From contig MFHO01000001.1 of the NCBI GenBank assembly GCA_001778635.1, forward strand, positions 1-46,652: 46,652 bases of DNA. The letters are read 5' to 3'. Shown here in pieces: positions 1 through 46,652 of this stretch (position 1 is its first letter; each line of letters begins with the position of its first letter). Origin of the DNA: Candidatus Giovannonibacteria bacterium RIFCSPHIGHO2_02_FULL_45_13. GTDB lineage: Bacteria > Patescibacteriota > Minisyncoccia > UBA11713 > 2-01-FULL-45-33. The notes below the pieces were generated by a model that saw only the letters and a list, made by a program, of their open reading frames with translations, was not told the DNA's origin and searched no databases. The translations under genes and the position numbers were made by a program.

Positions 1-704
1 CTTATTTGGCGGACGGAACTCCTGTGGATATAATTTTAAATCCTTTGGGCGTTGCTTCGCGCATGAATATAGGCCAAATTTTAGAAACGCATTTAGGCTG
101 GGCAGCCGATAAGTTGGGATACATGGCGATAACGCCAGCTCTTGCGGGCGCGACCGAAGCGGAAATCAAAGGAGAGTTAAAAAAAGCAGGTTTGCCGGAA
201 GACGGCAAAGTCAAGCTTTTCGACGGCCGCACCGGCAAAGAATTTGACCAAAAAATAACAGTAGGAATGATTTATATGATGAAGCTTTCACATATGGTTG
301 AGGATAAGATTCACATGCGCTCAATAGGCCCTTATTCTTTAATAACTCAACAGCCTTTGGGAGGCAAAGCTCAAGGCGGCGGCCAGCGTTTCGGAGAAAT
401 GGAAGTCTGGGCTTTGGAGGGTTACGGTGCGGCGCATACTTTGCAAGAAATGCTTACCATTAAATCCGATGACGTTTTGGGCAGGGCGGCCGCTTACGAC
501 GCGATTATCAGAGGAGAACCATTCCGCGCGCCCAATGTTCCCGCGTCGTTTCATGTTTTAATAAACGAGCTTAAGGGTTTAGCGCTAGATGTTGAGTTAA
601 GAGGCGTCGTAAGCGCGGCGGAGGATTTTGAAGAGGAAAAATTAAAGAATAGAGCAAAAATTAAAGACAGGGAGCGCCTTGAAGAATTTATTGAAGCAGA
701 GTAA
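1..704 (+). CDS. rpoB: DNA-directed RNA polymerase beta subunit, C-terminal fragment (5' end lies outside the window)
   Basis: The translation contains conserved RpoB C-terminal blocks: [84 protein letters not shown]. The open frame runs from the window edge and rpoC follows immediately. Confidence 0.97.
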
Positions 705-715
705 TTAATATTTAG

Positions 716-3700
716 ATGACAGAAACAACGCAAAAAATTACGGATTTTAAATCTCTATCGATCAGGCTGGCTTCCCGGGAAAAAATCTTGAGTTGGTCCA
801 GAGGAGAGATTACCAAACCAGAAACAATCAACTACCGCACGCAGAGGCCTGAAAAGGACGGGCTTTTTGATGAGCGCGTTTTCGGGCCGGAGAAGGATTT
901 CGAATGTTATTGCGGGAAATATAAGCGCGTGAGATACAAGGGCATTGTTTGCGATAAATGCGGCGTTGAAGTTACCAGATCAATTGTACGGAGGGAGCGC
1001 ATGGGTCATATTGATTTGGCCTCGCCAGTGTCGCACATTTGGTTTTTGAGGGGCGTTCCGTCGCACGTCGGACTTTTACTGGATATGTCTGTTGCAGATC
1101 TTGAGCGCGTTATTTATTTCGGCGGTTATGTTGTAACTCATATTAACGAAAGAGCGCGAAAAGAAATTTTGGCGGCGGTTGAAAAAGAATTTAAATCCAA
1201 ATCAAAATCCGTTTCAGCCGCAGAGCGCGATACGTTGAAAAATCTTTATGACGTTACTGTCGCGGAAATCAAAGCTTTGCAAGAAAGAACCGTAATTTCC
1301 GAAGTAGAATATCACCGCTTCAGCCTTAAATACGCAAATGTTTTCGAAGCCGGCATCGGCGCCGAAGCCCTGCGCAAGCTTTGTTCGGAAATTAATTTGG
1401 GCGCTTTGGCTTCCGGTTTGAAAATTGAGTTGGAGACGGCGACGCCTTTGCAGAAAAAAAGGATTTTAAGGAGATTGCGCTTGGCCGCATCAATGGCCAG
1501 GTCGGGCGTGCGGCCGGAGTGGATGTTTCTTTCCGTTATTCCGGTGATCCCGCCGGCGCTTCGCCCAATGGTGCAATTGGAAGGAGGGAGGCACGCAACT
1601 TCAGACATAAACGATCTTTACAGGCGCGTGATTAACAGAAACAACCGCTTGAAAAAGCTGCTTGAAATCAAAGCGCCGGAAGTAATTGTGCGAAACGAAA
1701 AACGCATGCTTCAGGAATCCGTTGACGCGCTGATTGATAATTCCATTAAGCGCACGCAGGGACCGGCCGCGGTTTCGCAGGCGCAAAAAAGGCCTCTCCG
1801 GTCGTTAGCGGATATGCTAAAAGGCAAGCAGGGCAGGTTCAGGCAAAATTTATTGGGCAAGCGCGTTGATTATTCTGGCCGATCGGTAATCGTGGTAGGT
1901 CCGGAATTAAAGCTTCACCAATGCGGACTTCCGAAACACATGGCTTTGGAGCTTTTTCGCCCCTTTGTTATCAATCATTTGATTACCCGCGGCTTGGCGC
2001 ACACAATTAAGGGCGCCGGGCGGTTTATTGACGACTTGAAGCCGGAAATTTGGGAGAGTTTAGAAGAGGTTATCAGAGACAAGTATGTGCTTTTGAATCG
2101 CGCTCCCACGCTGCATCGTTTGGGTATACAGGCTTTCCAGCCGATTCTTATTGAAGGCAACGCAATCCGCCTTCATCCTTTGGTTTGCGTTGCTTTCAAC
2201 GCCGATTTTGACGGCGATCAAATGGCTGTGCACGTGCCTTTGACCGATGAGGCCCAAATGGAAGCGAGGGATATTATGGCTTCCGTCAAAAATCTTCTCA
2301 AGCCCGGAAACGGCGAACCCGTTATTACTCCGACTCAAGACATTGTTATGGGCATAGCGTATCTTACCCGCATTCGCCCGGGAGCCGGCGGCGAGGGAAA
2401 ATATTTTGGGAGCCCGAATGAAGCAATTTTAGCTTATGATTACGGTTGGGTCGGCGTTCACGCGAAAATTTTTGTTAAAACTACCAAAACGCCGAAATAT
2501 AAAAATCTCGGCGATATTATAGAAACTTCCGTAGGCCGCCTGCTTTTCAATAGCGTTTTGCCGCGCGATTACGCGTTTTTGAATCAGGAAATGAAGAAAA
2601 AGGATTTGGAGAAAGTCGTGTCCAACATGATTCAGCGCTACGGCGGCGATGAAATTCCGCAGATTCTCGATCGCATTAAAAGCCTTGGGTTTAAACATGC
2701 CACGGAATCCGGGATTTCCTGGGGGATGGACGATATTCAGGTTCCGCACGAGAAGCAGGCTTACATAGCGGAAGCAAAAGAAAGCGGGCGCACCATCGAA
2801 AGCCAATATGAACAAGGCCTGCTTACCGACAAAGAACGTTATGAAAAAATCATCGAGGTTTGGTCAAATGTTAAGACAAAAGTTGACGAACTGGCTCCAG
2901 CTGTGCTTGAGCCTTATGGGCCAATACACTACATGGTTTCTTCCGGCGCGAGAGGAAACTGGGCGCAAATCAATCAATTGGCTTCAATGAAGGGCTTAGT
3001 TGTTAATCCGGCTGGCCGCACGATCGAGCTTCCGATTTTGGCAAGTTACAAAGAAGGATTGGCAGTGCTTGAATATTTTATTTCTACTCATGCCTCGAGA
3101 AAAGGCACGGCGGATACTGCGCTTAAAACCGCTGCCGCAGGCTACCTTACCCGCAGGCTTGTTGACGTCTCGCAGGATATTATTATTTCCGAGCCCGATT
3201 GCAAAGACGAAAGCGGGTTTGAGGTCAGAAAAATTGATTTTGAAAAATTAGGCAAAAATTTTGCAAGCCGCATCTTCGGCCGCGTTTTAGCTGCCGATGT
3301 TTTAGACCCGTCCTCCAAAAAACCTTTATTTAAAAAAGGCCATTTGCTGTCTTTCGCGGACGCGGAAAAAATAGCCGGATCTGATATATCAGTTGTTACA
3401 ATTCGTTCGCCGATAACCTGCCGCTCTCACAAGGGCATCTGCCAGCTTTGCTACGGCTATGATTTGGGCTACAATACTCCGGTCAAACTCGGAGAGGCTG
3501 TGGGTATTGTTGCCGCTCAAGCAATCGGTGAGCCTGGCACACAGCTTACAATGCGCACTTTTCACGTCGGCGGCATTGCGGGAGCCGCAGACATTACTAT
3601 GGGTTTGCCTCGAGTTGAAGAAATTTTTGAACTGCGCATGCCAAGAAGTCCTGCAATCCTTTCAAATGTGGCTGGCACTGTTTCTTCGGTTGTAGACGCT

Positions 3701-4342
3701 CCGGACGGCAGCAGAGATAAGGTGGTTAAAATTGACTCGCCGGACGGAGAAAAAGAATTCGCTGTTCCTTTCGGGAGAACGATTTTGGTTTCTGCGGGAG
3801 AAGCCGTTCAGCACGGTACAAGAATAACCGAGGGCGCAGCGGACATAAAAGAACTTTTGGCGGTAGCTGGTTCGAAAGCGGCGCAAAATTATATTCTATC
3901 GGAAGTGCAGCAGCTTTATACTTTCCAGGGAGCGTCAATTAATGATAAGCACATAGAAGTCATAGTCAGACAGATGTTTTCGCGTGTTCGGGTGAAGGAT
4001 CCGGGGTCCACAAAACTTTCTCTAGGAGAAATTATTGAAAAAGCGAAATTGCGTGAGGAAAATCTCAATATTAGAAAAGAAGGCGGAGCGTCTGCGCTCC
4101 CGGCGCGTGCGGCACAGCTGATGATGGGCATTACTAATGTCGCGCTGACTGCCGAAAGTTTCCTTTCAGCAGCCTCCTTTATGCAAACGATGCGCGTGCT
4201 CACTAACGCTTCCATTGAAGGAAAAGAGGATCGCCTGCGCGGCCTCAAAGAAAACGTTATTATCGGCCGCTTGGTGCCGGCCGGCACCGGCTACCGCAAA
4301 GAATACCTCAAAAAACTGGAATCGGCGAGAGAAGAGGAATGA
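716..4342 (+). CDS. rpoC: DNA-directed RNA polymerase beta' subunit (1208 aa)
   Basis: Zinc-binding CYCGKYKRVRYKGIVCDKCGVEV, catalytic NADFDGDQMAVHVP, and the trigger-loop/bridge-helix blocks (GLKENVIIGRLVPAGTG at the C-terminus). It starts 11 nt after the rpoB stop. Confidence 0.97.
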   Translation: MTETTQKITDFKSLSIRLASREKILSWSRGEITKPETINYRTQRPEKDGLFDERVFGPEKDFECYCGKYKRVRYKGIVCDKCGVEVTRSIVRRERMGHIDLASPVSHIWFLRGVPSHVGLLLDMSVADLERVIYFGGYVVTHINERARKEILAAVEKEFKSKSKSVSAAERDTLKNLYDVTVAEIKALQERTVISEVEYHRFSLKYANVFEAGIGAEALRKLCSEINLGALASGLKIELETATPLQKKRILRRLRLAASMARSGVRPEWMFLSVIPVIPPALRPMVQLEGGRHATSDINDLYRRVINRNNRLKKLLEIKAPEVIVRNEKRMLQESVDALIDNSIKRTQGPAAVSQAQKRPLRSLADMLKGKQGRFRQNLLGKRVDYSGRSVIVVGPELKLHQCGLPKHMALELFRPFVINHLITRGLAHTIKGAGRFIDDLKPEIWESLEEVIRDKYVLLNRAPTLHRLGIQAFQPILIEGNAIRLHPLVCVAFNADFDGDQMAVHVPLTDEAQMEARDIMASVKNLLKPGNGEPVITPTQDIVMGIAYLTRIRPGAGGEGKYFGSPNEAILAYDYGWVGVHAKIFVKTTKTPKYKNLGDIIETSVGRLLFNSVLPRDYAFLNQEMKKKDLEKVVSNMIQRYGGDEIPQILDRIKSLGFKHATESGISWGMDDIQVPHEKQAYIAEAKESGRTIESQYEQGLLTDKERYEKIIEVWSNVKTKVDELAPAVLEPYGPIHYMVSSGARGNWAQINQLASMKGLVVNPAGRTIELPILASYKEGLAVLEYFISTHASRKGTADTALKTAAAGYLTRRLVDVSQDIIISEPDCKDESGFEVRKIDFEKLGKNFASRIFGRVLAADVLDPSSKKPLFKKGHLLSFADAEKIAGSDISVVTIRSPITCRSHKGICQLCYGYDLGYNTPVKLGEAVGIVAAQAIGEPGTQLTMRTFHVGGIAGAADITMGLPRVEEIFELRMPRSPAILSNVAGTVSSVVDAPDGSRDKVVKIDSPDGEKEFAVPFGRTILVSAGEAVQHGTRITEGAADIKELLAVAGSKAAQNYILSEVQQLYTFQGASINDKHIEVIVRQMFSRVRVKDPGSTKLSLGEIIEKAKLREENLNIRKEGGASALPARAAQLMMGITNVALTAESFLSAASFMQTMRVLTNASIEGKEDRLRGLKENVIIGRLVPAGTGYRKEYLKKLESAREEE

Positions 4343-4767
4343 CCTCCCCTGATGTTATTGTGCCGTTTCTGTTCGGCTTGCCAACGAGTCTTTTGGGAAA
4401 TTTGAACATTGTTAAACGAGCGGAGGAGTTGGGTAAAGAGCTGAATATTCCTGTCAGCGAAATTGATGTTTCTGAGCGGATGTCTTCGACTTTAAAGTTT
4501 GTAAAAGCGCTTGCTGCGGTGGCCGATAGGAATGGCTGGAAGAAGATTTTGGTCGTTGCCGCGCCTGATCACGCTTGGCGTTGCGTTAGAGATTTGAAGA
4601 AGCTCGGCTTTGAAGCGGAAGCTGACGACTATTTTTCCAAAAACGGCATCCTGCTCTACGACAAAAATTCGGAGCAGTGGTGGACGCGGTCGCGATTTCT
4701 ATTTTGGCTGCGCGAAGTTCCGATTTTTCTTTTGCCGTTTTGGCTTTACGACAAGATAGCCGGTTGA
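4339..4767 (+). CDS. Hypothetical protein, weak DUF218/YdcF-like similarity
   Basis: The ATG overlaps the rpoC stop (ATGA at 4339-4342). The segment KKILVVAAPDHAWRCVRDLKKLGF resembles the C-terminal core of DUF218 proteins. Its stop codon sits inside terminator hairpin R1a. The function call is by eye only. Confidence 0.4.
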   Translation: MTSPDVIVPFLFGLPTSLLGNLNIVKRAEELGKELNIPVSEIDVSERMSSTLKFVKALAAVADRNGWKKILVVAAPDHAWRCVRDLKKLGFEAEADDYFSKNGILLYDKNSEQWWTRSRFLFWLREVPIFLLPFWLYDKIAG

Positions 4768-4797
4768 GTGAAATCACTCCCGGCTATTTTTATTTAT
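4758..4797 (+). terminator. Rho-independent terminator (repeat copy R1a)
   Basis: The stem pairs AGCCGG-(TT bulge)-GAGTG with CACTC-CCGGCT, the loop is AAAT, and ATTTTTATTTAT follows. About 37 of 42 nt (4749-4790) recur at 6911-6952. Confidence 0.75.
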
Positions 4798-5026
4798 CCG
4801 CTCGCCATTCAGTTTCCGGAATTCCTGATTGAACTATGATTGATTTAATTGTGCCTGGTTTGATTGGTTTAGAGCCGTGGAAAGGGACAGAAACTAATCT
4901 TTGCTCGCCGCCGTAAACGCCTTTGTAAAAATGTTCACTGCCTCTAACGCGATGCAGACCAAAGCCGTGCGCTTTCAGAAAACCAACAACATCTCTAAAA
5001 ACCCAGTTGGATAGTTTTTTAGGCAT
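4790..5026 (-). CDS. hicA: HicA-family type II toxin (mRNA interferase)
   Basis: 78 aa. LKAHGFGLHRVRGSEHFY...VSVPFHGSKPIKPGTIKSIIVQSGI matches the YcfA/HicA pattern (GSHxxy ... vP.H ... i..Gtl.sIl.q.G). It overlaps the upstream hicB by 8 nt. Confidence 0.8.
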   Translation of the reverse strand: MPKKLSNWVFRDVVGFLKAHGFGLHRVRGSEHFYKGVYGGEQRLVSVPFHGSKPIKPGTIKSIIVQSGIPETEWRADK

Positions 5027-5351
5027 AACTTAAGGATAGCTCGCCGCGCGTGTAGATTTCTCTTACTGTTTCTATGCTCTCTTTTGTTTTTCGTGTTATA
5101 AACTCGTCCCACATTTTTTCATACTCTTCCATAGGTTTTTGATTAAGCACATTTTCCGCTTTGATTTCGCGAGCTGATTCAATATAACCCTCTATTGCTT
5201 CCAACAAACACAAAAGCGCTTCGAGGGCGGAGTCGCCGGCCCTTACAATATTAAATTCCAAACCAACGGCATACCAAGCATTGTCTTCTGTGTCGCGATA
5301 GACAATGTATCTTACAGTACTTCTCCGAAGCGTATTTTTATATTTAGCCAT
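5019..5351 (-). CDS. hicB: HicB-like antitoxin (UPF0150 fold), no obvious C-terminal DNA-binding domain
   Basis: 110 aa. RYIVYRDTEDNAWYAVGLEFNIVRAGDSALEALLCLLEAIEGYIE is typical of the HicB N-terminal domain. It is translationally coupled to hicA. Confidence 0.65.
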   Translation of the reverse strand: MAKYKNTLRRSTVRYIVYRDTEDNAWYAVGLEFNIVRAGDSALEALLCLLEAIEGYIESAREIKAENVLNQKPMEEYEKMWDEFITRKTKESIETVREIYTRGELSLSYA

Positions 5352-5363
5352 ATCCGCATATTA

Positions 5364-6482
5364 TCATGTGTGTAGCAATACGCAAATACCTGTATAATGC
5401 AACCCGATTTTGGACTCCTGAGGCAAATTAACTGGTAAAAAGCTTGGTTGAAGCGTCATCATAAATTGTATCGGTGAAAGTTTGTTTTGGAAAGCATGGT
5501 GAACTCTTTCGGTATTGTAGAAAATAAGATAATCAATTAATTTGCGGTTGAATTCATCGGGGTTCAAAAGCAGAAAAGCGTGGTAATCAATAAATTCCTC
5601 TTGAATTGTGCGATTGAATCGTTCCAGATGAGCATTCATCTTGGGTGTTTTGGGGTATGTATGATAATGAATCATGTGCAATCGGCGCAATTCCTCATCA
5701 AAATGCTTTTTGAATTCAGAACCGTTATCGGTCAGAACATGCTGGAATTCGAACGGATAAGGAAATGCCCTGCGGCATAAGTCAAAGAATTCTTTGGCTG
5801 CCAAAGAGGCATGTGATTTGGTAGCCCACGCAAAAGCGAATCTGGTATGTATATCTTCAAACGTAATCACGTATCTCCTGCAGCCATTTACAAATCTTTC
5901 TACGGTATCCAAGGCAACCAAATGGCCTGCGTAAAGAGTCCTGAAATCACGAGGCTTTATAAGGATTTTTTGCCTGTTGGCCTTCTGCGCCTTTCCAAAA
6001 TGAGATACCTTTTGCGGAAATGTCCTAAGTCCGCCGAGATCTTTAATCAAATTTGCAATGGTTCTTGGCTTGGGGCATTTCAGATTTTTTGATATGCAAA
6101 AAGTGTAAAGCAGGGGGTGTATTTTATCCGGTCCCAGATTGGGATGGTTTTCCCGGTCCCTGACTCTCTTGATTTCTTGAATAACTTCCAACGACCAGAG
6201 TCTCTTTCTTTTTGTTTGCGGCGCCTTTGATTTTTCGTTTAAAGTCTCGATTTTCTTTCCTCCAGACTCCCATTGCTGCTTCCAGAGGTATAGATTAGAC
6301 CTTTTGTGAGGAAAAGCGTCTACAGTTGCTCGAAGGCCGTGCTTTTCCCAAAATACCAAAACTTTTGCCTTGAGCTTAGCTTTTTCTGTAATCATATACC
6401 GATATCTTAAGGCATCGTTGTAGACCGTGATAAATCCCTTGATACCGGCGTATTTGCAATGAATATGGTTAAAAAACTCCAT
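5364..6482 (-). CDS. DDE (rve/integrase-core) transposase, IS481-like
   Basis: Catalytic triad context: HLVALDTV (D), VLTDNGSEF (D), HLERFNRTIQEEF (E). The N-terminal part is HTH-like. The last 9 codons (5364-5390) read out of the IS into flanking DNA. Confidence 0.88.
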   Translation of the reverse strand: MEFFNHIHCKYAGIKGFITVYNDALRYRYMITEKAKLKAKVLVFWEKHGLRATVDAFPHKRSNLYLWKQQWESGGKKIETLNEKSKAPQTKRKRLWSLEVIQEIKRVRDRENHPNLGPDKIHPLLYTFCISKNLKCPKPRTIANLIKDLGGLRTFPQKVSHFGKAQKANRQKILIKPRDFRTLYAGHLVALDTVERFVNGCRRYVITFEDIHTRFAFAWATKSHASLAAKEFFDLCRRAFPYPFEFQHVLTDNGSEFKKHFDEELRRLHMIHYHTYPKTPKMNAHLERFNRTIQEEFIDYHAFLLLNPDEFNRKLIDYLIFYNTERVHHAFQNKLSPIQFMMTLQPSFLPVNLPQESKIGLHYTGICVLLHT

Positions 6483-6527
6483 AAGGCTAAGGCCTCATGG
6501 AGTCCAAGATGTATCTTGCATTATGCA
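5391..6527 (-). mobile_element. Intact IS481-like insertion sequence (1137 bp) with terminal inverted repeats and a 5-bp target-site duplication
   Basis: Left end 5391 TGTATAATGCAAC-CCGATT-TTGGACTCC-TGAGGC. Reverse complement of the right end (from 6527) TGCATAATGCAAG-ATACATC-TTGGACTCC-ATGAGGC. ATACC occurs directly outside both ends (5386-5390 and 6528-6532). A single DDE transposase ORF fills the element. Confidence 0.8.
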
Positions 6528-6549
6528 ATACCACGGCAAAGAATCTCAT

Positions 6550-6584
6550 TATGTGCTTGCACATTACCACGCGCTATTGACTTT
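6550..6584. repeat. Direct repeat R2a (35 bp, identical to 7338-7372); contains TGTGC-TT-GCACA and a TTGACT -35 box
   Basis: TATGTGCTTGCACATTACCACGCGCTATTGACTTT was read at both positions with no mismatch. Confidence 0.9.
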
Positions 6585-6605
6585 ATAAACAGATAGGAGT
6601 ACAAT
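6577..6605 (+). promoter_or_regulatory. Sigma70-like promoter TTGACT-N17-TACAAT upstream of the 72-aa ORF
   Basis: -35 at 6577-6582 (inside R2a), a 17-nt spacer, -10 at 6600-6605. AAGGAGG at 6641-6647 lies 7 nt before the ATG at 6655. Confidence 0.6.
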
Positions 6606-6654
6606 TAAGGCAGAAAAACAAGCCGTTGAGACATCAAACAAAGGAGGAGATAAT

Positions 6655-6873
6655 ATGCTAAAGAGCCAAAGCAAGAGTAGGAGTGGGGCAAGAAGTAAGA
6701 TTAAAGTAATCGCCGGTATTAAATATGTGGGGCCTCGTGTTTTGCACCCGCAGCAGCTGGTAGATCTAAATCTATCGAACTCCAATATTCACACGTGGGC
6801 TGGGCTAGCTGGGTGCACTTGTGGCGCAACCGGTCGTTGTCAGTGTTGTAAGCGGGGCGTATATACATTGTGA
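6655..6873 (+). CDS. Small basic peptide with a Cys-rich C-terminus (72 aa), function unknown
   Basis: MLKSQSKSRSGARSKIKV...HTWAGLAGCTCGATGRCQCCKRGVYTL. It has its own consensus-like promoter, a perfect AAGGAGG SD (rare in this window) and its own terminator (R1b). I recognised no homology. Confidence 0.5.
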   Translation: MLKSQSKSRSGARSKIKVIAGIKYVGPRVLHPQQLVDLNLSNSNIHTWAGLAGCTCGATGRCQCCKRGVYTL

Positions 6874-6920
6874 ATGGATACAAAATAAAATTATAGAAGA
6901 TCAGATGAAACGCCGAGATG

Positions 6921-6958
6921 GCCGGTTGAGTGAACTCACTCCCGGCTATTTATTTTTT
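6921..6958 (+). terminator. Rho-independent terminator (repeat copy R1b)
   Basis: The stem pairs GCCGG-(TT)-GAGTG with CACTC-CCGGC, the loop is AACT, and TATTTATTTTTT follows. Within the hairpin the only difference from R1a is in the loop, so the stem is conserved. Confidence 0.75.
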
Positions 6959-6971
6959 CTATATATACCTT

Positions 6972-6989
6972 TTCGCACGAAAAGTTCTA
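6972..6989. repeat. Direct repeat R3a (18 bp TTCGCACGAAAAGTTCTA), identical to 7318-7335
   Basis: Exact 18-nt match. R3a lies just upstream of the arsR-like -10 box (TACAAT 6993-6998) and R3b lies just downstream of the arsR-like stop. Confidence 0.85.
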
Positions 6990-7006
6990 TGCTACAATGG
7001 CATATT

Positions 7007-7279
7007 ATGAAAAAGATTGAGAAAACTTTTAAAGCGCTAGCTAATTATAAAAGATTGGAGATTTTAGCTTTTATTAGTAAAAACAAAAGCGCTTCGGTTG
7101 GTGAAATAGCTGAGAAAATAAAGACATCGATTAAATCAACTTCCAAGCATTTGCTTACGCTTTATCACGCCGACTTTTTAACAAAAGAACGCGTATATGG
7201 TTTAACGCTTTATTCTTTAAACGATAAACTTGGTGATACGGAGAAATCATTGCTAAATGTGTTGCACGAACATTTTTAA
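7007..7279 (+). CDS. ArsR/SmtB-family winged-helix transcriptional regulator (90 aa)
   Basis: FKALANYKRLEILAFISKNKSASVGEIAEKIKTSIKSTSKHLLTLYHADFLTKERVYGLTLYSL matches the HTH_20/ArsR pattern. I moved the start to 7007 because the longer 6821 frame runs through terminator R1b. The protein has no Cys residues. Confidence 0.8.
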   Translation: MKKIEKTFKALANYKRLEILAFISKNKSASVGEIAEKIKTSIKSTSKHLLTLYHADFLTKERVYGLTLYSLNDKLGDTEKSLLNVLHEHF

Positions 7280-7317
7280 CGGATTCTATATTTTGCCCCA
7301 AACTATATTTAGAACAA

Positions 7318-7335
7318 TTCGCACGAAAAGTTCTA
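7318..7335. repeat. Direct repeat R3b
   Basis: See R3a. Confidence 0.85.
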
Positions 7336-7337
7336 CA

Positions 7338-7372
7338 TATGTGCTTGCACATTACCACGCGCTATTGACTTT
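7338..7372. repeat. Direct repeat R2b
   Basis: See R2a. Here TTGACT (7365-7370)-N17-TAACTT (7388-7393) precedes the TTG-start ORF at 7424. Confidence 0.9.
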
Positions 7373-7423
7373 GTTTTTAAACTAAGTTAACTTCTAACTA
7401 GGTTTGAAATGGGGGTTTGAAAA

Positions 7424-8014
7424 TTGGAAACAACCGTTATTGTTGTTGTGTCGTGTCATTTTGCCGAAAAGGACAAACTTTGCCCAACGACCCTTAACCG
7501 CTTGTCTCATGCGCTTAAGTGCGCCGCCGAGTGCGAGATTTCAGAAGGAAGAATCGATGTTGCTTTTGTGGTGACCGGCAATGTGCCTTATGAAAAGGGC
7601 AGCAAAACATTGGCTGAACTTATGAGAGAGTATTTATTTAAAAACTACATACATCTGATTTATACTCGGGTGCATATCGGAGAGGGCGTGGGTATCTTTT
7701 CTGAATCGCGCAATGTAACTCACGATGTAAGGAAATTGATACATGATGCGTCAAAAATCATTGTTGTGTCTTCCAACTGGTATTTTTGGGCAGGCGCGCC
7801 GCTTTGGAAAAAATTTGGACAGGAGAACGGCCTTGAAGTCCAAATTTTACCGATTTATGGAACTGGCGGCTGGAAAACTAAATTGATCTATGCTGTCTAT
7901 GGTTTAATCGTGCGCGCGTCGTTGATTTTCGGTTTCAGCTCGCTTGTTGAGAAACAACTTACCAAAATGCAATTAAGCCGCAAGGAAGGTTTTACTTTCG
8001 ACGGCTGCCGATGA
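7424..8014 (+). CDS. DUF218/YdcF-like protein (TTG start)
   Basis: 196 aa. The pattern ...TGNVPYEKGSKTLAELMREYL...KIIVVSSNWYFW... resembles the DUF218 (YdcF/ElyC/SanA) core. GGGGG lies 8 nt upstream of the TTG. The function call is by eye only. Confidence 0.45.
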   Translation: METTVIVVVSCHFAEKDKLCPTTLNRLSHALKCAAECEISEGRIDVAFVVTGNVPYEKGSKTLAELMREYLFKNYIHLIYTRVHIGEGVGIFSESRNVTHDVRKLIHDASKIIVVSSNWYFWAGAPLWKKFGQENGLEVQILPIYGTGGWKTKLIYAVYGLIVRASLIFGFSSLVEKQLTKMQLSRKEGFTFDGCR

Positions 8015-8027
8015 GCGTTGTGTGCTC

Positions 8028-8789
8028 CTAGCTTAATTTATGCTGGGGGCTTTTATTTTTTCTGAATTTCAGCGCAAGAACGACATAGAGCGAATCAAAA
8101 ATGTCGCGGAGGGTGCTTTTGGAGGAGCCGCCTCTGCGTTCTAAAAATTGAATTGGGACCTCTTTGGTTTTCGCGTCCATGCGCAGCATTTCGTAAAGCC
8201 AATGGATTTTGTACGCGTAGTATTTTGAGAGCAGTTTGTTTGCATCAAACGGCAAATTTTCAGCGAATCCGGCAACGCGCGAAAGTTTAAAGCCGGAAGT
8301 TGCGTCGTTTATTGGCAGACCCAATATCAGCTTGGCGGTTAAACCGCCAAGCTGGCTTAAGAGCTTTCTATAAAGCGCCCATTCTGCGGGAATTGCGCCT
8401 CCGGCAACATATCGCGAGCCGATTACATAATCGTGCCCATTATCAAATTCTGCGATGAGTCTCGGAATATCGTTTGGATCATGCTGGCCATCGCCGTCAA
8501 ATTCAATTACGGCGTCCGCGCCGAGATTTTTTATTGCGTGATTAAATCCATAGGCATACGCGGCTCCTATGCCTCTTTTTTCTTTTTCTTTAATTAAAAA
8601 AATATTCGGATAGCGCGCGGATGCAGCAGCTACGGCCTCGGCCGTGCAATCGGGCGAATTTCCGTCAACAACTAAAATTCCCATTCGATGATTCGGGATT
8701 TTTTTAAATACTTTGGCGCAAAGAATATTTAAAAGCGCGCCTATGTTCGCCGCTTCGTTATAAGTAGGGATAATGACAAAAATTTTCAT
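8028..8789 (-). CDS. GT2 polyprenol-phosphate mannosyl/glycosyl transferase (Dpm1/Ppm1-like)
   Basis: MKIFVIIPTYNEAANI..., VVDGNSPDCT, GIGAAYAYGF, IEFDGDGQHDPNDIPRLI. It is soluble and short (253 aa), as in Ppm synthases. Confidence 0.8.
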   Translation of the reverse strand: MKIFVIIPTYNEAANIGALLNILCAKVFKKIPNHRMGILVVDGNSPDCTAEAVAAASARYPNIFLIKEKEKRGIGAAYAYGFNHAIKNLGADAVIEFDGDGQHDPNDIPRLIAEFDNGHDYVIGSRYVAGGAIPAEWALYRKLLSQLGGLTAKLILGLPINDATSGFKLSRVAGFAENLPFDANKLLSKYYAYKIHWLYEMLRMDAKTKEVPIQFLERRGGSSKSTLRDIFDSLYVVLALKFRKNKSPQHKLS

Positions 8790-10405
8790 TTTAATTTATA
8801 TATTTCTATCTCTGGGCCCATTTCTTTTATTTGAAACAGGACTAGGGGACTCTTTAAAAATTGGCTTTCAGCCAAAGATATCGCTGTTTCTCCAGAGCCG
8901 AATGTTCGCATGAGCTCGCTTTTTTCTAGCACATTTTTGAAATATTGGCTATTTTTGTAAGTTGGTTGGATAACCAAATATTCGTAATTGTTTTGTTGGA
9001 TGTAGCTTTCCACGTTTTCGTAGAAGTTTTGGTTGCCAGCGTCAAACAGATTCAGGGCGTGGAAATTCGGTTTTCCTAGTTCCGCGTCGGCCCGGTCAAC
9101 TTTTCTTAAAGACGAGGAATCAATTTTTTCTTGCTCTGATATCGCTTTCTCTGTTGTGGAAAAGCGCGTAAGCCGCGCAAGCACGATGATCTTGGTCCCC
9201 GGCGGTAAATTTTCTTCGGCCCACCTTCTTGCAAGCACGCGAGAATCGTTTTTTATCGCAAGCCAGTCAAAGCGCAGGACGAAGACAAGCGGAATTAAAA
9301 GAACAAGCAGAAATATTTTTTGCGGTACCCCGGAGGGCAATTTTTTTTGAATTTCATAAAATCCGTAGCCGGCCAAAATCGCGTAAAACGGCAAAAGCCC
9401 CATAAAAAATCGCGGCTCAAATCTGAAAACCAGATAAAAAATTGCGCTGTAGGAATAAATAAACGCGGCGAAAGCCCAAAAAACGCGGCGGTGATTTTTA
9501 AATGTGAAAACTAAGCCTAAAATCGTGAACGCAATCAATATAAATTCCGATGTTGCTATTGTCTTTGCAAAGTAGATTGGACTTGCAAGCGCGCCTAAGA
9601 TGGTTTTTGTGGTTTCCTCTGTTGTGTCTGCCCGGAAGCCGAGACTTCCGGGATAAAGCAAATAGGGCAGCGCGGCGAGCGCTGCAAACACAGAGAAGAG
9701 GCTGTAGAAAAACTTTTCTTTAAGCGCGCCCAAAATCGTTTTTTTGTCGTATATTGTGTGCCACAAGACAATAAGCGCTGCGAGCAGAATATTGATTATC
9801 GCAAATCCAACGCCTATTCCGGCGGATATGGCAGCGCAGAGATATCTTTTCTTTTCGGATAAATGTTCACGCGAAAGCCAAAAAAGCGTAATCGCTGCAA
9901 ACAAAAAAAACGATAGCCAATGGCGGCTTACCATTGAAAGCGCTGTGTGGATCAAACTTGTTGAGACAAAAAAAGCGGCTAACAGCGCGGGGCGGCGATC
10001 TCGGAAAATATTTTCCGTGATTTTATAAACTAAAAAAACCGAAAGAGTTGCCAAAACAACGTTAATTGTGCGCGCAATAATGTAAAACCACGAAAGGTCG
10101 GTTAAAAGAAATGAAGCAAAAAGAGCGCTTGGGCCGTCATATAATAACAATTTTATTGCAACAAGAGCCGCAAAAAACGGCAAATATAAATAAGAAAGAT
10201 AAGGCGGGTAGTAAAGAACAGTCTTGAAATCCGCCAGTTGCGAAGCCGGAATCAAAGTTTTTAACTGCAGCATTTTAAGAGCGGCCAAGGTAAACGGCGG
10301 TTCGTCATCAACAAGCCAAAGCGGGAGTCCGTAGCTTATGCCAACGATTCTTGCGAGAAAAGCAAGGGCTAATATAAAAATAAGTGATTTGTTGAGAGAC
10401 TTCAT
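8786..10405 (-). CDS. GT-C fold membrane glycosyltransferase (GT39/PMT_2/ArnT-like)
   Basis: 539 aa with more than 10 hydrophobic helices. The first-loop acidic motif is LWLVDDEPPF, and the C-terminal domain is soluble. A 4-nt overlap links it to the downstream Ppm-like gene. Confidence 0.7.
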   Translation of the reverse strand: MKSLNKSLIFILALAFLARIVGISYGLPLWLVDDEPPFTLAALKMLQLKTLIPASQLADFKTVLYYPPYLSYLYLPFFAALVAIKLLLYDGPSALFASFLLTDLSWFYIIARTINVVLATLSVFLVYKITENIFRDRRPALLAAFFVSTSLIHTALSMVSRHWLSFFLFAAITLFWLSREHLSEKKRYLCAAISAGIGVGFAIINILLAALIVLWHTIYDKKTILGALKEKFFYSLFSVFAALAALPYLLYPGSLGFRADTTEETTKTILGALASPIYFAKTIATSEFILIAFTILGLVFTFKNHRRVFWAFAAFIYSYSAIFYLVFRFEPRFFMGLLPFYAILAGYGFYEIQKKLPSGVPQKIFLLVLLIPLVFVLRFDWLAIKNDSRVLARRWAEENLPPGTKIIVLARLTRFSTTEKAISEQEKIDSSSLRKVDRADAELGKPNFHALNLFDAGNQNFYENVESYIQQNNYEYLVIQPTYKNSQYFKNVLEKSELMRTFGSGETAISLAESQFLKSPLVLFQIKEMGPEIEIYKLK

Positions 10406-10409
10406 GGGG

Positions 10410-10438
10410 TTTACTATACATAAAATTTTCGTTATAAT
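10410..10438 (+). promoter_or_regulatory. Promoter TTTACT-N17-TATAAT, 7 nt upstream of the ATG at 10446 (leaderless-type geometry)
   Basis: -35 at 10410-10415, -10 at 10433-10438, and no SD before the ATG. Confidence 0.5.
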
Positions 10439-10445
10439 CTAGAGC

Positions 10446-11150
10446 ATGAAACTTTCGATTATTATTCCCGCATACAACGAGGAAAATACGATTTTGGAAA
10501 TTCTCCGGCGGATTGAGGTTGTGGATTTGGGCGATATAAATAAAGAAATTATTATTATTGACGATGGTTCAACCGACGGAACGCGCGATATTTTGAGGGG
10601 CCCAGAACAATCCGACAAATATAAAATTTTCTACCAGAAAAAAAATTGTGGCAAGGGCGCGGCTCTGCGGCGCGGATTTAAAGAGGCGACCGGGGATTTT
10701 ATTGTTATTCAGGACGCGGATTTGGAATATGATCCGGCAGATTTGCCCATAATGTTGGCGCCGATTTTAAATGGTCGGGCAAGTATTGTATTTGGTTCGA
10801 GGGCTTTGCGCAAAAACAATGTGCCGTTTAGCGCGATTTATTTTTACGGAGGTATTCTGTTGTCAAAAATATTCAACATATTATTCGGAACAAAACTTAC
10901 CGATATAGCCACTTGCTATAAACTATTTCCGCGCAAATTTGTTCCGCAATTGATGCATTTAGCCACCAACAATTTTGTTTTTGATGTGGTAGAAATTACT
11001 TATAGCCTTTCCGGACTCGGGAATATTGTAGAAGTTCCTATATCTTACAAAGCTCGCAGTAAGAAGAGCGGCAAGAAAATGAGCGCTTTACACGGCATTA
11101 AATGTTTATTCACAATGTTAAGGATAAAATTATCATCACATGTTTTTTGA
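10446..11150 (+). CDS. GT2 family glycosyltransferase (Dpm1/polyprenyl-phosphate sugar synthase-like)
   Basis: LSIIIPAYNEENTI, IIIDDGSTDGT, KNCGKGAALRRGF, VIQDADLEYDP. Confidence 0.8.
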   Translation: MKLSIIIPAYNEENTILEILRRIEVVDLGDINKEIIIIDDGSTDGTRDILRGPEQSDKYKIFYQKKNCGKGAALRRGFKEATGDFIVIQDADLEYDPADLPIMLAPILNGRASIVFGSRALRKNNVPFSAIYFYGGILLSKIFNILFGTKLTDIATCYKLFPRKFVPQLMHLATNNFVFDVVEITYSLSGLGNIVEVPISYKARSKKSGKKMSALHGIKCLFTMLRIKLSSHVF

Positions 11151-11967
11151 TTATCAAATATACAGATTGTTCGTCGCTTGCGTAAAATCCATAAAACTAT
11201 TTTTTGCATCCAAACGATTCTTGCCGATGAATTTGTGGCTAGATTTTTGGCTTACGCATCGGAGAGAAACCATTGTTAATGTGAGCAATATAAAATTATT
11301 TATTCGCTCAGAGAATTTAAAATCAAAGCTAGCAGATTTATATATGGTTACAAATTGCGTGATAGATAGGCAATATGATTATGCGCCAGGAGTTTTAAGT
11401 CAATGCGGGGTGATTATTGACATCGGAGCGCACATTGGCTCATTTTCTGTTTATGCGGCACGGCAAACAGAAGATTCCTCAATTTTTAGTTTCGAGCCAT
11501 CGCCAGAAAACTATTTTCAGTTTAATAAGAATATTGCGTTAAATAGGCTTACAAATGTGCATCCATTCCAAAAAGCCATCGCCGCGCATAGCGGAAAGGC
11601 GCCTTTTTATTATGATCTGTTTAATAATGCCGCTCACAGCCTCATTAAAGAAACTAAAGATTTTATCAGTGTGGATTGTACAACACTGAAAGAGACATTT
11701 TTAGATTTTAAAATTGAACAATGTGATTTTTTAAAAATAGACTGCGAAGGAGCTGAATACGAAATATTATTTAATACTCCCGCCGAAATACTTAAACGAA
11801 TAAAGCGCATTGCGCTTGAGTATCATAATCCAATATTTTACGGCGTAAAAAACGTTGAACATACCTCGGAAAATTTAGCGCGCTTTTTAAACAAAATGGG
11901 ATTCGAAACAAAAATTTTACCAGAAAATCGCGCCCAAGGCATGTTGTTGGCCGTGCGCAGACAATAA
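11140..11967 (+). CDS. FkbM-family SAM-dependent methyltransferase
   Basis: IIDIGAHIGSFSVYAA, FSFEPSPENYFQFNKNI, FLKIDCEGAEYEIL are hallmark FkbM blocks. Confidence 0.8.
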   Translation: MFFDYQIYRLFVACVKSIKLFFASKRFLPMNLWLDFWLTHRRETIVNVSNIKLFIRSENLKSKLADLYMVTNCVIDRQYDYAPGVLSQCGVIIDIGAHIGSFSVYAARQTEDSSIFSFEPSPENYFQFNKNIALNRLTNVHPFQKAIAAHSGKAPFYYDLFNNAAHSLIKETKDFISVDCTTLKETFLDFKIEQCDFLKIDCEGAEYEILFNTPAEILKRIKRIALEYHNPIFYGVKNVEHTSENLARFLNKMGFETKILPENRAQGMLLAVRRQ

Positions 11968-11968
11968 A

Positions 11969-13246
11969 ATGAAATCAAAATTTTCAAAAACAGAGATTTT
12001 TCTATTTTGTTTGGCGTTCGGGGTTCGTTTTTTGTACGCGATTTTTGTGCAATTAAAATTCGGATCGCACGGCTTTTTGGCTTATTCGGATGCCCTTTCT
12101 TTTTATCTTCAGGGCGCGGAAAATTTAATCAACCACCATATTTTTAGTTTAAATACCAACCCACCGTATATGCCGGATACCTACCGCACGCCGCTTTATA
12201 CATTTTTTGTCGCGTTTTTTCTTTGGTTTAAATCGCCGTTTTTTTTAATAATTTTTGCACAGAACATTATGGCCGGATTTATCAGCGTCTTAATTTATCG
12301 CATCGGCTTATTGCTGAATTTTTCTTACGGCGTGAGCGTTTTCGCGTCGGTTTTAACAAGTCTTGAGCCGGCATCTATTTATTGGAACAACCTTTTAATG
12401 TCGGATTATCTTTTTGCTTTTTTGTTTGTTTTTGCTTGTTATTATTTTTTTCTTAAGCGCTATTCTGTTTTTGCTGTAATGCTTGGGTTTGCTACGCTTG
12501 CGCGGCCGATTAGTTTATATTTTATGCCGTTTTTTCTGCTGTTTATTTTATGGCGGGGGAGAGAAAAAATTCCGTGGGGGCAGATATTTGTAACGACAGT
12601 TTTATTTTTAACTGTGCTTTTTCCGTGGGCGCTGCGCAATAAAATCATATTTGACACTTGGGAGCTTAGCTCTGCTTCTTGGTACAATATTGACATGTTT
12701 TTAGTGCAGAGATTTGCTAGCAACCAGAACCTCGCTTTTTCTCGGCCGGAAATTCCAGACGGCTATCCAAATCCGCAGACTTTTTATTACGATTTTGCGA
12801 ATACGCCGTTTTATAAAGAACAGTTTTTTAAGGTTTTGAAAGCGCATCCATTTGCTTATATTAAATTTCATTTGTCTTTGGCGTGGCAGTCTATTTGGAA
12901 TAACCACTATCAATATTTGATAAACTATGTGATAAAACCCAAACTGCCGATTTTGCTAGATGGCATATACGGCGGTTTAATCGGGGCGTTTGTAATTACT
13001 AGCAACATGGTCAAAGTTGTTTTATTTGGATTATTTATATTGAGCTATTTTGATCAACGCAGCAGGCCGTGGTTTAGCCTTTTTGTTATGGTTATGGCAG
13101 TAAATACATTAACTCTCGGCAGTGCGGCATATCTTGGTGCTGATGTTAGTCGCTACAACATTCCTTTAGCGCCGTTTGTGTTTCTTTTTGCCGGAGTCGG
13201 CGCGAGGTTTATATATAATCATTTAAAATATGCTGTCTCGAGATAA
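11969..13246 (+). CDS. Polytopic membrane protein, GT-C-like glycosyltransferase
   Basis: 425 aa, about 11 hydrophobic segments, an early loop YSDALSFYLQGA, and proline/aromatic-rich loops. Family assignment is by architecture only. Confidence 0.5.
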   Translation: MKSKFSKTEIFLFCLAFGVRFLYAIFVQLKFGSHGFLAYSDALSFYLQGAENLINHHIFSLNTNPPYMPDTYRTPLYTFFVAFFLWFKSPFFLIIFAQNIMAGFISVLIYRIGLLLNFSYGVSVFASVLTSLEPASIYWNNLLMSDYLFAFLFVFACYYFFLKRYSVFAVMLGFATLARPISLYFMPFFLLFILWRGREKIPWGQIFVTTVLFLTVLFPWALRNKIIFDTWELSSASWYNIDMFLVQRFASNQNLAFSRPEIPDGYPNPQTFYYDFANTPFYKEQFFKVLKAHPFAYIKFHLSLAWQSIWNNHYQYLINYVIKPKLPILLDGIYGGLIGAFVITSNMVKVVLFGLFILSYFDQRSRPWFSLFVMVMAVNTLTLGSAAYLGADVSRYNIPLAPFVFLFAGVGARFIYNHLKYAVSR

Positions 13247-14819
13247 TTTTATTTTATTTTTTTTATTTCTAATTTTAATTGTCTTTGGGGCATGGCAGTT
13301 ACCCAAAAGCCCCGCTACTTGGTTTGACGAGGGGATTAATTTGGGTATCGCTAAAAGCTTGATTCAAGACGGCGTTTACAGCTTAAAAATCGGACCGGAC
13401 GAGTTTGTGGAGAGCCGCCAATTTTTGATTACGAGCAATTATCCGGTTTTGCTGCCGGTGGCCTTATCCATAAAACTGTTCGGATTTAATTTGGCCGCGG
13501 CGAGAGCGCCGATGGTCTTGTTTTTATTTTTGTTCGCGCTGGCCGCTTATTTTTTAGTAAAAAAACTTTACGGAAAAACTGCGGCTCTTATGAGCGTTGC
13601 GCTGATTGTGTCTTTTACGCCGTTTTACGGCAACGGTAAGGCGGTTTTGGGAGAAATTCCTGGGTTATTTTATTTTCTATGCGCGCTGATTCTGCTTATA
13701 CTGCCAGGCAAGAAACCAAGCCGGGAGTATTTTTGCGGGTTTGGAAGCGAGCAAGCATGGTTTTTTCGCAGAGCGAAAAATTGCGAAGCTTTCACCCCGA
13801 GTTCCGGCGCTGGCCGGAACGAGGAAAGCAAAAACACTGCTCGGCTTGTTTTTAATCTGCGCTTGCTTTTTGCCGGCTTTTTTGCCGGCCTTTCTGCGGC
13901 AACAAAGCCGTTTTTTCTTATCGTGCCGATCGCGATTTTTGCCGGCGAGATTTTTTCACTTGGAGGCTTAGCCTCCAAGTTAAAAAGAATCGCGGTTTTG
14001 GCGGCTGGCGCGGTTTTGCCGATGGCCATTTGGCTTTACACGATTTTGCCGAGCTTTTCTTTCGGCGGGTTTTTATCGGCCATTACGTATTATTCCAATT
14101 CTTACGCTTCAACGAATTTCGGTAATTTAATCTGGGCGAATTTTCTGCGATTTTTCACCGAATCAACCCCGATCCATTTTGCTGTTTTATTTCTGGTGTC
14201 CGCCGCGTTTTTGGTATGGAAAAGAAAATCAAAACCGCGCTCCTCAACACTCGGTGTTGAATCCCCAAAAACACCGAGTGTTTTCCCGCGCGGTTTTGAT
14301 TTTATTGAAAACACATTGGCCATTTTTGTTTTGCTAACTATGGCTTTTTACCTCAAAACCCCCGGTTGGTACCGCTATTTTTTCCCCGCGCACATGATTT
14401 TATTTTTGATTTTCCCGGCTGCTTTGATTTATTTACTCAACAAAAAAATCGCAATCTCTGTGGTTGTTTTGTTATTTTTATTCCAGCTTGGATACACCAT
14501 TAATCAAAGAAACACAAGCATATATTATTCCGATGAAGCGGAAATGTTTTCAAAATATGTTATGGAAACAACAGCGCCGCAGGATAAAAATTTAATAATT
14601 AACGGACCAAGCGCCGCGTTTTTGATTGAGAATAGGCAGGTTTATCAGTATTTACAAATAAATCCCGTATTGTCTTTCGGGCGCGGCGATGCCGCGGAAT
14701 ATTCTTATATTGCTGTACAAGGCGCTTGGCCCGAGAGCTTGGATCAAAATCTCAAATCTGATTATACGGTTCATAAACAAGTCGGCCATTATGCTTTATA
14801 CAGAAAAATAAATTTTTAG
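13230..14819 (+). CDS. GT-C fold membrane glycosyltransferase (ArnT/PMT_2-like) carrying two in-frame palindromic inserts
   Basis: The N-terminal loop motif is ATWFDEGINLGIA (the DE motif of ArnT/PMT). The protein is polytopic with a C-terminal soluble domain. See the repeats at 13717-13848 and 14225-14303. Confidence 0.6.
   Translation: MLSRDNFILFFLFLILIVFGAWQLPKSPATWFDEGINLGIAKSLIQDGVYSLKIGPDEFVESRQFLITSNYPVLLPVALSIKLFGFNLAAARAPMVLFLFLFALAAYFLVKKLYGKTAALMSVALIVSFTPFYGNGKAVLGEIPGLFYFLCALILLILPGKKPSREYFCGFGSEQAWFFRRAKNCEAFTPSSGAGRNEESKNTARLVFNLRLLFAGFFAGLSAATKPFFLIVPIAIFAGEIFSLGGLASKLKRIAVLAAGAVLPMAIWLYTILPSFSFGGFLSAITYYSNSYASTNFGNLIWANFLRFFTESTPIHFAVLFLVSAAFLVWKRKSKPRSSTLGVESPKTPSVFPRGFDFIENTLAIFVLLTMAFYLKTPGWYRYFFPAHMILFLIFPAALIYLLNKKIAISVVVLLFLFQLGYTINQRNTSIYYSDEAEMFSKYVMETTAPQDKNLIINGPSAAFLIENRQVYQYLQINPVLSFGRGDAAEYSYIAVQGAWPESLDQNLKSDYTVHKQVGHYALYRKINF
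13717..13848. repeat. 132-bp palindromic (MITE/REP-like) element embedded in-frame in a CDS
   Basis: The termini CAAGCCGGGAGTATTTTTGC (13717-13736) and GCAAAAACACTGCTCGGCTTG (13828-13848) are imperfect inverted repeats. The inner perfect hairpin is GTTCCGGC-GCTG-GCCGGAAC (13801-13820). Length is 132 bp, which equals 44 codons. Confidence 0.6.
14225..14303. repeat. 79-bp nested perfect palindrome embedded in a CDS
   Basis: The outer 16-bp arms are AAAATCAAAACCGCGC (14225-14240) and GCGCGGTTTTGATTTT (14288-14303). The inner 13-bp arms are AACACTCGGTGTT (14246-14258) and AACACCGAGTGTT (14270-14282). Confidence 0.8.
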
Positions 14820-15536
14820 AATATCTTTTAACGTTTGAAACGAATCGCGGAGCACACTAATGTTGGACTTTCCTATGGTTTCCAAAACAACTGGAACCTC
14901 TTTTATTTGGAGCCCGGCGCGTTTTGCTTTGACCAAAAGTTCCAAATCAAAAGCAAAGCGGTCTATTTTTAGACTTGGCAGAAATTCCTCGGCGGCTTTT
15001 TTGGTAAGTCCTTTAAGCCCTGCCTGCGTGTCAGAAAATTCGAGATGAAGTAGATGGCGGACTAAAAACCCAAAACCCCAGTGGGTCAGATGTCTCACAA
15101 AGCCGATGTCGGAAGTTGGGTGTTGGGTGTTAGATGTTAGACCCGCCTGCCGGACGGGCAGGTTTCTATTGGCGATTACTAAATCCGTCCCGGATTTTAA
15201 AAGTTCAATCATTTTTTTAAAGTAACTTGTGCCGTACGGCAAATCTGCGTCGGTAAAAATAATAATGTTGCTTGAGGCGGCAGAGATGCCCTCGCGGACG
15301 CTCGCGCCCTTGCCGAGATTCATTTTGCGATCAATGAATTTAATCGCAGGATTATTTTGCGATTTCGCGCTTATGATTTCGGCTGTTTTATCCCAACCGC
15401 CGTCATTTATTACAATAATTTCTGCATTGAAATTTTCGGCGCCCAAAAAGTTCGTGAGCCTGTCTATGCTCTTGCCTATCACCGCCTTGTCGTTATAAAC
15501 TGGGATAATGATAGAAATTTCCGGAGCTAAACTCAT
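14796..15536 (-). CDS. GT2 family glycosyltransferase (polyprenyl-phosphate sugar synthase-like, soluble)
   Basis: ISIIIPVYNDKAV, IIVINDGGWDKT, NLGKGASVREG, IFTDADLPY, FSDTQAGLKG (the DxQ.G.K block). Confidence 0.75.
   Translation of the reverse strand: MSLAPEISIIIPVYNDKAVIGKSIDRLTNFLGAENFNAEIIVINDGGWDKTAEIISAKSQNNPAIKFIDRKMNLGKGASVREGISAASSNIIIFTDADLPYGTSYFKKMIELLKSGTDLVIANRNLPVRQAGLTSNTQHPTSDIGFVRHLTHWGFGFLVRHLLHLEFSDTQAGLKGLTKKAAEEFLPSLKIDRFAFDLELLVKAKRAGLQIKEVPVVLETIGKSNISVLRDSFQTLKDILKIYFSV
15115..15162. repeat. Four tandem 7-nt units followed by a GC hairpin, inside the GT2 CDS
   Basis: GTTGGGT GTTGGGT GTTAGAT GTTAGAC (15115-15142), then CCTGCC-GGACG-GGCAGG (15146-15162). Confidence 0.7.
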
Positions 15537-16929
15537 GATAGCTTTATGGGGATTAGGTATTACCTTTTTATTTGTTGTTGTTTTTACTTTTGTTTATTTT
15601 AAATTTTTCAGAGAGAACAAATTTGCCAAATCGCTTTTTGTTTTTACTTTCCTCGCCATTTTTGTTGTAGCCATTTTAAAACTGACTATTTTCTATTTTT
15701 TTCCTTATGGATATGTTTCAGACAGATTGCCGTTTTATGCTGTACCCTCGCCCAAAGCACTCGGTATTTGGTGGATGCTCGGCGCCTTAGGGATTTTCTT
15801 TTTATTTTTAAAATTCAGGGAAAAAATTGAAAAACTCAATGCTTTTAAATTTCTTTTGACGCTTTATTTAATCTTTATCGCTTTTAGCATCAGCGTCGCT
15901 GCAATACGCGAGGGTTTTTACAGCGTTTATGAGCCATTTACACGCACGAGATGGGAGTATACAGGAGACATGCTTTTGGTAACGAGTATTCCTGAATTTT
16001 TACGGGACTATGTTGCTCTTCAGCCGAAATTGACCGTGCATGCCAGCGTGCACCCTCCCGGCTACACTCTTATTTTGTACTTTTTTCATCAGTATCTCGG
16101 CGCCGGATTCGCCGGCTTAGCTGTTTTGATCATCATGCTCGGTGGCTTTGTTATATTTCCACTGTACTATTTTTTAAAGAATTTTGCCACCGAAGACAAT
16201 GTTCGCAGAGGGCTTCAGATTTTTATTTTTGTGCCAAGCTTTGTCATGATGAGCGCAACATCCATGGAGGCGGCCTTTTTGTTCTTTTCTTGGCTGGCGA
16301 TTGCGATTCTTTACGAGGGTTGGAGGCGCGGCGCATTCTTGTCCTTTTTGGGCGGCGTGGCCGCTGCCCTCGCGCTTTTTTTAAATTATTTGTTTGCGCT
16401 TTTGGCCCCGCTATTTTTAATATTATTTTTCATGCTTTATAAGCGCGGGATTGTTACAAGAATCATTCCCACTTTTTTTGGGTTTTTGATGTTTTTCGCG
16501 GCGCTTTATTTATGGACAGGTTACTCCATAATTGAAAATTTTTTTGTTGCTCACGGCAGATTATACCACAACGTTGGGAGCAATTTTGAATCCGCAATGT
16601 TGTATCTGGCCTATTTTGTCATGAATATATCTGCCTTTGCCGTTTATTTGGGTTTGCCCAACATAAAGGCGCTGATTCGCGGGACGACAGATTTGTTGCG
16701 CGAAAATAATTTTATTGGTTCCTCCGGCGCAATAATAGTTACCTTAATTATTTTTTTGGGTTTATTTCAAGGAGAGGTGGAGAGGCTTTGGCTGTTTTTG
16801 ACGCCCCTTTTCATTTTGCCTTTAATTAGAGCTACAGAAAATTTTGATAAAACCCAATTTGCATCGCTTTTATCTTTATTGTTTTTCCAGATAATTCTTA
16901 CGCAAACATTATTTTATACATATTGGTAG
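15535..16929 (+). CDS. Polytopic membrane protein, probable GT-C-like glycosyltransferase
   Basis: About 12 hydrophobic helices. VHASVHPPGYTLILYF resembles the HPPL block of GT39/ArnT-type enzymes. Start is 15535 (or 15508). Either start overlaps the divergent GT2 start. Confidence 0.45.
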   Translation: MIALWGLGITFLFVVVFTFVYFKFFRENKFAKSLFVFTFLAIFVVAILKLTIFYFFPYGYVSDRLPFYAVPSPKALGIWWMLGALGIFFLFLKFREKIEKLNAFKFLLTLYLIFIAFSISVAAIREGFYSVYEPFTRTRWEYTGDMLLVTSIPEFLRDYVALQPKLTVHASVHPPGYTLILYFFHQYLGAGFAGLAVLIIMLGGFVIFPLYYFLKNFATEDNVRRGLQIFIFVPSFVMMSATSMEAAFLFFSWLAIAILYEGWRRGAFLSFLGGVAAALALFLNYLFALLAPLFLILFFMLYKRGIVTRIIPTFFGFLMFFAALYLWTGYSIIENFFVAHGRLYHNVGSNFESAMLYLAYFVMNISAFAVYLGLPNIKALIRGTTDLLRENNFIGSSGAIIVTLIIFLGLFQGEVERLWLFLTPLFILPLIRATENFDKTQFASLLSLLFFQIILTQTLFYTYW

Positions 16930-16935
16930 TTTTTT

Positions 16936-17874
16936 ATGGAACAGCGCAAAGTTTCCGTTGTTGTACCGGTGTTTAACGAAGGCTCTTCGCTGGGAGTTTT
17001 GCATTCAGAAATTTTAGATGTGTTCAAAAAAACGCGCGTGCCCTTCGAAATAATTTACGTTGATGACGGATCATTTGACAATACGTGGGAAATTTTAAGT
17101 AAATTACCGCAAGCCAGCGCTATAAGTTTGCAGAAAAACTTCGGTCAGACCGTTGCTTTGGCCGCTGGCATAGAAAGAGCCAGCGGAGATATTATTGTTA
17201 CTTTGGATGGAGATTTGGAAAATGACCCGAATGACATACCAGATCTGTTGGATAAATTAAATTCCGGATACGATATTGTTTCGGGTTGGCGCGTTGCCAG
17301 GTGGAGGGGGCAGTTTTTGACAAGAAAATTGCCGTCTATTTTGGCTAACGCGGCAATTTCTTATGTGACAGGCGCCAAGCTCCATGATCATGGTTGCACG
17401 CTCAAAGCGTATAAAAAAGAGGCGATAAAAAACTTGCAACTTTCAGGGGATGCGCACAGAATGCTTGCGGCTTACGCTTATTTATTTAACAAAGCGCGCA
17501 TTGCGGAATTGGCAGTGAATCACCGCGCGAGAAAGTTCGGCAAGTCGCATTACGGCCCGATGCGTTCGTTCAAGGTTTTAATGGATCTGCTGTCGCTTTC
17601 GTTTTTTCATCGTTACAGCAATAGGCCTATGTATTTTTTCGGCGGCGTTGGTTTCGTAAGCCTATTTTTAGCCCTTATATTTTTTTTAGACATGCTTTAC
17701 CGCAAATACTTTTTGGGAGTAAGTTTTATCCAAACCCCTTTACCGGTATTGGTTGCTCTTGGCGTTATGATTGGCGCGCAATTTATTCTAATGGGGCTTT
17801 TGGCCGAGTTTTTCCAATGGAAATTGAGTCGGCCGCTTTATTATCAAATTAAACAAGAAGTTATAAATAAATAA
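16936..17874 (+). CDS. GT2 polyprenyl-phosphate glycosyltransferase (GtrB/ArnC/CsbB-like, two C-terminal TM helices)
   Basis: VSVVVPVFNEGSSL, IIYVDDGSFDNT, NFGQTVALAAGI, VTLDGDLENDPNDIPDLL, IVSGWR, DHGCTLKAY, and a C-terminal hydrophobic pair (YFFGGVGFVSLFLALIFF / LVALGVMIGAQFILMGLL). Confidence 0.82.
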   Translation: MEQRKVSVVVPVFNEGSSLGVLHSEILDVFKKTRVPFEIIYVDDGSFDNTWEILSKLPQASAISLQKNFGQTVALAAGIERASGDIIVTLDGDLENDPNDIPDLLDKLNSGYDIVSGWRVARWRGQFLTRKLPSILANAAISYVTGAKLHDHGCTLKAYKKEAIKNLQLSGDAHRMLAAYAYLFNKARIAELAVNHRARKFGKSHYGPMRSFKVLMDLLSLSFFHRYSNRPMYFFGGVGFVSLFLALIFFLDMLYRKYFLGVSFIQTPLPVLVALGVMIGAQFILMGLLAEFFQWKLSRPLYYQIKQEVINK

Positions 17875-17878
17875 CAAC

Positions 17879-19720
17879 ATGTGTGGCATAACCGGTTTTT
17901 ACGGGGGCGGCACAAAATACACATTGGAAAAAATGACTTTGACGCTGAAGCACAGAGGGCCGGATGGCGATGGATTTTTTTTCGACGAAATTCAAAAAAT
18001 AGGCTTGGGTCACAGGCGACTTGCTATTATCGATTTAGAAAAAGGTGGGCAGCCGATTTTTAATGAAGACAAAACCGTCGCGCTCGTTTTCAACGGAGAG
18101 ATTTATAATTTTAGAGACTTGCGGAAAAATTTAGAGCAAAAGCATGTTTTTACAACAAACACGGATACGGAAGTTATCGCGCATCTTTACGAAGATCACG
18201 GAGCCGACTGCTTTAAATATCTCAATGGGATGTTCGCCATCGCTCTTTATGATTCCAAGAGCAAGGCTTTGATTTTGGCTCGCGATCGCATGGGTAAAAA
18301 ACCGCTCTATTGGGGTGTTTTTGGGAACTGCCTGCTTTTTGGTTCAGAACCCAAATCGCTGTTTGATCATCCTGCATTCAAAAAAGAGCTTGACTTGTAT
18401 TCATTAAATAAATATTTAAGCTATGAATACATTCCTACGCCTCACAGTATTTATAAGGGAGTCTACAAATTGGAGCCTGCGTCTTATTTGGTTTGGCATG
18501 GCGGCAGAGCAGACATTAAAAGTTTTTGGCATATCTCTTCCGGCGGCAGTAAATTGAGTTTTGAAGAGTCATTAAATCGGCTTGACGGGTTGTTTTCTGA
18601 GAGCGTGGAAATGCGCATGGTTTCCGACGTTCCTTTGGGCGTTTTTTTAAGCGGCGGCATAGATAGTAGTACAATTGCTTATTACGCGCAAAAAAACAGC
18701 TTGCAAAAAATTAAAACTTTTTCCATTGGTTTTGACGAAAAAAGTTTCGACGAGTCTGATTATGCCAAAGAGGTCTCCGAATGTTTGGGTACGGAACATT
18801 TCGAGAAAAAATTTGCCAGCAAAGATTTGATAAATTTAGTCCCTAAAATTTTTGATTTTTTGGATGAGCCATTGGCGGACGCTTCTATTTTGCCCACTTT
18901 TTTGCTTTCGCAATTCGCACGAGACAAGGTAACTGTTGCTCTCGGGGGCGACGGCGGAGATGAGCTTTTCTGCGGTTACGACACTTTTTTAGCCGAAGGC
19001 GCTGGCAGAGTATATGAAAACATTCCGATTGCGGTTAGACAATATTTTATAGAACCGATTATCAAAGCGCTGCCAACGAGCGATAACAATTTTAGTCTGG
19101 ATTTTAAATTAAAGCAGTTTTTGAGAGGGGCTGGCGAACTCGGCGGGCGCAGGCACATGCTTTGGTTGGGGAGTTTTAACGGCGAAGAGCGCGGCAGGCT
19201 GTTTAAACCGGATGTGTGGTCAGTGCTTAAAGATGAGGACGTGTTTGAAGGTGTTGATAAATACGCGAATCTAAACCATCTTTATTTAAGAACTTACATG
19301 ATGGACGGAGTTTTGGTGAAAGTTGATCGCGCAAGCATGGCCAATTCTTTGGAGATAAGGTCGCCATTTTTGGATTGGATGGTTGTGGAGTTCGCAAATT
19401 CTTTGCCGCAAAATTTTAAGCTTAAGCATTTTACTACGAAGTATATTTTAAAAAAAATAATGGCAAACAAACTCCCACAAGCTATTATTAAAAGACCCAA
19501 AAAGGGTTTTGGTATACCCATGGCCATATGGCTTAAAAATGATCTGCGGGCATTTTGTGACGAGATTTTGTCTAAAAGAAATATAGACAAATCGGGTCTT
19601 TTTAATTTTGAGTTTGTGAATAAATTAAAACAAGAACACTTCACGGGGAAGCGCGATAACCGCAAACAACTCTGGACATTAATGGTATTTCAAATGTGGC
19701 AAGATAAGTGGGGCTTATGA
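17879..19720 (+). CDS. asnB: Asparagine synthase (glutamine-hydrolysing)-family amidotransferase
   Basis: N-terminal nucleophile MCGITGF, HRGPDG, the ATP-PPase loop SGGIDSS, 613 aa. Confidence 0.9.
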   Translation: MCGITGFYGGGTKYTLEKMTLTLKHRGPDGDGFFFDEIQKIGLGHRRLAIIDLEKGGQPIFNEDKTVALVFNGEIYNFRDLRKNLEQKHVFTTNTDTEVIAHLYEDHGADCFKYLNGMFAIALYDSKSKALILARDRMGKKPLYWGVFGNCLLFGSEPKSLFDHPAFKKELDLYSLNKYLSYEYIPTPHSIYKGVYKLEPASYLVWHGGRADIKSFWHISSGGSKLSFEESLNRLDGLFSESVEMRMVSDVPLGVFLSGGIDSSTIAYYAQKNSLQKIKTFSIGFDEKSFDESDYAKEVSECLGTEHFEKKFASKDLINLVPKIFDFLDEPLADASILPTFLLSQFARDKVTVALGGDGGDELFCGYDTFLAEGAGRVYENIPIAVRQYFIEPIIKALPTSDNNFSLDFKLKQFLRGAGELGGRRHMLWLGSFNGEERGRLFKPDVWSVLKDEDVFEGVDKYANLNHLYLRTYMMDGVLVKVDRASMANSLEIRSPFLDWMVVEFANSLPQNFKLKHFTTKYILKKIMANKLPQAIIKRPKKGFGIPMAIWLKNDLRAFCDEILSKRNIDKSGLFNFEFVNKLKQEHFTGKRDNRKQLWTLMVFQMWQDKWGL

Positions 19721-20472
19721 AGGACGCGCACTACCAAACTATTTATGATACGGAGGTTTCGCATTGGTGGTACAGAGTGCGCAGAAAAATTGTGCATGAT
19801 TTAATTTGGAAATACTTCCCGCATGGTCGTGATCTAAAAATACTTGATATTGGATGCGGAGCATGTCTGCTCGCCAAAGAATTGGAAGTTTACGGCGAGG
19901 TAAGCGGGTTGGATGTTTCGCCAATGGCTATTGAGTTTTGCCGTGAACGCGGCGTTTTGCAAGTTGTGCATGGGAGCGCGGAACGTATTCCTTTTGGAGA
20001 TCGGTCGTTTGATTTGATTTTGGCATTGGATGTTATTGAACACATTGAAGACGATCGGCGAGCTTTGCAAGAAATTTACCGCGTTTTAAAGCCGGGCGGT
20101 GTGGCTATTATCTTTGCCCCGGCCTTCAACTTGCTTTGGGGCGTTTCCGACGAATTAAGCAATCATTATCGCAGATATACTATTAAAGAATTGCGTAAGA
20201 AAATTCGAGAAAGCGGTTTTGAAATAGCGCGTCTGTCCTATTTTAATTTTTTTCTTTTTGTTCCAATTGCTCTAGTGCGGCTGGCTGCCCGTTTGTTCAG
20301 GCTGTCAATAGAATCCGAAAACACCATTGGATCGGCGCTTATTAATTCCATGCTATATAAAATTTTTAATTTGGAATCCAAAATGCTTAAATATATAAAT
20401 GTGCCGTTTGGAGTATCGATTCTTGCGGTATGTCGCAAACCGCATTACAATAATACTGCACAAGATGATTAA
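19708..20472 (+). CDS. Class I SAM-dependent methyltransferase
   Basis: ILDIGCGACLL (motif I), ALDVIEHIEDD, VLKPGGVAIIFAP. Confidence 0.8.
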   Translation: MGLMKDAHYQTIYDTEVSHWWYRVRRKIVHDLIWKYFPHGRDLKILDIGCGACLLAKELEVYGEVSGLDVSPMAIEFCRERGVLQVVHGSAERIPFGDRSFDLILALDVIEHIEDDRRALQEIYRVLKPGGVAIIFAPAFNLLWGVSDELSNHYRRYTIKELRKKIRESGFEIARLSYFNFFLFVPIALVRLAARLFRLSIESENTIGSALINSMLYKIFNLESKMLKYINVPFGVSILAVCRKPHYNNTAQDD

Positions 20473-21322
20473 AGATCTAATAATCTCAATGCGTCCCAAG
20501 CAGTGGATTAAAAACCTGTTTCTTTTTGCCGCGATAATTTTCGTAAAACAGTTTACCGACGTTGAAAAACTCACCGCAGTGTTTGAGGCGTTTATGATTT
20601 TTTGCTTTGCCTCAAGCGCTGTTTATCTGATAAACGATGTTTGGGACGCGCCGTATGACAGGAGGCACCCGCAAAAGCGCTCAAGACCAATTGCTTCCGG
20701 CGTTTTCCCGGCGCTGGAAGCCGTTTTTGCCGCTTTGGTTTTCGGAGCCCTCGCGATTTTTTGGAGCTTTTACATAAATAATTTTTTCGCGCTGGCCGTA
20801 ATCGGCTATGTCGCTTTAATGCTAATGTACTCTTTTTACCTTAAGCGCCTGGTGATAGTGGATGTGATAGTTATCGCTTTGGGGTTTGTAATCCGCGTGA
20901 TTGCTGGCGCTGTAGCCATAAACGTCAGATTTTCCGAGTGGCTGATTCTTTCCACTTTTTTTCTGGCTTTGTTTTTGGCCGTGTCAAAAAGAAAAAACGA
21001 GCTCCAGCATGCGGATGAGACCGAAGCCAGGGCAGGTCTTGGACAATACTCTTTGGATCTTTTGGACCAAATGAATACAATTGTTTTGCCCTCCACCATA
21101 ATCACCTACGCTTTTTACACTTTCAGTTCCGAACACAGCAAATTGCTTATGATCACAGTTCCCATCGTGCTTTACGGGCTTTTTAGATATTTATTTTTGA
21201 TTAATACTAAAAGATGGAGCGATGATGGCCCGACGGATGATCTGCTTTCAGACAAAAATTTGACGCTCACCGTTTTTATCTGGCTGGCGGTGTCTGCCGC
21301 AATAATTCTTTATGCCGGATAG
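20465..21322 (+). CDS. UbiA-family polyprenyl-phosphate 5-phosphoribosyltransferase (DPPR synthase-like)
   Basis: N-terminus MRPKQWIKNLFLFAAIIF and the Asp-rich block YLINDVWDAPYDRRHPQKRSRPIASG match the decaprenyl-phosphate phosphoribosyltransferase subfamily pattern (NDxxDxxxDRxHPxKxxRPIAsG). About 8 TM helices. I moved the start to 20465, which overlaps the upstream stop by 8 nt. Confidence 0.75.
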   Translation: MIKDLIISMRPKQWIKNLFLFAAIIFVKQFTDVEKLTAVFEAFMIFCFASSAVYLINDVWDAPYDRRHPQKRSRPIASGVFPALEAVFAALVFGALAIFWSFYINNFFALAVIGYVALMLMYSFYLKRLVIVDVIVIALGFVIRVIAGAVAINVRFSEWLILSTFFLALFLAVSKRKNELQHADETEARAGLGQYSLDLLDQMNTIVLPSTIITYAFYTFSSEHSKLLMITVPIVLYGLFRYLFLINTKRWSDDGPTDDLLSDKNLTLTVFIWLAVSAAIILYAG

Positions 21323-21713
21323 CGAAAGGTTTTTTGAGGAGCTGGATATGCCGTGGTCGGGCGCTGTGATTTTTTTGGATGTTGACGGTACTTTACGGCC
21401 GGACGGAGAGAACGATATGAGTCCGGAAGTTTTAAGAAAATTGGATGAATTAAAAACAAAAAACACAGTTCATTTGGTTAGCAATCAAGACGGCAAGGCA
21501 AAAAAACCAAGCCGGAAAGTCGCGGATGGAACAGATATAGCGGGCAAGAAAGTCATAGTGATCGGCGATAAATTTTTAACGGACGGGCTTTTTGCCAAAA
21601 ATATCGGCGCGGAATTTATTAAGGTTAGGCGCAAAATATCAGGCCGCGAATCATTTTTTGTAAAAATTACTTATTTAATGGATGACTTGGCATGGAAAAT
21701 AAGCAATATTTAA
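21312..21713 (+). CDS. HAD-superfamily phosphatase (small, family IIIA/YqeG-like)
   Basis: Motif I FLDVDGTL, motif II LVSN, a conserved K (KKPS), motif III VIGDKFLTDG. The start could alternatively be 21348. Confidence 0.55.
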   Translation: MPDSERFFEELDMPWSGAVIFLDVDGTLRPDGENDMSPEVLRKLDELKTKNTVHLVSNQDGKAKKPSRKVADGTDIAGKKVIVIGDKFLTDGLFAKNIGAEFIKVRRKISGRESFFVKITYLMDDLAWKISNI

Positions 21714-22735
21714 TTACCGGCGGCTCCGGATTTTTGGGCATAAATTTGGTCAGGTTTTTGCTTGCAAAAAATCAGCGTGTAAGAGTTTTGGATATTGCGG
21801 ATTTTGATTATCCCGAAAAAAATAAAATTGAATTTAATTTAGGCGACGTCCGCGATAATCAGGCGATAGATAAAACAATGAGAGGCGTTGACGTTGTTGT
21901 GCATGCTGCTGCAGCCCTCCCGCTTTACTCGCGAGAAGACATTTTTTCAACGGAAGTTGAGGGCACAAAAAATGTTTTAGAAAGCGCAAAAAAGCACAAT
22001 GTTGACAGATTTATTCACATCTCAAGCACTGCGGTTTACGGCATTCCTGATCACCACCCGATTTATGAGAATGATAAACTTATTGGAGTGGGCCCCTACG
22101 GCGAAGCCAAAATCTTGGCAGAAGAGGAGTGTTTGAAAAAAAGAAAAGAAGGAATGGTTGTGTCCATTCTGCGCCCGAAATCTTTTATCGGCCCTGAGCG
22201 GTTGGGAGTTTTCGCGCTTTTTTACGATTGGGCAAGCGCGGGGCATAATTTTCCAATGATCGGCAGCGGCAAAAACCGCTATCAGCTTTTGGATGTTGAG
22301 GATTTATGCGATGCGATTTGGCTTTCGGCGACTTTGCCGAAAGAAAAAACCAATGACGCTTTCAACATTGGCGCCAAAGAATTTATGACGATGCGCGAGG
22401 ACTATCGGGCGGTTTTGGATCGGGCCGGATATGGAAAAAAAATAATCGGCTTTCCGGCGGCGCCGATGATTTTGGCTTTAAGATTTTTAGAGATTTTGCG
22501 CCTTTCCCCGCTTTACAAATGGGTTTACGAAACCGCAGGCAAAGACTCTTTTGTGTCAATAGAAAAAGCGGAGCGAGTTTTGGGGTATCATCCAAAATAT
22601 TCCAACAAACAGGCACTCATTCGCAACTACGAATGGTACTTGGCCAATATGGATAAATTTAAAGATCAATCCGGAATTTCCCACCGAGTGCCGTGGAAAC
22701 AGGGGATACTAAAAATCGCTAAGTATTTTTTTTGA
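21692..22735 (+). CDS. NAD-dependent epimerase/dehydratase (extended SDR)
   Basis: ITGGSGFLGINLVRFLL Rossmann motif and the catalytic YGEAK. Confidence 0.8.
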   Translation: MENKQYLITGGSGFLGINLVRFLLAKNQRVRVLDIADFDYPEKNKIEFNLGDVRDNQAIDKTMRGVDVVVHAAAALPLYSREDIFSTEVEGTKNVLESAKKHNVDRFIHISSTAVYGIPDHHPIYENDKLIGVGPYGEAKILAEEECLKKRKEGMVVSILRPKSFIGPERLGVFALFYDWASAGHNFPMIGSGKNRYQLLDVEDLCDAIWLSATLPKEKTNDAFNIGAKEFMTMREDYRAVLDRAGYGKKIIGFPAAPMILALRFLEILRLSPLYKWVYETAGKDSFVSIEKAERVLGYHPKYSNKQALIRNYEWYLANMDKFKDQSGISHRVPWKQGILKIAKYFF

Positions 22736-22739
22736 GTTT

Positions 22740-23390
22740 ATGAGCCACGCTGAATATTGTGGCCAATTTATAAAACCCGGCGGCAAGGTTTTGGATGTCG
22801 GCTCCGGCAGAGGCGATTTTTTGCGCGGGATGGCGAGTCTCGGGTTCGATGCGCGTGGAGTTGAGTCAAGCCCGGAGCGCATTTTTTCCGCCACAGGCGG
22901 AAAGGTTGTCCGGGCAAGCGCGGAAGATTTGCCGTTCCAAGATAATTATTTTGATTTTGTAAATTGCGCCGAGGTCAGCGAGCACGCTGACAATCCTGCA
23001 AAAATGCTTGCGGAAATTTTTCGTGTTTTGAAGTCGGGCGGGAAATGCTACATAAGTTTTCACAATCGTTGCGGCGTTTACGATTACCACTATCATTTAT
23101 ATTTTATTAATTGGATGCCAAGAGCGTGGACCGAGCCAATTTTAAAGTTTTTGGGAAAACAAAAAAAAGATGGTCAGGCGGGCCGTCAAAAATTAATTTC
23201 CATGCACTACTATACTTGCGGCAGAATTTTAAGGATGCTTCGCGATGCTGGTTTTTCTGCCGCAGATATTCGAGCGGAAAGAATAAAAAAAATCTCAGGC
23301 GTTTTTCATATTTTATTTTTATTTTTTTATTTCTGTTTGCTCCGCCCGTTTTATTTCAATACTTTCCACTTTCTGCTTGCTAAACCTTAA
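22740..23390 (+). CDS. Class I SAM-dependent methyltransferase with a hydrophobic C-terminal tail
   Basis: VLDVGSGRGDF, CAEVSEHADNP, VLKSGGKCYISF. The C-terminus is ILFLFFYFCLLRPFYF. Confidence 0.75.
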   Translation: MSHAEYCGQFIKPGGKVLDVGSGRGDFLRGMASLGFDARGVESSPERIFSATGGKVVRASAEDLPFQDNYFDFVNCAEVSEHADNPAKMLAEIFRVLKSGGKCYISFHNRCGVYDYHYHLYFINWMPRAWTEPILKFLGKQKKDGQAGRQKLISMHYYTCGRILRMLRDAGFSAADIRAERIKKISGVFHILFLFFYFCLLRPFYFNTFHFLLAKP

Positions 23391-23415
23391 TCCGGCCTGA
23401 TAAGTTATAAGAGAT

Positions 23416-24417
23416 ATGACTTTTCTTGTTACAGGCGGATGCGGTTTTATGGGATCAAATTTCATCCATTTTTTGTTTAAGAACCTTAATGGAGTCAAGG
23501 TTATAAATTTGGATTTGCTTACGTACGCCGGCATTAAAGAAAACCTGAAGAGTATTCCAGCAAAGCGCCACAGATTTGTAAAAGGCGACATTGCCGATAC
23601 AAATTTGGCGAGGCGATTAATGAAGCAAGCGGACTATGTGGTTAATTTTGCGGCGGAAACCCACGTGGATAGATCCATTCATGCAGGTTCGCATCAGTTT
23701 ATTCACACAAATATTTTTGGCGTACATTCACTTTTGGAAGCGCTGCGAATGTCTCCCAACATTAAAAAAATGATTCATATTTCAACGGACGAGGTGTGGG
23801 GTGATTTGGATTTAAAATCAAAAGAAAAATTTACCGAAGAATCGCCGCTTAGGCCGAATTCTCCGTATTCTGCTTCTAAGGCCGCAGGCGATCTGCTGGT
23901 CAGATCATATGTTAAAACATATGGATTGCCTGTAATCATTTCTCGTTCGGTAAATAATTTTGGGCCGAGGCAGCATCCGGAAAAATTGATACCGTTTTTT
24001 GCAATACAAACTGTGCAAAACAGACCACTGCCCCTTTACGGAGACGGCAAAAATGTCCGAGATTGGCTTTACGCTGACGATCACTCGGCAGCGGTTGCGG
24101 CGCTCTTAAAAAAGGGCAAGATCGGCGAAATCTACGCTGTTTCGCGGGGCCGGGAATATTCTAATTTGGAGATTGCTAGAAAAATATTAAAAACGCTGAA
24201 CAAGCCGGAAAGTTTGATAACTTTTGTGCAAGACCGGCCGGGGCACGATCGCCGTTATTCAGTTGACTCCTCAAAATTGAGGCGGCTTGGCTGGCGGCCT
24301 CGCCATTCACTGGATCAGCAATTAAAAAGCACTTTAATGTGGTATGCTCAAAACAACGGCTGGCTTAAGAGCGTTTTAAAGAAAAGTAGCAACATAAATC
24401 AGCATATAAAAACATGA
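23416..24417 (+). CDS. rfbB: dTDP-glucose 4,6-dehydratase
   Basis: VTGGCGFMGSNF, DLLTYAG, FAAETHVDRS, STDEVWG, YSASKAAGDLL, RPGHDRRYS. Confidence 0.9.
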   Translation: MTFLVTGGCGFMGSNFIHFLFKNLNGVKVINLDLLTYAGIKENLKSIPAKRHRFVKGDIADTNLARRLMKQADYVVNFAAETHVDRSIHAGSHQFIHTNIFGVHSLLEALRMSPNIKKMIHISTDEVWGDLDLKSKEKFTEESPLRPNSPYSASKAAGDLLVRSYVKTYGLPVIISRSVNNFGPRQHPEKLIPFFAIQTVQNRPLPLYGDGKNVRDWLYADDHSAAVAALLKKGKIGEIYAVSRGREYSNLEIARKILKTLNKPESLITFVQDRPGHDRRYSVDSSKLRRLGWRPRHSLDQQLKSTLMWYAQNNGWLKSVLKKSSNINQHIKT

Positions 24418-25157
24418 AAGCCGTAATTTTAGCTGGTGGCGACGGTACCAGGCTTCACCCACTTACGTTAGTTACGAATAAGCATCTTTTACCTGTTTAT
24501 AATAAGCCGGTTATTTATTACGCGATAGAAAAATTGGCGGCTGCCGGAGTTGACAAAATAATGGTAGTTACCTCGCCTCGGCAAGTTGAACATTTTGTGA
24601 ATTTGCTAGGTTCCGGGCAGAATTTTAAGTCCAAAAATACCGGCAAGCAGACCCAGATAGTTTACGGAATACAAAACGAGCCTAGGGGCATCGCGGAGGG
24701 GCTTTGGATTGCAAAAGATTACATTAGCAACGATAATTGCGTGCTTTATTTGGGTGACAATATTGTGGAAGACGACATCGGCGAGCATGTTGCTAATTTT
24801 AAAGACGGCGCGACGATTTTTTTAAAAAAAGTGGAGGACCCAGTTCGATTCGGAGTAGCATCCGTGGATAAAATGGGTAATGTTTTGGAAATCGAAGAAA
24901 AGCCGAAAAACCCAAAATCAAATCTGGCCGTGGTCGGAGTTTATATTTATGACAACTCCGTTTTTAATAAAATGACCGGCCAGCCCAAATCAGCGCGCGG
25001 CGAATATGAAATTACATATGTAAACAACAAGTATATTGAAGAAGGCACATTAAAATCTGTTTTGCTTAAAAAAGATTGGTTTGACGTGGGAACATCTGAA
25101 AGTTTGTTTGCGGCCGGAAATTTTATGAGAAACAAAATTTCACGCCTTGAATCATGA
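24414..25157 (+). CDS. rfbA: Glucose-1-phosphate thymidylyltransferase-like sugar nucleotidyltransferase (short form)
   Basis: [36 protein letters not shown]. ATGA overlap with rfbB. Nucleotide specificity cannot be read from the sequence. Confidence 0.78.
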   Translation: [247 protein letters not shown]

Positions 25158-25756
25158 GTGATTTAATATACAGATCGCCGCTTTTGTATAGATTAGCGAT
25201 ATTTTTTTTATATAGAGGCGATTATTCAGAGAGATATGAAATATTGGACCGATTTATTAAAGAAAGGTCATCTGTGGTTGAACTATGCTGCGGTCCGGGC
25301 GACTTCTATCGCGGATTTTTAAAGAAGAAAAATGTAAACTATTTGGGGGTTGATAATAGCGCCGACTTTATTAAACGCTGTAAAAAGAAAGGAATCAATG
25401 TAATTTGGGGCGACGTATCGCAGTTCAATTTTATCAAAAGTGATTATTATATAATAATATCTTCGCTTTATCAGTTTCACCCCGATATAAGAGAGTTAAT
25501 AAATAAAATGTTACAGTACGCCAAATGCGTGTTAATATCAGAACCGATTAAGAATATTTCAAATTCAAAATATAAAATTATTTCTAAAATTGCCGCATAT
25601 CTCACAAATAAAAAAAATTATGAAAACAATTTCCATTTTACTGAAAAAAGTTTGGACACAATGATGCTGGCTGGTTTTAAAAACAAAATTGTTTACGTTC
25701 AAACAACAAAAAACGGCAGGGAAAAAATATACGTGTTAAAAAATGAATCAAACTGA
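25154..25756 (+). CDS. Probable class I SAM-dependent methyltransferase
   Basis: VVELCCGPGDF (motif I-like), YLGVDNS, IIISSLYQF. ATGA overlap with rfbA. Confidence 0.6.
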   Translation: MSDLIYRSPLLYRLAIFFLYRGDYSERYEILDRFIKERSSVVELCCGPGDFYRGFLKKKNVNYLGVDNSADFIKRCKKKGINVIWGDVSQFNFIKSDYYIIISSLYQFHPDIRELINKMLQYAKCVLISEPIKNISNSKYKIISKIAAYLTNKKNYENNFHFTEKSLDTMMLAGFKNKIVYVQTTKNGREKIYVLKNESN

Positions 25757-26456
25757 CTTATCTTTAGTCGTCGCTTGTTACAATGAGGAGCCTCACTTGG
25801 CGGAAAGCATCGCCGAAATTGAGGCGATAATGGAGCAAACTTTGTATTCTTATGAATTGATTTTTATTGATGATTGTAGCCAAGACAAAACAATAGATGT
25901 GATAAAAAAAATTTGCGCAGAGAGAAACAATTGCCGCTATGTTTTTCATAAAAAAAACATCGGGCGCGGAGGAACGGTGCGCGAAGGATTCCTTATGGCG
26001 CGGGCACCCTTCGCCGGTTTTTTGGACATTGATTTAGAGGTGCACGCGCGCTATATTCCAAGCATGATTTTGTGGCTGGAAAAAGGTTATGATATGGTTG
26101 CTATAGAAAGAACCGAAAAATTGAGCTCGAACCCTTATAAGTTATTGCGTTTAATTGTAAGTGGGGTTGGCGCAAGAGTGGTTCGCTATTTTCTGCGCAC
26201 CAACTTCCCAGATTCGGCATCGGGATTTAAGTTTTTTAATATGAACACGATGAAAGATGTGATTGCAAATACCAAAGATGATGGTTGGTTTTGGGATACG
26301 GAAATAATTTTAAGAGCAGAAAAAGCAAATAAAAAACTGAAATCCATACAAGGAGTTTTTGAGCATCGATTGGATAAAAAAAGCACCATGCGCCTTATAC
26401 CCGATACCATCGCGTACATCAAGACAATTTTAAGGTTTAAGAAAAACAAGCTATGA
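25743..26456 (+). CDS. GT2 family glycosyltransferase (ArnC/Dpm1-like)
   Basis: LSLVVACYNEEPHL, LIFIDDCSQDKT, NIGRGGTVREGF, FLDIDLEV. Confidence 0.8.
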   Translation: MNQTDLSLVVACYNEEPHLAESIAEIEAIMEQTLYSYELIFIDDCSQDKTIDVIKKICAERNNCRYVFHKKNIGRGGTVREGFLMARAPFAGFLDIDLEVHARYIPSMILWLEKGYDMVAIERTEKLSSNPYKLLRLIVSGVGARVVRYFLRTNFPDSASGFKFFNMNTMKDVIANTKDDGWFWDTEIILRAEKANKKLKSIQGVFEHRLDKKSTMRLIPDTIAYIKTILRFKKNKL

Positions 26457-27613
26457 GAAAAGATTTTTTAACGTTCGGCAATCCGCTGATAGAGCAGCCG
26501 GAAATCGATGAAGTCGTTGATTCTCTAAAAAGCGGCTGGCTCGGGACTGGGCCGAAGGTAAAAAAGTTTGAAGAGTTGTTCGGCAAATATAAGGGCGTTA
26601 AATATGCCGTGGCTCTTAATTCTTGCACGGCCGCTTTACATTTGGCCTTGCTCGCCATTGGCATAAAACCAAAAGACGAAGTGATTGTGCCGGCAATGAC
26701 TTTTGTCGCAACCGCGAATGTCGTTATTCATGCCGGCGGAACTCCAGTTCTGGCTGATTGCGAGAAGGGCACCATGAACATTGATCCGGCTGATGTGGAA
26801 AAAAAGATTACCAAAAAAACCAAAGCCGTCATCCCAGTGCATATGGCCGGGCGCTCCTGCGATATGGATGCGGTAATGGCGCTGGCTAAAAAATATAATT
26901 TAAAGGTGGTGGAAGACGCCGCTCATGCCGTTGAAACGGAATATCGCGGCAAAAAGGCGGGGACCTTCGGGGATATCGGGTGTTTTAGCTTTTATGCCAC
27001 AAAAAATTTGGTTACCGGAGAGGGCGGCATGGCCATTACAAACAACGGGGAATACGCCGATAAAATGAGGATTTTGTCTTTGCACGGAATTAGCGCGGAT
27101 GCGTGGCAACGATTCGGAAGCGACGGATATAAGCACTATCAGGCGATATACCCGGGCTATAAGTACAACATGATGGATTTGCAGGCGGCGCTGGGCATTC
27201 ATCAGCTAAAGAAAATAGATAAACATTGGGCGAGGCGTCAGGAAATATGGAACAAGTACAACGAAGCGTTTAAAAATTTGCTGGTGTTTTTGCCGGCGCA
27301 GATTGAGCCAAACACGAAGCACGCATATCATCTTTATACTCTGCTTTTAAACATAGACAATTTAAAAATAACCCGCGACCAATTTTTAGAAAAAATGACG
27401 AAGAATAACATTGGGGTTGGGGTGCATTTTATTGCTGTGCATATGCATCAGTATTATCGCGACAGATTCGGATATAAAAAAGGAGATTTTCTCAGCGCAG
27501 AATGGATTTCGGAGAGAACAGTTTCTTTGCCGCTTTCTCCGAAATTAACGGACGACGACGTTAACGACGTTATAACTGCGGTAACGGACGTTTTGAACCA
27601 GCAACGAAAATGA
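26453..27613 (+). CDS. DegT/DnrJ/EryC1/StrS-family PLP-dependent sugar aminotransferase
   Basis: SGWLGTGPKVKKFEE, AVALNSCTAALHLAL, DEVIVPAMTFVATAN, the PLP-lysine region FSFYATKNLVTGEGG. Confidence 0.9.
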   Translation: MRKDFLTFGNPLIEQPEIDEVVDSLKSGWLGTGPKVKKFEELFGKYKGVKYAVALNSCTAALHLALLAIGIKPKDEVIVPAMTFVATANVVIHAGGTPVLADCEKGTMNIDPADVEKKITKKTKAVIPVHMAGRSCDMDAVMALAKKYNLKVVEDAAHAVETEYRGKKAGTFGDIGCFSFYATKNLVTGEGGMAITNNGEYADKMRILSLHGISADAWQRFGSDGYKHYQAIYPGYKYNMMDLQAALGIHQLKKIDKHWARRQEIWNKYNEAFKNLLVFLPAQIEPNTKHAYHLYTLLLNIDNLKITRDQFLEKMTKNNIGVGVHFIAVHMHQYYRDRFGYKKGDFLSAEWISERTVSLPLSPKLTDDDVNDVITAVTDVLNQQRK

Positions 27614-29265
27614 CCAAAAGATTTTTTAAAGAACACTATTTAATCGCCGTTTCGGGGCTGCTGCTGACGCTGTTAATTGAGGCGCCGCTTTTGGCGTTTC
27701 CTTTTGTTTCAAAAAATTATCAAGACATCAATATCCCGCATTTCGGCACGGACTCCCATTTTTATCTAAGCCGCGCGCAAGAGGCATTGGAGCGGAATAA
27801 TCTCGGAAATGCCTTTTTGCGCGAGGGCAAAGACAACCAAGACGCATATTTTGTTTACAACGAACGGGCACTGGCGCTGCTGCCGAGAGTTTTTGGGCTG
27901 GCAGACGCGGTTAGCGCCCCGACATTTTATGCAATTTATAATTTCGCCGGCGTATTTGCCTTAATTTTGCTTATTTATTTTTTTACGCTGCAGCTTGCGC
28001 CGGGCAAGCTGCTGGCGGCCGTTGCCGCGATTTTTGTCGTTGGGGGATATCACATTGCATATAAAGATTTTTTTTATATGGATTTTAACCTTTACGGCAG
28101 GCCGATTTTTCCCTATTTAAGTTCTTTGGCGCTTTTTCTTTACTTATTTTTTTTGGTCAAGAGCGTCAATACGGACAGGGTGGCTTACAAAATATCGGCA
28201 GGGGTTTTATTCGGCGCTCTGTTTTACGTTATTTTTTATGGCTGGACTTTTGTGCTGGCCCTAAACGGCGCGCTGTTTTTGTTTTATTTATTTAAAAAAG
28301 ATTTCGCGCGCCTCAAAATGATTGCGCAGATAAGCGCGATAGGGGTTTCCCTTGGATTATATAATTTTGTGAAAATGCTGCGCTTCGCCGCCTCCGATAT
28401 CGGATCCCAATCTTCGTATTTTAATTGGGCTTATCATACGCATAAACCTATTTTTAGCAAAGTGACGGCGGCCGCGCTCGCGCTGTTTTTATTTTTTTAC
28501 TATAAAAAGAAGCGAGATCCGAATCTTATTTTAATTCTCGGCTTAATATCGGCGTTTTGGATTGTTTTAAATCAGCAGATTATCACCGGCAGAGTGGAGC
28601 AGCCCGCGCATTACCATTGGTGGTTTATCGTCCCGCTCGCAATAATTTCGGCCCTCTATATGTTATGGGTTTTGCTGGAAAAATACGAGTGGCGAAGATT
28701 TTTATTTGGATTTATTCTTTTTGCCGTTTTTGCCCACAGCGCTTTGGGGCAATACCGTTCTTTTTGGACAACCTTGCCGGGGAAAGAATATGAACAGCTA
28801 TACCGGCCGATAATAGCGGAATTGCAAAAAGATCCCAACTCCGGCGTGATTTTGGCGGCGGATGACTATCTGGCGTATTTATTTACCATTTACACACGCC
28901 ACGATTTATTTTGGCACACTGGCGCGACAGCGACGGTGATGCCTATGAGCCGTTTCTACGACACGCTTTACGTTTACGCTTATCTTAGCAAAAATCCTCT
29001 CGCCGACCCAAGTTACAAGCAGATTTATCAACACATCAAAGGTTTTGAATCCGGTTTGGATTATTATGATTATATTAGCAAGGCTACTGGCGTCGCGGAG
29101 ATCATAAAACCGCAAATTGACGCGAATAATCTTTTAAAAAAGTACGGCGTTAACTATATTGTTTGGGACAAAAACAGGAATCCGGAGTGGGACTTGTCTT
29201 TTATAAAAAACCTCCGCCCGGTAACTTCTTACAACAATATTTATTTATTTCAAATAATGTATTAA
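27610..29265 (+). CDS. Large polytopic membrane protein, function unknown (candidate GT-C/YfhO-type transferase)
   Basis: 551 aa, about 11 hydrophobic helices, then a ~170-aa soluble C-terminal domain. An early loop is HFGTDSHFYLSRAQEA. ATGA overlap with the aminotransferase. No family recognised with confidence. Confidence 0.4.
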   Translation: MTKRFFKEHYLIAVSGLLLTLLIEAPLLAFPFVSKNYQDINIPHFGTDSHFYLSRAQEALERNNLGNAFLREGKDNQDAYFVYNERALALLPRVFGLADAVSAPTFYAIYNFAGVFALILLIYFFTLQLAPGKLLAAVAAIFVVGGYHIAYKDFFYMDFNLYGRPIFPYLSSLALFLYLFFLVKSVNTDRVAYKISAGVLFGALFYVIFYGWTFVLALNGALFLFYLFKKDFARLKMIAQISAIGVSLGLYNFVKMLRFAASDIGSQSSYFNWAYHTHKPIFSKVTAAALALFLFFYYKKKRDPNLILILGLISAFWIVLNQQIITGRVEQPAHYHWWFIVPLAIISALYMLWVLLEKYEWRRFLFGFILFAVFAHSALGQYRSFWTTLPGKEYEQLYRPIIAELQKDPNSGVILAADDYLAYLFTIYTRHDLFWHTGATATVMPMSRFYDTLYVYAYLSKNPLADPSYKQIYQHIKGFESGLDYYDYISKATGVAEIIKPQIDANNLLKKYGVNYIVWDKNRNPEWDLSFIKNLRPVTSYNNIYLFQIMY

Positions 29266-29275
29266 AAATTAAAAA

Positions 29276-30481
29276 ATGAAAGTCGTTTTCGTAACCTCAT
29301 ATGGATTCAATGCGCAAATGCGCAACTTTCTTGAATATATTTTGGCGAGGTTGCTCGTAAAAAATGGCGCCACAGTTCTCGCTTTTGCTAAGCCGGAAAT
29401 CGGCGAAAAAGCTTTTTATGAATTGGACGGCGTACGCATTTATAAGCCGCGCTCTTTTGTTAGGGGCGTATGGTATTTGGCTGGGCACATTATTTTTTCA
29501 AGGCCGGATTTGATCCATGTTTTTAACGCCAGAAACAACCGTTTCGGCGCGCCTGCGGCTATTTTAGCAAAAATCTTAAACATCCCATTGATGTTCACGG
29601 AGTATGGGTTATTGCACGATCATTATTTGGTTACTGATCGCGATGACCCGTTCCCGTACGTGGAGAAAGTTCAATGGGACAGACCAATTATGGCATTCAA
29701 AAAAGTTTTTAGGGACAAAAATGTTATCGGGAATTTAAGAAACTACATTTTCCATTTGCCCATGTCGCTCGCAGACAAAGTAATTTTTGTTTCTAAGCAC
29801 AACTTGGAAATAGCCCGAAAACTCGGGCTAAAAGATTTTCAATATCTGCCGTATATTTTTGATGAAGAAATATTTAAAACCGGCGGGGCAAAAGACGGCG
29901 ATACGGAAAGGCTGTCGATTTTAAAAAAATATGGCGGCGGCAATCCGATCTTATTCGTTGGCCAGCTGAAACTAAGGAAAGGGTGGGATATCATTTTAGA
30001 AGCCATGCCTTTAATAGAAAAAAACCTGGATGCCCGCCTAATTTTCATTACTTCTGGTACCGACCAAGAAACTCCGGAGTTAACAAAAAAAATAGAAAAT
30101 CTCGGGATCCGTAACCAGGTAATTTTTTTGGGCACAGCCGGCGTAGAAGTTCTCAGGGCGGCTTATAAAAATTGCAAAATGGTTATTGTGCCGTCGAGAT
30201 ATGAGGGATTTGGTTTGGCGGTGATTGAGGCTTGGGAAATGGGAAAGCCAGTGATCGCTTCCGATGTGCCTGCTATAAACGAACACGTTGAAAATAACCG
30301 CAACGGCATTTTGGTGCCGCCGAAAGATTCTAAGAAACTCGCTGGAGCAATAAATCTTTTGCTTAAAAACAAAACGCTCGGCGAAAAATTGGTGAAAAAC
30401 GGCACGGAAACGCTGAACGAATTAAAATCAACTCCCCAAAAAAATAAATGGCTGGAGTTTTACGGGAAACCTACCTCATAA
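29276..30481 (+). CDS. GT4 (GT-B fold) glycosyltransferase
   Basis: VPSRYEGFGLAVIEAWEMGKPVIASDV...NGILVPP is the classic E-x7-E GT4 C-terminal block. Confidence 0.85.
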   Translation: MKVVFVTSYGFNAQMRNFLEYILARLLVKNGATVLAFAKPEIGEKAFYELDGVRIYKPRSFVRGVWYLAGHIIFSRPDLIHVFNARNNRFGAPAAILAKILNIPLMFTEYGLLHDHYLVTDRDDPFPYVEKVQWDRPIMAFKKVFRDKNVIGNLRNYIFHLPMSLADKVIFVSKHNLEIARKLGLKDFQYLPYIFDEEIFKTGGAKDGDTERLSILKKYGGGNPILFVGQLKLRKGWDIILEAMPLIEKNLDARLIFITSGTDQETPELTKKIENLGIRNQVIFLGTAGVEVLRAAYKNCKMVIVPSRYEGFGLAVIEAWEMGKPVIASDVPAINEHVENNRNGILVPPKDSKKLAGAINLLLKNKTLGEKLVKNGTETLNELKSTPQKNKWLEFYGKPTS

Positions 30482-30509
30482 CGGTCCGCGTTATATTGTT
30501 ATCTTAAAT

Positions 30510-31223
30510 ATGCCTAAAATAGATACCGCCGTTATTTTGGCAGGAGGCAAGGGGCTTCGTTTAAGGCCGGAAACTGCCGATAAGCCCAAAGCCATGGTGA
30601 GAGTCGCAGGAAGGCCCATAATCGAGTGGATCATTCTTTGGCTTAAAAAAAACGGAGTAAAAAACATTATCTTGAGCGTGAATTACAAGAAGGAAGTGCT
30701 CACGGATTATTTTGGTGATGGCCACGGTTTCGGAGTTAAAATAACCTATAATCACCACAGGGGAGCGAAGGATACCGGCGATGCTTTTCGGAGCGTTTTT
30801 AAAAACATAAATCTTCCGGAAACTTTTATAGCGATGAATGGAGACCAGATAACCGATCTCCCAATTAAAAAACTGATAAAGCGTCATGAAAAATACCGCC
30901 CAATCGCTACCGTGGCGGTTTGTCCGTTGAAAAGCCCTTTCGGCATCGTGCATTTGGACGAGAATCATACCATTAAATCTTTCTATGAAAAACCCGTTTT
31001 GTATGATAAGTTTATGAATACCGGCATTTATATTTTTGAAAACGGGATCAAGAGCTATTTGCCTAAGCGCGGGGCGATCGAAAATACGGCTTTCAAACAA
31101 CTGGCCAAAGCCGGAAAGTTAAAAGCCTATACTCATCGGGGATTTTTTAGCACCGTCAACGATCACAAAGATTTGGAGTCTACTGAAAAAATTTTAGCGA
31201 CCTCAAAACTTAATTTCATATGA
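30510..31223 (+). CDS. Sugar-1-phosphate nucleotidyltransferase
   Basis: AVILAGGKGLRLRPETADKPKAMVRVAGRPIIEW (G-x-G-x-R-L signature), 237 aa. Confidence 0.8.
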   Translation: MPKIDTAVILAGGKGLRLRPETADKPKAMVRVAGRPIIEWIILWLKKNGVKNIILSVNYKKEVLTDYFGDGHGFGVKITYNHHRGAKDTGDAFRSVFKNINLPETFIAMNGDQITDLPIKKLIKRHEKYRPIATVAVCPLKSPFGIVHLDENHTIKSFYEKPVLYDKFMNTGIYIFENGIKSYLPKRGAIENTAFKQLAKAGKLKAYTHRGFFSTVNDHKDLESTEKILATSKLNFI

Positions 31224-32170
31224 GAATTCTTATCACCGGCATAACTGGTTTTATCGGAAGCGAGCTTGCGCGTGAACTTTTAAAAACAAAGGAGCACGAG
31301 CTTGCCGGGTTGGTTCGCGCCACCTCGGACAGGGGTCACCTCGACAATATAGCCGATCTGGCGTCTAAACTTTCGCTTTTTTATGCCAATTTCACAGATT
31401 GGCACGCTATCCAACAAGTTGTGCGCACGTTCCGGCCGAGCATCATTTTTCATCTCGGCGCCCAAACCGCCGTCAGGCAGTCTTTTGAGTTGCCGCACGA
31501 ATTCAACGAGACAAATTTTTTAGGGACGATAAATCTTGCGCATGCCGCCTTGGAAATCCCGAATTTCAAGCAATTCATTTTTGCATCTACAATGGAAGTC
31601 TACGGCTGGCAGAAAACCAAAAAACCATTCAAGGAAGAAACAATTTTGCACCCGGCAAGTCCCTACGCGGTTTCAAAAGCCGCTTCGGAATATTATCTGG
31701 AAATGGCGGCGAAAGCCTACGGCCTGCCTTATTTGATTTCTCGGGCTTGTAATACCTACGGCCGGAAACATAATACGGGATTTATCGCAGAATACCTGAT
31801 AACAACAATGCTTGCCGGCAAAGACGTTTACATAGGTACTCCGAAGTCCGTACGGGATATGATGTACGCGGAGGATCACGTAGGCGCCTATGTGAAACTT
31901 TTAAAAACTCCTTTGATAAATCAAACGTTCAACTTCGGTACCGATTCGCGAACCAAAATGCTTGATCTTGCTAAAAAAATTAGACAAAAACTTAATTTTA
32001 AGGGCAAAATTATTCCGCACTTCCCGCCAAACTACCCGTGGCGCCCTGTTGCGGAAGAATTTCTTTCGGTTGACGCATCCAAAGCCAAACGCCTTTTGGA
32101 CTGGAAGCCTAAATACTCTCTAGATAAAGGCCTGGATAAGATCATTGAATATTGGAAGAAGCAAATTTAG
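31220..32170 (+). CDS. NAD-dependent sugar epimerase/4,6-dehydratase (extended SDR)
   Basis: ITGITGFIGSEL, STMEVYG, YAVSKAASEYY. ATGA overlap with the nucleotidyltransferase. Confidence 0.85.
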   Translation: MRILITGITGFIGSELARELLKTKEHELAGLVRATSDRGHLDNIADLASKLSLFYANFTDWHAIQQVVRTFRPSIIFHLGAQTAVRQSFELPHEFNETNFLGTINLAHAALEIPNFKQFIFASTMEVYGWQKTKKPFKEETILHPASPYAVSKAASEYYLEMAAKAYGLPYLISRACNTYGRKHNTGFIAEYLITTMLAGKDVYIGTPKSVRDMMYAEDHVGAYVKLLKTPLINQTFNFGTDSRTKMLDLAKKIRQKLNFKGKIIPHFPPNYPWRPVAEEFLSVDASKAKRLLDWKPKYSLDKGLDKIIEYWKKQI

Positions 32171-33018
32171 GCGGTGCGTTTTAAGTAAGCTAGATTTGTG
32201 TAGCCGGTTTTATAGAATTCTAAATCGGCCAGGTTTTCAACGGCGAGCGCTTCTAATCCGCCGCCATTTAATATCCGATAAACAGAAAATCCATAATTTT
32301 GAATTTGTTTCAAAAAATTCTCCGGCTGAATTTGCAGATTAATCAGCGATTTCGGCGAGAATTCGCTTACTACCATAAGTTCCCGACTTTTGGAAAATAA
32401 TTCATCCATACCGCGGAAGGCGAACGGCTCCCCGCCCTCTATATCAATTTTTATCACATCAACTTCGGCAATATTATTTTGCGCCAGGAACGTGTCCAGC
32501 CTGATCGCCAGTACGGATATTTTCTGCGAAGGAAGCCGGGGAGTTACAATACTGTGGCAGCCGGTGCTTTGGTTTATTTTGTAAAAAGTGATTTCGCCGT
32601 CCGAGTCAGCAACGGCTTTGTTGACTAAAGAAACATTTTTAAGGCCGTTTGTGTTTTTGCAAAGCAGCGCGAAATTTTCCGCGTCGGGCTCGAAAGCGAA
32701 AACTTTTCCTGACGGTCCCACGAGCTTGGAAAAAAGTACGGTGTAGTAGCCGATATGCGCGCCGATATCTATTACAGTCATGCCCGGCTTGACGTTTTTT
32801 TTAAATAAAGAGAAAGTGTCGGCTTCGTATTTGTGAAGCAGCATTTCCAGCTTCCAATCCCAGTCGAACTTTTTCGGAAAATTCCAGCCGAGCCCGGCCG
32901 CCAGAAGGTTAACCGACAAATTTAAACAACCTCTTACTGCCCGATCCGCTGTCGGCGAATTAAGAACTTTTTTGTACAGCTTTTTAGCTTTAGGGAATAT
33001 TTGCGTTGTTTGCCCCAT
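32167..33018 (-). CDS. FkbM-family methyltransferase
   Basis: VIDIGAHIGYYTVLFS, FAFEPDAENFALLCKN, VIKIDIEGGEPFAF. Confidence 0.8.
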   Translation of the reverse strand: MGQTTQIFPKAKKLYKKVLNSPTADRAVRGCLNLSVNLLAAGLGWNFPKKFDWDWKLEMLLHKYEADTFSLFKKNVKPGMTVIDIGAHIGYYTVLFSKLVGPSGKVFAFEPDAENFALLCKNTNGLKNVSLVNKAVADSDGEITFYKINQSTGCHSIVTPRLPSQKISVLAIRLDTFLAQNNIAEVDVIKIDIEGGEPFAFRGMDELFSKSRELMVVSEFSPKSLINLQIQPENFLKQIQNYGFSVYRILNGGGLEALAVENLADLEFYKTGYTNLAYLKRTA

Positions 33019-33039
33019 TTATTTCTTGAGAATAACAAT

Positions 33040-34548
33040 CTAGCCGATTTTTTGCAAATGCAGTTTTTTGGCTAGCAAGTCCGCCAGCGGGTCAATTCCT
33101 GCCAATATTTCTTCGAAAGACGACTCCTGCCCCCAGTAGCGGTATAGTTCAAATTCGGCCGTTTCTTCAAACATCGCCGCTAAAAAATTTAAAAGCTCCG
33201 CCTCACTATAATTAAAGTTTTCAAGCTGGGTTTTAACCAGGTTCGGCAAGTCTTCAAGCGCCCGGCAGTTTTTAACGAACGAGAGTTTATTGTAAAAAAC
33301 ATCGCCGCAAGTGATGACCGGTTTTTTTAACAGCATCGCTTCCCAGGCCGCCGTGCTTATTATAGTAATGACAATTTTTGACATTTTTGAAAGCTCAAAG
33401 CTCGTCACCCGCGGATTTATAAACTTAACATTGGGGATTTTTTTCAGTTCTTTATAGTATGAGCGCGGCCGGTAATTTGCCATCGTCGGGTGATCTTTGA
33501 CGTATAGCTTAAACCCCGCAGGCAACGAACGCGCTATTTTGTCCGCCAGATATATTTGGTTATCCATGAAAGGCGATTGCAAAAGTATAGACACATCCGG
33601 CTCTGAATGCATCGGGAAGAACGCGAAATTTTCTTTGGCATCAATTTTGTCGTAAAGATCATCGTAGCCGATAAGACCCCTTATTTTTCTTTTTGCTCTG
33701 TCGATCAACCATTCCGACGGGCGTATAAACGAATAATCCTCCGCCGATTCGCCGGCGAACCGCTGTAGCAGTAATTTGGAGAGAAATTTTAACGATTTGT
33801 ACAGATTGCCGGGCATTAAGAACTTGAGCTGTTTTGGTCTGGCAATTTGTTGGCGTTCCGGGGTGGCGGTTTCATAATAAACTGCCGGCTTTACTCTAAA
33901 ATCACGCAGAAATTTTTCAGCCTTAGCAAAATATGGGTTGTTTTTGTCGGGGCTTGCGACATTTCGCGCAAACGCTTTTTCTACTTCGGGAAACCTTTTA
34001 TGTTCTTCGCTTAAAATGTGAGCATTTTTTATTCCGAACGGCATAAGAGTTAACACGCGAATGCCTTTTTTTTTGGCAACATGATAAAGCAGAAGGGAAC
34101 CGACCGCACCCATAAATCTTATAAAAATAAAATCCGGCTTTTCTTTCTCCAAAAATTCCAAAACGGCTTTTGTTTTGACCTGAAGAATCTTCAGCATCTC
34201 TTCATGGCTGTATTTGGGCGTATTATAAGGATATTCCCGCACAAGCTGATTGAATCTTACTATGCGGTCAACGCAGATATACGGCCATAAATTAGGCAAG
34301 CCGTAATCTTTTTCGATTTGTTTTAAAAAATCGTAATCCAATTCGGCGCTTTTATAGTTATTGTGCAGTTCCTCGTCAAACAAAAGCGCGGAATAGTTTA
34401 TGTCTTTTTGCGATTTTAAAAAATTATAAGCAGGGCGCGTGTATACGTACGCGCAAAAATCCGTAACGCCATATTTTTTTTTCAGAGCCACGGCCAGCGC
34501 GTGCGTCACATACGTGAAAGAGCGCTGGTGCAAAAAACAAGCCTTCAT
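33040..34548 (-). CDS. Capsule_synth (KpsS/KpsC-like) family glycosyltransferase; candidate ulosonic-acid transferase
   Basis: FFPMHSEPDVSIL...LYVKDHPTMA...ITIISTAAWEAMLLKKPVITCGDVFYN matches the general KpsS/KpsC/LipB pattern (LQ..D.q...vKpHP...nStvg.EAl..gkPV...G...Y). I preferred the start at 34548 because the longer 34602 start overlaps neuB. Family call is by eye. Confidence 0.45.
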   Translation of the reverse strand: MKACFLHQRSFTYVTHALAVALKKKYGVTDFCAYVYTRPAYNFLKSQKDINYSALLFDEELHNNYKSAELDYDFLKQIEKDYGLPNLWPYICVDRIVRFNQLVREYPYNTPKYSHEEMLKILQVKTKAVLEFLEKEKPDFIFIRFMGAVGSLLLYHVAKKKGIRVLTLMPFGIKNAHILSEEHKRFPEVEKAFARNVASPDKNNPYFAKAEKFLRDFRVKPAVYYETATPERQQIARPKQLKFLMPGNLYKSLKFLSKLLLQRFAGESAEDYSFIRPSEWLIDRAKRKIRGLIGYDDLYDKIDAKENFAFFPMHSEPDVSILLQSPFMDNQIYLADKIARSLPAGFKLYVKDHPTMANYRPRSYYKELKKIPNVKFINPRVTSFELSKMSKIVITIISTAAWEAMLLKKPVITCGDVFYNKLSFVKNCRALEDLPNLVKTQLENFNYSEAELLNFLAAMFEETAEFELYRYWGQESSFEEILAGIDPLADLLAKKLHLQKIG

Positions 34549-34554
34549 TACTAT

Positions 34555-34583
34555 TTGAAACGCGCAGCCGCCTGAAAAGTTAT
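34555..34583 (+). promoter_or_regulatory. Promoter-like TTGAAA-N17-AGTTAT abutting the neuB start codons
   Basis: -35 at 34555-34560 and -10 at 34578-34583. ATGs lie at 34584 and 34590. The second ATG is about 7 nt downstream of the -10, which is leaderless-type geometry. Confidence 0.35.
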
Positions 34584-35633
34584 ATGTTAATGCGTAATAC
34601 ATTTATTCAGATAGGCGAGAGAAAGATCGGGCAAGGCTACCCGCCTTTTGTGGTCGCGGAGATTGGGATAAATCATGAAGGCGATGCGGCCAAAGCCAAA
34701 CACATGATAGAAGATGCTCATAGCGCTGGCGCGGAGTGCGTTAAGTTTCAATGCCATGTGGTTGATGATGAAATGGTGCCGATAGCCAAAGACATCATTC
34801 CATCGCATACAACAGAGTCCATTTGGGACATAATGGCGCGATGCGCGCTTAACGAAAGGCAGGAAAGGGAACTAAAGGCGTATACGGAAAAACTTGGCAT
34901 GATATACCTTTCAACGCCTTTTTCGCGCGCGGCTGCGGACAGGCTGGCAAGCATGGGCGTTTTGGCGTATAAAATCGGCTCCGGAGAGTGCAATAATTAT
35001 CCTTTGGTTGAACACATTGCTTCTTTTCGCAAGCCGGTTATTTTAAGCACGGGCATGAATGATATAAAATCTATCGGAAAAAGCGTTGAAATTTTAAGAA
35101 AACACAAGGTCCCTTTTGCGTTAATGCACTGCGTATCGATGTACCCCACTCCATACGACAAGGTTCGTTTGGGCGCGCTGGATGATCTGAAGAAAAATTT
35201 CCCGGATGCCGTAATCGGACTCTCCGATCACTCATTGGGGGGTTATACAGCTCTTGCGGCCGTGGCTCTCGGCGCCTCAATTTTAGAAAAGCATTTTACT
35301 TCCGATAAAGCTTGGCCGGGACCGGACATTGCGATATCGCTTGATCCAAAAGAATTGGGAGATCTTGTTAAAGGGTCGCGCGCGATTTATCGTGCGGTTG
35401 GCGGCACGAAAGAAATTTTAAAGGAAGAGCAGCCGGTTATTGATTTTGCCTATGCTTGCGTGGTAACGACAAAAGACATAAAGATGGGGGACGTATTTAA
35501 TGCTGGCAATCTTTGGGTTAAACGCCCGGGCACGGGCGAGATTAAGGCCGCGGAATACAATTCTGTTTTGGATAGAACTGCGAGTAGAAATATTAAAAAA
35601 GACGTTCAGCTGAAACACAGCGACATTATTTAA
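34584..35633 (+). CDS. neuB: Nonulosonic acid synthase (N-acetylneuraminate/legionaminate synthase family, with C-terminal SAF domain)
   Basis: PPFVVAEIGINHEGD, AGAECVKFQ, YLSTPFS, AYKIGSGECNNYPL, ILSTGM, SDHS. The C-terminus has a SAF-like LWVKRPGTG. Confidence 0.92.
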   Translation: MLMRNTFIQIGERKIGQGYPPFVVAEIGINHEGDAAKAKHMIEDAHSAGAECVKFQCHVVDDEMVPIAKDIIPSHTTESIWDIMARCALNERQERELKAYTEKLGMIYLSTPFSRAAADRLASMGVLAYKIGSGECNNYPLVEHIASFRKPVILSTGMNDIKSIGKSVEILRKHKVPFALMHCVSMYPTPYDKVRLGALDDLKKNFPDAVIGLSDHSLGGYTALAAVALGASILEKHFTSDKAWPGPDIAISLDPKELGDLVKGSRAIYRAVGGTKEILKEEQPVIDFAYACVVTTKDIKMGDVFNAGNLWVKRPGTGEIKAAEYNSVLDRTASRNIKKDVQLKHSDII

Positions 35634-35641
35634 ACAGAAAA

Positions 35642-36793
35642 ATGAAAAAAAGAAGAATCCTGTTTATAACGGAGCGGCGCGCGGACTACAGCAGGCTAAA
35701 ACCCATTATACGGCTGGTTCAAAAAAGCAAGAAATTGGAAATGCGTCTTTTGGTTGCGGGCGCACATCTTTTAAGGGGGCTTGGCGAAACCGGAAGGATA
35801 ATAGCAAAAGACGGATTTAAAATTGACGCAGTTTTGCCGATGTTCAGCGAAAACGATCGCGATGACGGAACGGCTATGGTTGCCGGAATGGGGCGCGCGC
35901 TTGTCGGGATGGCGGATATCATTCCAAAACTAAAGCCCGATATAATATTTTGCGGGTTTGATTTGGGCGCGCATCTCGCGGCCGCAATCGCCGGAATGCA
36001 TCTTAATATTCATGTGGCGCATATTCAGGGTGGGGAGGTGAGCGGAACCGTTGACGAGGTGTTAAGACACGCCATTACTAAATTTGCGCATATGCATTTC
36101 GTTGCCACTCCGGCCAGCGCGAAAAGGATAGTTAAATTGGGGGAGGACCCTAAATATGTTTTTTTGGTGGGCAGCCCGAGCCTTGACAGCATTCGCAGTG
36201 TAAAGTATTTTCCCAAAGAAATTATAGCTGAAAAATACGGTTTTGATCCGCGCAAAAAATTAATTATTTTTGCGCAACACCCGGTAACCACCGAGGAGGG
36301 GGCGGTGTTAAAACAGATCTTCGCCAGCATAGAGGCCGTGAAATACATAGTTAAAAAATATGACGCGGATGCTTTGGCGATATATTCAAACAGCGACGCC
36401 GGCGGCAGGCGCATTATAAACCGCTTGCTGAAATCCGGAATAAAAGTTTTTCCGCACATAGTTTATGAAGATTTTCTCCGGCTTCTTAATGTTGCCGACG
36501 CGCTGGTTGGAAATTCAAGCACTGGCATTCACGAGGCCCCCTCATTCGGACTCCCGACCGTAAACATAGGAACAAGGCAGCAGCTGCGGGAACGCGGGCA
36601 AAACATCATAGATGTTCCTAACGAAAAAACCGCAATAATTAAAGCAATTGAAAAATCTTTTTTTGATAAAATTTTTATTAGCAAAGTAAAATCTGGGAGA
36701 AACCCGTATGATCAGGGAAATACTGCGATGAAGGTTGTTAAAATTTTAGAAACGATAAAACTGCCGAATGTTCAAAAAGTAATCACTTATTGA
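35642..36793 (+). CDS. neuC: UDP-N-acetylglucosamine 2-epimerase (hydrolysing), NeuC/LegG family
   Basis: ERRADYSRLKPI, HIQGGEVSGTVDEVLRHAITKFAHMHF, NSSTGIHEAPSFGLPTVNIGTRQ. Confidence 0.9.
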   Translation: MKKRRILFITERRADYSRLKPIIRLVQKSKKLEMRLLVAGAHLLRGLGETGRIIAKDGFKIDAVLPMFSENDRDDGTAMVAGMGRALVGMADIIPKLKPDIIFCGFDLGAHLAAAIAGMHLNIHVAHIQGGEVSGTVDEVLRHAITKFAHMHFVATPASAKRIVKLGEDPKYVFLVGSPSLDSIRSVKYFPKEIIAEKYGFDPRKKLIIFAQHPVTTEEGAVLKQIFASIEAVKYIVKKYDADALAIYSNSDAGGRRIINRLLKSGIKVFPHIVYEDFLRLLNVADALVGNSSTGIHEAPSFGLPTVNIGTRQQLRERGQNIIDVPNEKTAIIKAIEKSFFDKIFISKVKSGRNPYDQGNTAMKVVKILETIKLPNVQKVITY

Positions 36794-36796
36794 TTC

Positions 36797-37666
36797 ATGA
36801 GAATACTTCTTATCGGCGGCACGGGGTTCATCGGCGAATATGTAACCAAAGAACTCGCGCGGCTGCACCACAAAGTTTATGTTGTCCACAAGTCTCCGTT
36901 GAAGGCCAAAAACAAGTTTGGGGGAGTGAGGTATTTCCGCACAGATCTTAATTTGCAAAATCCGCAGCTTAAACGCATTTTTAAGAGGGTGGATGTTTTG
37001 GTCACTTTAATACAGCCGGATTTGAGGCAGATGAAGAATGTTATTTTGGCGGCGCGCGGCGCAAAAGAGCTAAAAAAGATTGTTTATTTGTCAACCCTGC
37101 TTTTGTATCCGGACTCCGCTTCTCCGCAGAAAGAGACCGCTGCGCCAAAGCCGGTAACGCAGTACGAACGGAAAAAATACAAAGAGGAGTCTATGATCTC
37201 GCGTTTTGCAAAAAAAGAAAATTATCCGCTTACGGTGTTGAGGGTGGCGACTGTTTACGGAGACGTAAAAAATAAGGGAATCGTCAATCGTGTTTTTCTT
37301 TCTTTGATTCGCAGGGACGATTTGACTATACGCGGCGGGAGAAGCAATCTAAAGATGAGAGATTATATTTTTGTGGAGGACGCCGCCAAATTAATAGCAT
37401 TTTTTATCTTAAGCAAGCAAAAAAAACCGCTGGAGGTGATAAATATTTCCACCGGCCGCGGATACTCCGTTCACGACTTGGTCGGCAGAATAGAGGCGAT
37501 TACCGGCGGAAAAGCGGAGTTTAAAACGGGCAAACCGATTTCGGACAAAAACATCAATATCGGCGATAATAAAAAAATGAAGGCATTGTCTCAGTATAAA
37601 TTCAAGCATAATTTGACGACGGGCCTTAAAAAAACTTACAAAAATTATTTAAAAATTTATTCATGA
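36797..37666 (+). CDS. NAD(P)-dependent epimerase/reductase (SDR family)
   Basis: MRILLIGGTGFIGEYV Rossmann motif, 289 aa. Confidence 0.7.
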   Translation: MRILLIGGTGFIGEYVTKELARLHHKVYVVHKSPLKAKNKFGGVRYFRTDLNLQNPQLKRIFKRVDVLVTLIQPDLRQMKNVILAARGAKELKKIVYLSTLLLYPDSASPQKETAAPKPVTQYERKKYKEESMISRFAKKENYPLTVLRVATVYGDVKNKGIVNRVFLSLIRRDDLTIRGGRSNLKMRDYIFVEDAAKLIAFFILSKQKKPLEVINISTGRGYSVHDLVGRIEAITGGKAEFKTGKPISDKNINIGDNKKMKALSQYKFKHNLTTGLKKTYKNYLKIYS

Positions 37667-38622
37667 CAAAGAATTTATCCGCGTGCATTATTTGCGGTTC
37701 CGAAAACCGCAAAGTTTTAAGGAAAAAGATAAGATACGGCATAAGGCGCAAAGTCCTTCAGTGCGTGCGCTGTTCTTTAATTTTCTTGGAGCCCTTGGCA
37801 GGCGTTTCAGCGGCCTATTACAGAAGCAACAAATACAGGGCTTTACACGGGCCAGATTTAAAAAAACAATCTTCTCCGCGCGAAATTTTCAATACATACC
37901 TGCCCTTTCAAAAACCGATTATACAAAAACTTGAACCAATTTTAAGGCCGAACATGAAAGTTTTGGACGTGGGCTGTTCAACTGGCCACTTTTTGGAGGC
38001 TCTTCGCGGAAGGGTTAAAACCAGAGTCGGCATTGAATTAGACGAAGCCGCCGTAAAATTTATAAAAAGGAATTTAAATTTCAAGGTTTATTCGGAGCCG
38101 ATAGAGCGGGTGAATATGGCCGAAGGTCCGTTTGATTTAATTACGGCTCTGCAGGTTTTGGAACACGTCCCCGACCCTTTTGGTTTTCTGTCCGGAATTG
38201 CGAAAAATTTAAAACCGAACGGCTATTTGTATTTGGAACTCCCAAACGTTTCCGACGTTCTGCTGACTGTTTTCAAAGTGAAAGAGTACGAAGATTTTTA
38301 CTACCGCGAGCCGCATGTTTATTACTATTCAAAAGACACACTCGGCGCTTTGTTAAAAATGGCGGGGTTTGAAGGCAAGCCGGGCAATGTGCAGCGGTAT
38401 AATTTTTTAAATCATCTAAATTGGATACTTGCCGGAAAGCCGCAAAGCAATTTTAATGTTGGAAACGCCCAGCCTGTTTTGGTAAGCGCGGGAAGCGCAA
38501 GTGCGGCGATTAAAGACGATTTTAATGAATTTATTCGCGGCACCGACTCAAAATACAAGCAACTTGTGGGAAAATATAATTTGGGAGAAAATTTAACCTT
38601 TCTCGGGCGTAAGAAGTTATAA
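37663..38622 (+). CDS. Class I SAM-dependent methyltransferase with N-terminal CxxC...CxxC zinc ribbon
   Basis: CIICGS...CVRCS, VLDVGCSTGHF, ALQVLEHVPDP, LKPNGYLYLELPN. ATGA overlap with the upstream gene. Confidence 0.75.
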   Translation: MTKNLSACIICGSENRKVLRKKIRYGIRRKVLQCVRCSLIFLEPLAGVSAAYYRSNKYRALHGPDLKKQSSPREIFNTYLPFQKPIIQKLEPILRPNMKVLDVGCSTGHFLEALRGRVKTRVGIELDEAAVKFIKRNLNFKVYSEPIERVNMAEGPFDLITALQVLEHVPDPFGFLSGIAKNLKPNGYLYLELPNVSDVLLTVFKVKEYEDFYYREPHVYYYSKDTLGALLKMAGFEGKPGNVQRYNFLNHLNWILAGKPQSNFNVGNAQPVLVSAGSASAAIKDDFNEFIRGTDSKYKQLVGKYNLGENLTFLGRKKL

Positions 38623-38626
38623 TGTT

Positions 38627-39373
38627 ATGAAAACGCGCGATACAAAGAAAAAAGAGCTTTTAGCCATTATCCCGGCCAGAGCCGGCTCTACCCGCGTGCC
38701 AAATAAGAATATTCGGCCTTTTGGCGGTAAGCCGCTTATTGCTTATACTATTTTGCAGGCCAGAGAAAATCCGTTTATTGACAGAGTGATTGTTGACACG
38801 GATTCGCCGAAAATTGCGGCGATAGCAAAAAAATACGGAGCCGAGGTTCCTTATTTGCGTCCGAAGCGGCTTGCCACATGCAGCGCCAGCGTAAACGACG
38901 CTATCTTGCTTTTGCTTCAGAGACTGGAAAGGGATGAGAATTACAAGCCAACCCATTTCATACTTTTGCAAACGACTTCGCCTTTGCGGGAACACGGAGA
39001 CATCCAAGCTTGTTGGGATTTAATGAACAGCACCGATGCCACGACAGTGCTGACTATTATGCAGACGAATCCGCGTTTTTATCATTTGGATTCAAAACAA
39101 AACATTATTTTAGTGAATCGCCCCAAAGGAGGCGCGTTCAGCCCGAACACGCAGGACTGGCGGCCGGGCTATGTTTTGAACGGCTGCTTCGTGTATATCG
39201 TAAAAACGCCGGCTTTTTTGAAAGAAAAAAATGTTTACACAAAAAATACGAAAGCCGTGGTGTGCGACAGATGGCGTTCCGTGGATATAGACTATCCGGA
39301 AGATTTCGCGCTTGCGGAATATCTTTACAAAAACAAAAGCAAATTAGCTCGGCGCATACAAAATTTTAAATAG
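38627..39373 (+). CDS. neuA: Acylneuraminate (nonulosonate) cytidylyltransferase
   Basis: LAIIPARAGSTRVPNKNIRPFGGKPLIAYTI, VDTDSPKIA, LLQTTSPLR. Confidence 0.9.
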   Translation: MKTRDTKKKELLAIIPARAGSTRVPNKNIRPFGGKPLIAYTILQARENPFIDRVIVDTDSPKIAAIAKKYGAEVPYLRPKRLATCSASVNDAILLLLQRLERDENYKPTHFILLQTTSPLREHGDIQACWDLMNSTDATTVLTIMQTNPRFYHLDSKQNIILVNRPKGGAFSPNTQDWRPGYVLNGCFVYIVKTPAFLKEKNVYTKNTKAVVCDRWRSVDIDYPEDFALAEYLYKNKSKLARRIQNFK

Positions 39374-39380
39374 GATTTTT

Positions 39381-40319
39381 ATGAAGACCGCGATTGTCGG
39401 ATTCGGCTCCATCGGACAAAGGCATTACAAAAATTTAAGCGGACTGGCGAAGAACATTGTTGTTTTTTCCAAAAGGACCGATGTTGTTTTGCCGTTTCAG
39501 GTCAGAAGTTGGCGAGATTTTTATAAAAATGGGCCTTACGACGGAATAATTATCGCCAACGAGACCTCAAAACACATAAGCGCTTTGAAAAAATGTATGC
39601 GCATGACAAAAAATATTTTCATGGAAAAGCCGCTTTCTAATAATGCTAGCGGTTTAAATGATGTTGCCAGCGGCTTGAAAAGAAAAAAAATAAATATTTG
39701 GGTCGGATATAATTGGCATTTTTCAAAGACGCTTTTGAAAATTAAGAGCATTCTTCGGCAAAAAAAGCTCGGCCGCGTTTATTATATGCGCGTTTCCGTT
39801 GGGCAGGATTTGAGAGGATGGCGGCCTGGACGGGATTACAGCAAAATTTATTCAGCAAAGAAAAAGCTTGGCGGCGGCGTGATTCTGGATTTGGTGCATG
39901 ATATAAATTACCCGGCTTGGCTTTTGGACGATGTTTTGATTCCGCAGATATCGTACGTCAGAAAAATATCCAATCTTAAGATAGATACGGAGGATTTTGC
40001 CGAAAGCGTATTTATCGGCAAAAAGACCGGCGCGATAGTGTCGGTGCACCAGGATTATTTGCGAACTCAAGGAAAAAGATCGCTGGAAATCGCCGGGAGC
40101 AAAGGAAGTTTGGTTTGGGATTCCTTAAGCCAAGAGATTGTTTTGGAAACTCCTAAAAAAACAACCAAAGCGCGCGTTCCGGAAGAGCGCAATAAGATGT
40201 ATGAGAAAGAAATTAAATTTTTCTTGGATCAAATAAGGCGCGGCAAACGTTTTTCTAATATCAGCGAGGCGATCCGCGACATAAAAAATATTGAATGGTT
40301 AAAAAAATATGGCAGATAA
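39381..40319 (+). CDS. Gfo/Idh/MocA-family oxidoreductase
   Basis: MKTAIVGFGSIGQRHYKNL Rossmann N-terminus and the FMEKPLS (EKP) motif. Confidence 0.75.
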   Translation: MKTAIVGFGSIGQRHYKNLSGLAKNIVVFSKRTDVVLPFQVRSWRDFYKNGPYDGIIIANETSKHISALKKCMRMTKNIFMEKPLSNNASGLNDVASGLKRKKINIWVGYNWHFSKTLLKIKSILRQKKLGRVYYMRVSVGQDLRGWRPGRDYSKIYSAKKKLGGGVILDLVHDINYPAWLLDDVLIPQISYVRKISNLKIDTEDFAESVFIGKKTGAIVSVHQDYLRTQGKRSLEIAGSKGSLVWDSLSQEIVLETPKKTTKARVPEERNKMYEKEIKFFLDQIRRGKRFSNISEAIRDIKNIEWLKKYGR

Positions 40320-41304
40320 AAAACTTACATTTTTGCAAATCGGGCTGGGTTCCATGGGAAAGCGCCGCATACGAAATCTCAACGCCAACGGCGAAAAAAA
40401 TATTATTGGTTTTGATGTGTCTCCGGAGCGGCGCAGGGAAGTTGAGGAAAAATACGGCATAAAAACAATTGATGATTTAAAAAAACTTTCTGACAAGGAT
40501 TTTGACGCGGTAATTATTTCTACGCCGCCGAACGCCCACGGAGATTATATTAGATTTGCGCTCCGCAATAAAAAGCATTTTTTTGCGGAAGTCGCGACTT
40601 CCGATGACGGCTACAAAGACATATTGGAAAACAAAAATTTAAACATCGTGACGGCGCCGTCTTGCACCTTGCGCTATTTTTTTCCGATCAGGACCATAAA
40701 AAAAGCCGTAAATGAAGGAAAAATCGGCAAAATTTTGGCGTACCAGTACCATGTCGGGCAATATTTGCCGGATTGGCATCCGTGGGAGGATTACAGGAAG
40801 GTGTTTTTTTCCAAAAAAGAAACGGGCGCTTGCCGCGAACTTTTTCCGTTTGAGCTTTGCTGGATTAATTGGCTTGTCGGGGCGGAGGTCGCCGATGTTT
40901 CCGGTGTCTTCGGCAAAGTTTCAGATTTGGATATGGATGCGGACGATGTTTTGTTTGCGAATTTGCGCCACAAAAACAATGTTTATGGCGCTATTTTTAT
41001 TGATGCGATTTCCCGCAAACCGTTCAGGACCCTACAGCTTTTGGGAAGCGACGGCGCAATTGAATGGGAATGGCAGGACTGGGTAATAAAAATTTACGAT
41101 GCCAAAACGAAAGAAACCGAAGTTATTAAAGCGCCGAAAGAAGATCCCACTCCGGGCTACACCGTTCAGTCCGAAGGAATGCATCAAGACGAATTAAAGG
41201 CCTTTTTAGACGCGATCTACGGCCTCGCGCCGTATCCCTATACTTTTGAAGAAGACTTGCAAAATTTACAGACTCTGTATAAACTTGAGAAAAATGAGCA
41301 ATAA
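40309..41304 (+). CDS. Gfo/Idh/MocA-family oxidoreductase (second, divergent copy)
   Basis: LQIGLGSMGKRRIRNL, VIISTPPNAHGDY. The EKP position is replaced by AEVATS. Confidence 0.7.
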   Translation: MADKKLTFLQIGLGSMGKRRIRNLNANGEKNIIGFDVSPERRREVEEKYGIKTIDDLKKLSDKDFDAVIISTPPNAHGDYIRFALRNKKHFFAEVATSDDGYKDILENKNLNIVTAPSCTLRYFFPIRTIKKAVNEGKIGKILAYQYHVGQYLPDWHPWEDYRKVFFSKKETGACRELFPFELCWINWLVGAEVADVSGVFGKVSDLDMDADDVLFANLRHKNNVYGAIFIDAISRKPFRTLQLLGSDGAIEWEWQDWVIKIYDAKTKETEVIKAPKEDPTPGYTVQSEGMHQDELKAFLDAIYGLAPYPYTFEEDLQNLQTLYKLEKNEQ

Positions 41305-42532
41305 TAACGATACGAAAATAAAAAAAGTGGAGGGCGAAACCCTCAAGACGTTTCAGGAAGAAATTCCTTCCCAATATTTTTCTCACAAAGATGAAGCCGC
41401 TTACCGCGATTACGTAAAGAACGCGGAGTTTGTTTACAGAGAACTGTTCAAATTCCCTCCGCAAATGTTTCGAGACGCCGAACTTATAGACTTCGGAGCC
41501 GGAACGGGAGAGAATACGGTGTATTTGGCAAACTGGGGCGCCAAATGCACGCTGGTTGAAATGAACCAGAAAGCGCAGGATATATCAAAGGAAGTATTTA
41601 GGAAATATGCGCGGAATTTTGACGACCATCATTTTGTCTGTTCTTCAATTTTTGATTATAATCCGGCCGATAACGAAAAGTATGACATTGTTCATTGCAG
41701 GGCCGTGCTCTCGCACACCGCGGCGAAGGAAGCGGCTTTCAAAAAAATCGCAAAGCTTGTAAAGCCCGGGGGATTTTTGATTTTTGGAGACCCGAATAAA
41801 GCCGGGGGATTTCAGAATATGCTTCAGCGCTTCGCCGTTTATCATTTTGCTTCAACACCTGATGAAATGGTGAAAGTCTGCGAGTTCCTTTTTAAGGAAG
41901 ATATTGACCGCAGTGAGAAGTTTATTCCTCGCACCCGTCGCGCGATTATTTTTGACCGGTGGGTAATTCAATCACAGGACGACCCGTCAATCGCAGAAGT
42001 CGTGAATTGGATGAAGAATAGCGGTTTGCGTTTGTATTCATCGTATCCTCCATTTGCCATACCGCTTCGCGGTGATTCGCTGCATCACCAGCCAAAGTTT
42101 GACACCGCATCGGTATCTAATCTTGCCAATCTGGGCGTGCTTACAGAACTGGTTTGGATGCTGCAGACGGAATCGGACAGCGAAGCTTTCCCAAAATTTA
42201 CCGAGGGGCTTACTCCGTTTGCGGAGGCGTTTACAAACCTTACTTCATGCGTGGCGAATTTTAACAAAGACACAAGTCTGGACGTCGGCCGCTTTCAAGA
42301 GTTGTCGCGCTCACTGGCAAAGTCTTCCGACGCGCTGAACTTTCTTCAGCCTCTTCGCGAGAAGCTTCTGCGAGCTCTCGCGGAGGCCGATGAATTTGTT
42401 GGTTTGGTTTATGCGGCCGATTTGGATAAATTGCGCAAGTTCATTGATAAAACAGAAGTTCTTTTCAAGGGCGCTTGCGGCATGCGCCATGCGGACTTCA
42501 TTGCTTATAAGCCCGTTGAGAACAAAGATTAA
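41294..42532 (+). CDS. Class I SAM-dependent methyltransferase fused to an unrecognised ~200-aa C-terminal domain
   Basis: LIDFGAGTGENT (motif I), VKPGGFLIFGDPN. I moved the start to 41294, which overlaps the upstream stop by 11 nt. I did not recognise the C-terminal half. Confidence 0.65.
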   Translation: MSNNNDTKIKKVEGETLKTFQEEIPSQYFSHKDEAAYRDYVKNAEFVYRELFKFPPQMFRDAELIDFGAGTGENTVYLANWGAKCTLVEMNQKAQDISKEVFRKYARNFDDHHFVCSSIFDYNPADNEKYDIVHCRAVLSHTAAKEAAFKKIAKLVKPGGFLIFGDPNKAGGFQNMLQRFAVYHFASTPDEMVKVCEFLFKEDIDRSEKFIPRTRRAIIFDRWVIQSQDDPSIAEVVNWMKNSGLRLYSSYPPFAIPLRGDSLHHQPKFDTASVSNLANLGVLTELVWMLQTESDSEAFPKFTEGLTPFAEAFTNLTSCVANFNKDTSLDVGRFQELSRSLAKSSDALNFLQPLREKLLRALAEADEFVGLVYAADLDKLRKFIDKTEVLFKGACGMRHADFIAYKPVENKD

Positions 42533-42534
42533 TT

Positions 42535-43686
42535 ATGAAAATTAACAGCCATAACGAATGGGACAAGCTTAAGGAGATTATTGTTGGCCGCGGAGACGGG
42601 CACGCGAGTTTGGTGTTTCCCTGCCCGCCGATAGGCGGGGCGCATGGGCCGGTAACTGAAGAATTGCTGCAGAAAGCGACGGCGTTGGCAAAAAAAGCTT
42701 TTCCGCAATGGCTGATTGATGAAATTAATGAAGATTTGGACGGGCTGGCCAAAGTTTTAAAATCATTCGGCGTGAAAGTGCACAGACCGGATATTGCTCA
42801 TAACAACAAATTTTTCGCGACGCCTTACTTTAGCGCTGTCGGCGACCACGTTTACAATATGAGAGATCTTCATCTTGTGGTCGGAAATACCGTTGTTGAG
42901 TCGCCGTCGCAGGAACAGCATCGTTATTTTGAAGCAATGGGGCTTTATCCGATTTGGCATGAGTATTTAAAAGATGGTTTTCGCTGGATAGCGGGACCAA
43001 AGCCGAGAATTCCGGGAGACCATATGGTAGTTTATGCGGCTGACGGAAGGGACGGGTATGATGACGGGCAAAAATATATAAAGCTGAAAGAAGACGAAAT
43101 TTTATTTGAGGCGGCCAACACGGTTCGGCTGGGGAGGGACCTTTTGTATTTGGTATCCAGGTCAGGCAATTATCTTGGAGCAAAATGGCTGCAAAGCGTT
43201 TTGGGTGACGAGTATCGTGTTCATACTACCGACAAAATTTATCGCTCCAGCCACATTGATTCTACCGCTCTGGCTTTGGCTCCGGGCGTGATTCTTTTGA
43301 ATAGCAGCCGCGTAAATGAGAATAATTGTCCGGAAATTCTGAAGAAATGGAAAAAATTGTATTTTGCCGACATTGTCCAGACCCCGGAGAAAACTCTGGA
43401 ATTTCATGATAAAGTCAGAAAACCGGTTCATCAGCAGCTTTTGGCGATGGGAGTCCATTCTGGGTTGGATTCCGTGGCTTCTCCGTGGATTGGCATGAAT
43501 GTGCTTTCCGTTGACCCCAAAACTGTTATCGTTGATAAGATTCAGGTTCCGCTCATTAAATTTCTTGAACAAAATGGGTTTACGGCAGTTCCAATCAGCT
43601 TTCGGCATTCGTATTACATGGGCGGCATCCATTGCAGCACGCTGGACACAGTCAGAGAAAGCAAGCTGGAGAGCTATTTTGGTTAA
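42535..43686 (+). CDS. Amidinotransferase (glycine amidinotransferase / StrB1 inosamine-phosphate amidinotransferase family)
   Basis: The N-terminus INSHNEWDKLKEIIVGRGDG parallels the GATM/StrB1 block (sxNEWDPLEEVIVG). The C-terminus YYMGGIHCSTLD carries the catalytic-Cys block (GGxHCxTxD) of the amidinotransferase fold. Confidence 0.8.
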   Translation: MKINSHNEWDKLKEIIVGRGDGHASLVFPCPPIGGAHGPVTEELLQKATALAKKAFPQWLIDEINEDLDGLAKVLKSFGVKVHRPDIAHNNKFFATPYFSAVGDHVYNMRDLHLVVGNTVVESPSQEQHRYFEAMGLYPIWHEYLKDGFRWIAGPKPRIPGDHMVVYAADGRDGYDDGQKYIKLKEDEILFEAANTVRLGRDLLYLVSRSGNYLGAKWLQSVLGDEYRVHTTDKIYRSSHIDSTALALAPGVILLNSSRVNENNCPEILKKWKKLYFADIVQTPEKTLEFHDKVRKPVHQQLLAMGVHSGLDSVASPWIGMNVLSVDPKTVIVDKIQVPLIKFLEQNGFTAVPISFRHSYYMGGIHCSTLDTVRESKLESYFG

Positions 43687-43691
43687 AATCT

Positions 43692-44639
43692 ATGGCATAC
43701 CAAAAAAAAATTCCGCATGGAATTATGTTCCATCATTTTTATAACGAAGCGCATCCAAGCGGGCAGGGAGCCATTTCTGCTGACGACTTGGATAACCTAT
43801 TGCGCTATGTGGGCCTAGAAAGAATTTTGCCGCCGTTTGAGTGGTTAAAAAGGTTGAAAGAAAACAAGTTAAAGAATGGGGACGTTTGTTTGACTTTTGA
43901 TGACGCTCTTTTGTGCCAGACGGAAATCGCCTTGCCTGTTTTAGAGAAACACGGCTTTAAGGCCTTCTGGTTTATTTACTCCGGCGTTTTTGAGGGAAAG
44001 CAGGAAAATTTGGAACTCTATAGATTTTTCCGTGTAAAATATTTTGATAACATAGATGATTTTTATCAGATATTTTTTAAAAAAGTTTCTGAAGCTGGAA
44101 TTGCTGCGGACACAGACCCTGAATTTGAGAAAAGGATGCTGGAGAGTTTCCCGTTTTATTCCATAAACGACATTAGATTCCGCTTTCTGCGAGACAAGGC
44201 GCTCGGCAGAATAAATTATGAAAAAATCATGGACGCCATGTTAAAAGATTGCGGTTTGGACAAAAAAGCAATGTCAAAACGTTTATGGATGTCGGATAAT
44301 GATTTAAAATATCTAAGCGGTAGCGGGCACGTTATAGGATTGCATTCTTATTCTCATCCTACTGCGCTCGCGGATTTGTCTTTTGAAGAACAATTCAGCG
44401 AGTATAAAAAAAATTACTCACACATAAAAAGAGTTACGGGTCAGAACCCGGTCGTAGCGGCGCATCAAGTGAGTTCTTATAATGATGATACTTTGAAGAT
44501 TCTAGAAAAGCTCGGCATTGTTTGCTGTTTCCGTTCCAATATGTTTCCCAAAAAAGAAGGGGGCGCGCTTAACGCTAGCGCTCTTGAAATGGCCCGGGAA
44601 GACCACGCCAATGTTATGAGAATGATGAAAGATAGATAA
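43692..44639 (+). CDS. Polysaccharide deacetylase (CE4/NodB-like) family protein
   Basis: HGIMFHHF, VCLTFDDALLCQ (the TFDD metal/catalytic block), GLHSYSHP. I moved the start to 43692. An A9 tract lies at 43702-43710. Confidence 0.7.
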   Translation: MAYQKKIPHGIMFHHFYNEAHPSGQGAISADDLDNLLRYVGLERILPPFEWLKRLKENKLKNGDVCLTFDDALLCQTEIALPVLEKHGFKAFWFIYSGVFEGKQENLELYRFFRVKYFDNIDDFYQIFFKKVSEAGIAADTDPEFEKRMLESFPFYSINDIRFRFLRDKALGRINYEKIMDAMLKDCGLDKKAMSKRLWMSDNDLKYLSGSGHVIGLHSYSHPTALADLSFEEQFSEYKKNYSHIKRVTGQNPVVAAHQVSSYNDDTLKILEKLGIVCCFRSNMFPKKEGGALNASALEMAREDHANVMRMMKDR

Positions 44640-44653
44640 TGGTTTAAATAATT

Positions 44654-45070
44654 ATGAAAGATTGTGTTCTTATCCGCAAAAAGGAGGTCAATAATGTTCT
44701 TGCGCTGGAACCGATGCGTGGCAAAAGGCAGCTAGAGCCGTTCAGGGCGTTATTTCTTTCTAAAAAAATCCCGTTTGGAATTATGGAAGACCACGAGGTT
44801 TCGGAAGCCGAAGCCGAGGTGCATAAACACGAAGCCGATTTGTGGATTGGGCTGGAAGGCAAGGCAGAATTTATTTACGGCGGCGAGCTTGTTGAGCCTT
44901 GGATTCGCGAAGGCACGCATAGCAACGAACTCGGTGGCGAGGATATAAAAGGCGGCACAAAAGTTGTTTTAAAAGCCGGAGACATTCTTTACATTCCGGC
45001 AGGTCAACCTCATATGCACACATCTTCAAAAACCGCCCGCATGCTCATCATAAAAATTCCTGAAAGATAA
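44654..45070 (+). CDS. Cupin-domain protein
   Basis: Cupin motif 1-like EVHKHEADLWIGLEG and motif 2-like GDILYIPAGQPHMH. The start is uncertain (44654 or 44714). Confidence 0.6.
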   Translation: MKDCVLIRKKEVNNVLALEPMRGKRQLEPFRALFLSKKIPFGIMEDHEVSEAEAEVHKHEADLWIGLEGKAEFIYGGELVEPWIREGTHSNELGGEDIKGGTKVVLKAGDILYIPAGQPHMHTSSKTARMLIIKIPER

Positions 45071-45098
45071 AAAGCCTCGGGCAATGCCGCGGCTTTTT
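45069..45098. terminator. Bidirectional rho-independent terminator between convergent genes
   Basis: AAAAGCC-TCGG-GCAATG-CCGC-GGCTTTTT. An A-run and a T-run flank the GC stem. Confidence 0.7.
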
Positions 45099-45105
45099 AA
45101 ATTGA

Positions 45106-46125
45106 CTAAGAATTAAACGCTATTAGCATGCCGCTAAGCATACCAATCACAAGTATTGTTTTCTCATTCGCGTCAAGCTCTTTTATTTCTTTGAAGTAAT
45201 AAAGGCCGATTAAGGTGGGCGCAATCATTTCCATAACGAGAAATGTCGGCTGGATTATAATAAGGTGAGCCGCTTGGTATGCCCAGTAGCTCGCCCATAA
45301 GGAGGAAACCATGCTCACGCTTAATAAGAATATCTGCAGTATGCTTTTTGCCTGCGGCGATAATGAAAGAACTTCGTCTTCCTGCTCGTCAATCTTTTTG
45401 TAGTAAAATATTTTTTCAATGGCAAAAAATGAGCGCAGATCTTTTATCGGTGTTTTGGAATAAACAAATACCACAATGGCTCCGATTAACGACCCGCTGT
45501 ACCATGCCCAGATGTATTTCAGCGGGGGGACATCTTGCGCGCCGAAGTATTTCATGGAAAACATCGCTATGCCCCACGTGACGCTAAAATAGATAACGCA
45601 TTTAAGAAGCAGTTTTTCTTTTGCCGCCCCGAGCGCTTGATCTGGGAGCTCTACGCCGATTTTTACGGCTTCCAGTTTTGCTTCCAACTCTGCTTTCTTG
45701 TTTCTATACATCATAAAAAAAAGCGCGGTAACAAGACTTACAGATGCGCCCGCAGAAAGGCCATTGTTGAGAAATTTTGCTTCGCTCAAGATATAATAGC
45801 CAAGCGCCATAGCAAGCACGTCGTCAAACACTAAATAAAGCGATGCGCGCGACATACTGATATCCGATGCTACCCAGTGTGCATATGCGGCTATGGCGTT
45901 AAAGAAGCCAATAATCATAACAATCATCACTACGCGGTCCAATGCCAGCTGCCCGAATATCAGCGCGGATATTACTCCGATTGCTGAACAGAAAAGATAG
46001 GTCAGCAAAAATCGGCTTGTTCTTGAATGCTGGCCCGTAATTTTTTTAATCAGCGCTGCCTGGAGAACGTGTCCGATAATCAGTCGCAGAAAAACCGGCA
46101 ATAGCCAAATTGGAATCATGCCCAC
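45106..46125 (-). CDS. 10-TM membrane protein, possible DMT/EamA-like transporter (5+5 TM halves separated by a charged linker)
   Basis: 339 aa. Two hydrophobic halves are separated by KKAELEAKLEAVKIGVELPDQALGAAKEK. Family assignment is by topology only. Confidence 0.4.
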   Translation of the reverse strand: MGMIPIWLLPVFLRLIIGHVLQAALIKKITGQHSRTSRFLLTYLFCSAIGVISALIFGQLALDRVVMIVMIIGFFNAIAAYAHWVASDISMSRASLYLVFDDVLAMALGYYILSEAKFLNNGLSAGASVSLVTALFFMMYRNKKAELEAKLEAVKIGVELPDQALGAAKEKLLLKCVIYFSVTWGIAMFSMKYFGAQDVPPLKYIWAWYSGSLIGAIVVFVYSKTPIKDLRSFFAIEKIFYYKKIDEQEDEVLSLSPQAKSILQIFLLSVSMVSSLWASYWAYQAAHLIIIQPTFLVMEMIAPTLIGLYYFKEIKELDANEKTILVIGMLSGMLIAFNS

Positions 46126-46226
46126 CCCCCAATTTGATTGTCAAAAGCTACTTAATCTTTAGCATATTTATAAAATTTTGTCTATATGCAGAAGCCATTC
46201 CGGCAGTTTATCTTGGCGGCGCAAAA

Positions 46227-46355
46227 ATGCTTACCGAGGTTGGAGATGTAAGGCCGCTCTTGGTTAAACCAGATCCGGCGGTCATGAAAAAATTCCGGCC
46301 GCTGGATGCCAAGCCCGCGGTCAGAGAAATTGAGAATTTTTTGGACGCCATTTAA
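46227..46355 (+). CDS. Possible small ORF (42 aa; up to 81 aa if started at 46110)
   Basis: MLTEVGDVRPLLVKPDPAVMKKFRPLDAKPAVREIENFLDAI. It ends 8 nt before a strong + strand terminator. No SD and no recognised homology. Confidence 0.25.
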   Translation: MLTEVGDVRPLLVKPDPAVMKKFRPLDAKPAVREIENFLDAI

Positions 46356-46363
46356 GCGTCTTA

Positions 46364-46397
46364 AGTGCAGTAACTTGTTACTGCACTCTTTATTTTT
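46364..46397 (+). terminator. Rho-independent terminator
   Basis: The perfect 10-bp stem pairs AGTGCAGTAA with TTACTGCACT, the loop is CTTG, and CTTTATTTTTT follows. Confidence 0.85.
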
Positions 46398-46408
46398 TAG
46401 TTTAAATA

Positions 46409-46652
46409 ATGATGAAAAAAACAGCTTGCGAGCTTTGCGCGTTTGAGAATCCTAAGCCGACGGCAACCGCGGTCGTAATCCGCAACCAAAAACTTTTGGT
46501 TGTAAGGCGCGCGGAAGAGCCATTTAGGGGGGAGTGGGATTTTGTTGGCGGATATTTAAGTAAAAATGAAACGCCGGATGAGGCGTTGAGGCGAGAAATC
46601 AAAGAGGAGCTTGGTGTTAATTCTCGTTTAACTTATCTCGGCGCGTTTCCCG
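46409..46652 (+). CDS. NUDIX hydrolase, N-terminal fragment (runs off the window; not in the supplied ORF track)
   Basis: My own translation is MMKKTACELCAFENPKPTATAVVIRNQKLLVVRRAEEPFRGEWDFVGGYLSKNETPDEALRREIKEELGV... It contains a complete Nudix box, G-x5-E-x7-REIxEExGV. Confidence 0.85.
   Translation, partial: MMKKTACELCAFENPKPTATAVVIRNQKLLVVRRAEEPFRGEWDFVGGYLSKNETPDEALRREIKEELGVNSRLTYLGAFP

Follow-up and report, generated by a model that had tools for sequence, protein, structure and literature searches.

The window, that is, the whole stretch of 46,652 nucleotides analysed, comes from a tiny-genome groundwater CPR bacterium, a Candidatus Giovannonibacteria relative. In about 21 kb of it (8028–29265) lie genes for five GT2 synthases, one pentose-loading enzyme and five GT-C proteins, with sugar-tailoring genes among them (Table 1). 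Between 8028 and 46125, neighbouring genes touch, overlap or are separated by no more than 40 bp, leaving no room for a further gene, and 17 genes (15508–32170) form one compact same-strand array. Because the gene order of the island recurs in other Giovannonibacteria and in Parcubacteria genomes, the cluster is not due to chance.

Table 1. Genes of the glycosylation island and the evidence for each
Feature	Coordinates	Strand	Size and evidence
GT2a, short DPM1-like polyprenyl-phosphate glycosyl synthase	8028–8789	-	253 aa, no TM; PF00535 88 bits
GT-C A	8786–10405	-	539 aa, at least 9 TM; PMT PF02366 26.5 bits (cut-off 22.7), PMT_2 22.3 bits
GT2b, short DPM1-like synthase	10446–11150	+	234 aa; PF00535 117 bits; AglJ 110 bits, full length
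FkbM-family methyltransferase	11140–11967	+	PF05050 67.5 bits
GT-C B	11969–13246	+	425 aa; D41 in post-TM1 loop invariant
GT-C C	13230–14819	+	529 aa; PMT_2 31.6 bits (cut-off 26.1)
GT2c, short DPM1-like synthase	14796–15536	-	246 aa (gene callers: 228 aa); PF00535 89.7 bits
GT-C D	15508–16929	+	473 aa; invariant HPPG loop
GT2d, ArnC/GtrB-type synthase	16936–17874	+	312 aa, two C-terminal TM helices; NF007986 169 bits
AsnB-type glutamine amidotransferase	17879–19720	+	PF00733 332 bits; TIGR03108 539 bits
Class I SAM methyltransferase	19708–20472	+	PF08241 89.5 bits
UbiA-family polyprenyl-phosphate 5-phosphoribosyltransferase (PPPRS/DPPRS type)	20399–21322	+	NF008978 207.5 bits (cut-off 207)
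Small HAD-IIIA phosphatase, candidate phosphoribose phosphatase	21312–21713	+	TIGR01662 41.6 bits, just under cut-off 44.6
SDR epimerase/dehydratase-family, candidate lipid-linked pentose epimerase	21692–22735	+	PF01370 143 bits; GxxGxxG, YxxxK motifs
Class I methyltransferase	22740–23390	+	PF08241 73 bits
RmlB (dTDP-glucose 4,6-dehydratase) and RmlA-like thymidylyltransferase	23416–25157	+	TIGR01181 423.8 bits (cut-off 365)
MetW-like methyltransferase	25154–25756	+	PF07021 46.8 bits
GT2e, short DPM1-like synthase	25743–26456	+	237 aa; PF00535 84 bits
DegT/ArnB/PseC-type sugar aminotransferase	26453–27613	+	PF01041 448 bits
GT-C E (fold from structure model)	27610–29265	+	551 aa; D48 in long post-TM1 loop conserved; C-terminal outside domain
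GT4	29276–30481	+	Pfam, NCBIfam; MshA/PimA-type similarity
Nucleotidyltransferase	30510–31223	+	Pfam, NCBIfam
Dehydratase	31220–32170	+	Pfam, NCBIfam
FkbM methyltransferase	32167–33018	-	Pfam, NCBIfam
Capsule_synth/BFO_1060-like candidate nonulosonic-acid transferase	33040–34602	-	Pfam, NCBIfam

The original prediction counted six GT2 genes; five match PF00535, all far over its gathering score, and its own list also gives five. Judged by sequence, all five belong, as had been proposed, to the DPM1/ArnC/GtrB class of polyprenyl-phosphate-sugar synthases. Against PDB structures, GT2d aligned over its full length with ArnC (E 1.4e-40) and GtrB (6e-24). The best match of a profile (A3) built from the four short proteins, GT2a, GT2b, GT2c and GT2e, was the P. 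furiosus Dol-P-Man synthase (E 5e-35; profile positions 1–231, full length). The profile also covered ArnC across the whole catalytic and interface region, through the C-terminal lipid-phosphate-binding region, while only the first ~110 residues aligned with other GT2 structures. GT2e alone gave ArnC as its best PDB match, over the N-terminal half only (residues 6–127) and with an E-value similar to that of chondroitin synthase. The best NCBIfam matches over the GT2s were AglJ, PpgS, PgfS, ArnC and Dol-P-hexose transferase (AglJ, PpgS and ArnC for GT2a; PgfS, AglJ and PpgS for GT2c). Since none of the five reached an equivalog-level NCBIfam cut-off, their donor sugars were left unassigned. The GT2a start overlaps the stop of the upstream GT-C A gene by 4 bp.

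The large polytopic proteins said to be interleaved with the GT2s were all located (the gene at 15508 has an alternative start at 15535), and a hydropathy scan gave 7–11 TM segments in each. They represent five sequence-unrelated families, and all five have the GT-C fold: GT-C A and C by direct matches to Pfam PMT/PMT_2, B and D through homologues, and E by structure model only. GT-C B itself gave no match in the Pfam scan; PF13231 was found in 9 of its 46 homologues, one of which is annotated as a GT39-family protein of Ca. Giovannonibacteria. PMT_2 was found in 9 of the 33 GT-C D homologues (best E 5.8e-14). None of the five belongs to a Wzy, ligase or transporter family. The three loop motifs reported earlier are present in A, C and D: DDEPPF (residue 33) and WFDEG (residue 31) lie immediately past TM1 of A and C, and D carries VHPPGY at residues 181–186, with H178, H182, P183, P184 and G185 invariant in the 33 homologues. 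In GT-C C the loop and C-terminal domain are predicted outside (positive-inside count 23 vs 12). GT-C D has an additional TM at its N-terminus and is predicted to be N-out, so its loops with D72 and E150/HPPG would be outside. The conserved acidic residues fall in predicted outside loops, as had been expected; they are D33–E35 in A, D41 in B, D33/E34 in C, D72/E150 in D and D48 in E.

The GT-C E family had no Pfam, NCBIfam or PDB-sequence match. Its AF2 model (pLDDT 91.1) gave Foldseek matches to STT3, DPY19, PglB, AglB, AftA and ArnT (E 5e-8 to 3e-5, TM 0.48–0.59), and the GT-C D model (pLDDT 91.7) gave STT3, AftA, ArnT and ALG9/12 at the top (best E-value 8.6e-4, TM 0.43–0.47); the credible matches of both models were GT-C enzymes exclusively, and E is assigned the GT-C fold on its model. 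Oligosaccharyltransferases were among the top fold matches, and by fold alone transfer of a whole oligosaccharide is possible. The E family comprises 2237 clusters, nearly confined to Patescibacteria, and a GT2 gene usually lies upstream. A DPM1-like GT2 was present within 3.5 kb upstream of the E-type gene in 38 of 53 loci (same strand in 36, abutting in 9), and six GT2::E-type fusions, with the GT2 N-terminal, were found. A dehydratase::GT2 fusion was also found in relatives, where the block GT2-DegT-MTase-E is conserved. Of the window proteins, GT2e best matches the GT2 part of fusion protein P0055, and it is the probable partner of GT-C E.

A sixth lipid-donor pathway, missed in the original prediction, is encoded at 20399–22735 by UbiA, HAD and SDR genes whose order is conserved in relatives, and it matches a published pentofuranose system. 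The UbiA protein scored 232.1 bits with NF008977 (cut-off 234) and carries, at residues 79–87, the NDxxDxxxD motif that was mutated in PMC11127046; motif I of the phosphatase, DVDGT, is at residue 23. In the three-component system of Citrobacter youngae O1/O2, ORF15 is a PRP-PPPRS, ORF13 an SDR epimerase, ORF14 a MATE flippase and ORF12 a GT136 GT-C (PMC11127046). The window likewise encodes, beside GT-C genes, a PPPRS of the UbiA type that carries the motif, together with an SDR epimerase and a phosphatase of the HAD family, but its phosphatase is a separate 133-aa protein instead of a fused domain, and a MATE flippase is missing. Relatives have GtrA instead, which the window also lacks: the GtrA gene directly follows the SDR gene in the related loci L007, L002, L011 and L030, and both in the closest genomes and in a strain with 97.8% identity it sits exactly at the window's 4-bp junction. 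No flippase of a known family was recognisable in the window ORFs (no GtrA, SMR, EamA, MATE/MOP or LPG_synthase_TM). Of the three-component systems originally proposed, then, the GT2 and GT-C components stand, but the third, the flippase, is not encoded in the window.

Among the tailoring genes, the AsnB-type enzyme probably amidates a sugar acid, and its pairing with an ArnC-like GT2 is found again in relatives. The RmlA-like protein (229 bits with the rmlA models) and the DegT-type aminotransferase (ArnB model 390 bits, PseC model 376 bits) scored under the respective cut-offs. The MetW-like gene beside an E-type GT-C is conserved in L008. The genes at 29276–34602 are an adjoining part of the same island; the order E / GT4 / FkbM / CapSyn / NeuB recurs in relatives, and the island also encodes CMP-nonulosonic-acid synthesis. 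Leloir enzymes such as the cytoplasmic GT4 and the Capsule_synth-like candidate depend on an acceptor, either protein or lipid-linked, and on a route for export, which means that the locus does not work solely outside the cytoplasm.

We give a probability of about 0.7 to the reading that, in this Patescibacteria (Ca. Giovannonibacteria-like) genome, 8028–29265 forms the core of an island for cell-surface glycosylation that acts through polyprenyl-monophosphate-linked single sugars. At the cytoplasmic face, the five DPM1/ArnC/GtrB-class GT2s would each put a nucleotide-activated sugar on polyprenyl phosphate. Some sugars would be modified beforehand, RmlA/RmlB and the DegT aminotransferase giving a 4-amino-4,6-dideoxyhexose, and the AsnB amidotransferase and several methyltransferases providing further tailoring. 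The UbiA-type phosphoribosyltransferase, HAD phosphatase and SDR epimerase would convert PRPP to polyprenyl-phosphate pentofuranose. The lipid-linked sugars would presumably be flipped to the outer face, the window encoding no flippase, and used there by the five GT-Cs to glycosylate a surface acceptor. This scheme, with GT2/UbiA donors feeding GT-Cs outside the membrane, is probably the best explanation; the donor sugars and specific GT2/GT-C pairings in it are putative. No acceptor gene was identified; the acceptor is most likely a glycoprotein of the surface or a glycan of the wall, to which the nonulosonic acid made by the neighbouring genes is added as well. Patescibacteria are reported to be monoderm, and if this organism is one too, lipid A and O antigen are ruled out as acceptors.

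A Pfam scan of all 45 non-nested window ORFs of at least 100 aa gave no match to Bac_transf, Glycos_transf_4, Polysacc_synt, Wzy_C, Wzz or ABC_tran. The reported lack of a priming enzyme, Wzx, Wzy, Wzz and ABC exporter is thus borne out, and none was present in the 8 kb past the window's right end. In 68 related loci, the membrane proteins near E-family GT-Cs included 11 MOP/Wzx-like proteins, 6 Wzy_C+TPR proteins and 6 ABC exporters, so that this genome may encode a conventional core pathway at another place; the claim that this is not a conventional repeat-unit pathway holds within the window. The region might accordingly only add branches and supply sugars to an Und-PP-linked glycan that is primed, flipped (Wzx/ABC) and ligated or polymerised by genes elsewhere, a carrier that the cytoplasmic GT4 and Capsule_synth-like transferase would require. 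This is a serious alternative, though an unlikely one, given that a MOP protein can itself be a three-component flippase (PMC11127046). Further, besides their absence from the window and the 8 kb beyond, the closest Giovannonibacteria loci (L007, L011, L012, L019, L030 and L041) showed no such genes around the E-type gene.

The data do not show the four or more independent systems claimed earlier: the 17 genes are a single same-strand array, and six donor pathways and five GT-Cs could equally work in sequence on one glycan. The array suggests a single product, and it is conceivable, if rather doubtful, that the GT-Cs are builders, not decorators, and put together a lipoglycan or a heteroglycan of the wall step by step outside the membrane from polyprenyl-P-sugars, on a membrane-anchored primer made by the GT4. 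Mycobacterial lipomannan, lipoarabinomannan and arabinan are built by PPM- and DPA-dependent GT-Cs. As in the mycobacterial and corynebacterial envelope (Ppm1, PpgS/Rv3779, DPPRS Rv3806c, PimE, Mpt, Emb, Aft), GT2- and UbiA-type polyprenyl-monophosphate donors would feed multiple GT-Cs without Wzy-type polymerisation: the donors include a DPPRS-type UbiA and several DPM1-like synthases with PpgS-like matches, the fold matches include AftA and Emb proteins, no Wzy, Wzx or ABC gene lies in the window, and the adjoining GT4 has MshA/PimA-type similarity. But the window's phylum is different and its genome much smaller, a single SDR stands in for the DprE1/E2 pair, and Emb/Aft-style carbohydrate-binding domains were not detected. 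Six donor pathways for five GT-Cs make nearly one GT-C per donor, whereas mycobacteria have many GT-Cs and two donors, and the evidence gives a polymer no support.

The same two-enzyme logic operates on proteins and wall polymers of monoderm-type envelopes in Gram-positive and archaeal systems. Examples of GT2 and GT-C partnerships are S. mutans PgfS/PgfM1/PgfM2, streptococcal GacI/GacL, B. subtilis/Listeria CsbB/YfhO/GtcA, Haloferax AglD/AglS and AglJ/AglB, and P. aeruginosa TfpW pilin arabinosylation. The best NCBIfam matches of the window GT2s include PgfS and AglJ, but all scores lie far under the model cut-offs; YfhO and STT3 are unmatched in the window, and the modules per locus are many more. 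It is improbable that DPM1-like GT2s prime like Haloferax AglJ (the best NCBIfam match of GT2a and GT2b), with the GT4, nonulosonic-acid transferase and methyltransferases extending the glycan in the cytoplasm, and that after flipping an STT3-like GT-C (E or D) attaches the complete glycan to protein. Such a route would explain the missing WbaP/WecA-type primer and the Leloir transferases with CMP-nonulosonic-acid genes in the island, and STT3, PglB and AglB are top fold matches of D and E; but there is no Pfam STT3 match, the WWDxG motif is absent from all C-terminal domains, and the monosaccharide-donor users ArnT, AftA, DPY19 and ALG9 score about equally. Finally, it is very improbable that the DPM1 likeness of the short GT2s is generic GT-A similarity and that they work as ordinary Leloir enzymes, extending a lipid-linked oligosaccharide: the unmet equivalog cut-offs and the half-length GT2e match would fit, but the four-GT2 profile reaches the lipid-phosphate-binding region, this GT2 type is repeatedly fused N-terminally to GT-C, and it lies consistently upstream of GT-C genes.

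In the preferred reading, polyprenyl-P-sugars made by GT2s and used outside by GT-Cs, the locus resembles GtrA/GtrB/GtrC O-antigen glucosylation and ArnC/ArnE-F/ArnT addition of lipid A aminoarabinose, in which the GT2 is of the same class. The arnB/arnC/arnT logic of aminotransferase, GT2 and GT-C is mirrored by DegT (26453), GT2e (25743) and GT-C E (27610). Unlike those systems, four of the five window GT2s lack C-terminal TM helices, there is no GtrA or ArnE/F flippase in the window, and the GT-Cs, five stacked in one locus, show no detectable ArnT or GtrC identity in their sequences. In sum, surface sugar-coating by this route is already known; what is unusual here is the stacking and one unclassified transferase family.

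At its left end the window carries the end of rpoB and then rpoC (1208 aa); a HicA/HicB-like pair follows, with an rve transposase and a gene for a small HTH protein. Beyond these the genes form an unbroken run, abutting or overlapping or separated by gaps of 40 bp or less, that contains a single array of 17 genes on one strand. A promoter and terminator scan gave site counts near the shuffle expectation, with nearly all sites intragenic; one promoter-like site (10/12) fell within a 40-bp divergent gap. Nearest named homologues were in Candidatus Giovannonibacteria and other Parcubacteria/Patescibacteria MAGs, and proteins identical to the window's were found on groundwater metagenome contigs (JGI 3300002502; ENA ERZ27254752 k141_1058917, 113.6 kb). 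The surface glycosylation island takes more than 40 kb of a genome probably near 0.65 Mb in size; CP066687.1, the closest complete relative, has 651,549 bp. G+C content was 0.47–0.48 over rpoBC (window 1–8000) and 0.375–0.44 in the first part of the island (10001–12000), a drop of a pattern often seen for variable surface-glycan loci. The HicA-like (78 aa) and HicB-like (110 aa) ORFs adjoin the transposase between rpoC and the island, and contigs of other assemblies break at about window position 7012, suggesting a repeated mobile element at the island border. The small proteins flanking this element have a DUF218/YdcF-like appearance, the left one by a weak Pfam match (E 0.034) and the right one by eye only.

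Positions in the window of the features discussed
Feature	Position	Strand
Small DUF218/YdcF-like protein, left	4339–4767	
HicA/HicB-like ORFs and rve transposase	4790–6482	−
Small DUF218/YdcF-like protein, right	7424–8014	
Unbroken gene run	8028–46125	
GT2a	8028–8789	−
GT-C A	8786–10405	−
Promoter-like site	10410–10438	
GT2b	10446–11150	+
GT-C B	11969–13246	+
GT-C C	13230–14819	+
GT2c	14796–15536	−
17-gene array	15508–32170	
GT-C D	15508–16929	+
GT2d	16936–17874	+
Pentose module (UbiA/HAD/SDR)	20399–22735	+
UbiA-type protein	20399–21322	+
Junction after SDR epimerase	22735–22740	
GT2e	25743–26456	+
GT-C E	27610–29265	+
Capsule_synth protein and Neu genes	33040–39373	
383-aa protein	42535–43686	
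339-aa polytopic protein	45106–46125	−

The original prediction spoke of six GT2 genes of the Dpm1/GtrB/ArnC type. Strong GT2 domains were indeed present (PF00535, 84–117 bits against a cut-off of 23.3), in five genes and not six; the prediction's own list also held five. GT2d (312 aa) aligned over its full length to ArnC (E 1.4e-40), GtrB (6e-24) and an archaeal Dol-P-Man synthase (3e-17), and it has two C-terminal TM segments; GT2a, b, c and e have none. Such a C-terminal anchor is present in GtrB, ArnC and archaeal DPMS and absent in human DPM1 and mycobacterial PpgS. The four short synthases (234–253 aa) share only 20–29% identity, and the DxD column is invariant in their alignment, A3. 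When the A3 profile was searched against the PDB, the top match was the P. furiosus Dol-P-Man synthase (DPMS; E 5e-35, profile positions 1–231 of 238), followed by ArnC (positions 2–227) and then GtrB; for chondroitin synthase, PglI, TagF and other GT2 structures only the first ~110 residues aligned. The A3 alignment, like that of GT2d, reaches past the GT-A core and takes in the juxtamembrane/interface region that binds the lipid phosphate. The best NCBIfam matches of the short GT2s (AglJ, PpgS, PgfS, ArnC and Dol-P-hexose transferase) are all polyprenyl-phosphate-glycosylating enzymes; no GT2 reached equivalog level, the best scores being 45–169 bits against cut-offs of 325–529. Given the full-length GT2d matches, the profile alignments to DPMS and ArnC and the NCBIfam matches, we accept the sequence-based assignment of all five to the DPM1/GtrB/ArnC class, a level at which the matches do not name the donor sugars.

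Five polytopic proteins are interleaved with the synthases, as predicted. Each has 7–11 hydropathy segments, and the AF2 models of D and E have more than 10 long helices each; the GT-C range is ~7–13 TM helices (PMC11127046). The GT-C-style motifs quoted in the original prediction were also there: DDEPPF at residue 33 of A and WFDEG at residue 31 of C both stand immediately after TM1, and VHPPGY occupies residues 181–186 of D, the H-x3-HPPG residues being invariant in 33 homologues. A passed the Pfam threshold for PMT directly and C that for PMT_2. B had no Pfam match of its own, PF13231 being found in 9 of 46 homologues, one of which NCBI names a GT39-family protein of Ca. Giovannonibacteria; D likewise had none, with PMT_2 in 9 of 33 homologues (best E 5.8e-14). 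The AlphaFold model of D (pLDDT 91.7) matched STT3, AftA, ArnT, EmbA/B and ALG9/12 in Foldseek at probability 1.00, with modest E-values (from 8.6e-4) and TM-scores of 0.43–0.47. Acidic residues occur in the predicted first extracytoplasmic loop of A (DDE 33–35), B (D41, 100%) and C (DE 33–34), and in loops of D (D72, 94% acidic, and E150) that are likewise expected to face outward; those of B and D are conserved in their families. By a crude positive-inside count the acidic loops of C, D and E lie outside, and the result for A and B was ambiguous. Single-sequence PDB searches for A and C found nothing, and profiles of the D and E families gave no credible match in the PDB.

GT-C E had no Pfam, NCBIfam or PDB-sequence match, either itself or in 36 homologues. 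Its model (pLDDT 91.1) matched STT3, DPY19, PglB, AglB, AftA and ArnT (E 5e-8 to 3e-5, TM-scores 0.48–0.59), and D48, in the predicted first extracytoplasmic loop, is 100% acidic in the family. The direct Pfam matches of A and C, the homologues' matches for B and D, and the credible Foldseek matches of D and E, which were all GT-C proteins, support the prediction that the five are GT-C enzymes, with the fold itself taken from models for D and E only. That the membrane proteins are instead Wzy, O-antigen ligases or transporters was rejected: they had no Wzy_C match, structures of WaaL, RodA/SEDS, Wzy and Wzx/MOP were absent among the listed Foldseek matches of D and E, and transporters among those listed had probabilities of 0.23 or less and TM-scores near 0.1. 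Assignment of D or E to the STT3 family was likewise rejected, since neither has a WWDxG motif or an STT3 Pfam match; both were sought in all five GT-Cs with no result, so none of the five is an oligosaccharyltransferase family member. Profile–profile comparison of B, D and E gave no significant relation (probabilities 0.3–2.6%), which argues that they are not recent paralogues and that the five GT-Cs are five distinct families.

An exhaustive profile search gathered 2237 clusters of the E family at 50% identity, 1536 of them at E ≤1e-10. Gene neighbourhoods were sampled at 68 loci from species-representative genomes, nearly all labelled Patescibacteria, with a few inconsistent TPA labels. Fifty-three loci included 4 kb or more of upstream sequence, and in 38 of them a DPM1-like GT2 gene ended within 3.5 kb upstream of the E-family gene; 36 of these GT2 genes were on the same strand and 9 abutted the GT-C gene. 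In six family members the GT-C is naturally fused to an N-terminal GT2 domain, and in one it is fused to a methyltransferase. The fused GT2 domains were not orthologues of any one window GT2: that of P0055 was closest to GT2e, and those of P0080, P0162, P0218 and P0281 to GT2c. Class I methyltransferase domains are fused N-terminally in P0188, of the E family, and C-terminally in P0142, a B homologue, which hints that methylation is coupled to these transferases. On the evidence of the models, E represents a large unclassified GT-C family for which no family model currently exists and which is synthase-fused in some genomes. The order GT2–B–PMT_2 also recurs in relatives, where D is again found paired with AsnB and an ArnC-like GT2.

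The genes around the synthases bear on the donor sugars. GT2e lies between genes for an RmlA-like nucleotidyltransferase and a DegT aminotransferase, the latter closest to ArnB and PseC; both stand ahead of GT-C E, and RmlB scored above the equivalog cut-off. By analogy with arnB-arnC-arnT, we infer that polyprenyl phosphate would carry a 4-amino-4,6-dideoxyhexose, to which the MetW-like enzyme may add a methyl group. The order GT2–DegT–methyltransferase–MetW–E is kept in another genome. CP066687.1 (positions 5443–7200 of its locus L007) has a 585-aa fusion of a dTDP-glucose-dehydratase-type SDR to a GT2, followed by an FdtA isomerase, methyltransferases, DegT and then an E homologue; this relative probably puts a 3-amino, not a 4-amino, dideoxyhexose on its lipid. 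An AsnB-type amidotransferase directly follows the ArnC-like GT2, and methyltransferases, two of the FkbM family and several of class I, are scattered among the genes.

The island also holds GT4 and NeuB/NeuC/NeuA genes. A Capsule_synth (PF05159) protein, weakly similar to the T. forsythia BFO_1060 nonulosonic-acid transferase family, is divergent from NeuB, NeuC, an SDR, a methyltransferase and a CMP-transferase, which suggests a CMP-nonulosonic-acid pathway with a candidate transferase. The order E, GT4, FkbM, Capsule_synth, NeuB recurs in relatives. A second nonulosonic-acid-type set lies past the right end of the window on contig L003 (13762–21008), with a NeuC-like epimerase, a NUDIX/acetyltransferase, NeuB, a hexapeptide acetyltransferase, DegT and a dehydratase, extending the glycan island to more than 55 kb. 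The 383-aa protein between the Neu genes and the right end has no significant Pfam family and a faint arginine-deiminase match, and it ends in GGIHCSTL; it may be an enzyme of the amidinotransferase fold, acting in the synthesis of an acetamidino sugar.

A further donor pathway, absent from the list of the original prediction, appears to be encoded by the UbiA/HAD/SDR module. The UbiA-type protein scored 207.5 bits against a cut-off of 207 for the decaprenyl-phosphate phosphoribosyltransferase model NF008978, and it has, as NDVWDAPYD (residues 79–87), the NDxxDxxxD motif on whose residues the C. youngae enzyme depends (PMC11127046). The next gene encodes a candidate phosphatase of 133 aa, which carries a DxDxT motif and scored 41.6 bits with the HAD-IIIA model, below its cut-off of 44.6; the SDR after it has GxxGxxG and YxxxK motifs. 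The gene set in the window mirrors the published pentofuranose system (PMC11127046), in which PPPRS, a phosphoribose phosphatase of HAD type and an SDR epimerase act together with a flippase and a GT-C. With this module added, the island would encode six lipid-linked donors and five GT-Cs.

The original prediction took the locus to be a stack of at least four independent three-component systems, and for the flippase component this did not hold. No window ORF had a Pfam match to GtrA, SMR (as in ArnEF), EamA, MATE/MOP or LPG_synthase_TM, and tblastn of the relatives' GtrA against the window gave no match. A GtrA gene follows the SDR epimerase in CP066687.1 (L007 4159–4752) and in three other related loci (L011, L030 and L041). 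The related contig L002 is 97.8% identical to window 7012–22742; directly past the stop codon of the epimerase it departs from the window and enters a GtrA gene (L002 15740–15898), whose product is 81% identical to the CP066687.1 protein; the window has at that site a 4-bp junction to the next methyltransferase. The window strain thus lost, or never gained, the flippase of its pentose module. Another flippase, encoded elsewhere, may serve all modules; if not, the pentose module would be impaired. The 339-aa polytopic protein at the right end apparently consists of two ~5-helix bundles split by a charged linker and had no family, PDB (single-sequence) or neighbour match, flippase families included; as the only membrane protein of the window left unassigned, it could be a flippase.

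The expectation that the locus lacks a conventional repeat-unit pathway was borne out. Among all 45 non-nested window ORFs of at least 100 aa there was no match to PF02397, PF00953, PF01943, PF13440, PF04932, PF02706 or PF00005, and thus no priming phosphoglycosyl transferase, Wzx, Wzy, Wzz or ABC exporter. The same families were absent from the 8 kb past the right end, as represented in L003, where a Wzx/Wzy or ABC pathway was looked for, and conventional pathway genes were also absent from the loci of the closest relatives. The 68 E-family loci held 81 membrane proteins that had no other assignment. Among these, 11 were MOP/Wzx-like, 6 were of the Wzy_C+TPR type and 6 were ABC exporters; also present were 7 SMR, 5 EamA, 4 LPG_synthase_TM, 4 further GtrA, 7 MBOAT and 11 additional PMT_2 proteins. 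In some lineages, then, MOP, Wzy_C and ABC genes do accompany such islands. The Wzy_C proteins may act as ligases or O-oligosaccharyltransferases. A MOP protein can serve as the flippase of a three-component system (PMC11127046). The cytoplasmic GT4, Capsule_synth and Neu steps of the window would need a carrier and an export route, and neither was found in this analysis.

The best-supported reading is a multi-donor polyprenyl-monophosphate and GT-C system, in which polyprenyl-monophosphate sugars would be made inside the cell and consumed by GT-C enzymes outside. How the transferases would share the work may be pictured in several ways. They may build up one glycan stepwise, in mycobacterial style; or, in archaeal style, a DPM1-like enzyme may prime an oligosaccharide on polyprenyl phosphate. 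The independent decorations of the original prediction are possible too, with the 17-gene same-strand array and the near 1:1 ratio of donors to transferases arguing against strict independence. A bolder version of the multi-donor reading has the synthase/GT-C pairs themselves move the lipid-linked sugar across the membrane with no dedicated flippase, so that a CPR glycan coat would be made wholly from polyprenyl-monophosphate donors, much as archaea or mycobacteria do, and would need neither a WbaP/WecA primer nor Wzx, Wzy or an ABC exporter. We consider this unlikely; it is allowed because the Patescibacteria-centred E family (at least 2,200 clusters at 50% identity) is repeatedly synthase-fused, and because the window strain, as judged from its near-identical variant, has lost or never gained the island's only GtrA.

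The overall logic is shared with GtrABC and ArnBCT, with the three-component pentofuranose system, with the mycobacterial PPM/DPA-dependent GT-Cs, and with the GT2 and GT-C pairs of Gram-positive bacteria and archaea. What would be different in the window is that six donor pathways are stacked with five mutually unrelated GT-C families within 21 kb, in a genome of very small size. Different too are the anchorless synthases, the lack of a flippase in the window strain, and one large GT-C family that no family model yet covers and that is synthase-fused in some genomes.

Patescibacteria (CPR) are abundant; most have not been cultured, they are largely host-dependent, and to our knowledge their surface chemistry is essentially undescribed; a literature search found no paper on GT-C systems or DPM1-like batteries in CPR. 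Enzyme–substrate pairings may be proposed from the island, among them RmlA/RmlB/DegT to GT2e to GT-C E, and PRPP to UbiA/HAD/SDR, and the E family, with its natural synthase fusions, is suited to structural and biochemical work. For glycobiology at large, the GT2 and GT-C logic would be extended to a many-donor, many-transferase array. For these organisms, the presence or absence of GtrA at the level of strains is variation of the kind expected for surfaces of phage or host interaction.

Follow-up and report, generated by a model that had tools for sequence, protein, structure and literature searches.

A putative three-gene module for a lipid-linked pentofuranose donor in a Candidatus Giovannonibacteria contig

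The window analyzed here (the whole 46,652-nucleotide stretch of DNA from Candidatus Giovannonibacteria bacterium RIFCSPHIGHO2_02_FULL_45_13) carries three consecutive genes encoding a UbiA-family membrane protein (20465..21322; 285 amino acids, about 8 to 9 transmembrane [TM] helices; Pfam UbiA, PF01040, 1.3e-27), a small HAD-superfamily protein (21312..21713; 133 amino acids), and an extended SDR of the NAD type (21692..22735; 347 amino acids). In the open reading frame (ORF) listing of the window, all three lie on the plus strand, overlap, and are translationally coupled. The UbiA gene overlaps the HAD gene by 11 nt and the HAD gene overlaps the SDR gene by 22 nt, in agreement with the overlapping or near-overlapping boundaries given in a preliminary description of this DNA. 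The module is flanked by two methyltransferase genes on the same strand. The upstream one (19708..20472; Methyltransf_11, 2.2e-25) encodes a class I SAM methyltransferase, a possible accessory, and is translationally coupled to the UbiA gene, which it overlaps by 8 nt; the second SAM methyltransferase (22740..23390; Methyltransf_11, 3.1e-20) directly follows the SDR, with 4 nt between the SDR stop and its start. Because the UbiA, HAD, and SDR ORFs each have Pfam matches and many public homologues, they are real genes, and none is an ORF that arose by chance. The UbiA reading frame opens at 20399, and the ATG at 20465 is the start that matches the homologues.

Because the UbiA protein begins with MIKDLIISMRPKQWIKNL, the MRPKQWIKNL motif, which is present as previously described but had been taken for the N terminus, in fact occupies residues 9 to 18. 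The second diagnostic block, NDVWDAPYDRRHPQKRSRPIASG, was found as reported, at residues 57 to 79. The protein scored 232.4 bits against the NCBIfam equivalog model NF008977 for DPPRS (just under the cutoff of 234) and 207.0 bits against the DPPRS model NF008978 (at the cutoff of 207), and its CPR homologues bear the NCBI name DPPRS. Its full-length similarity to Rv3806c exceeds that to any other UbiA subfamily; the match to the Rv3806c structure (PDB 8j8j; E value, 2.4e-40) runs from residue 4 to residue 282.

The residues of Rv3806c that bind the pyrophosphate of PRPP, Mg, the 5-phosphate, and decaprenyl phosphate have been defined by cryo-EM and mutagenesis (PMC10994848). Twelve of the 13 residues contacting PRPP and the lipid phosphate are kept in the window protein (R22, K28, Y70, N73, D74, D77, D81, K87, R90, Y138, K143, and K191 in Rv3806c numbering), and the remaining one, Y157, is replaced by Phe, which also occurs at this position in mycobacteria (PMC10994848). 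The Mg-pyrophosphate set N73, D77, R22, K87, R90, Y138, and K143 corresponds to N57, D61, R10, K71, R74, Y122, and K127 of the window protein, the 5-phosphate contacts K28, Y70, and Y157 to K16, Y54, and F141, and the lipid-phosphate contact K191 to K175. Residues binding PRPP, Mg, the 5-phosphate, and decaprenyl phosphate are likewise kept in 25 relatives, and the NDxxDxxxD motif with its K/R cluster, which binds Mg-pyrophosphate in Rv3806c, was invariant across 26 family members. At the position of Q135, which contacts the ribose O3 in Rv3806c, the window protein has Met, and this position varies among N, M, L, T, S, and Q over the family, including members that carry DprE1/E2. The assignment of the protein as a polyprenyl-phosphate 5-phosphoribosyltransferase of the Rv3806c/DPPRS clade (the PPPRS/DPPRS subfamily of UbiA) is strongly supported by sequence.

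The HAD protein contains the DVDGTL and GDKFLTDG stretches noted earlier, which represent motifs I and IV. It matches the Pfam families PF09419 (1.8e-07; 31.3 bits, cutoff 20.4) and PF13242 (5e-06; 26.8 bits, cutoff 22) and scored 41.6 bits against TIGR01662, slightly under the cutoff of 44.6. The catalytic motifs DxDGT, S/T-N, K-P, and GDKxxTD were invariant across 27 homologues, and the Giovannonibacteria subgroup, the window protein included, lacks 18 amino acids that most relatives have between motifs II and III. Motifs and family models place the protein in the capless HAD subfamily IIIA (YqeG/Gep4-like); its nearest Pfam family, PF09419, is named after phosphatidylglycerophosphate (PGP) phosphatase, a lipid phosphomonoesterase. 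In three of the loci compared with the window (Paceibacterota L010, Saccharibacteria L011, and CPR L114), a homologous HAD-IIIA domain forms the N-terminal part of a fusion with UbiA, and an unfused HAD gene adjoins UbiA or the SDR in L007, L008, and L093. A methyltransferase encoded ahead of the fusion in L114 is weakly related to the upstream methyltransferase of the window (30% identity over 77 amino acids). Since the domain of the NF006088 fusion family is HAD-IB-like and thus differs from the HAD-IIIA protein of the window, the role of the latter is argued from analogy and fusion rather than from orthology. On these grounds, the HAD protein is likely the 5′-phosphatase of the module in place of PAP2, as the preliminary description had proposed. 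No PAP2, DprE1-like, or DprE2-like sequence was detected in the window or in L001 to L020 by tblastn with probes from L023 and L022.

The SDR contains the motifs TGGSGFLG and YGEAK and matches Pfam Epimerase at 1.3e-41. It has the GalE-like catalytic set S111/Y136/K140 and the NAD-type Asp34, and T9-G10..G13..G16, S111, and Y136/K140 are invariant. Motif comparison found no dehydratase Asp-Glu pair in the SDR, which reads SSTAVYG where the RmlB-like protein of the window has STDEVWG. The SDR further possesses a family-specific hydrophobic helix (residues 256 to 268) and an amphipathic C-terminal helix, and the RmlB-like nucleotide-sugar SDR of the window has neither. As no NCBIfam equivalog threshold was reached (116 bits for HpnA, cutoff 368; 68 bits for GalE, cutoff 262), family models set the SDR apart as a distinct, uncharacterized family of the extended GalE-like class. 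Pfam scans of 41 of the 43 window ORFs of at least 150 amino acids revealed no proteins of the FAD_binding_4 or adh_short type, and a single extended SDR stands where DprE1 and DprE2 would be expected, as had been described.

Members of this SDR family have a DPPRS-type UbiA gene as a neighbor in CPR bacteria, Planctomycetes, actinomycetes, rhizobia, and haloarchaea. A DPPRS-type UbiA gene lies next to the SDR gene in 8/18 loci having SDR orthologues of at least 67% identity, and the two are neighbors in L007, L008, L010, L011, L013, L093, and L114. For SDR homologues of 34 to 52% identity, the same pairing was found in at least 9 of the 16 replicons, including those of haloarchaea, Streptomyces, Nonomuraea, and Rhizobium sp. 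CCGE531; the last is a candidate system according to Kelly et al. (PMC11127046), and the SDR homologue in its locus is 35% identical to that of the window. The gene order around the pair changes, and the adjacency recurs across two domains of life. Other SDR orthologues, 71 to 73% identical, stand alone in unrelated contexts (L111, L112, L113, L015, Ignavibacteria L012, L016, and L017), and the examined flanks of the SDR in L009, L014, and L018 contain no UbiA gene. Among 80 DPPRS homologues sampled from metagenomes, only two had this SDR or this HAD nearby, and most had neither.

The three-gene module most likely provides a lipid-carried pentofuranose for cell-surface decoration. We consider it probable that the UbiA, HAD, and SDR proteins together make the donor at the cytoplasmic face, as part of a three-component pentofuranose glycosylation system like that defined in Citrobacter youngae. 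In a first step, for which the sequence support is strong, the UbiA enzyme would move 5-phosphoribose from PRPP to polyprenyl phosphate, giving polyprenyl-P-ribofuranose-5-phosphate. Gene fusion, gene order, and precedent suggest that the HAD-IIIA phosphatase would then strip the 5′-phosphate to yield polyprenyl-P-ribofuranose. Removal of the 5′-phosphate has been shown in vitro for the HAD-type PRP domain of C. youngae ORF15, which is fused to PPPRS, and a Caudoviricetes example provides a precedent for an unfused phosphatase (PMC11127046). In the third step, the SDR, presumably membrane associated and NAD dependent, would oxidize and re-reduce the lipid-linked ribofuranose at a single ring hydroxyl to give another pentofuranose. 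By the sole biochemical precedent, the single SDR ORF13 of C. youngae O2, which switches Ribf to Xylf (PMC11127046), the product would be the C3 epimer xylofuranose, arabinofuranose (C2) being a possible product as well. The lipid-linked sugar would finally be flipped outward and used by a GT-C enzyme on a surface glycan or protein, with candidate partners in the window.

The C. youngae O2 system comprises ORF15 (HAD PRP::PPPRS), ORF13 (SDR epimerase), ORF14 (MATE), and ORF12 (GT-C, GT136) (Kelly et al., PNAS 2024, PMC11127046). As far as the predicted functions go, the window shares with it a PRPP-using UbiA-type phosphoribosyltransferase, a HAD-superfamily 5′-phosphatase, one cytoplasmic GalE-like SDR replacing DprE1/DprE2, and GT-C enzymes in the locus; the features that the window SDR has in common with ORF13 are the GxxGxxG and YxxxK motifs. 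The association of PPPRS with a phosphoribose 5′-phosphatase, a feature of the systems of Kelly et al. (2024), has its counterpart here in the 11-nt overlap of the UbiA and HAD genes and in the HAD::UbiA fusions of L010, L011, and L114, with a HAD of type IIIA and not of the HAD-IB-like type of NF006088. The capless YqeG-like HAD of the window is encoded by a separate gene and is fused in CPR relatives, whereas NF006088-type fusions carry the HAD-IB-like domain. The window also differs from C. youngae O2 in that no MATE/SMR flippase was recognized, the GT-C genes are not adjacent to the module, and the host is a CPR bacterium. The combination of a UbiA-type phosphoribosyltransferase, a HAD phosphatase, a single SDR epimerase, and a GT-C has been known since that study, so the arrangement is not new in kind and the earlier suggestion of a novel compaction does not hold.

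The preliminary description favored the same pathway with the SDR as a single-protein 2′-epimerase, which would yield polyprenyl-P-arabinofuranose without DprE1/DprE2. DprE1/DprE2 homologues are absent from the window and from all loci containing the SDR, and no locus examined combined the SDR type with the DprE1/E2 type, as expected of alternative solutions; moreover, oxidation and re-reduction at C2 is in principle within the reach of an extended SDR that retains its NAD, an example being CDP-tyvelose 2-epimerase, which is among the PDB sequence matches of the window SDR. We nevertheless regard this product as rather unlikely, as Kelly et al. found DprE1/E2 homologues in all of the Araf-containing glycan systems that they surveyed and the ORF13 SDR both correlates with and causes Xylf (PMC11127046). 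The SDR sequence itself gives no sign of whether C2 or C3 is the target. The functional call made earlier was thus essentially right for the module, and its assignment of the DprE1/E2 reaction to the SDR, like its link to the GT-C proteins discussed below, is not established.

A second reading, which we judge quite improbable, casts the SDR as a soluble nucleotide-sugar epimerase or reductase serving another sugar of the locus, with the UbiA and HAD proteins alone making plain polyprenyl-P-ribofuranose. The fold and motifs of the SDR do match those of NDP-sugar epimerases, the genes after the module include RmlB- and RmlA-like ones at a distance of less than 2 kb, close SDR relatives stand alone in many genomes, and Ribf-only, epimerase-free systems exist in C. 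youngae O1 and on the Lactococcus plasmid L021. However, the pairing of SDR and DPPRS-type UbiA genes recurs in two domains of life in varied gene orders, the SDR and HAD genes overlap, soluble NDP-sugar enzymes do not typically have such a hydrophobic insertion and amphipathic tail, and the SDR falls under all NCBIfam equivalog thresholds for nucleotide-sugar enzymes.

That the UbiA protein is instead an ordinary aromatic or haem prenyltransferase (MenA/UbiA/CyoE-like) with coincidental neighbors, as its superfamily and the JGI annotation “4-hydroxybenzoate polyprenyltransferase” on several homologues might suggest, is refuted by family scores and almost certainly wrong: models for aromatic, haem, and chlorophyll prenyltransferases gave 50 bits or less each (16 to 50 bits for haem o synthase, UbiA, MqnP, GGGP, and chlorophyll synthase) versus 207 to 232 bits for the DPPRS models, the sole non-DPPRS match among solved structures was 4od4 (E value, 0.12), and K28, Y70, and Y157 (as Phe), which are phosphoribose specific and not conserved in UbiA prenyltransferases (PMC10994848), are present. 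The placement in the Rv3806c/DPPR-synthase clade given by the preliminary description was accordingly upheld.

The predicted pathway follows the same logic as the mycobacterial decaprenyl-P-arabinofuranose pathway (Rv3806c, Rv3807c, DprE1, and DprE2), namely, a lipid-linked Ribf-5-P, dephosphorylation, redox epimerization, and use by GT-C, and the first enzymes are homologous, with conserved PRPP and lipid-phosphate residues. Unlike that pathway, the window has no PAP2 phosphatase, FAD-dependent oxidase DprE1, or classical short SDR DprE2, its SDR being extended and GalE-like; the mycobacterial product is arabinofuranose, and that of the window may differ. Outside Actinobacteria, DPPRS is combined with DprE1-like and DprE2-like proteins on the Flammeovirgaceae plasmid L022, whose UbiA enzyme is 33% identical to that of the window, and in the pilin arabinosylation genes of P. 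aeruginosa PA7 (as cited in PMC11127046). Clusters of the L022 type carry the two-enzyme epimerase, which is found in neither the window nor any of its SDR-type relatives. The Lactococcus plasmid L021 (DPPRS, HAD-IB phosphatase, and GtrA) resembles the window in having a separate HAD gene directly after the DPPRS gene, but this HAD belongs to another subfamily with no detectable similarity to that of the window, and L021 has a GtrA flippase and lacks the SDR.

Candidate partners for the export and use of the lipid-linked sugar are encoded elsewhere in the window. Two GT-C-type membrane glycosyltransferases are candidate consumers of a polyprenyl-P-sugar: a PMT/PMT_2 protein (8786..10405, minus strand; 539 amino acids, about 9 TM helices; PF02366, 5.6e-06, and PF13231, 1.6e-04), whose 38.7% identical orthologue in L010 is separated from the module by 2.5 kb, and a PMT_2 protein (13230..14819, plus strand; 529 amino acids, about 10 TM helices; PF13231, 2.3e-07). 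Both lie at least 5.6 kb from the module. The “many GT-C proteins” reported earlier thus include these two with PMT/PMT_2 signatures, whereas three further polytopic membrane proteins match no family. GT-C genes directly adjoin the module in L008, L011, and L026, and the window contains no counterpart of those in L008 and L011. Another protein of the locus, a GtrB-like GT2 that has two TM helices at its C terminus, could supply polyprenyl-P-hexose to the GT-Cs of the locus. In view of this GT2 and the missing counterpart, the proposal that the module product feeds the locus GT-Cs is not established. A tblastn search of the window detected no GtrA homologue, and no SMR/MATE flippase was recognized by Pfam/NCBIfam among window ORFs of at least 150 amino acids, a size range that a small SMR gene would escape. 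The sole flippase candidate of the window, a speculative one, is a membrane protein with about 12 TM helices by hydropathy (15508..16929, plus strand; 473 amino acids) that matches no Pfam/NCBIfam family and has a 60% identical homologue in L007. A possible GT-C is the polytopic membrane protein at 27610..29265 (plus strand; 551 amino acids), also without a Pfam/NCBIfam match; its homologues occur near the module in L007, as three copies, and in L008.

A surface-glycan locus of ~38 kb, downstream of rpoC (716-4342) and an IS-type integrase, surrounds a compact set of three genes on the plus strand. As the preliminary description had it, these genes encode a UbiA-family protein of 285 aa (20465-21322, +), a HAD protein of 133 aa (21312-21713, +), and an extended SDR of 347 aa (21692-22735, +), and Pfam and NCBIfam agree on all three families. 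The UbiA and HAD genes overlap by 11 nt and the HAD and SDR genes by 22 nt, and the first 8 nt of the UbiA gene also belong to the methyltransferase gene upstream. All of the motifs quoted earlier were found, although MRPKQWIKNL, described as the N terminus, occupies residues 9 to 18 because the UbiA protein begins MIKDLIISMRPKQW. The closest database relatives all come from Candidatus Giovannonibacteria, at 84% (UbiA), 100% (HAD), and 80% (SDR) identity, which assigns the window to a CPR/Patescibacteria genome. The module is real and the functional reading first given to it is essentially correct; the claim that its SDR replaces DprE1/DprE2 to yield arabinofuranose is unproven.

The UbiA protein is predicted from its sequence, with high confidence, to be a polyprenyl-phosphate phosphoribosyltransferase. 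Two NCBIfam equivalogs for decaprenyl-phosphate phosphoribosyltransferase scored 232.4 and 207.0 bits, at or just under their cutoffs, compared with 50 bits or less for all aromatic, haem, GGGP, and chlorophyll prenyltransferase models. Mycobacterium tuberculosis Rv3806c (PDB 8j8j) was matched over its full length (E = 2.4e-40), and the next solved structure was an aromatic UbiA enzyme (E = 0.12). In the cryo-EM structure of Rv3806c, Mg and pyrophosphate are bound by N73, D77, R22, K87, R90, Y138, and K143; the 5-phosphate is contacted by K28, Y70, and Y157, ribose O3 by Q135, and decaprenyl phosphate by K28, Y157, and K191, and ordinary UbiA enzymes lack conserved phosphoribose-binding sites (PMC10994848). 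In a HMMER alignment, the window protein keeps these residues with two exceptions, Q135 (Met) and Y157 (Phe), and Phe at position 157 is also seen in mycobacteria (PMC10994848). The substrate-binding positions were invariant in an alignment of 26 UbiA members, except for the Q135 position, which varies even among members adjoining DprE1/E2 genes. Family scores, the 8j8j match, and the retained PRPP contacts therefore rule out a quinone or haem prenyltransferase; neither grouping with such enzymes nor a deviant Asp-motif spacing was found. When a neighbor-joining tree of the UbiA proteins was labeled by accessory genes, the accessory types were scattered instead of forming clades, and the tree therefore has no predictive value for the sugar.

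The HAD protein is a capless HAD-IIIA enzyme of the YqeG/Gep4 type (PF09419, PF13242, TIGR01662). Among 27 HAD homologs, the nucleophile motif DxDGT, the S/T-N motif, the Lys, and GDKxxTD were all invariant. Between motifs II and III, a Giovannonibacteria subgroup that includes the window protein shares a deletion of ~18 residues; the segment, probably a helix-strand unit, is present in most relatives, and its loss is a lineage trait, not decay. The window protein is unusually minimal at 133 aa, with every catalytic residue kept.

Gene fusion offers the strongest evidence on the probable function of the HAD protein. HAD-IIIA::UbiA fusions of 428 to 433 aa, with the HAD domain N-terminal and the SDR gene directly next, were found in three of the loci compared with the window, from Paceibacterota (L010, 8654-9949), Saccharibacteria (L011, 5086-6372), and another CPR genome (L114, 5696-6997). 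The HAD::UbiA fusion of Rhizobium sp. CCGE531 (L025) matched the NCBIfam fusion model NF006088 end to end (609 bits) and carries a HAD-IB-like domain, whereas in the CPR fusions the match to this model was confined to the UbiA half. Because the HAD subfamilies differ, a HAD phosphatase was joined to the phosphoribosyltransferase independently at least twice, and the HAD subfamily recruited for the proposed phosphatase step is other than that of NF006088-type fusions. Other phosphatases adjoin the DPPRS (decaprenyl-phosphate phosphoribosyltransferase) gene on annotated plasmids: a separate HAD-IB protein in Lactococcus, PAP2 in Marivivens, a PHP-domain protein in Haloterrigena, and an EEP-family protein in Streptomyces. 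In a Burkholderia arboris replicon (L109), a HAD::UbiA fusion occurs together with large ORFs and an SMR-like ORF, and no SDR is related to that of the window. Homologs of DprE1, DprE2, PAP2, GtrA, and HAD-IB, sought with probes from annotated plasmids (L021-L023), were not found in the window or in related loci.

The SDR belongs to a widespread, unusually conserved, and uncharacterized family. It has the NAD-binding motif TGGSGFLG, an Asp ending strand 2, and the catalytic residues S111 and Y136xxxK140; its SSTAVYG segment, compared with STDEVWG in the RmlB-like dehydratase of the window, indicates that it lacks the dehydratase acid/base pair. No NCBIfam equivalog threshold was reached, and solved structures include no close relative (top PDB sequence match, E = 3.9e-24). 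A Foldseek search with the AlphaFold model (pLDDT 83) returned generic extended SDRs at 28% identity or less, in which epimerases, dehydratases, and decarboxylases were mixed, and thus did not discriminate the reaction type. Compared with nucleotide-sugar SDRs, the family has two elements of its own, a hydrophobic helix (residues 256-268) and a conserved C-terminal helix (HRVPWKQGILKIAKYFF) with a hydrophobic moment ranking among the highest 5% of windows along the protein; both would fit an enzyme working at the membrane surface. SDR orthologs at 67 to 80% identity occur in CPR lineages, Ignavibacteria, Planctomycetes, Anaerolineae, and Margulisiibacteriota, whereas the proteins colocated with them are only 30 to 58% (UbiA) and 30 to 45% (HAD) identical. 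This gap suggests either that constraint is very uneven or that the SDR was transferred horizontally on its own.

Linkage of the SDR to the phosphoribosyltransferase was assessed in 18 loci with an SDR ortholog of ≥67% identity. A DPPRS-type UbiA gene immediately adjoins the SDR gene in 8 of the 18 (the window, L007/L029, L008, L010, L011, L013, L093, and L114), and none was present within the available flanks in the other 10 (L009, L012, L014-L018, and L111-L113), several of which have plainly nonglycan surroundings. More distant SDR homologs (33 to 52% identity) were located on 16 annotated plasmids or secondary replicons, at least 9 of which carry a DPPRS-type UbiA gene within ~8 kb: four haloarchaeal megaplasmids and the replicons of Streptomyces sp. 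SAT1, Nonomuraea, Rhizobium sp. CCGE531, S. fredii NGR234, and M. japonicum (pMLa). These data show that a very conserved SDR family accompanies DPPRS-type genes in bacteria and archaea. A metagenome scan seeded on UbiA kept 80 loci, mostly from a clade at 40 to 46% identity and mostly on short contigs. HAD plus SDR genes were present in 2/80 and DprE1-like genes in 9/80 (7 of these 9 with a DprE2-like gene as well); the remainder, many on short contigs, had no recognizable partner. The HAD-SDR variant is thus a minority in this sample, which gives no clean frequency. The picture is of a modular system with interchangeable accessories, in which HAD-IIIA plus SDR is one recurrent variant, clustered most consistently in CPR genomes.

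The Haloterrigena sp. KLK7 plasmid (L026, 5147-13294) encodes DPPRS, a PHP-domain protein, an SDR, two GT-C proteins, and a DMT transporter. The SDRs of the haloarchaeal megaplasmids, including Natronococcus and Halostagnicola replicons, are 48 to 52% identical to the window SDR and belong to the same family, and these sets are apparently an archaeal version of a lipid-linked pentofuranose system. The rhizobial set comprises an SDR, an SMR protein, a GMC oxidoreductase, a 658-aa membrane protein, a second SDR, and the HAD::UbiA fusion. It is conserved as a symbiosis-plasmid cluster in Rhizobium sp. CCGE531 (L025) and S. fredii NGR234 (L028, pNGR234a, beside nodS/nodU), with an additional small hypothetical protein between the SMR protein and the GMC oxidoreductase; its two SDRs and its FAD-type oxidoreductase make it a more elaborate pentofuranose-type system. 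In Peregrinibacteria and Magasanikbacteria (L001-L004), UbiA proteins 54 to 57% identical to that of the window occur with GT4 genes, without HAD, and with a different SDR (312 to 314 aa, 27% identical to the window SDR), and may represent a further accessory-enzyme variant.

This type of pathway has been characterized in Citrobacter youngae O1 and O2 by Kelly, Duong, Nothof, Lowary, and Whitfield (PNAS 2024, PMC11127046). There, ORF15 fuses a phosphoribose phosphatase of the HAD family to a UbiA-type PPPRS (polyprenyl-phosphate phosphoribosyltransferase) 31% identical to Rv3806c and makes farnesyl-P-ribofuranose from PRPP in vitro; the flippase is ORF14 (MATE), the GT-C protein is ORF12 (GT136), and in O2 a single cytoplasmic GalE-like SDR, ORF13, turns the ribofuranose of the side chain into xylofuranose, its C3 epimer (PMC11127046). 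The same study reported DprE1/E2 homologs in arabinofuranose-containing systems and an ORF13 homolog in xylofuranose-containing ones, and named additional candidate loci, among them that of Rhizobium sp. CCGE531 and that of a phage whose phosphatase gene is separate (PMC11127046); this Caudoviricetes example had no match in the phage collection searched. Given this precedent, the compact version that had been presented as new was already described, as the three-component type with an auxiliary epimerase. The window differs from C. youngae in phylum and HAD subfamily; no flippase was recognized by tblastn (GtrA) or in Pfam and NCBIfam scans of ORFs of ≥150 aa (SMR, MATE), and no GT-C gene adjoins the module. 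The architecture is a known one that varies in minor features, its phylum is poorly known, and no paper on such systems in Patescibacteria was found in the literature searched.

Pentofuranoses made from PRPP on a lipid carrier underlie mycobacterial arabinan and some O-antigen side chains of enterobacteria. CPR bacteria have tiny genomes and largely unknown envelopes; if the prediction made here is true, they decorate their surfaces with sugars of this kind. In the proposed pathway, UbiA would convert PRPP and polyprenyl-P to polyprenyl-P-Ribf-5-P (Ribf, ribofuranose), a step strongly supported by its protein sequence. The HAD protein would then remove the 5′-phosphate, as suggested by the fusions, the gene overlap, and the ORF15 precedent. 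The SDR would epimerize the lipid-linked sugar, judging by the recurring adjacency of the genes, by its motifs, and by the precedent of ORF13; the product is more likely xylofuranose than arabinofuranose. The main rival is that the SDR acts in an unrelated nucleotide-sugar role, an explanation kept alive by the stand-alone orthologs. A bolder version of lipid-linked epimerization, which we consider unlikely, is that the SDRs of CPR bacteria, Planctomycetes, actinomycetes, rhizobia, and haloarchaea form a widespread family of single-subunit, NAD-retaining epimerases of polyprenyl-phosphoribofuranose that perform the DprE1/DprE2 reaction alone, giving polyprenyl-P-arabinofuranose, or make a pentofuranose not yet seen in glycans. 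If so, the 67 to 80% identity across phyla would reflect a tightly constrained lipid-sugar active site. If the product were arabinofuranose, a single enzyme would stand as an alternative to the drug-target pair DprE1/DprE2, and the sugar, once identified, would extend the rules by which pentofuranoses in glycans are predicted from sequence.

Flipping and GT-C transfer would complete the proposed pathway. Candidate partners are GTC1 (8786-10405), a GT-C protein with a relative near the module in L010, and a 551-aa protein (27610-29265), with relatives near the module in L007 and L008; the window has no counterpart of the GT-C protein encoded immediately next to the module in L008 and L011. A GtrB-like GT2 protein with two C-terminal TM helices (16936-17874) could supply a hexose donor to the same GT-Cs. 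Pfam and NCBIfam scans at relaxed thresholds gave no usable matches for three polytopic membrane proteins without a known family, so no flippase or extra GT-C could be assigned among them. The glycan locus as a whole includes five GT2 genes, one GT4 gene, two PMT/PMT_2-type GT-C proteins, RmlA-like and RmlB-like genes, an AsnB-like amidotransferase, many methyltransferases, and a nonulosonic-acid set centered on NeuB.

The IS-type integrase (rve domain, 5364-6482, −) lies between rpoC and the start of the glycan locus. The nonulosonic-acid-type biosynthesis set in this CPR genome (34584-41304 and 26453-27613) comprises NeuB, a UDP-GlcNAc 2-epimerase-like protein, an SDR, a methyltransferase, a CMP-type cytidylyltransferase, and two GFO/IDH/MocA oxidoreductases, with a DegT aminotransferase upstream. 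A 520-aa protein (33040-34602, −) has a Capsule_synth (KpsC/KpsS-like) domain, which is unusual for a CPR genome. Methyltransferase genes are distributed across the locus at seven positions (11140-11967, 19708-20472, 22740-23390, 25154-25756, 32167-33018 [−], 37663-38622, and 41246-42532), two of the seven genes being FkbM-type, and this distribution suggests that the glycan is heavily methylated.

Follow-up and report, generated by a model that had tools for sequence, protein, structure and literature searches.

A conserved amidinotransferase-deacetylase-methyltransferase module in nonulosonic acid operons points to a possible guanidino-modified sugar

Which amine does an arginine-type amidinotransferase modify when its gene lies within an operon for nonulosonic acid (NulO) biosynthesis, and what product would result? 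The question is raised by a stretch of 46,652 nucleotides from a Candidatus Giovannonibacteria genome, referred to in its entirety as the window, in which the genes from neuB through the cupin gene (34584-45070) are all co-directional with intergenic gaps of -11 to +14 nt, forming the single start/stop-coupled string with neu genes that the initial annotation described (Table 1). The starts at 41294 and 43692 match the N-termini of homologues. Not every gene in the region recurs in the related loci surveyed below (L numbers): the cupin is an accessory gene outside the core module, with homologues in L004 and L011 only, and the first methyltransferase, MT1, formed a singleton family specific to the window in clustering, with no family partner found in related loci. 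The divergent Capsule_synth protein could serve as glycosyltransferase for the activated sugar, and its homologues (45-47% identical) lie beside the module in L001, L003, L004, L007 and L017.

Table 1. Genes of the operon and its surroundings, by position in the window
Product	Coordinates	Strand	Evidence
DegT aminotransferase	26453-27613		
Capsule_synth (KpsS/KpsC-like) protein	33040-34602	-	PF05159 E 7e-9; divergent from neuB
NeuB, nonulosonate synthase, Neu5Ac-synthase type	34584-35633	+	PF03102; TIGR03569, 373 bits
NeuC, hydrolysing UDP-GlcNAc 2-epimerase	35642-36793	+	TIGR03568, 367 bits, cutoff 236
SDR epimerase/dehydratase-family protein	36797-37666	+	PF01370
Methyltransferase MT1	37663-38622	+	Methyltransf_23 E 9e-28
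NeuA/PseF-like CMP-nonulosonate synthetase	38627-39373	+	PF02348; TIGR03584, 155 bits
Gfo/Idh/MocA oxidoreductase 1 (Gfo1)	39381-40319	+	Pfam; 61% identical in L048
Gfo/Idh/MocA oxidoreductase 2 (Gfo2)	40309-41304	+	Pfam; 57-65% identical in L001-L004, L007, L048
SAM-dependent methyltransferase MT2, 412 aa	41294-42532	+	Pfam Methyltransf_23/11/12
Amidinotransferase, arginine-type (GATM/StrB1 family), 383 aa	42535-43686	+	PDB phmmer, AF2 model, Foldseek, residue conservation
CE4/NodB-family deacetylase	43692-44639	+	PF01522, 63 bits; clade profile vs PDB 6dq3 E 3.5e-28
Cupin, Cupin_2, 138 aa	44654-45070	+	PF07883 E 8e-10; weak DUF386/YhcH E 6e-4

The putative amidinotransferase, which NCBI annotates as hypothetical, has MKINSHNEWDKLKEIIVG at its N-terminus and the GGIHCSTLD block at residues 363-371. 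Phmmer searches of PDB sequences gave full-length alignments with StrB1, the L-arginine:inosamine-phosphate amidinotransferase of Streptomyces griseus (1bwd, E 5.9e-68), SxtG (6u1r, E 9.7e-55), HsvA (5wpi, 1.1e-44) and AGAT (1jdw, 1.4e-43), a homology that, judged on sequence, is far above chance. When an AF2 model of the protein (pLDDT 87.6, pTM 0.88) was compared with the PDB using Foldseek, StrB1 was again the top match (E 3e-34, TM 0.77/0.85, 35% identity), with SxtG, HsvA and AGAT following in the same order as in the sequence search, whereas the hydrolases ADI and DDAH matched far more weakly (E about 1e-10); identity is 28-35% to the transferases versus 12-13% to the hydrolases. The family blocks recognized originally are thereby upheld, as is clustering with transferases rather than with ADI/DDAH, and sequence and predicted fold together confirm that the protein belongs, over its full length, to the arginine amidinotransferase family. 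The Pfam test suggested at the outset did not deliver: PF02274, now an ADI-centred model, matched the C-terminus only, at 12.8 bits (E 0.061) against a cutoff of 22.8, and an NCBIfam search of the protein returned no matches, so the family call leans on sequence and fold comparisons with the PDB.

Seven residues define the active site: D111, E192, H240, D242, R259, S316 and C367. All but E192 are invariant or nearly so across the clade, aligning with D108, H227, D229, R246, S280 and C332 of StrB1, and among them R259, S316, D111 and D242 serve to bind arginine through its alpha-carboxylate and amino group. The Cys-His-Asp triad anticipated by the initial annotation is thus present in its Cys367 and His240 but not in its aspartate, Asp179 of StrB1, for which 41 of 43 clade members have a glutamate (E192); in AGAT the triad consists of Asp254, His303 and Cys407 (PMC3684758). 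This glutamate might indicate a hydrolase or deiminase that trims an amidino or guanidino group instead of transferring it, and the WbpG/HisH/HisF acetamidino system found beside the module in seven related loci could provide an amidine substrate. The superfamily hydrolases ADI and DDAH do have a Cys-His-Glu triad. We see very little chance of such an activity, given that sequence and fold side with the transferases, that the arginine-binding residues are conserved, that glutamate also occupies this position in 14 of 103 family representatives, and that the WbpG/PseA-HisH-HisF set is absent from the whole window.

StrB1, the closest characterised relative, acts on a phosphorylated, anionic, sugar-like primary amine. 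It shares with the window protein the Cys, the His, the arginine-binding residues and a similar short segment preceding the catalytic His (I-Y-R-S-S-H240 here, L-Y-A-S-T-H227 in StrB1), but identity is only about 35%, an extra helix (about 285-304) and an insertion at about 168-181 set the window protein apart, and StrB1 comes from a cluster for an aminoglycoside antibiotic, has no CE4 partner and is not encoded in a surface-glycan operon. An aminocyclitol acceptor would fit this kinship: the Gfo/Idh/MocA dehydrogenases, together with an aminotransferase, would supply an inosamine to be amidinated as in streptidine synthesis, and the best NCBIfam match of Gfo1 is indeed inositol 2-dehydrogenase. 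That match, however, reaches just 74 bits where the cutoff is 355, inositol-phosphate synthase and kinase are absent from the loci, and the arrangement of Gfo, NeuA and adh_short genes recurs in related legionaminic-type loci, leaving this explanation the slimmest of chances. Gfo1 is similar to the PtmF-type protein that accompanies NeuA in legionaminic clusters.

Nonulosonic acids can carry N-acyl substituents, N-acetyl-alanyl and N-methyl-glutamyl among them, and the amidino group might instead go to a primary amine in a side chain attached to the sugar, such as an aminoacyl or aminoalkyl group, from which CE4 would remove a protecting N-acetyl, by analogy with AGAT acting on glycine or HsvA on polyamines. 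AGAT/GATM, CyrA, AmtA, SxtG and HsvA, members of the same family with which the window protein would be expected to share ping-pong chemistry through an S-amidino cysteine, do take small amines, namely glycine, lysine, polyamines or a saxitoxin intermediate (PMC4887976; PDB molecule names). Their 300-flap differs, however (D-P-N-P-M in AGAT), the segment before the catalytic His being StrB1-like in the window protein and unlike that of the small-amine enzymes (PMC4887976), and none of them is linked to NulO genes or a deacetylase. With ATP-grasp, ligase and acyltransferase genes also not consistently linked to the module in related loci, a side-chain acceptor appears improbable.

The genomic company of the amidinotransferase was surveyed in 42 related loci from CPR, DPANN, SAR11, Prochlorococcus, Planctomycetota, Acidobacteriota, SAR202 and other groups, each organism named for a locus being represented by a MAG or SAG, with no cultured carrier among them. 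The CE4 deacetylase is its most constant partner, lying within two genes in 34 of the 42 loci and directly adjacent in 28. MT2 is the second, within two genes in 23 loci, or in 29 when an alternative methyltransferase family (f11) is counted as well. The predicted linkage of orthologues to neuB, neuC or neuA was observed, with at least one of these genes within 10 kb in 28 of the 42 loci and no NulO core gene within that distance in the other 14, and the grouping of deacetylase, amidinotransferase and methyltransferase proved to be a conserved module that recurs beyond this genome. Reciprocally, three CE4-clade proteins picked regardless of amidinotransferase all had an amidinotransferase-sized neighbour without a Pfam match, confirmed by tblastn in two of the three (71% and 55% identity). 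As a control, 80 viral loci with out-group family members (30-40% identity) were examined, and CE4, MT2 and Neu genes were absent from the neighbourhood in all of them.

It might be argued from the loci without NulO genes, and from two Acidobacteriota loci (L019, L022) where the gene stands alone in a non-glycan context beside ornithine carbamoyltransferase and Ig-repeat proteins, that the product is a free guanidino metabolite, for example guanidinoacetate or, with MT2, a methylated creatine-like compound, and that the glycan genes are merely co-located; AGAT and GAMT are the classical pairing of an amidinotransferase with a methyltransferase. This seems quite improbable to us, as the gene is embedded, start/stop-coupled, in nonulosonic acid operons of many phyla, the constant CE4 partner would have no job in such a pathway, and out-group family members lack this linkage. 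The ornithine carbamoyltransferase adjoining the gene in L019 fits ornithine as a by-product.

Both partners are themselves well conserved. CE4 retains TFDD (D70, D71), H218/H222, H14, R302 and D304, and alignment and PDB profile comparison indicate that its metal-binding and catalytic residues are kept. It shares the NodB fold signature, Asp-His-His metal site and catalytic Asp with PgaB, PgdA and ArnD-type enzymes, CE4 de-N-acetylases of glycans or lipid-linked sugars, but has some 100 aa inserted between motifs 1 and 2, forms its own clade, tied to the amidinotransferase, and is predicted to be cytoplasmic, no signal peptide being seen on reading its N-terminus. We propose that CE4 unmasks the acceptor amine. 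The initial annotation had suggested that an amine may stay available for want of an N-acetyltransferase, and LbH and GNAT acetyltransferases are indeed absent from the entire window; elsewhere the argument fails, since PglD-type acetyltransferases adjoin the module in many related loci, making CE4, rather than an absent acetyltransferase, the likely amine source. MT2 combines a class I methyltransferase domain with a C-terminal extension of about 220 aa and is conserved along its entire length in the family alignment; its profile matched only generic N- and O-methyltransferases in the PDB, giving no N- versus O- assignment, and we propose that it methylates the guanidino product.

The module travels with NeuA. 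A cassette comprising, in order, NeuA, Gfo1, Gfo2, MT2, the amidinotransferase and CE4 shows 61-85% identity when the window is set against L048, compared with only 34-39% for NeuB and NeuC, and NeuA is 58-67% identical in L001-L004, L007 and L048, compared with just 34-41% for NeuB. The window NeuB is SiaC-like (410 bits, E 6e-122 against N. meningitidis SiaC, 1xuu) and that of L044 SpsE/Leg-like; the backbone is predicted to be of the Neu5Ac type in the window and of the legionaminic type in most related loci. N5 would be the most parsimonious site of modification because it bears the sole N-acetyl common to both backbones. That a 62%-identical NeuA serves Neu5Ac-type and Leg-type backbones is not obviously expected.

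In L044 and L045, CE4 and the amidinotransferase lie within a complete co-directional legionaminic-type operon, flanked by a PglD-type acetyltransferase and a CBS-nucleotidyltransferase, and L046, L048 and L049 show a similar embedding. The module may alternatively act at a stage preceding formation of the nine-carbon sugar, amidinating the 4-amino group of an NDP-4-amino-4,6-dideoxy-hexosamine, or another amino sugar belonging to the same glycan, and placing the guanidino group at N7 of a legionaminic-type acid or on a hexose rather than at N5. DegT aminotransferases occur within 10 kb in 22 of the 42 loci, and in L044 the amidinotransferase gene immediately precedes those for the CBS-nucleotidyltransferase, a dehydratase and DegT. 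In L036 it comes after genes for a PtmE-like nucleotidyltransferase and a dehydratase, with DegT facing it and CE4 absent, and the acceptor there may be an NDP-4-amino sugar. Upstream, the window itself encodes DegT, two 4,6-dehydratases and two nucleotidyltransferases, and it lacks an acetyltransferase. Yet the near-constant CE4 would be superfluous if the free amine made by DegT were the acceptor, the window combines a Neu5Ac-type NeuB with an operon that itself lacks an aminotransferase, and the amidinotransferase travels in the NeuA cassette, not with early pathway genes; we consider action at this early stage unlikely.

We favor a model in which the module acts on the nonulosonic acid of its own operon, and put the chances of this at about even. 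NeuC and NeuB would make an N5-acetylated nonulosonic acid, here of the Neu5Ac type, which NeuA would probably convert to a CMP-sugar. Cytoplasmic CE4 would strip an N-acetyl group, most parsimoniously at N5; Cys367 would take the amidino group from L-arginine, giving an S-amidino enzyme and ornithine, and the S-amidino enzyme would hand it to the freed amine to form a guanidino group. MT2 would then methylate the product, plausibly on a guanidino nitrogen, as the AGAT/GAMT pair of creatine synthesis, which the module mirrors, would suggest, and a cationic (N-methyl)guanidino nonulosonic acid would appear at the cell surface. We infer the acceptor from gene neighbourhood; the modified position, the order of steps and the methylation site are proposals too. 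The triad glutamate E192, the 14 loci without a NulO core gene, the non-glycan contexts of L019 and L022, the CE4-free L036, the sharing of a 62%-identical NeuA by two backbone types, the generic PDB matches of MT2 and the restriction of named carriers to MAGs and SAGs count against the model. The guanidino-sugar reading with which we began is therefore supported in part: its computationally testable portions held, and the guanidino product is still inferred.

The PseA and WbpG-HisH-HisF systems of pseudaminic and legionaminic acid pathways also attach a cationic, amidine-type group to a nonulosonic acid nitrogen, and in the same kind of locus, but through unrelated protein families and chemistry. 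They amidate an existing N-acetyl carbonyl to give CH3-C(=NH)-NH-R, for which deacetylation is not needed, whereas the module would yield H2N-C(=NH)-NH-R.

Full-text searches of the available literature library found no paper tying amidinotransferases or guanidino groups to nonulosonic acid biosynthesis, and none describing the route proposed here, in agreement with the initial annotation. The recurrence of the trio of deacetylase, amidinotransferase and methyltransferase, itself not previously described, in sialic-acid-type operons across many phyla points to an unreported guanidino-decorated sugar.

The amidinotransferase is encoded within a tight run of eleven plus-strand ORFs (34584-45070, spaced by -11 to +14 nt) that holds the entire NeuC-NeuB-NeuA core and is thereby identified as a nonulosonic acid (NulO) biosynthesis operon. 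The operon occupies the 3′ end of a ~38-kb glycan-biosynthesis island, which is preceded in turn by rpoB/rpoC and an integrase gene. The latter, of the rve integrase/transposase type (5364-6482, minus strand), separates rpoC (716-4342) from the island; G+C content falls from ~0.48 to ~0.41 at this gene and to ~0.37 deeper in the island, and together these features are consistent with an island that is mobile or acquired.

Genes of the nonulosonic acid operon in their order along the window, with the matches on which their assignments rest
Feature	Coordinates or place	Strand	Matches and remarks
NeuB	34584-35633	+	PF03102 E 2e-74; TIGR03569 373 bits; SiaC 410 bits
NeuC, hydrolysing 2-epimerase	35642-36793	+	TIGR03568 367 bits, cutoff 236
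SDR protein	third of eleven operon ORFs, after NeuC	+	
MT1 methyltransferase	37663-38622; fourth operon ORF, after SDR	+	
NeuA, CMP-sugar synthetase	from 38627	+	PF02348; PseF 155 bits
Gfo/Idh/MocA oxidoreductases (Gfo1, Gfo2)	39381-40319 and 40309-41304; between NeuA and MT2	+	
MT2 methyltransferase, 412 aa	41294-42532	+	
Amidinotransferase, 383 aa	42535-43686	+	PDB sequence and fold matches
CE4 deacetylase	43692-44639	+	PF01522 63.1 bits, cutoff 23.1
Cupin	44654-45070	+	last ORF of operon

Several further features of the island deserve mention. The divergent neuB and KpsS-like genes share 19 nt at their annotated 5′ ends (34584-34602), so it is likely that one start codon or the other is annotated too far upstream. 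The terminal cupin has a weak match (E 6e-4) to DUF386/YhcH, which we take to be a cupin family tied to sialic-acid metabolism in enterobacteria, and its homologues among the related loci that we collected from other genomes are confined to L004 and L011. A start/stop-coupled trio encodes a UbiA-family prenyltransferase (20399-21322), a small HAD-like phosphatase (21312-21713) and an SDR protein (21692-22735), an arrangement that recalls polyprenyl-phosphate-pentose pathways. Three large ORFs, 11969-13246 (425 aa), 15508-16929 (473 aa) and 27610-29265 (551 aa), gave no Pfam or NCBIfam match; the last belongs to a family (f30) with homologues in L004, L006 and L017.

The sequence blocks by which the initial annotation recognized a GATM/StrB1-type enzyme are present at residues 7-18 (NEWD...EIIVG) and 363-371 (GGIHCSTLD), and its placement among transferases, as opposed to arginine deiminase (ADI) or DDAH-type hydrolases, was borne out by sequence and structure searches alike. 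A PDB sequence search returned StrB1 (1bwd, E 5.9e-68), SxtG (9.7e-55), HsvA (1.1e-44) and human AGAT (1.4e-43), with matches covering the full length of the query (residues 3-382), and contained neither ADI nor DDAH at E values up to 10. When an AlphaFold2 model (33 homologues, pLDDT 87.6, pTM 0.88) was searched with Foldseek, ranks 1 to 7 were all amidinotransferases (E 3e-34 to 7.5e-29, TM 0.73-0.85), and ADI/DDAH appeared as remote matches only (E ~1e-10 to 2e-10, 12-13% identity). The Pfam profile that the initial annotation had named for confirmation, PF02274, did not perform as anticipated: it reached 12.8 bits (E 0.061, cutoff 22.8) over the C-terminus only. Its current model carries the arginine deiminase name, and a precomputed Pfam-type match is missing for most clade homologues too. 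An NCBIfam scan of the protein was also without a match, and the family assignment consequently leans on the PDB sequence and fold searches. In 50% clustering the clade forms a small, well-separated branch whose representatives score 414, 378 and 340 bits, below which scores fall to ~265 bits and ~40% identity. Judged from its sequence, the amidinotransferase is a new, distinct branch of the known arginine amidinotransferase family. A protein 100% identical to it, from a Candidatus Giovannonibacteria MAG (CPR), is entered at NCBI as a "hypothetical protein", and a dedicated HMM would be useful for a clade that escapes annotation pipelines in this way.

A Cys-His-Asp triad had been predicted for the active site, and two of its members are in place: C367 and H240, which correspond to StrB1 C332 and H227 in the alignment, are invariant in all 43 clade members. 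The catalytic residues of AGAT are Asp254, His303 and Cys407 (PMC3684758). The Asp position, however, which is D179 in StrB1 (FDAAN), is taken by Glu192 (FEAAN) in 41 of the 43 clade members, and this residue is invariant in the clade alignment A1. Glu192 keeps faintly alive the alternative that the enzyme acts as a hydrolase, to be set against its grouping with transferases in the sequence and fold searches. The substitution is conservative and recurs in 14 of 103 representatives of the wider amidinotransferase family, and so does not exclude family membership; the same 14 representatives led us to drop Glu192 as a unique hallmark of the clade. Arginine-donor-binding residues, which we take to be Asp170, Asp305, Arg322 and Ser355 in AGAT, are conserved as well: D111, D242, R259 and S316, the counterparts of StrB1 D108, D229, R246 and S280, are kept in at least 42 of 43 clade members, and donor binding is predicted on this basis. 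Preceding the catalytic His is the segment I-Y-R-S-S-H, which resembles L-Y-A-S-T-H of StrB1 and differs from D-P-N-P-M of AGAT, where this 300-flap governs small-amine specificity (PMC4887976). Compared with StrB1, the clade adds a helix at ~285-304 and an insertion at ~168-181.

The genomic company kept by this clade points to a conserved module of CE4, amidinotransferase and MT2. A locus scan of one genome per GTDB species, with all ORFs clustered, returned 43 loci from CPR bacteria, one DPANN archaeon, Binatia, Rokubacteria, Pirellulales/Planctomycetales, Acidobacteriota, SAR202, Leptospiraceae, Burkholderiales, Latescibacterota, many Pelagibacteraceae (SAR11) and two Prochlorococcus. Neighbours were counted in the 42 loci with a called amidinotransferase ORF. 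A CE4 homologue lies within two genes of the amidinotransferase in 34 of these (adjacent in 28, on the same strand in 32), and MT2 does so in 23, a number that rises to 29 when methyltransferases of family f11 are included; at L014 another type of methyltransferase precedes CE4. The linkage to neu genes suggested by the window was recovered in related genomes, with NeuA, NeuB or NeuC within 10 kb in 28 of 42 loci and two or more of them in 21. DegT aminotransferases are found in 22 loci, PglD-type LbH acetyltransferases and PtmE-like CBS-nucleotidyltransferases in 10 each, and the WbpG/HisH/HisF acetamidino set stands beside the module in 7. At L044/L045, on one 4.46 Mb contig, an amidinotransferase 69% identical to that of the window belongs to a co-directional series with overlapping ends, in which MT2-like, Gfo, NeuA, adh_short, an unknown gene, NeuB and NeuC are followed by PglD-LbH, CE4, amidinotransferase, CBS-nucleotidyltransferase, dehydratase and DegT; L046 and L049 are variants of this arrangement. 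The association also holds in reverse, since all three CE4-clade proteins picked regardless of the amidinotransferase adjoin a gene of amidinotransferase size without a Pfam match, and tblastn on two of these loci confirmed its identity (L048, 71%; L049, 55%). As a negative control we used viral loci carrying out-group family members (30-40% identity): of 151 family members in IMG/VR (best identity 40%), 80 loci were kept (L050-L129), and no CE4, MT2 or Neu gene was found within 8 kb in any of them. Plasmid and phage collections yielded only relatives of at most 37% identity (Streptomyces StrB1-like, Campylobacter phage CP220).

Amidinotransferase-family genes themselves turn up frequently in viral contigs, among them those of Campylobacter phages and one Synechococcus phage (records CP220, F379 and S-SCSM2R). 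At L046 (13001-13645) and L049 (6157-7962 and 10399-11484) the CE4-amidinotransferase pair has other tailoring genes as neighbours, which encode a PF04199 cyclase, a carbamoyltransferase and a radical-SAM/SPASM enzyme and suggest that related loci carry out additional kinds of decoration. Two Acidobacteriota loci, L019 (9968-12254) and L022, carry a clade amidinotransferase without CE4, methyltransferase or Neu genes, and both have large Ig-repeat (ASH/DUF1573) proteins nearby. The enzyme may be put to a different use there, and these non-glycan contexts are what speaks for the alternative that its product is a free guanidino metabolite, a reading to be weighed against the frequency of CE4 and Neu neighbours in the remaining loci.

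Which sugar is modified can be approached by comparing backbones. The window NeuB is matched by the Neu5Ac synthase SiaC of Neisseria meningitidis (E 6e-122), and the operon is without dehydratase, aminotransferase or acetyltransferase genes; a genuine pathway of the sialic-acid type in a CPR bacterium may be interesting in itself. NeuB proteins of related loci are of the legionaminic type and 34-41% identical to that of the window. L044, which has a full legionaminic-type gene set, encodes a NeuB closest to B. subtilis SpsE, an enzyme of a legionaminic-acid pathway (PMC7439481). The comparison is sharpest with L048, a complete CPR genome (CP066687.1, 651,549 bp), in which the segment NeuA-Gfo1-Gfo2-(methyltransferase)-MT2-amidinotransferase-CE4 (2247-8945, corresponding to 38627-44639 of the window) is 61-85% identical, whereas identity drops to just 34-39% for NeuC and NeuB, which are followed in L048 by LbH, DegT and dehydratase genes. 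NeuA is 62% identical, a puzzling value given that it would serve two different backbones. The cassette comparison points to a portable activation-and-tailoring unit set on different backbone pathways, and this unit appears to be transferred separately from the backbone genes. Neu5Ac-type and legionaminic-type products share a single N-acetyl group, the one at N5, which makes N5 the most parsimonious position for the modification. A CMP-sugar is the favoured substrate, since free neuraminic acid is unstable and neither CE4 nor the amidinotransferase has a signal peptide. The initial annotation had further argued that a missing N-acetyltransferase may leave an amine free; no LbH or GNAT gene occurs in the whole window, but the argument is specific to the window.

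Other acceptors would place the reaction elsewhere. It could act on an NDP-4-amino sugar made before condensation, as would suit L036, where CE4 is lacking and the amidinotransferase is paired with DegT, or on an amino side chain carried by the sugar. An aminocyclitol, formed by a streptidine-like route of Gfo dehydrogenase, aminotransferase and amidinotransferase, ranks low, because the match of Gfo1 to inositol dehydrogenase (IolG-like, 74 bits) is far under the cutoff of 355 and Gfo-NeuA-adh_short is a characteristic set of legionaminic clusters.

For a NulO modified at N5, we envisage the following mechanism. CE4 would strip the N-acetyl group from the sugar and expose an amine. Transfer from arginine through an S-amidino-Cys intermediate, with release of ornithine, is established for the amidinotransferase family, and arginine-dependent amidino transfer to an amine is the activity predicted from sequence for the window enzyme: Cys367 would attack the guanidino carbon of L-arginine, ornithine would leave, and the resulting S-amidino enzyme would hand the amidino group to the sugar amine. 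An ornithine carbamoyltransferase adjoining the amidinotransferase in L019 fits ornithine as a by-product. MT2 would then methylate the product, by analogy with AGAT and GAMT. Both partners of the amidinotransferase, CE4 and the methyltransferase, fall into known superfamilies. The CE4 clade profile matches PDB 6dq3 (E 3.5e-28), and T68-F-D70-D71, H218, H222 and H14 show conservation of at least 95% across the clade; the protein has the NodB domain with its catalytic Asp, its Asp-His-His metal site and one more conserved His. Single-sequence and profile searches of the PDB with MT2 reached class I enzymes of a generic kind, PEAMT and UbiG among them, and these matches do not discriminate between N- and O-methylation.

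The guanidino-NulO interpretation of the initial annotation is thus supported in every computationally testable respect, the guanidino product itself being a prediction. We tentatively propose, as a serious possibility that falls somewhat short of a probable one, an unrecognised class of surface sugars: NulOs of sialic or legionaminic type whose N5 acetamido group is replaced by guanidino or N-methylguanidino, made by a portable cassette of deacetylase, arginine amidinotransferase and methyltransferase that has spread by horizontal transfer through CPR, DPANN, SAR11, Prochlorococcus, Planctomycetota and others. The known route to a cationic amidine on NulOs, the PseA/WbpG acetamidino system, belongs to a different family and uses different chemistry, and no WbpG/PseA or HisH/HisF-like genes came up in the window when representatives of families f12, f15 and f16 served as tblastn queries. 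In the searchable full-text literature, subscription-only articles excluded, we found neither amidinotransferases nor guanidino groups linked to nonulosonic, legionaminic, pseudaminic or sialic acids, nor to O-antigen/capsule, SAR11, Prochlorococcus, CPR or polysaccharide deacetylase. The new element is the combination of enzymes and its NulO context. Replacing acetyl (C2H2O, 42.0106 Da) by amidino (CH2N2, 42.0218 Da) shifts the mass by only +0.011 Da, and a guanidino NulO, if real, would be easily missed in low-resolution MS surveys because the two forms are nearly isobaric.

To our knowledge, the N-substituents of NulOs are acyl and acetamidino groups only, and guanidino-sialic acids are known to us only as synthetic drugs such as zanamivir. 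If the proposal is true, a guanidino group would be new chemistry for NulOs, turning an anionic sugar into a zwitterion with an arginine-like head group, and the cassette would offer glyco-engineers an enzymatic route to guanidino-sialic acids. The amidinotransferase family would extend from toxins, antibiotics and creatine to cell-surface glycans. NulOs are the outermost sugars on many microbial surfaces and control how phages, grazers, hosts and lectins recognise the cell, and carriers of the module include very abundant or least cultivable organisms, among them SAR11, Prochlorococcus, CPR bacteria and DPANN archaea. In ocean and groundwater, such a modification could matter for phage-host specificity, and it could also affect the guanidino nitrogen pool.
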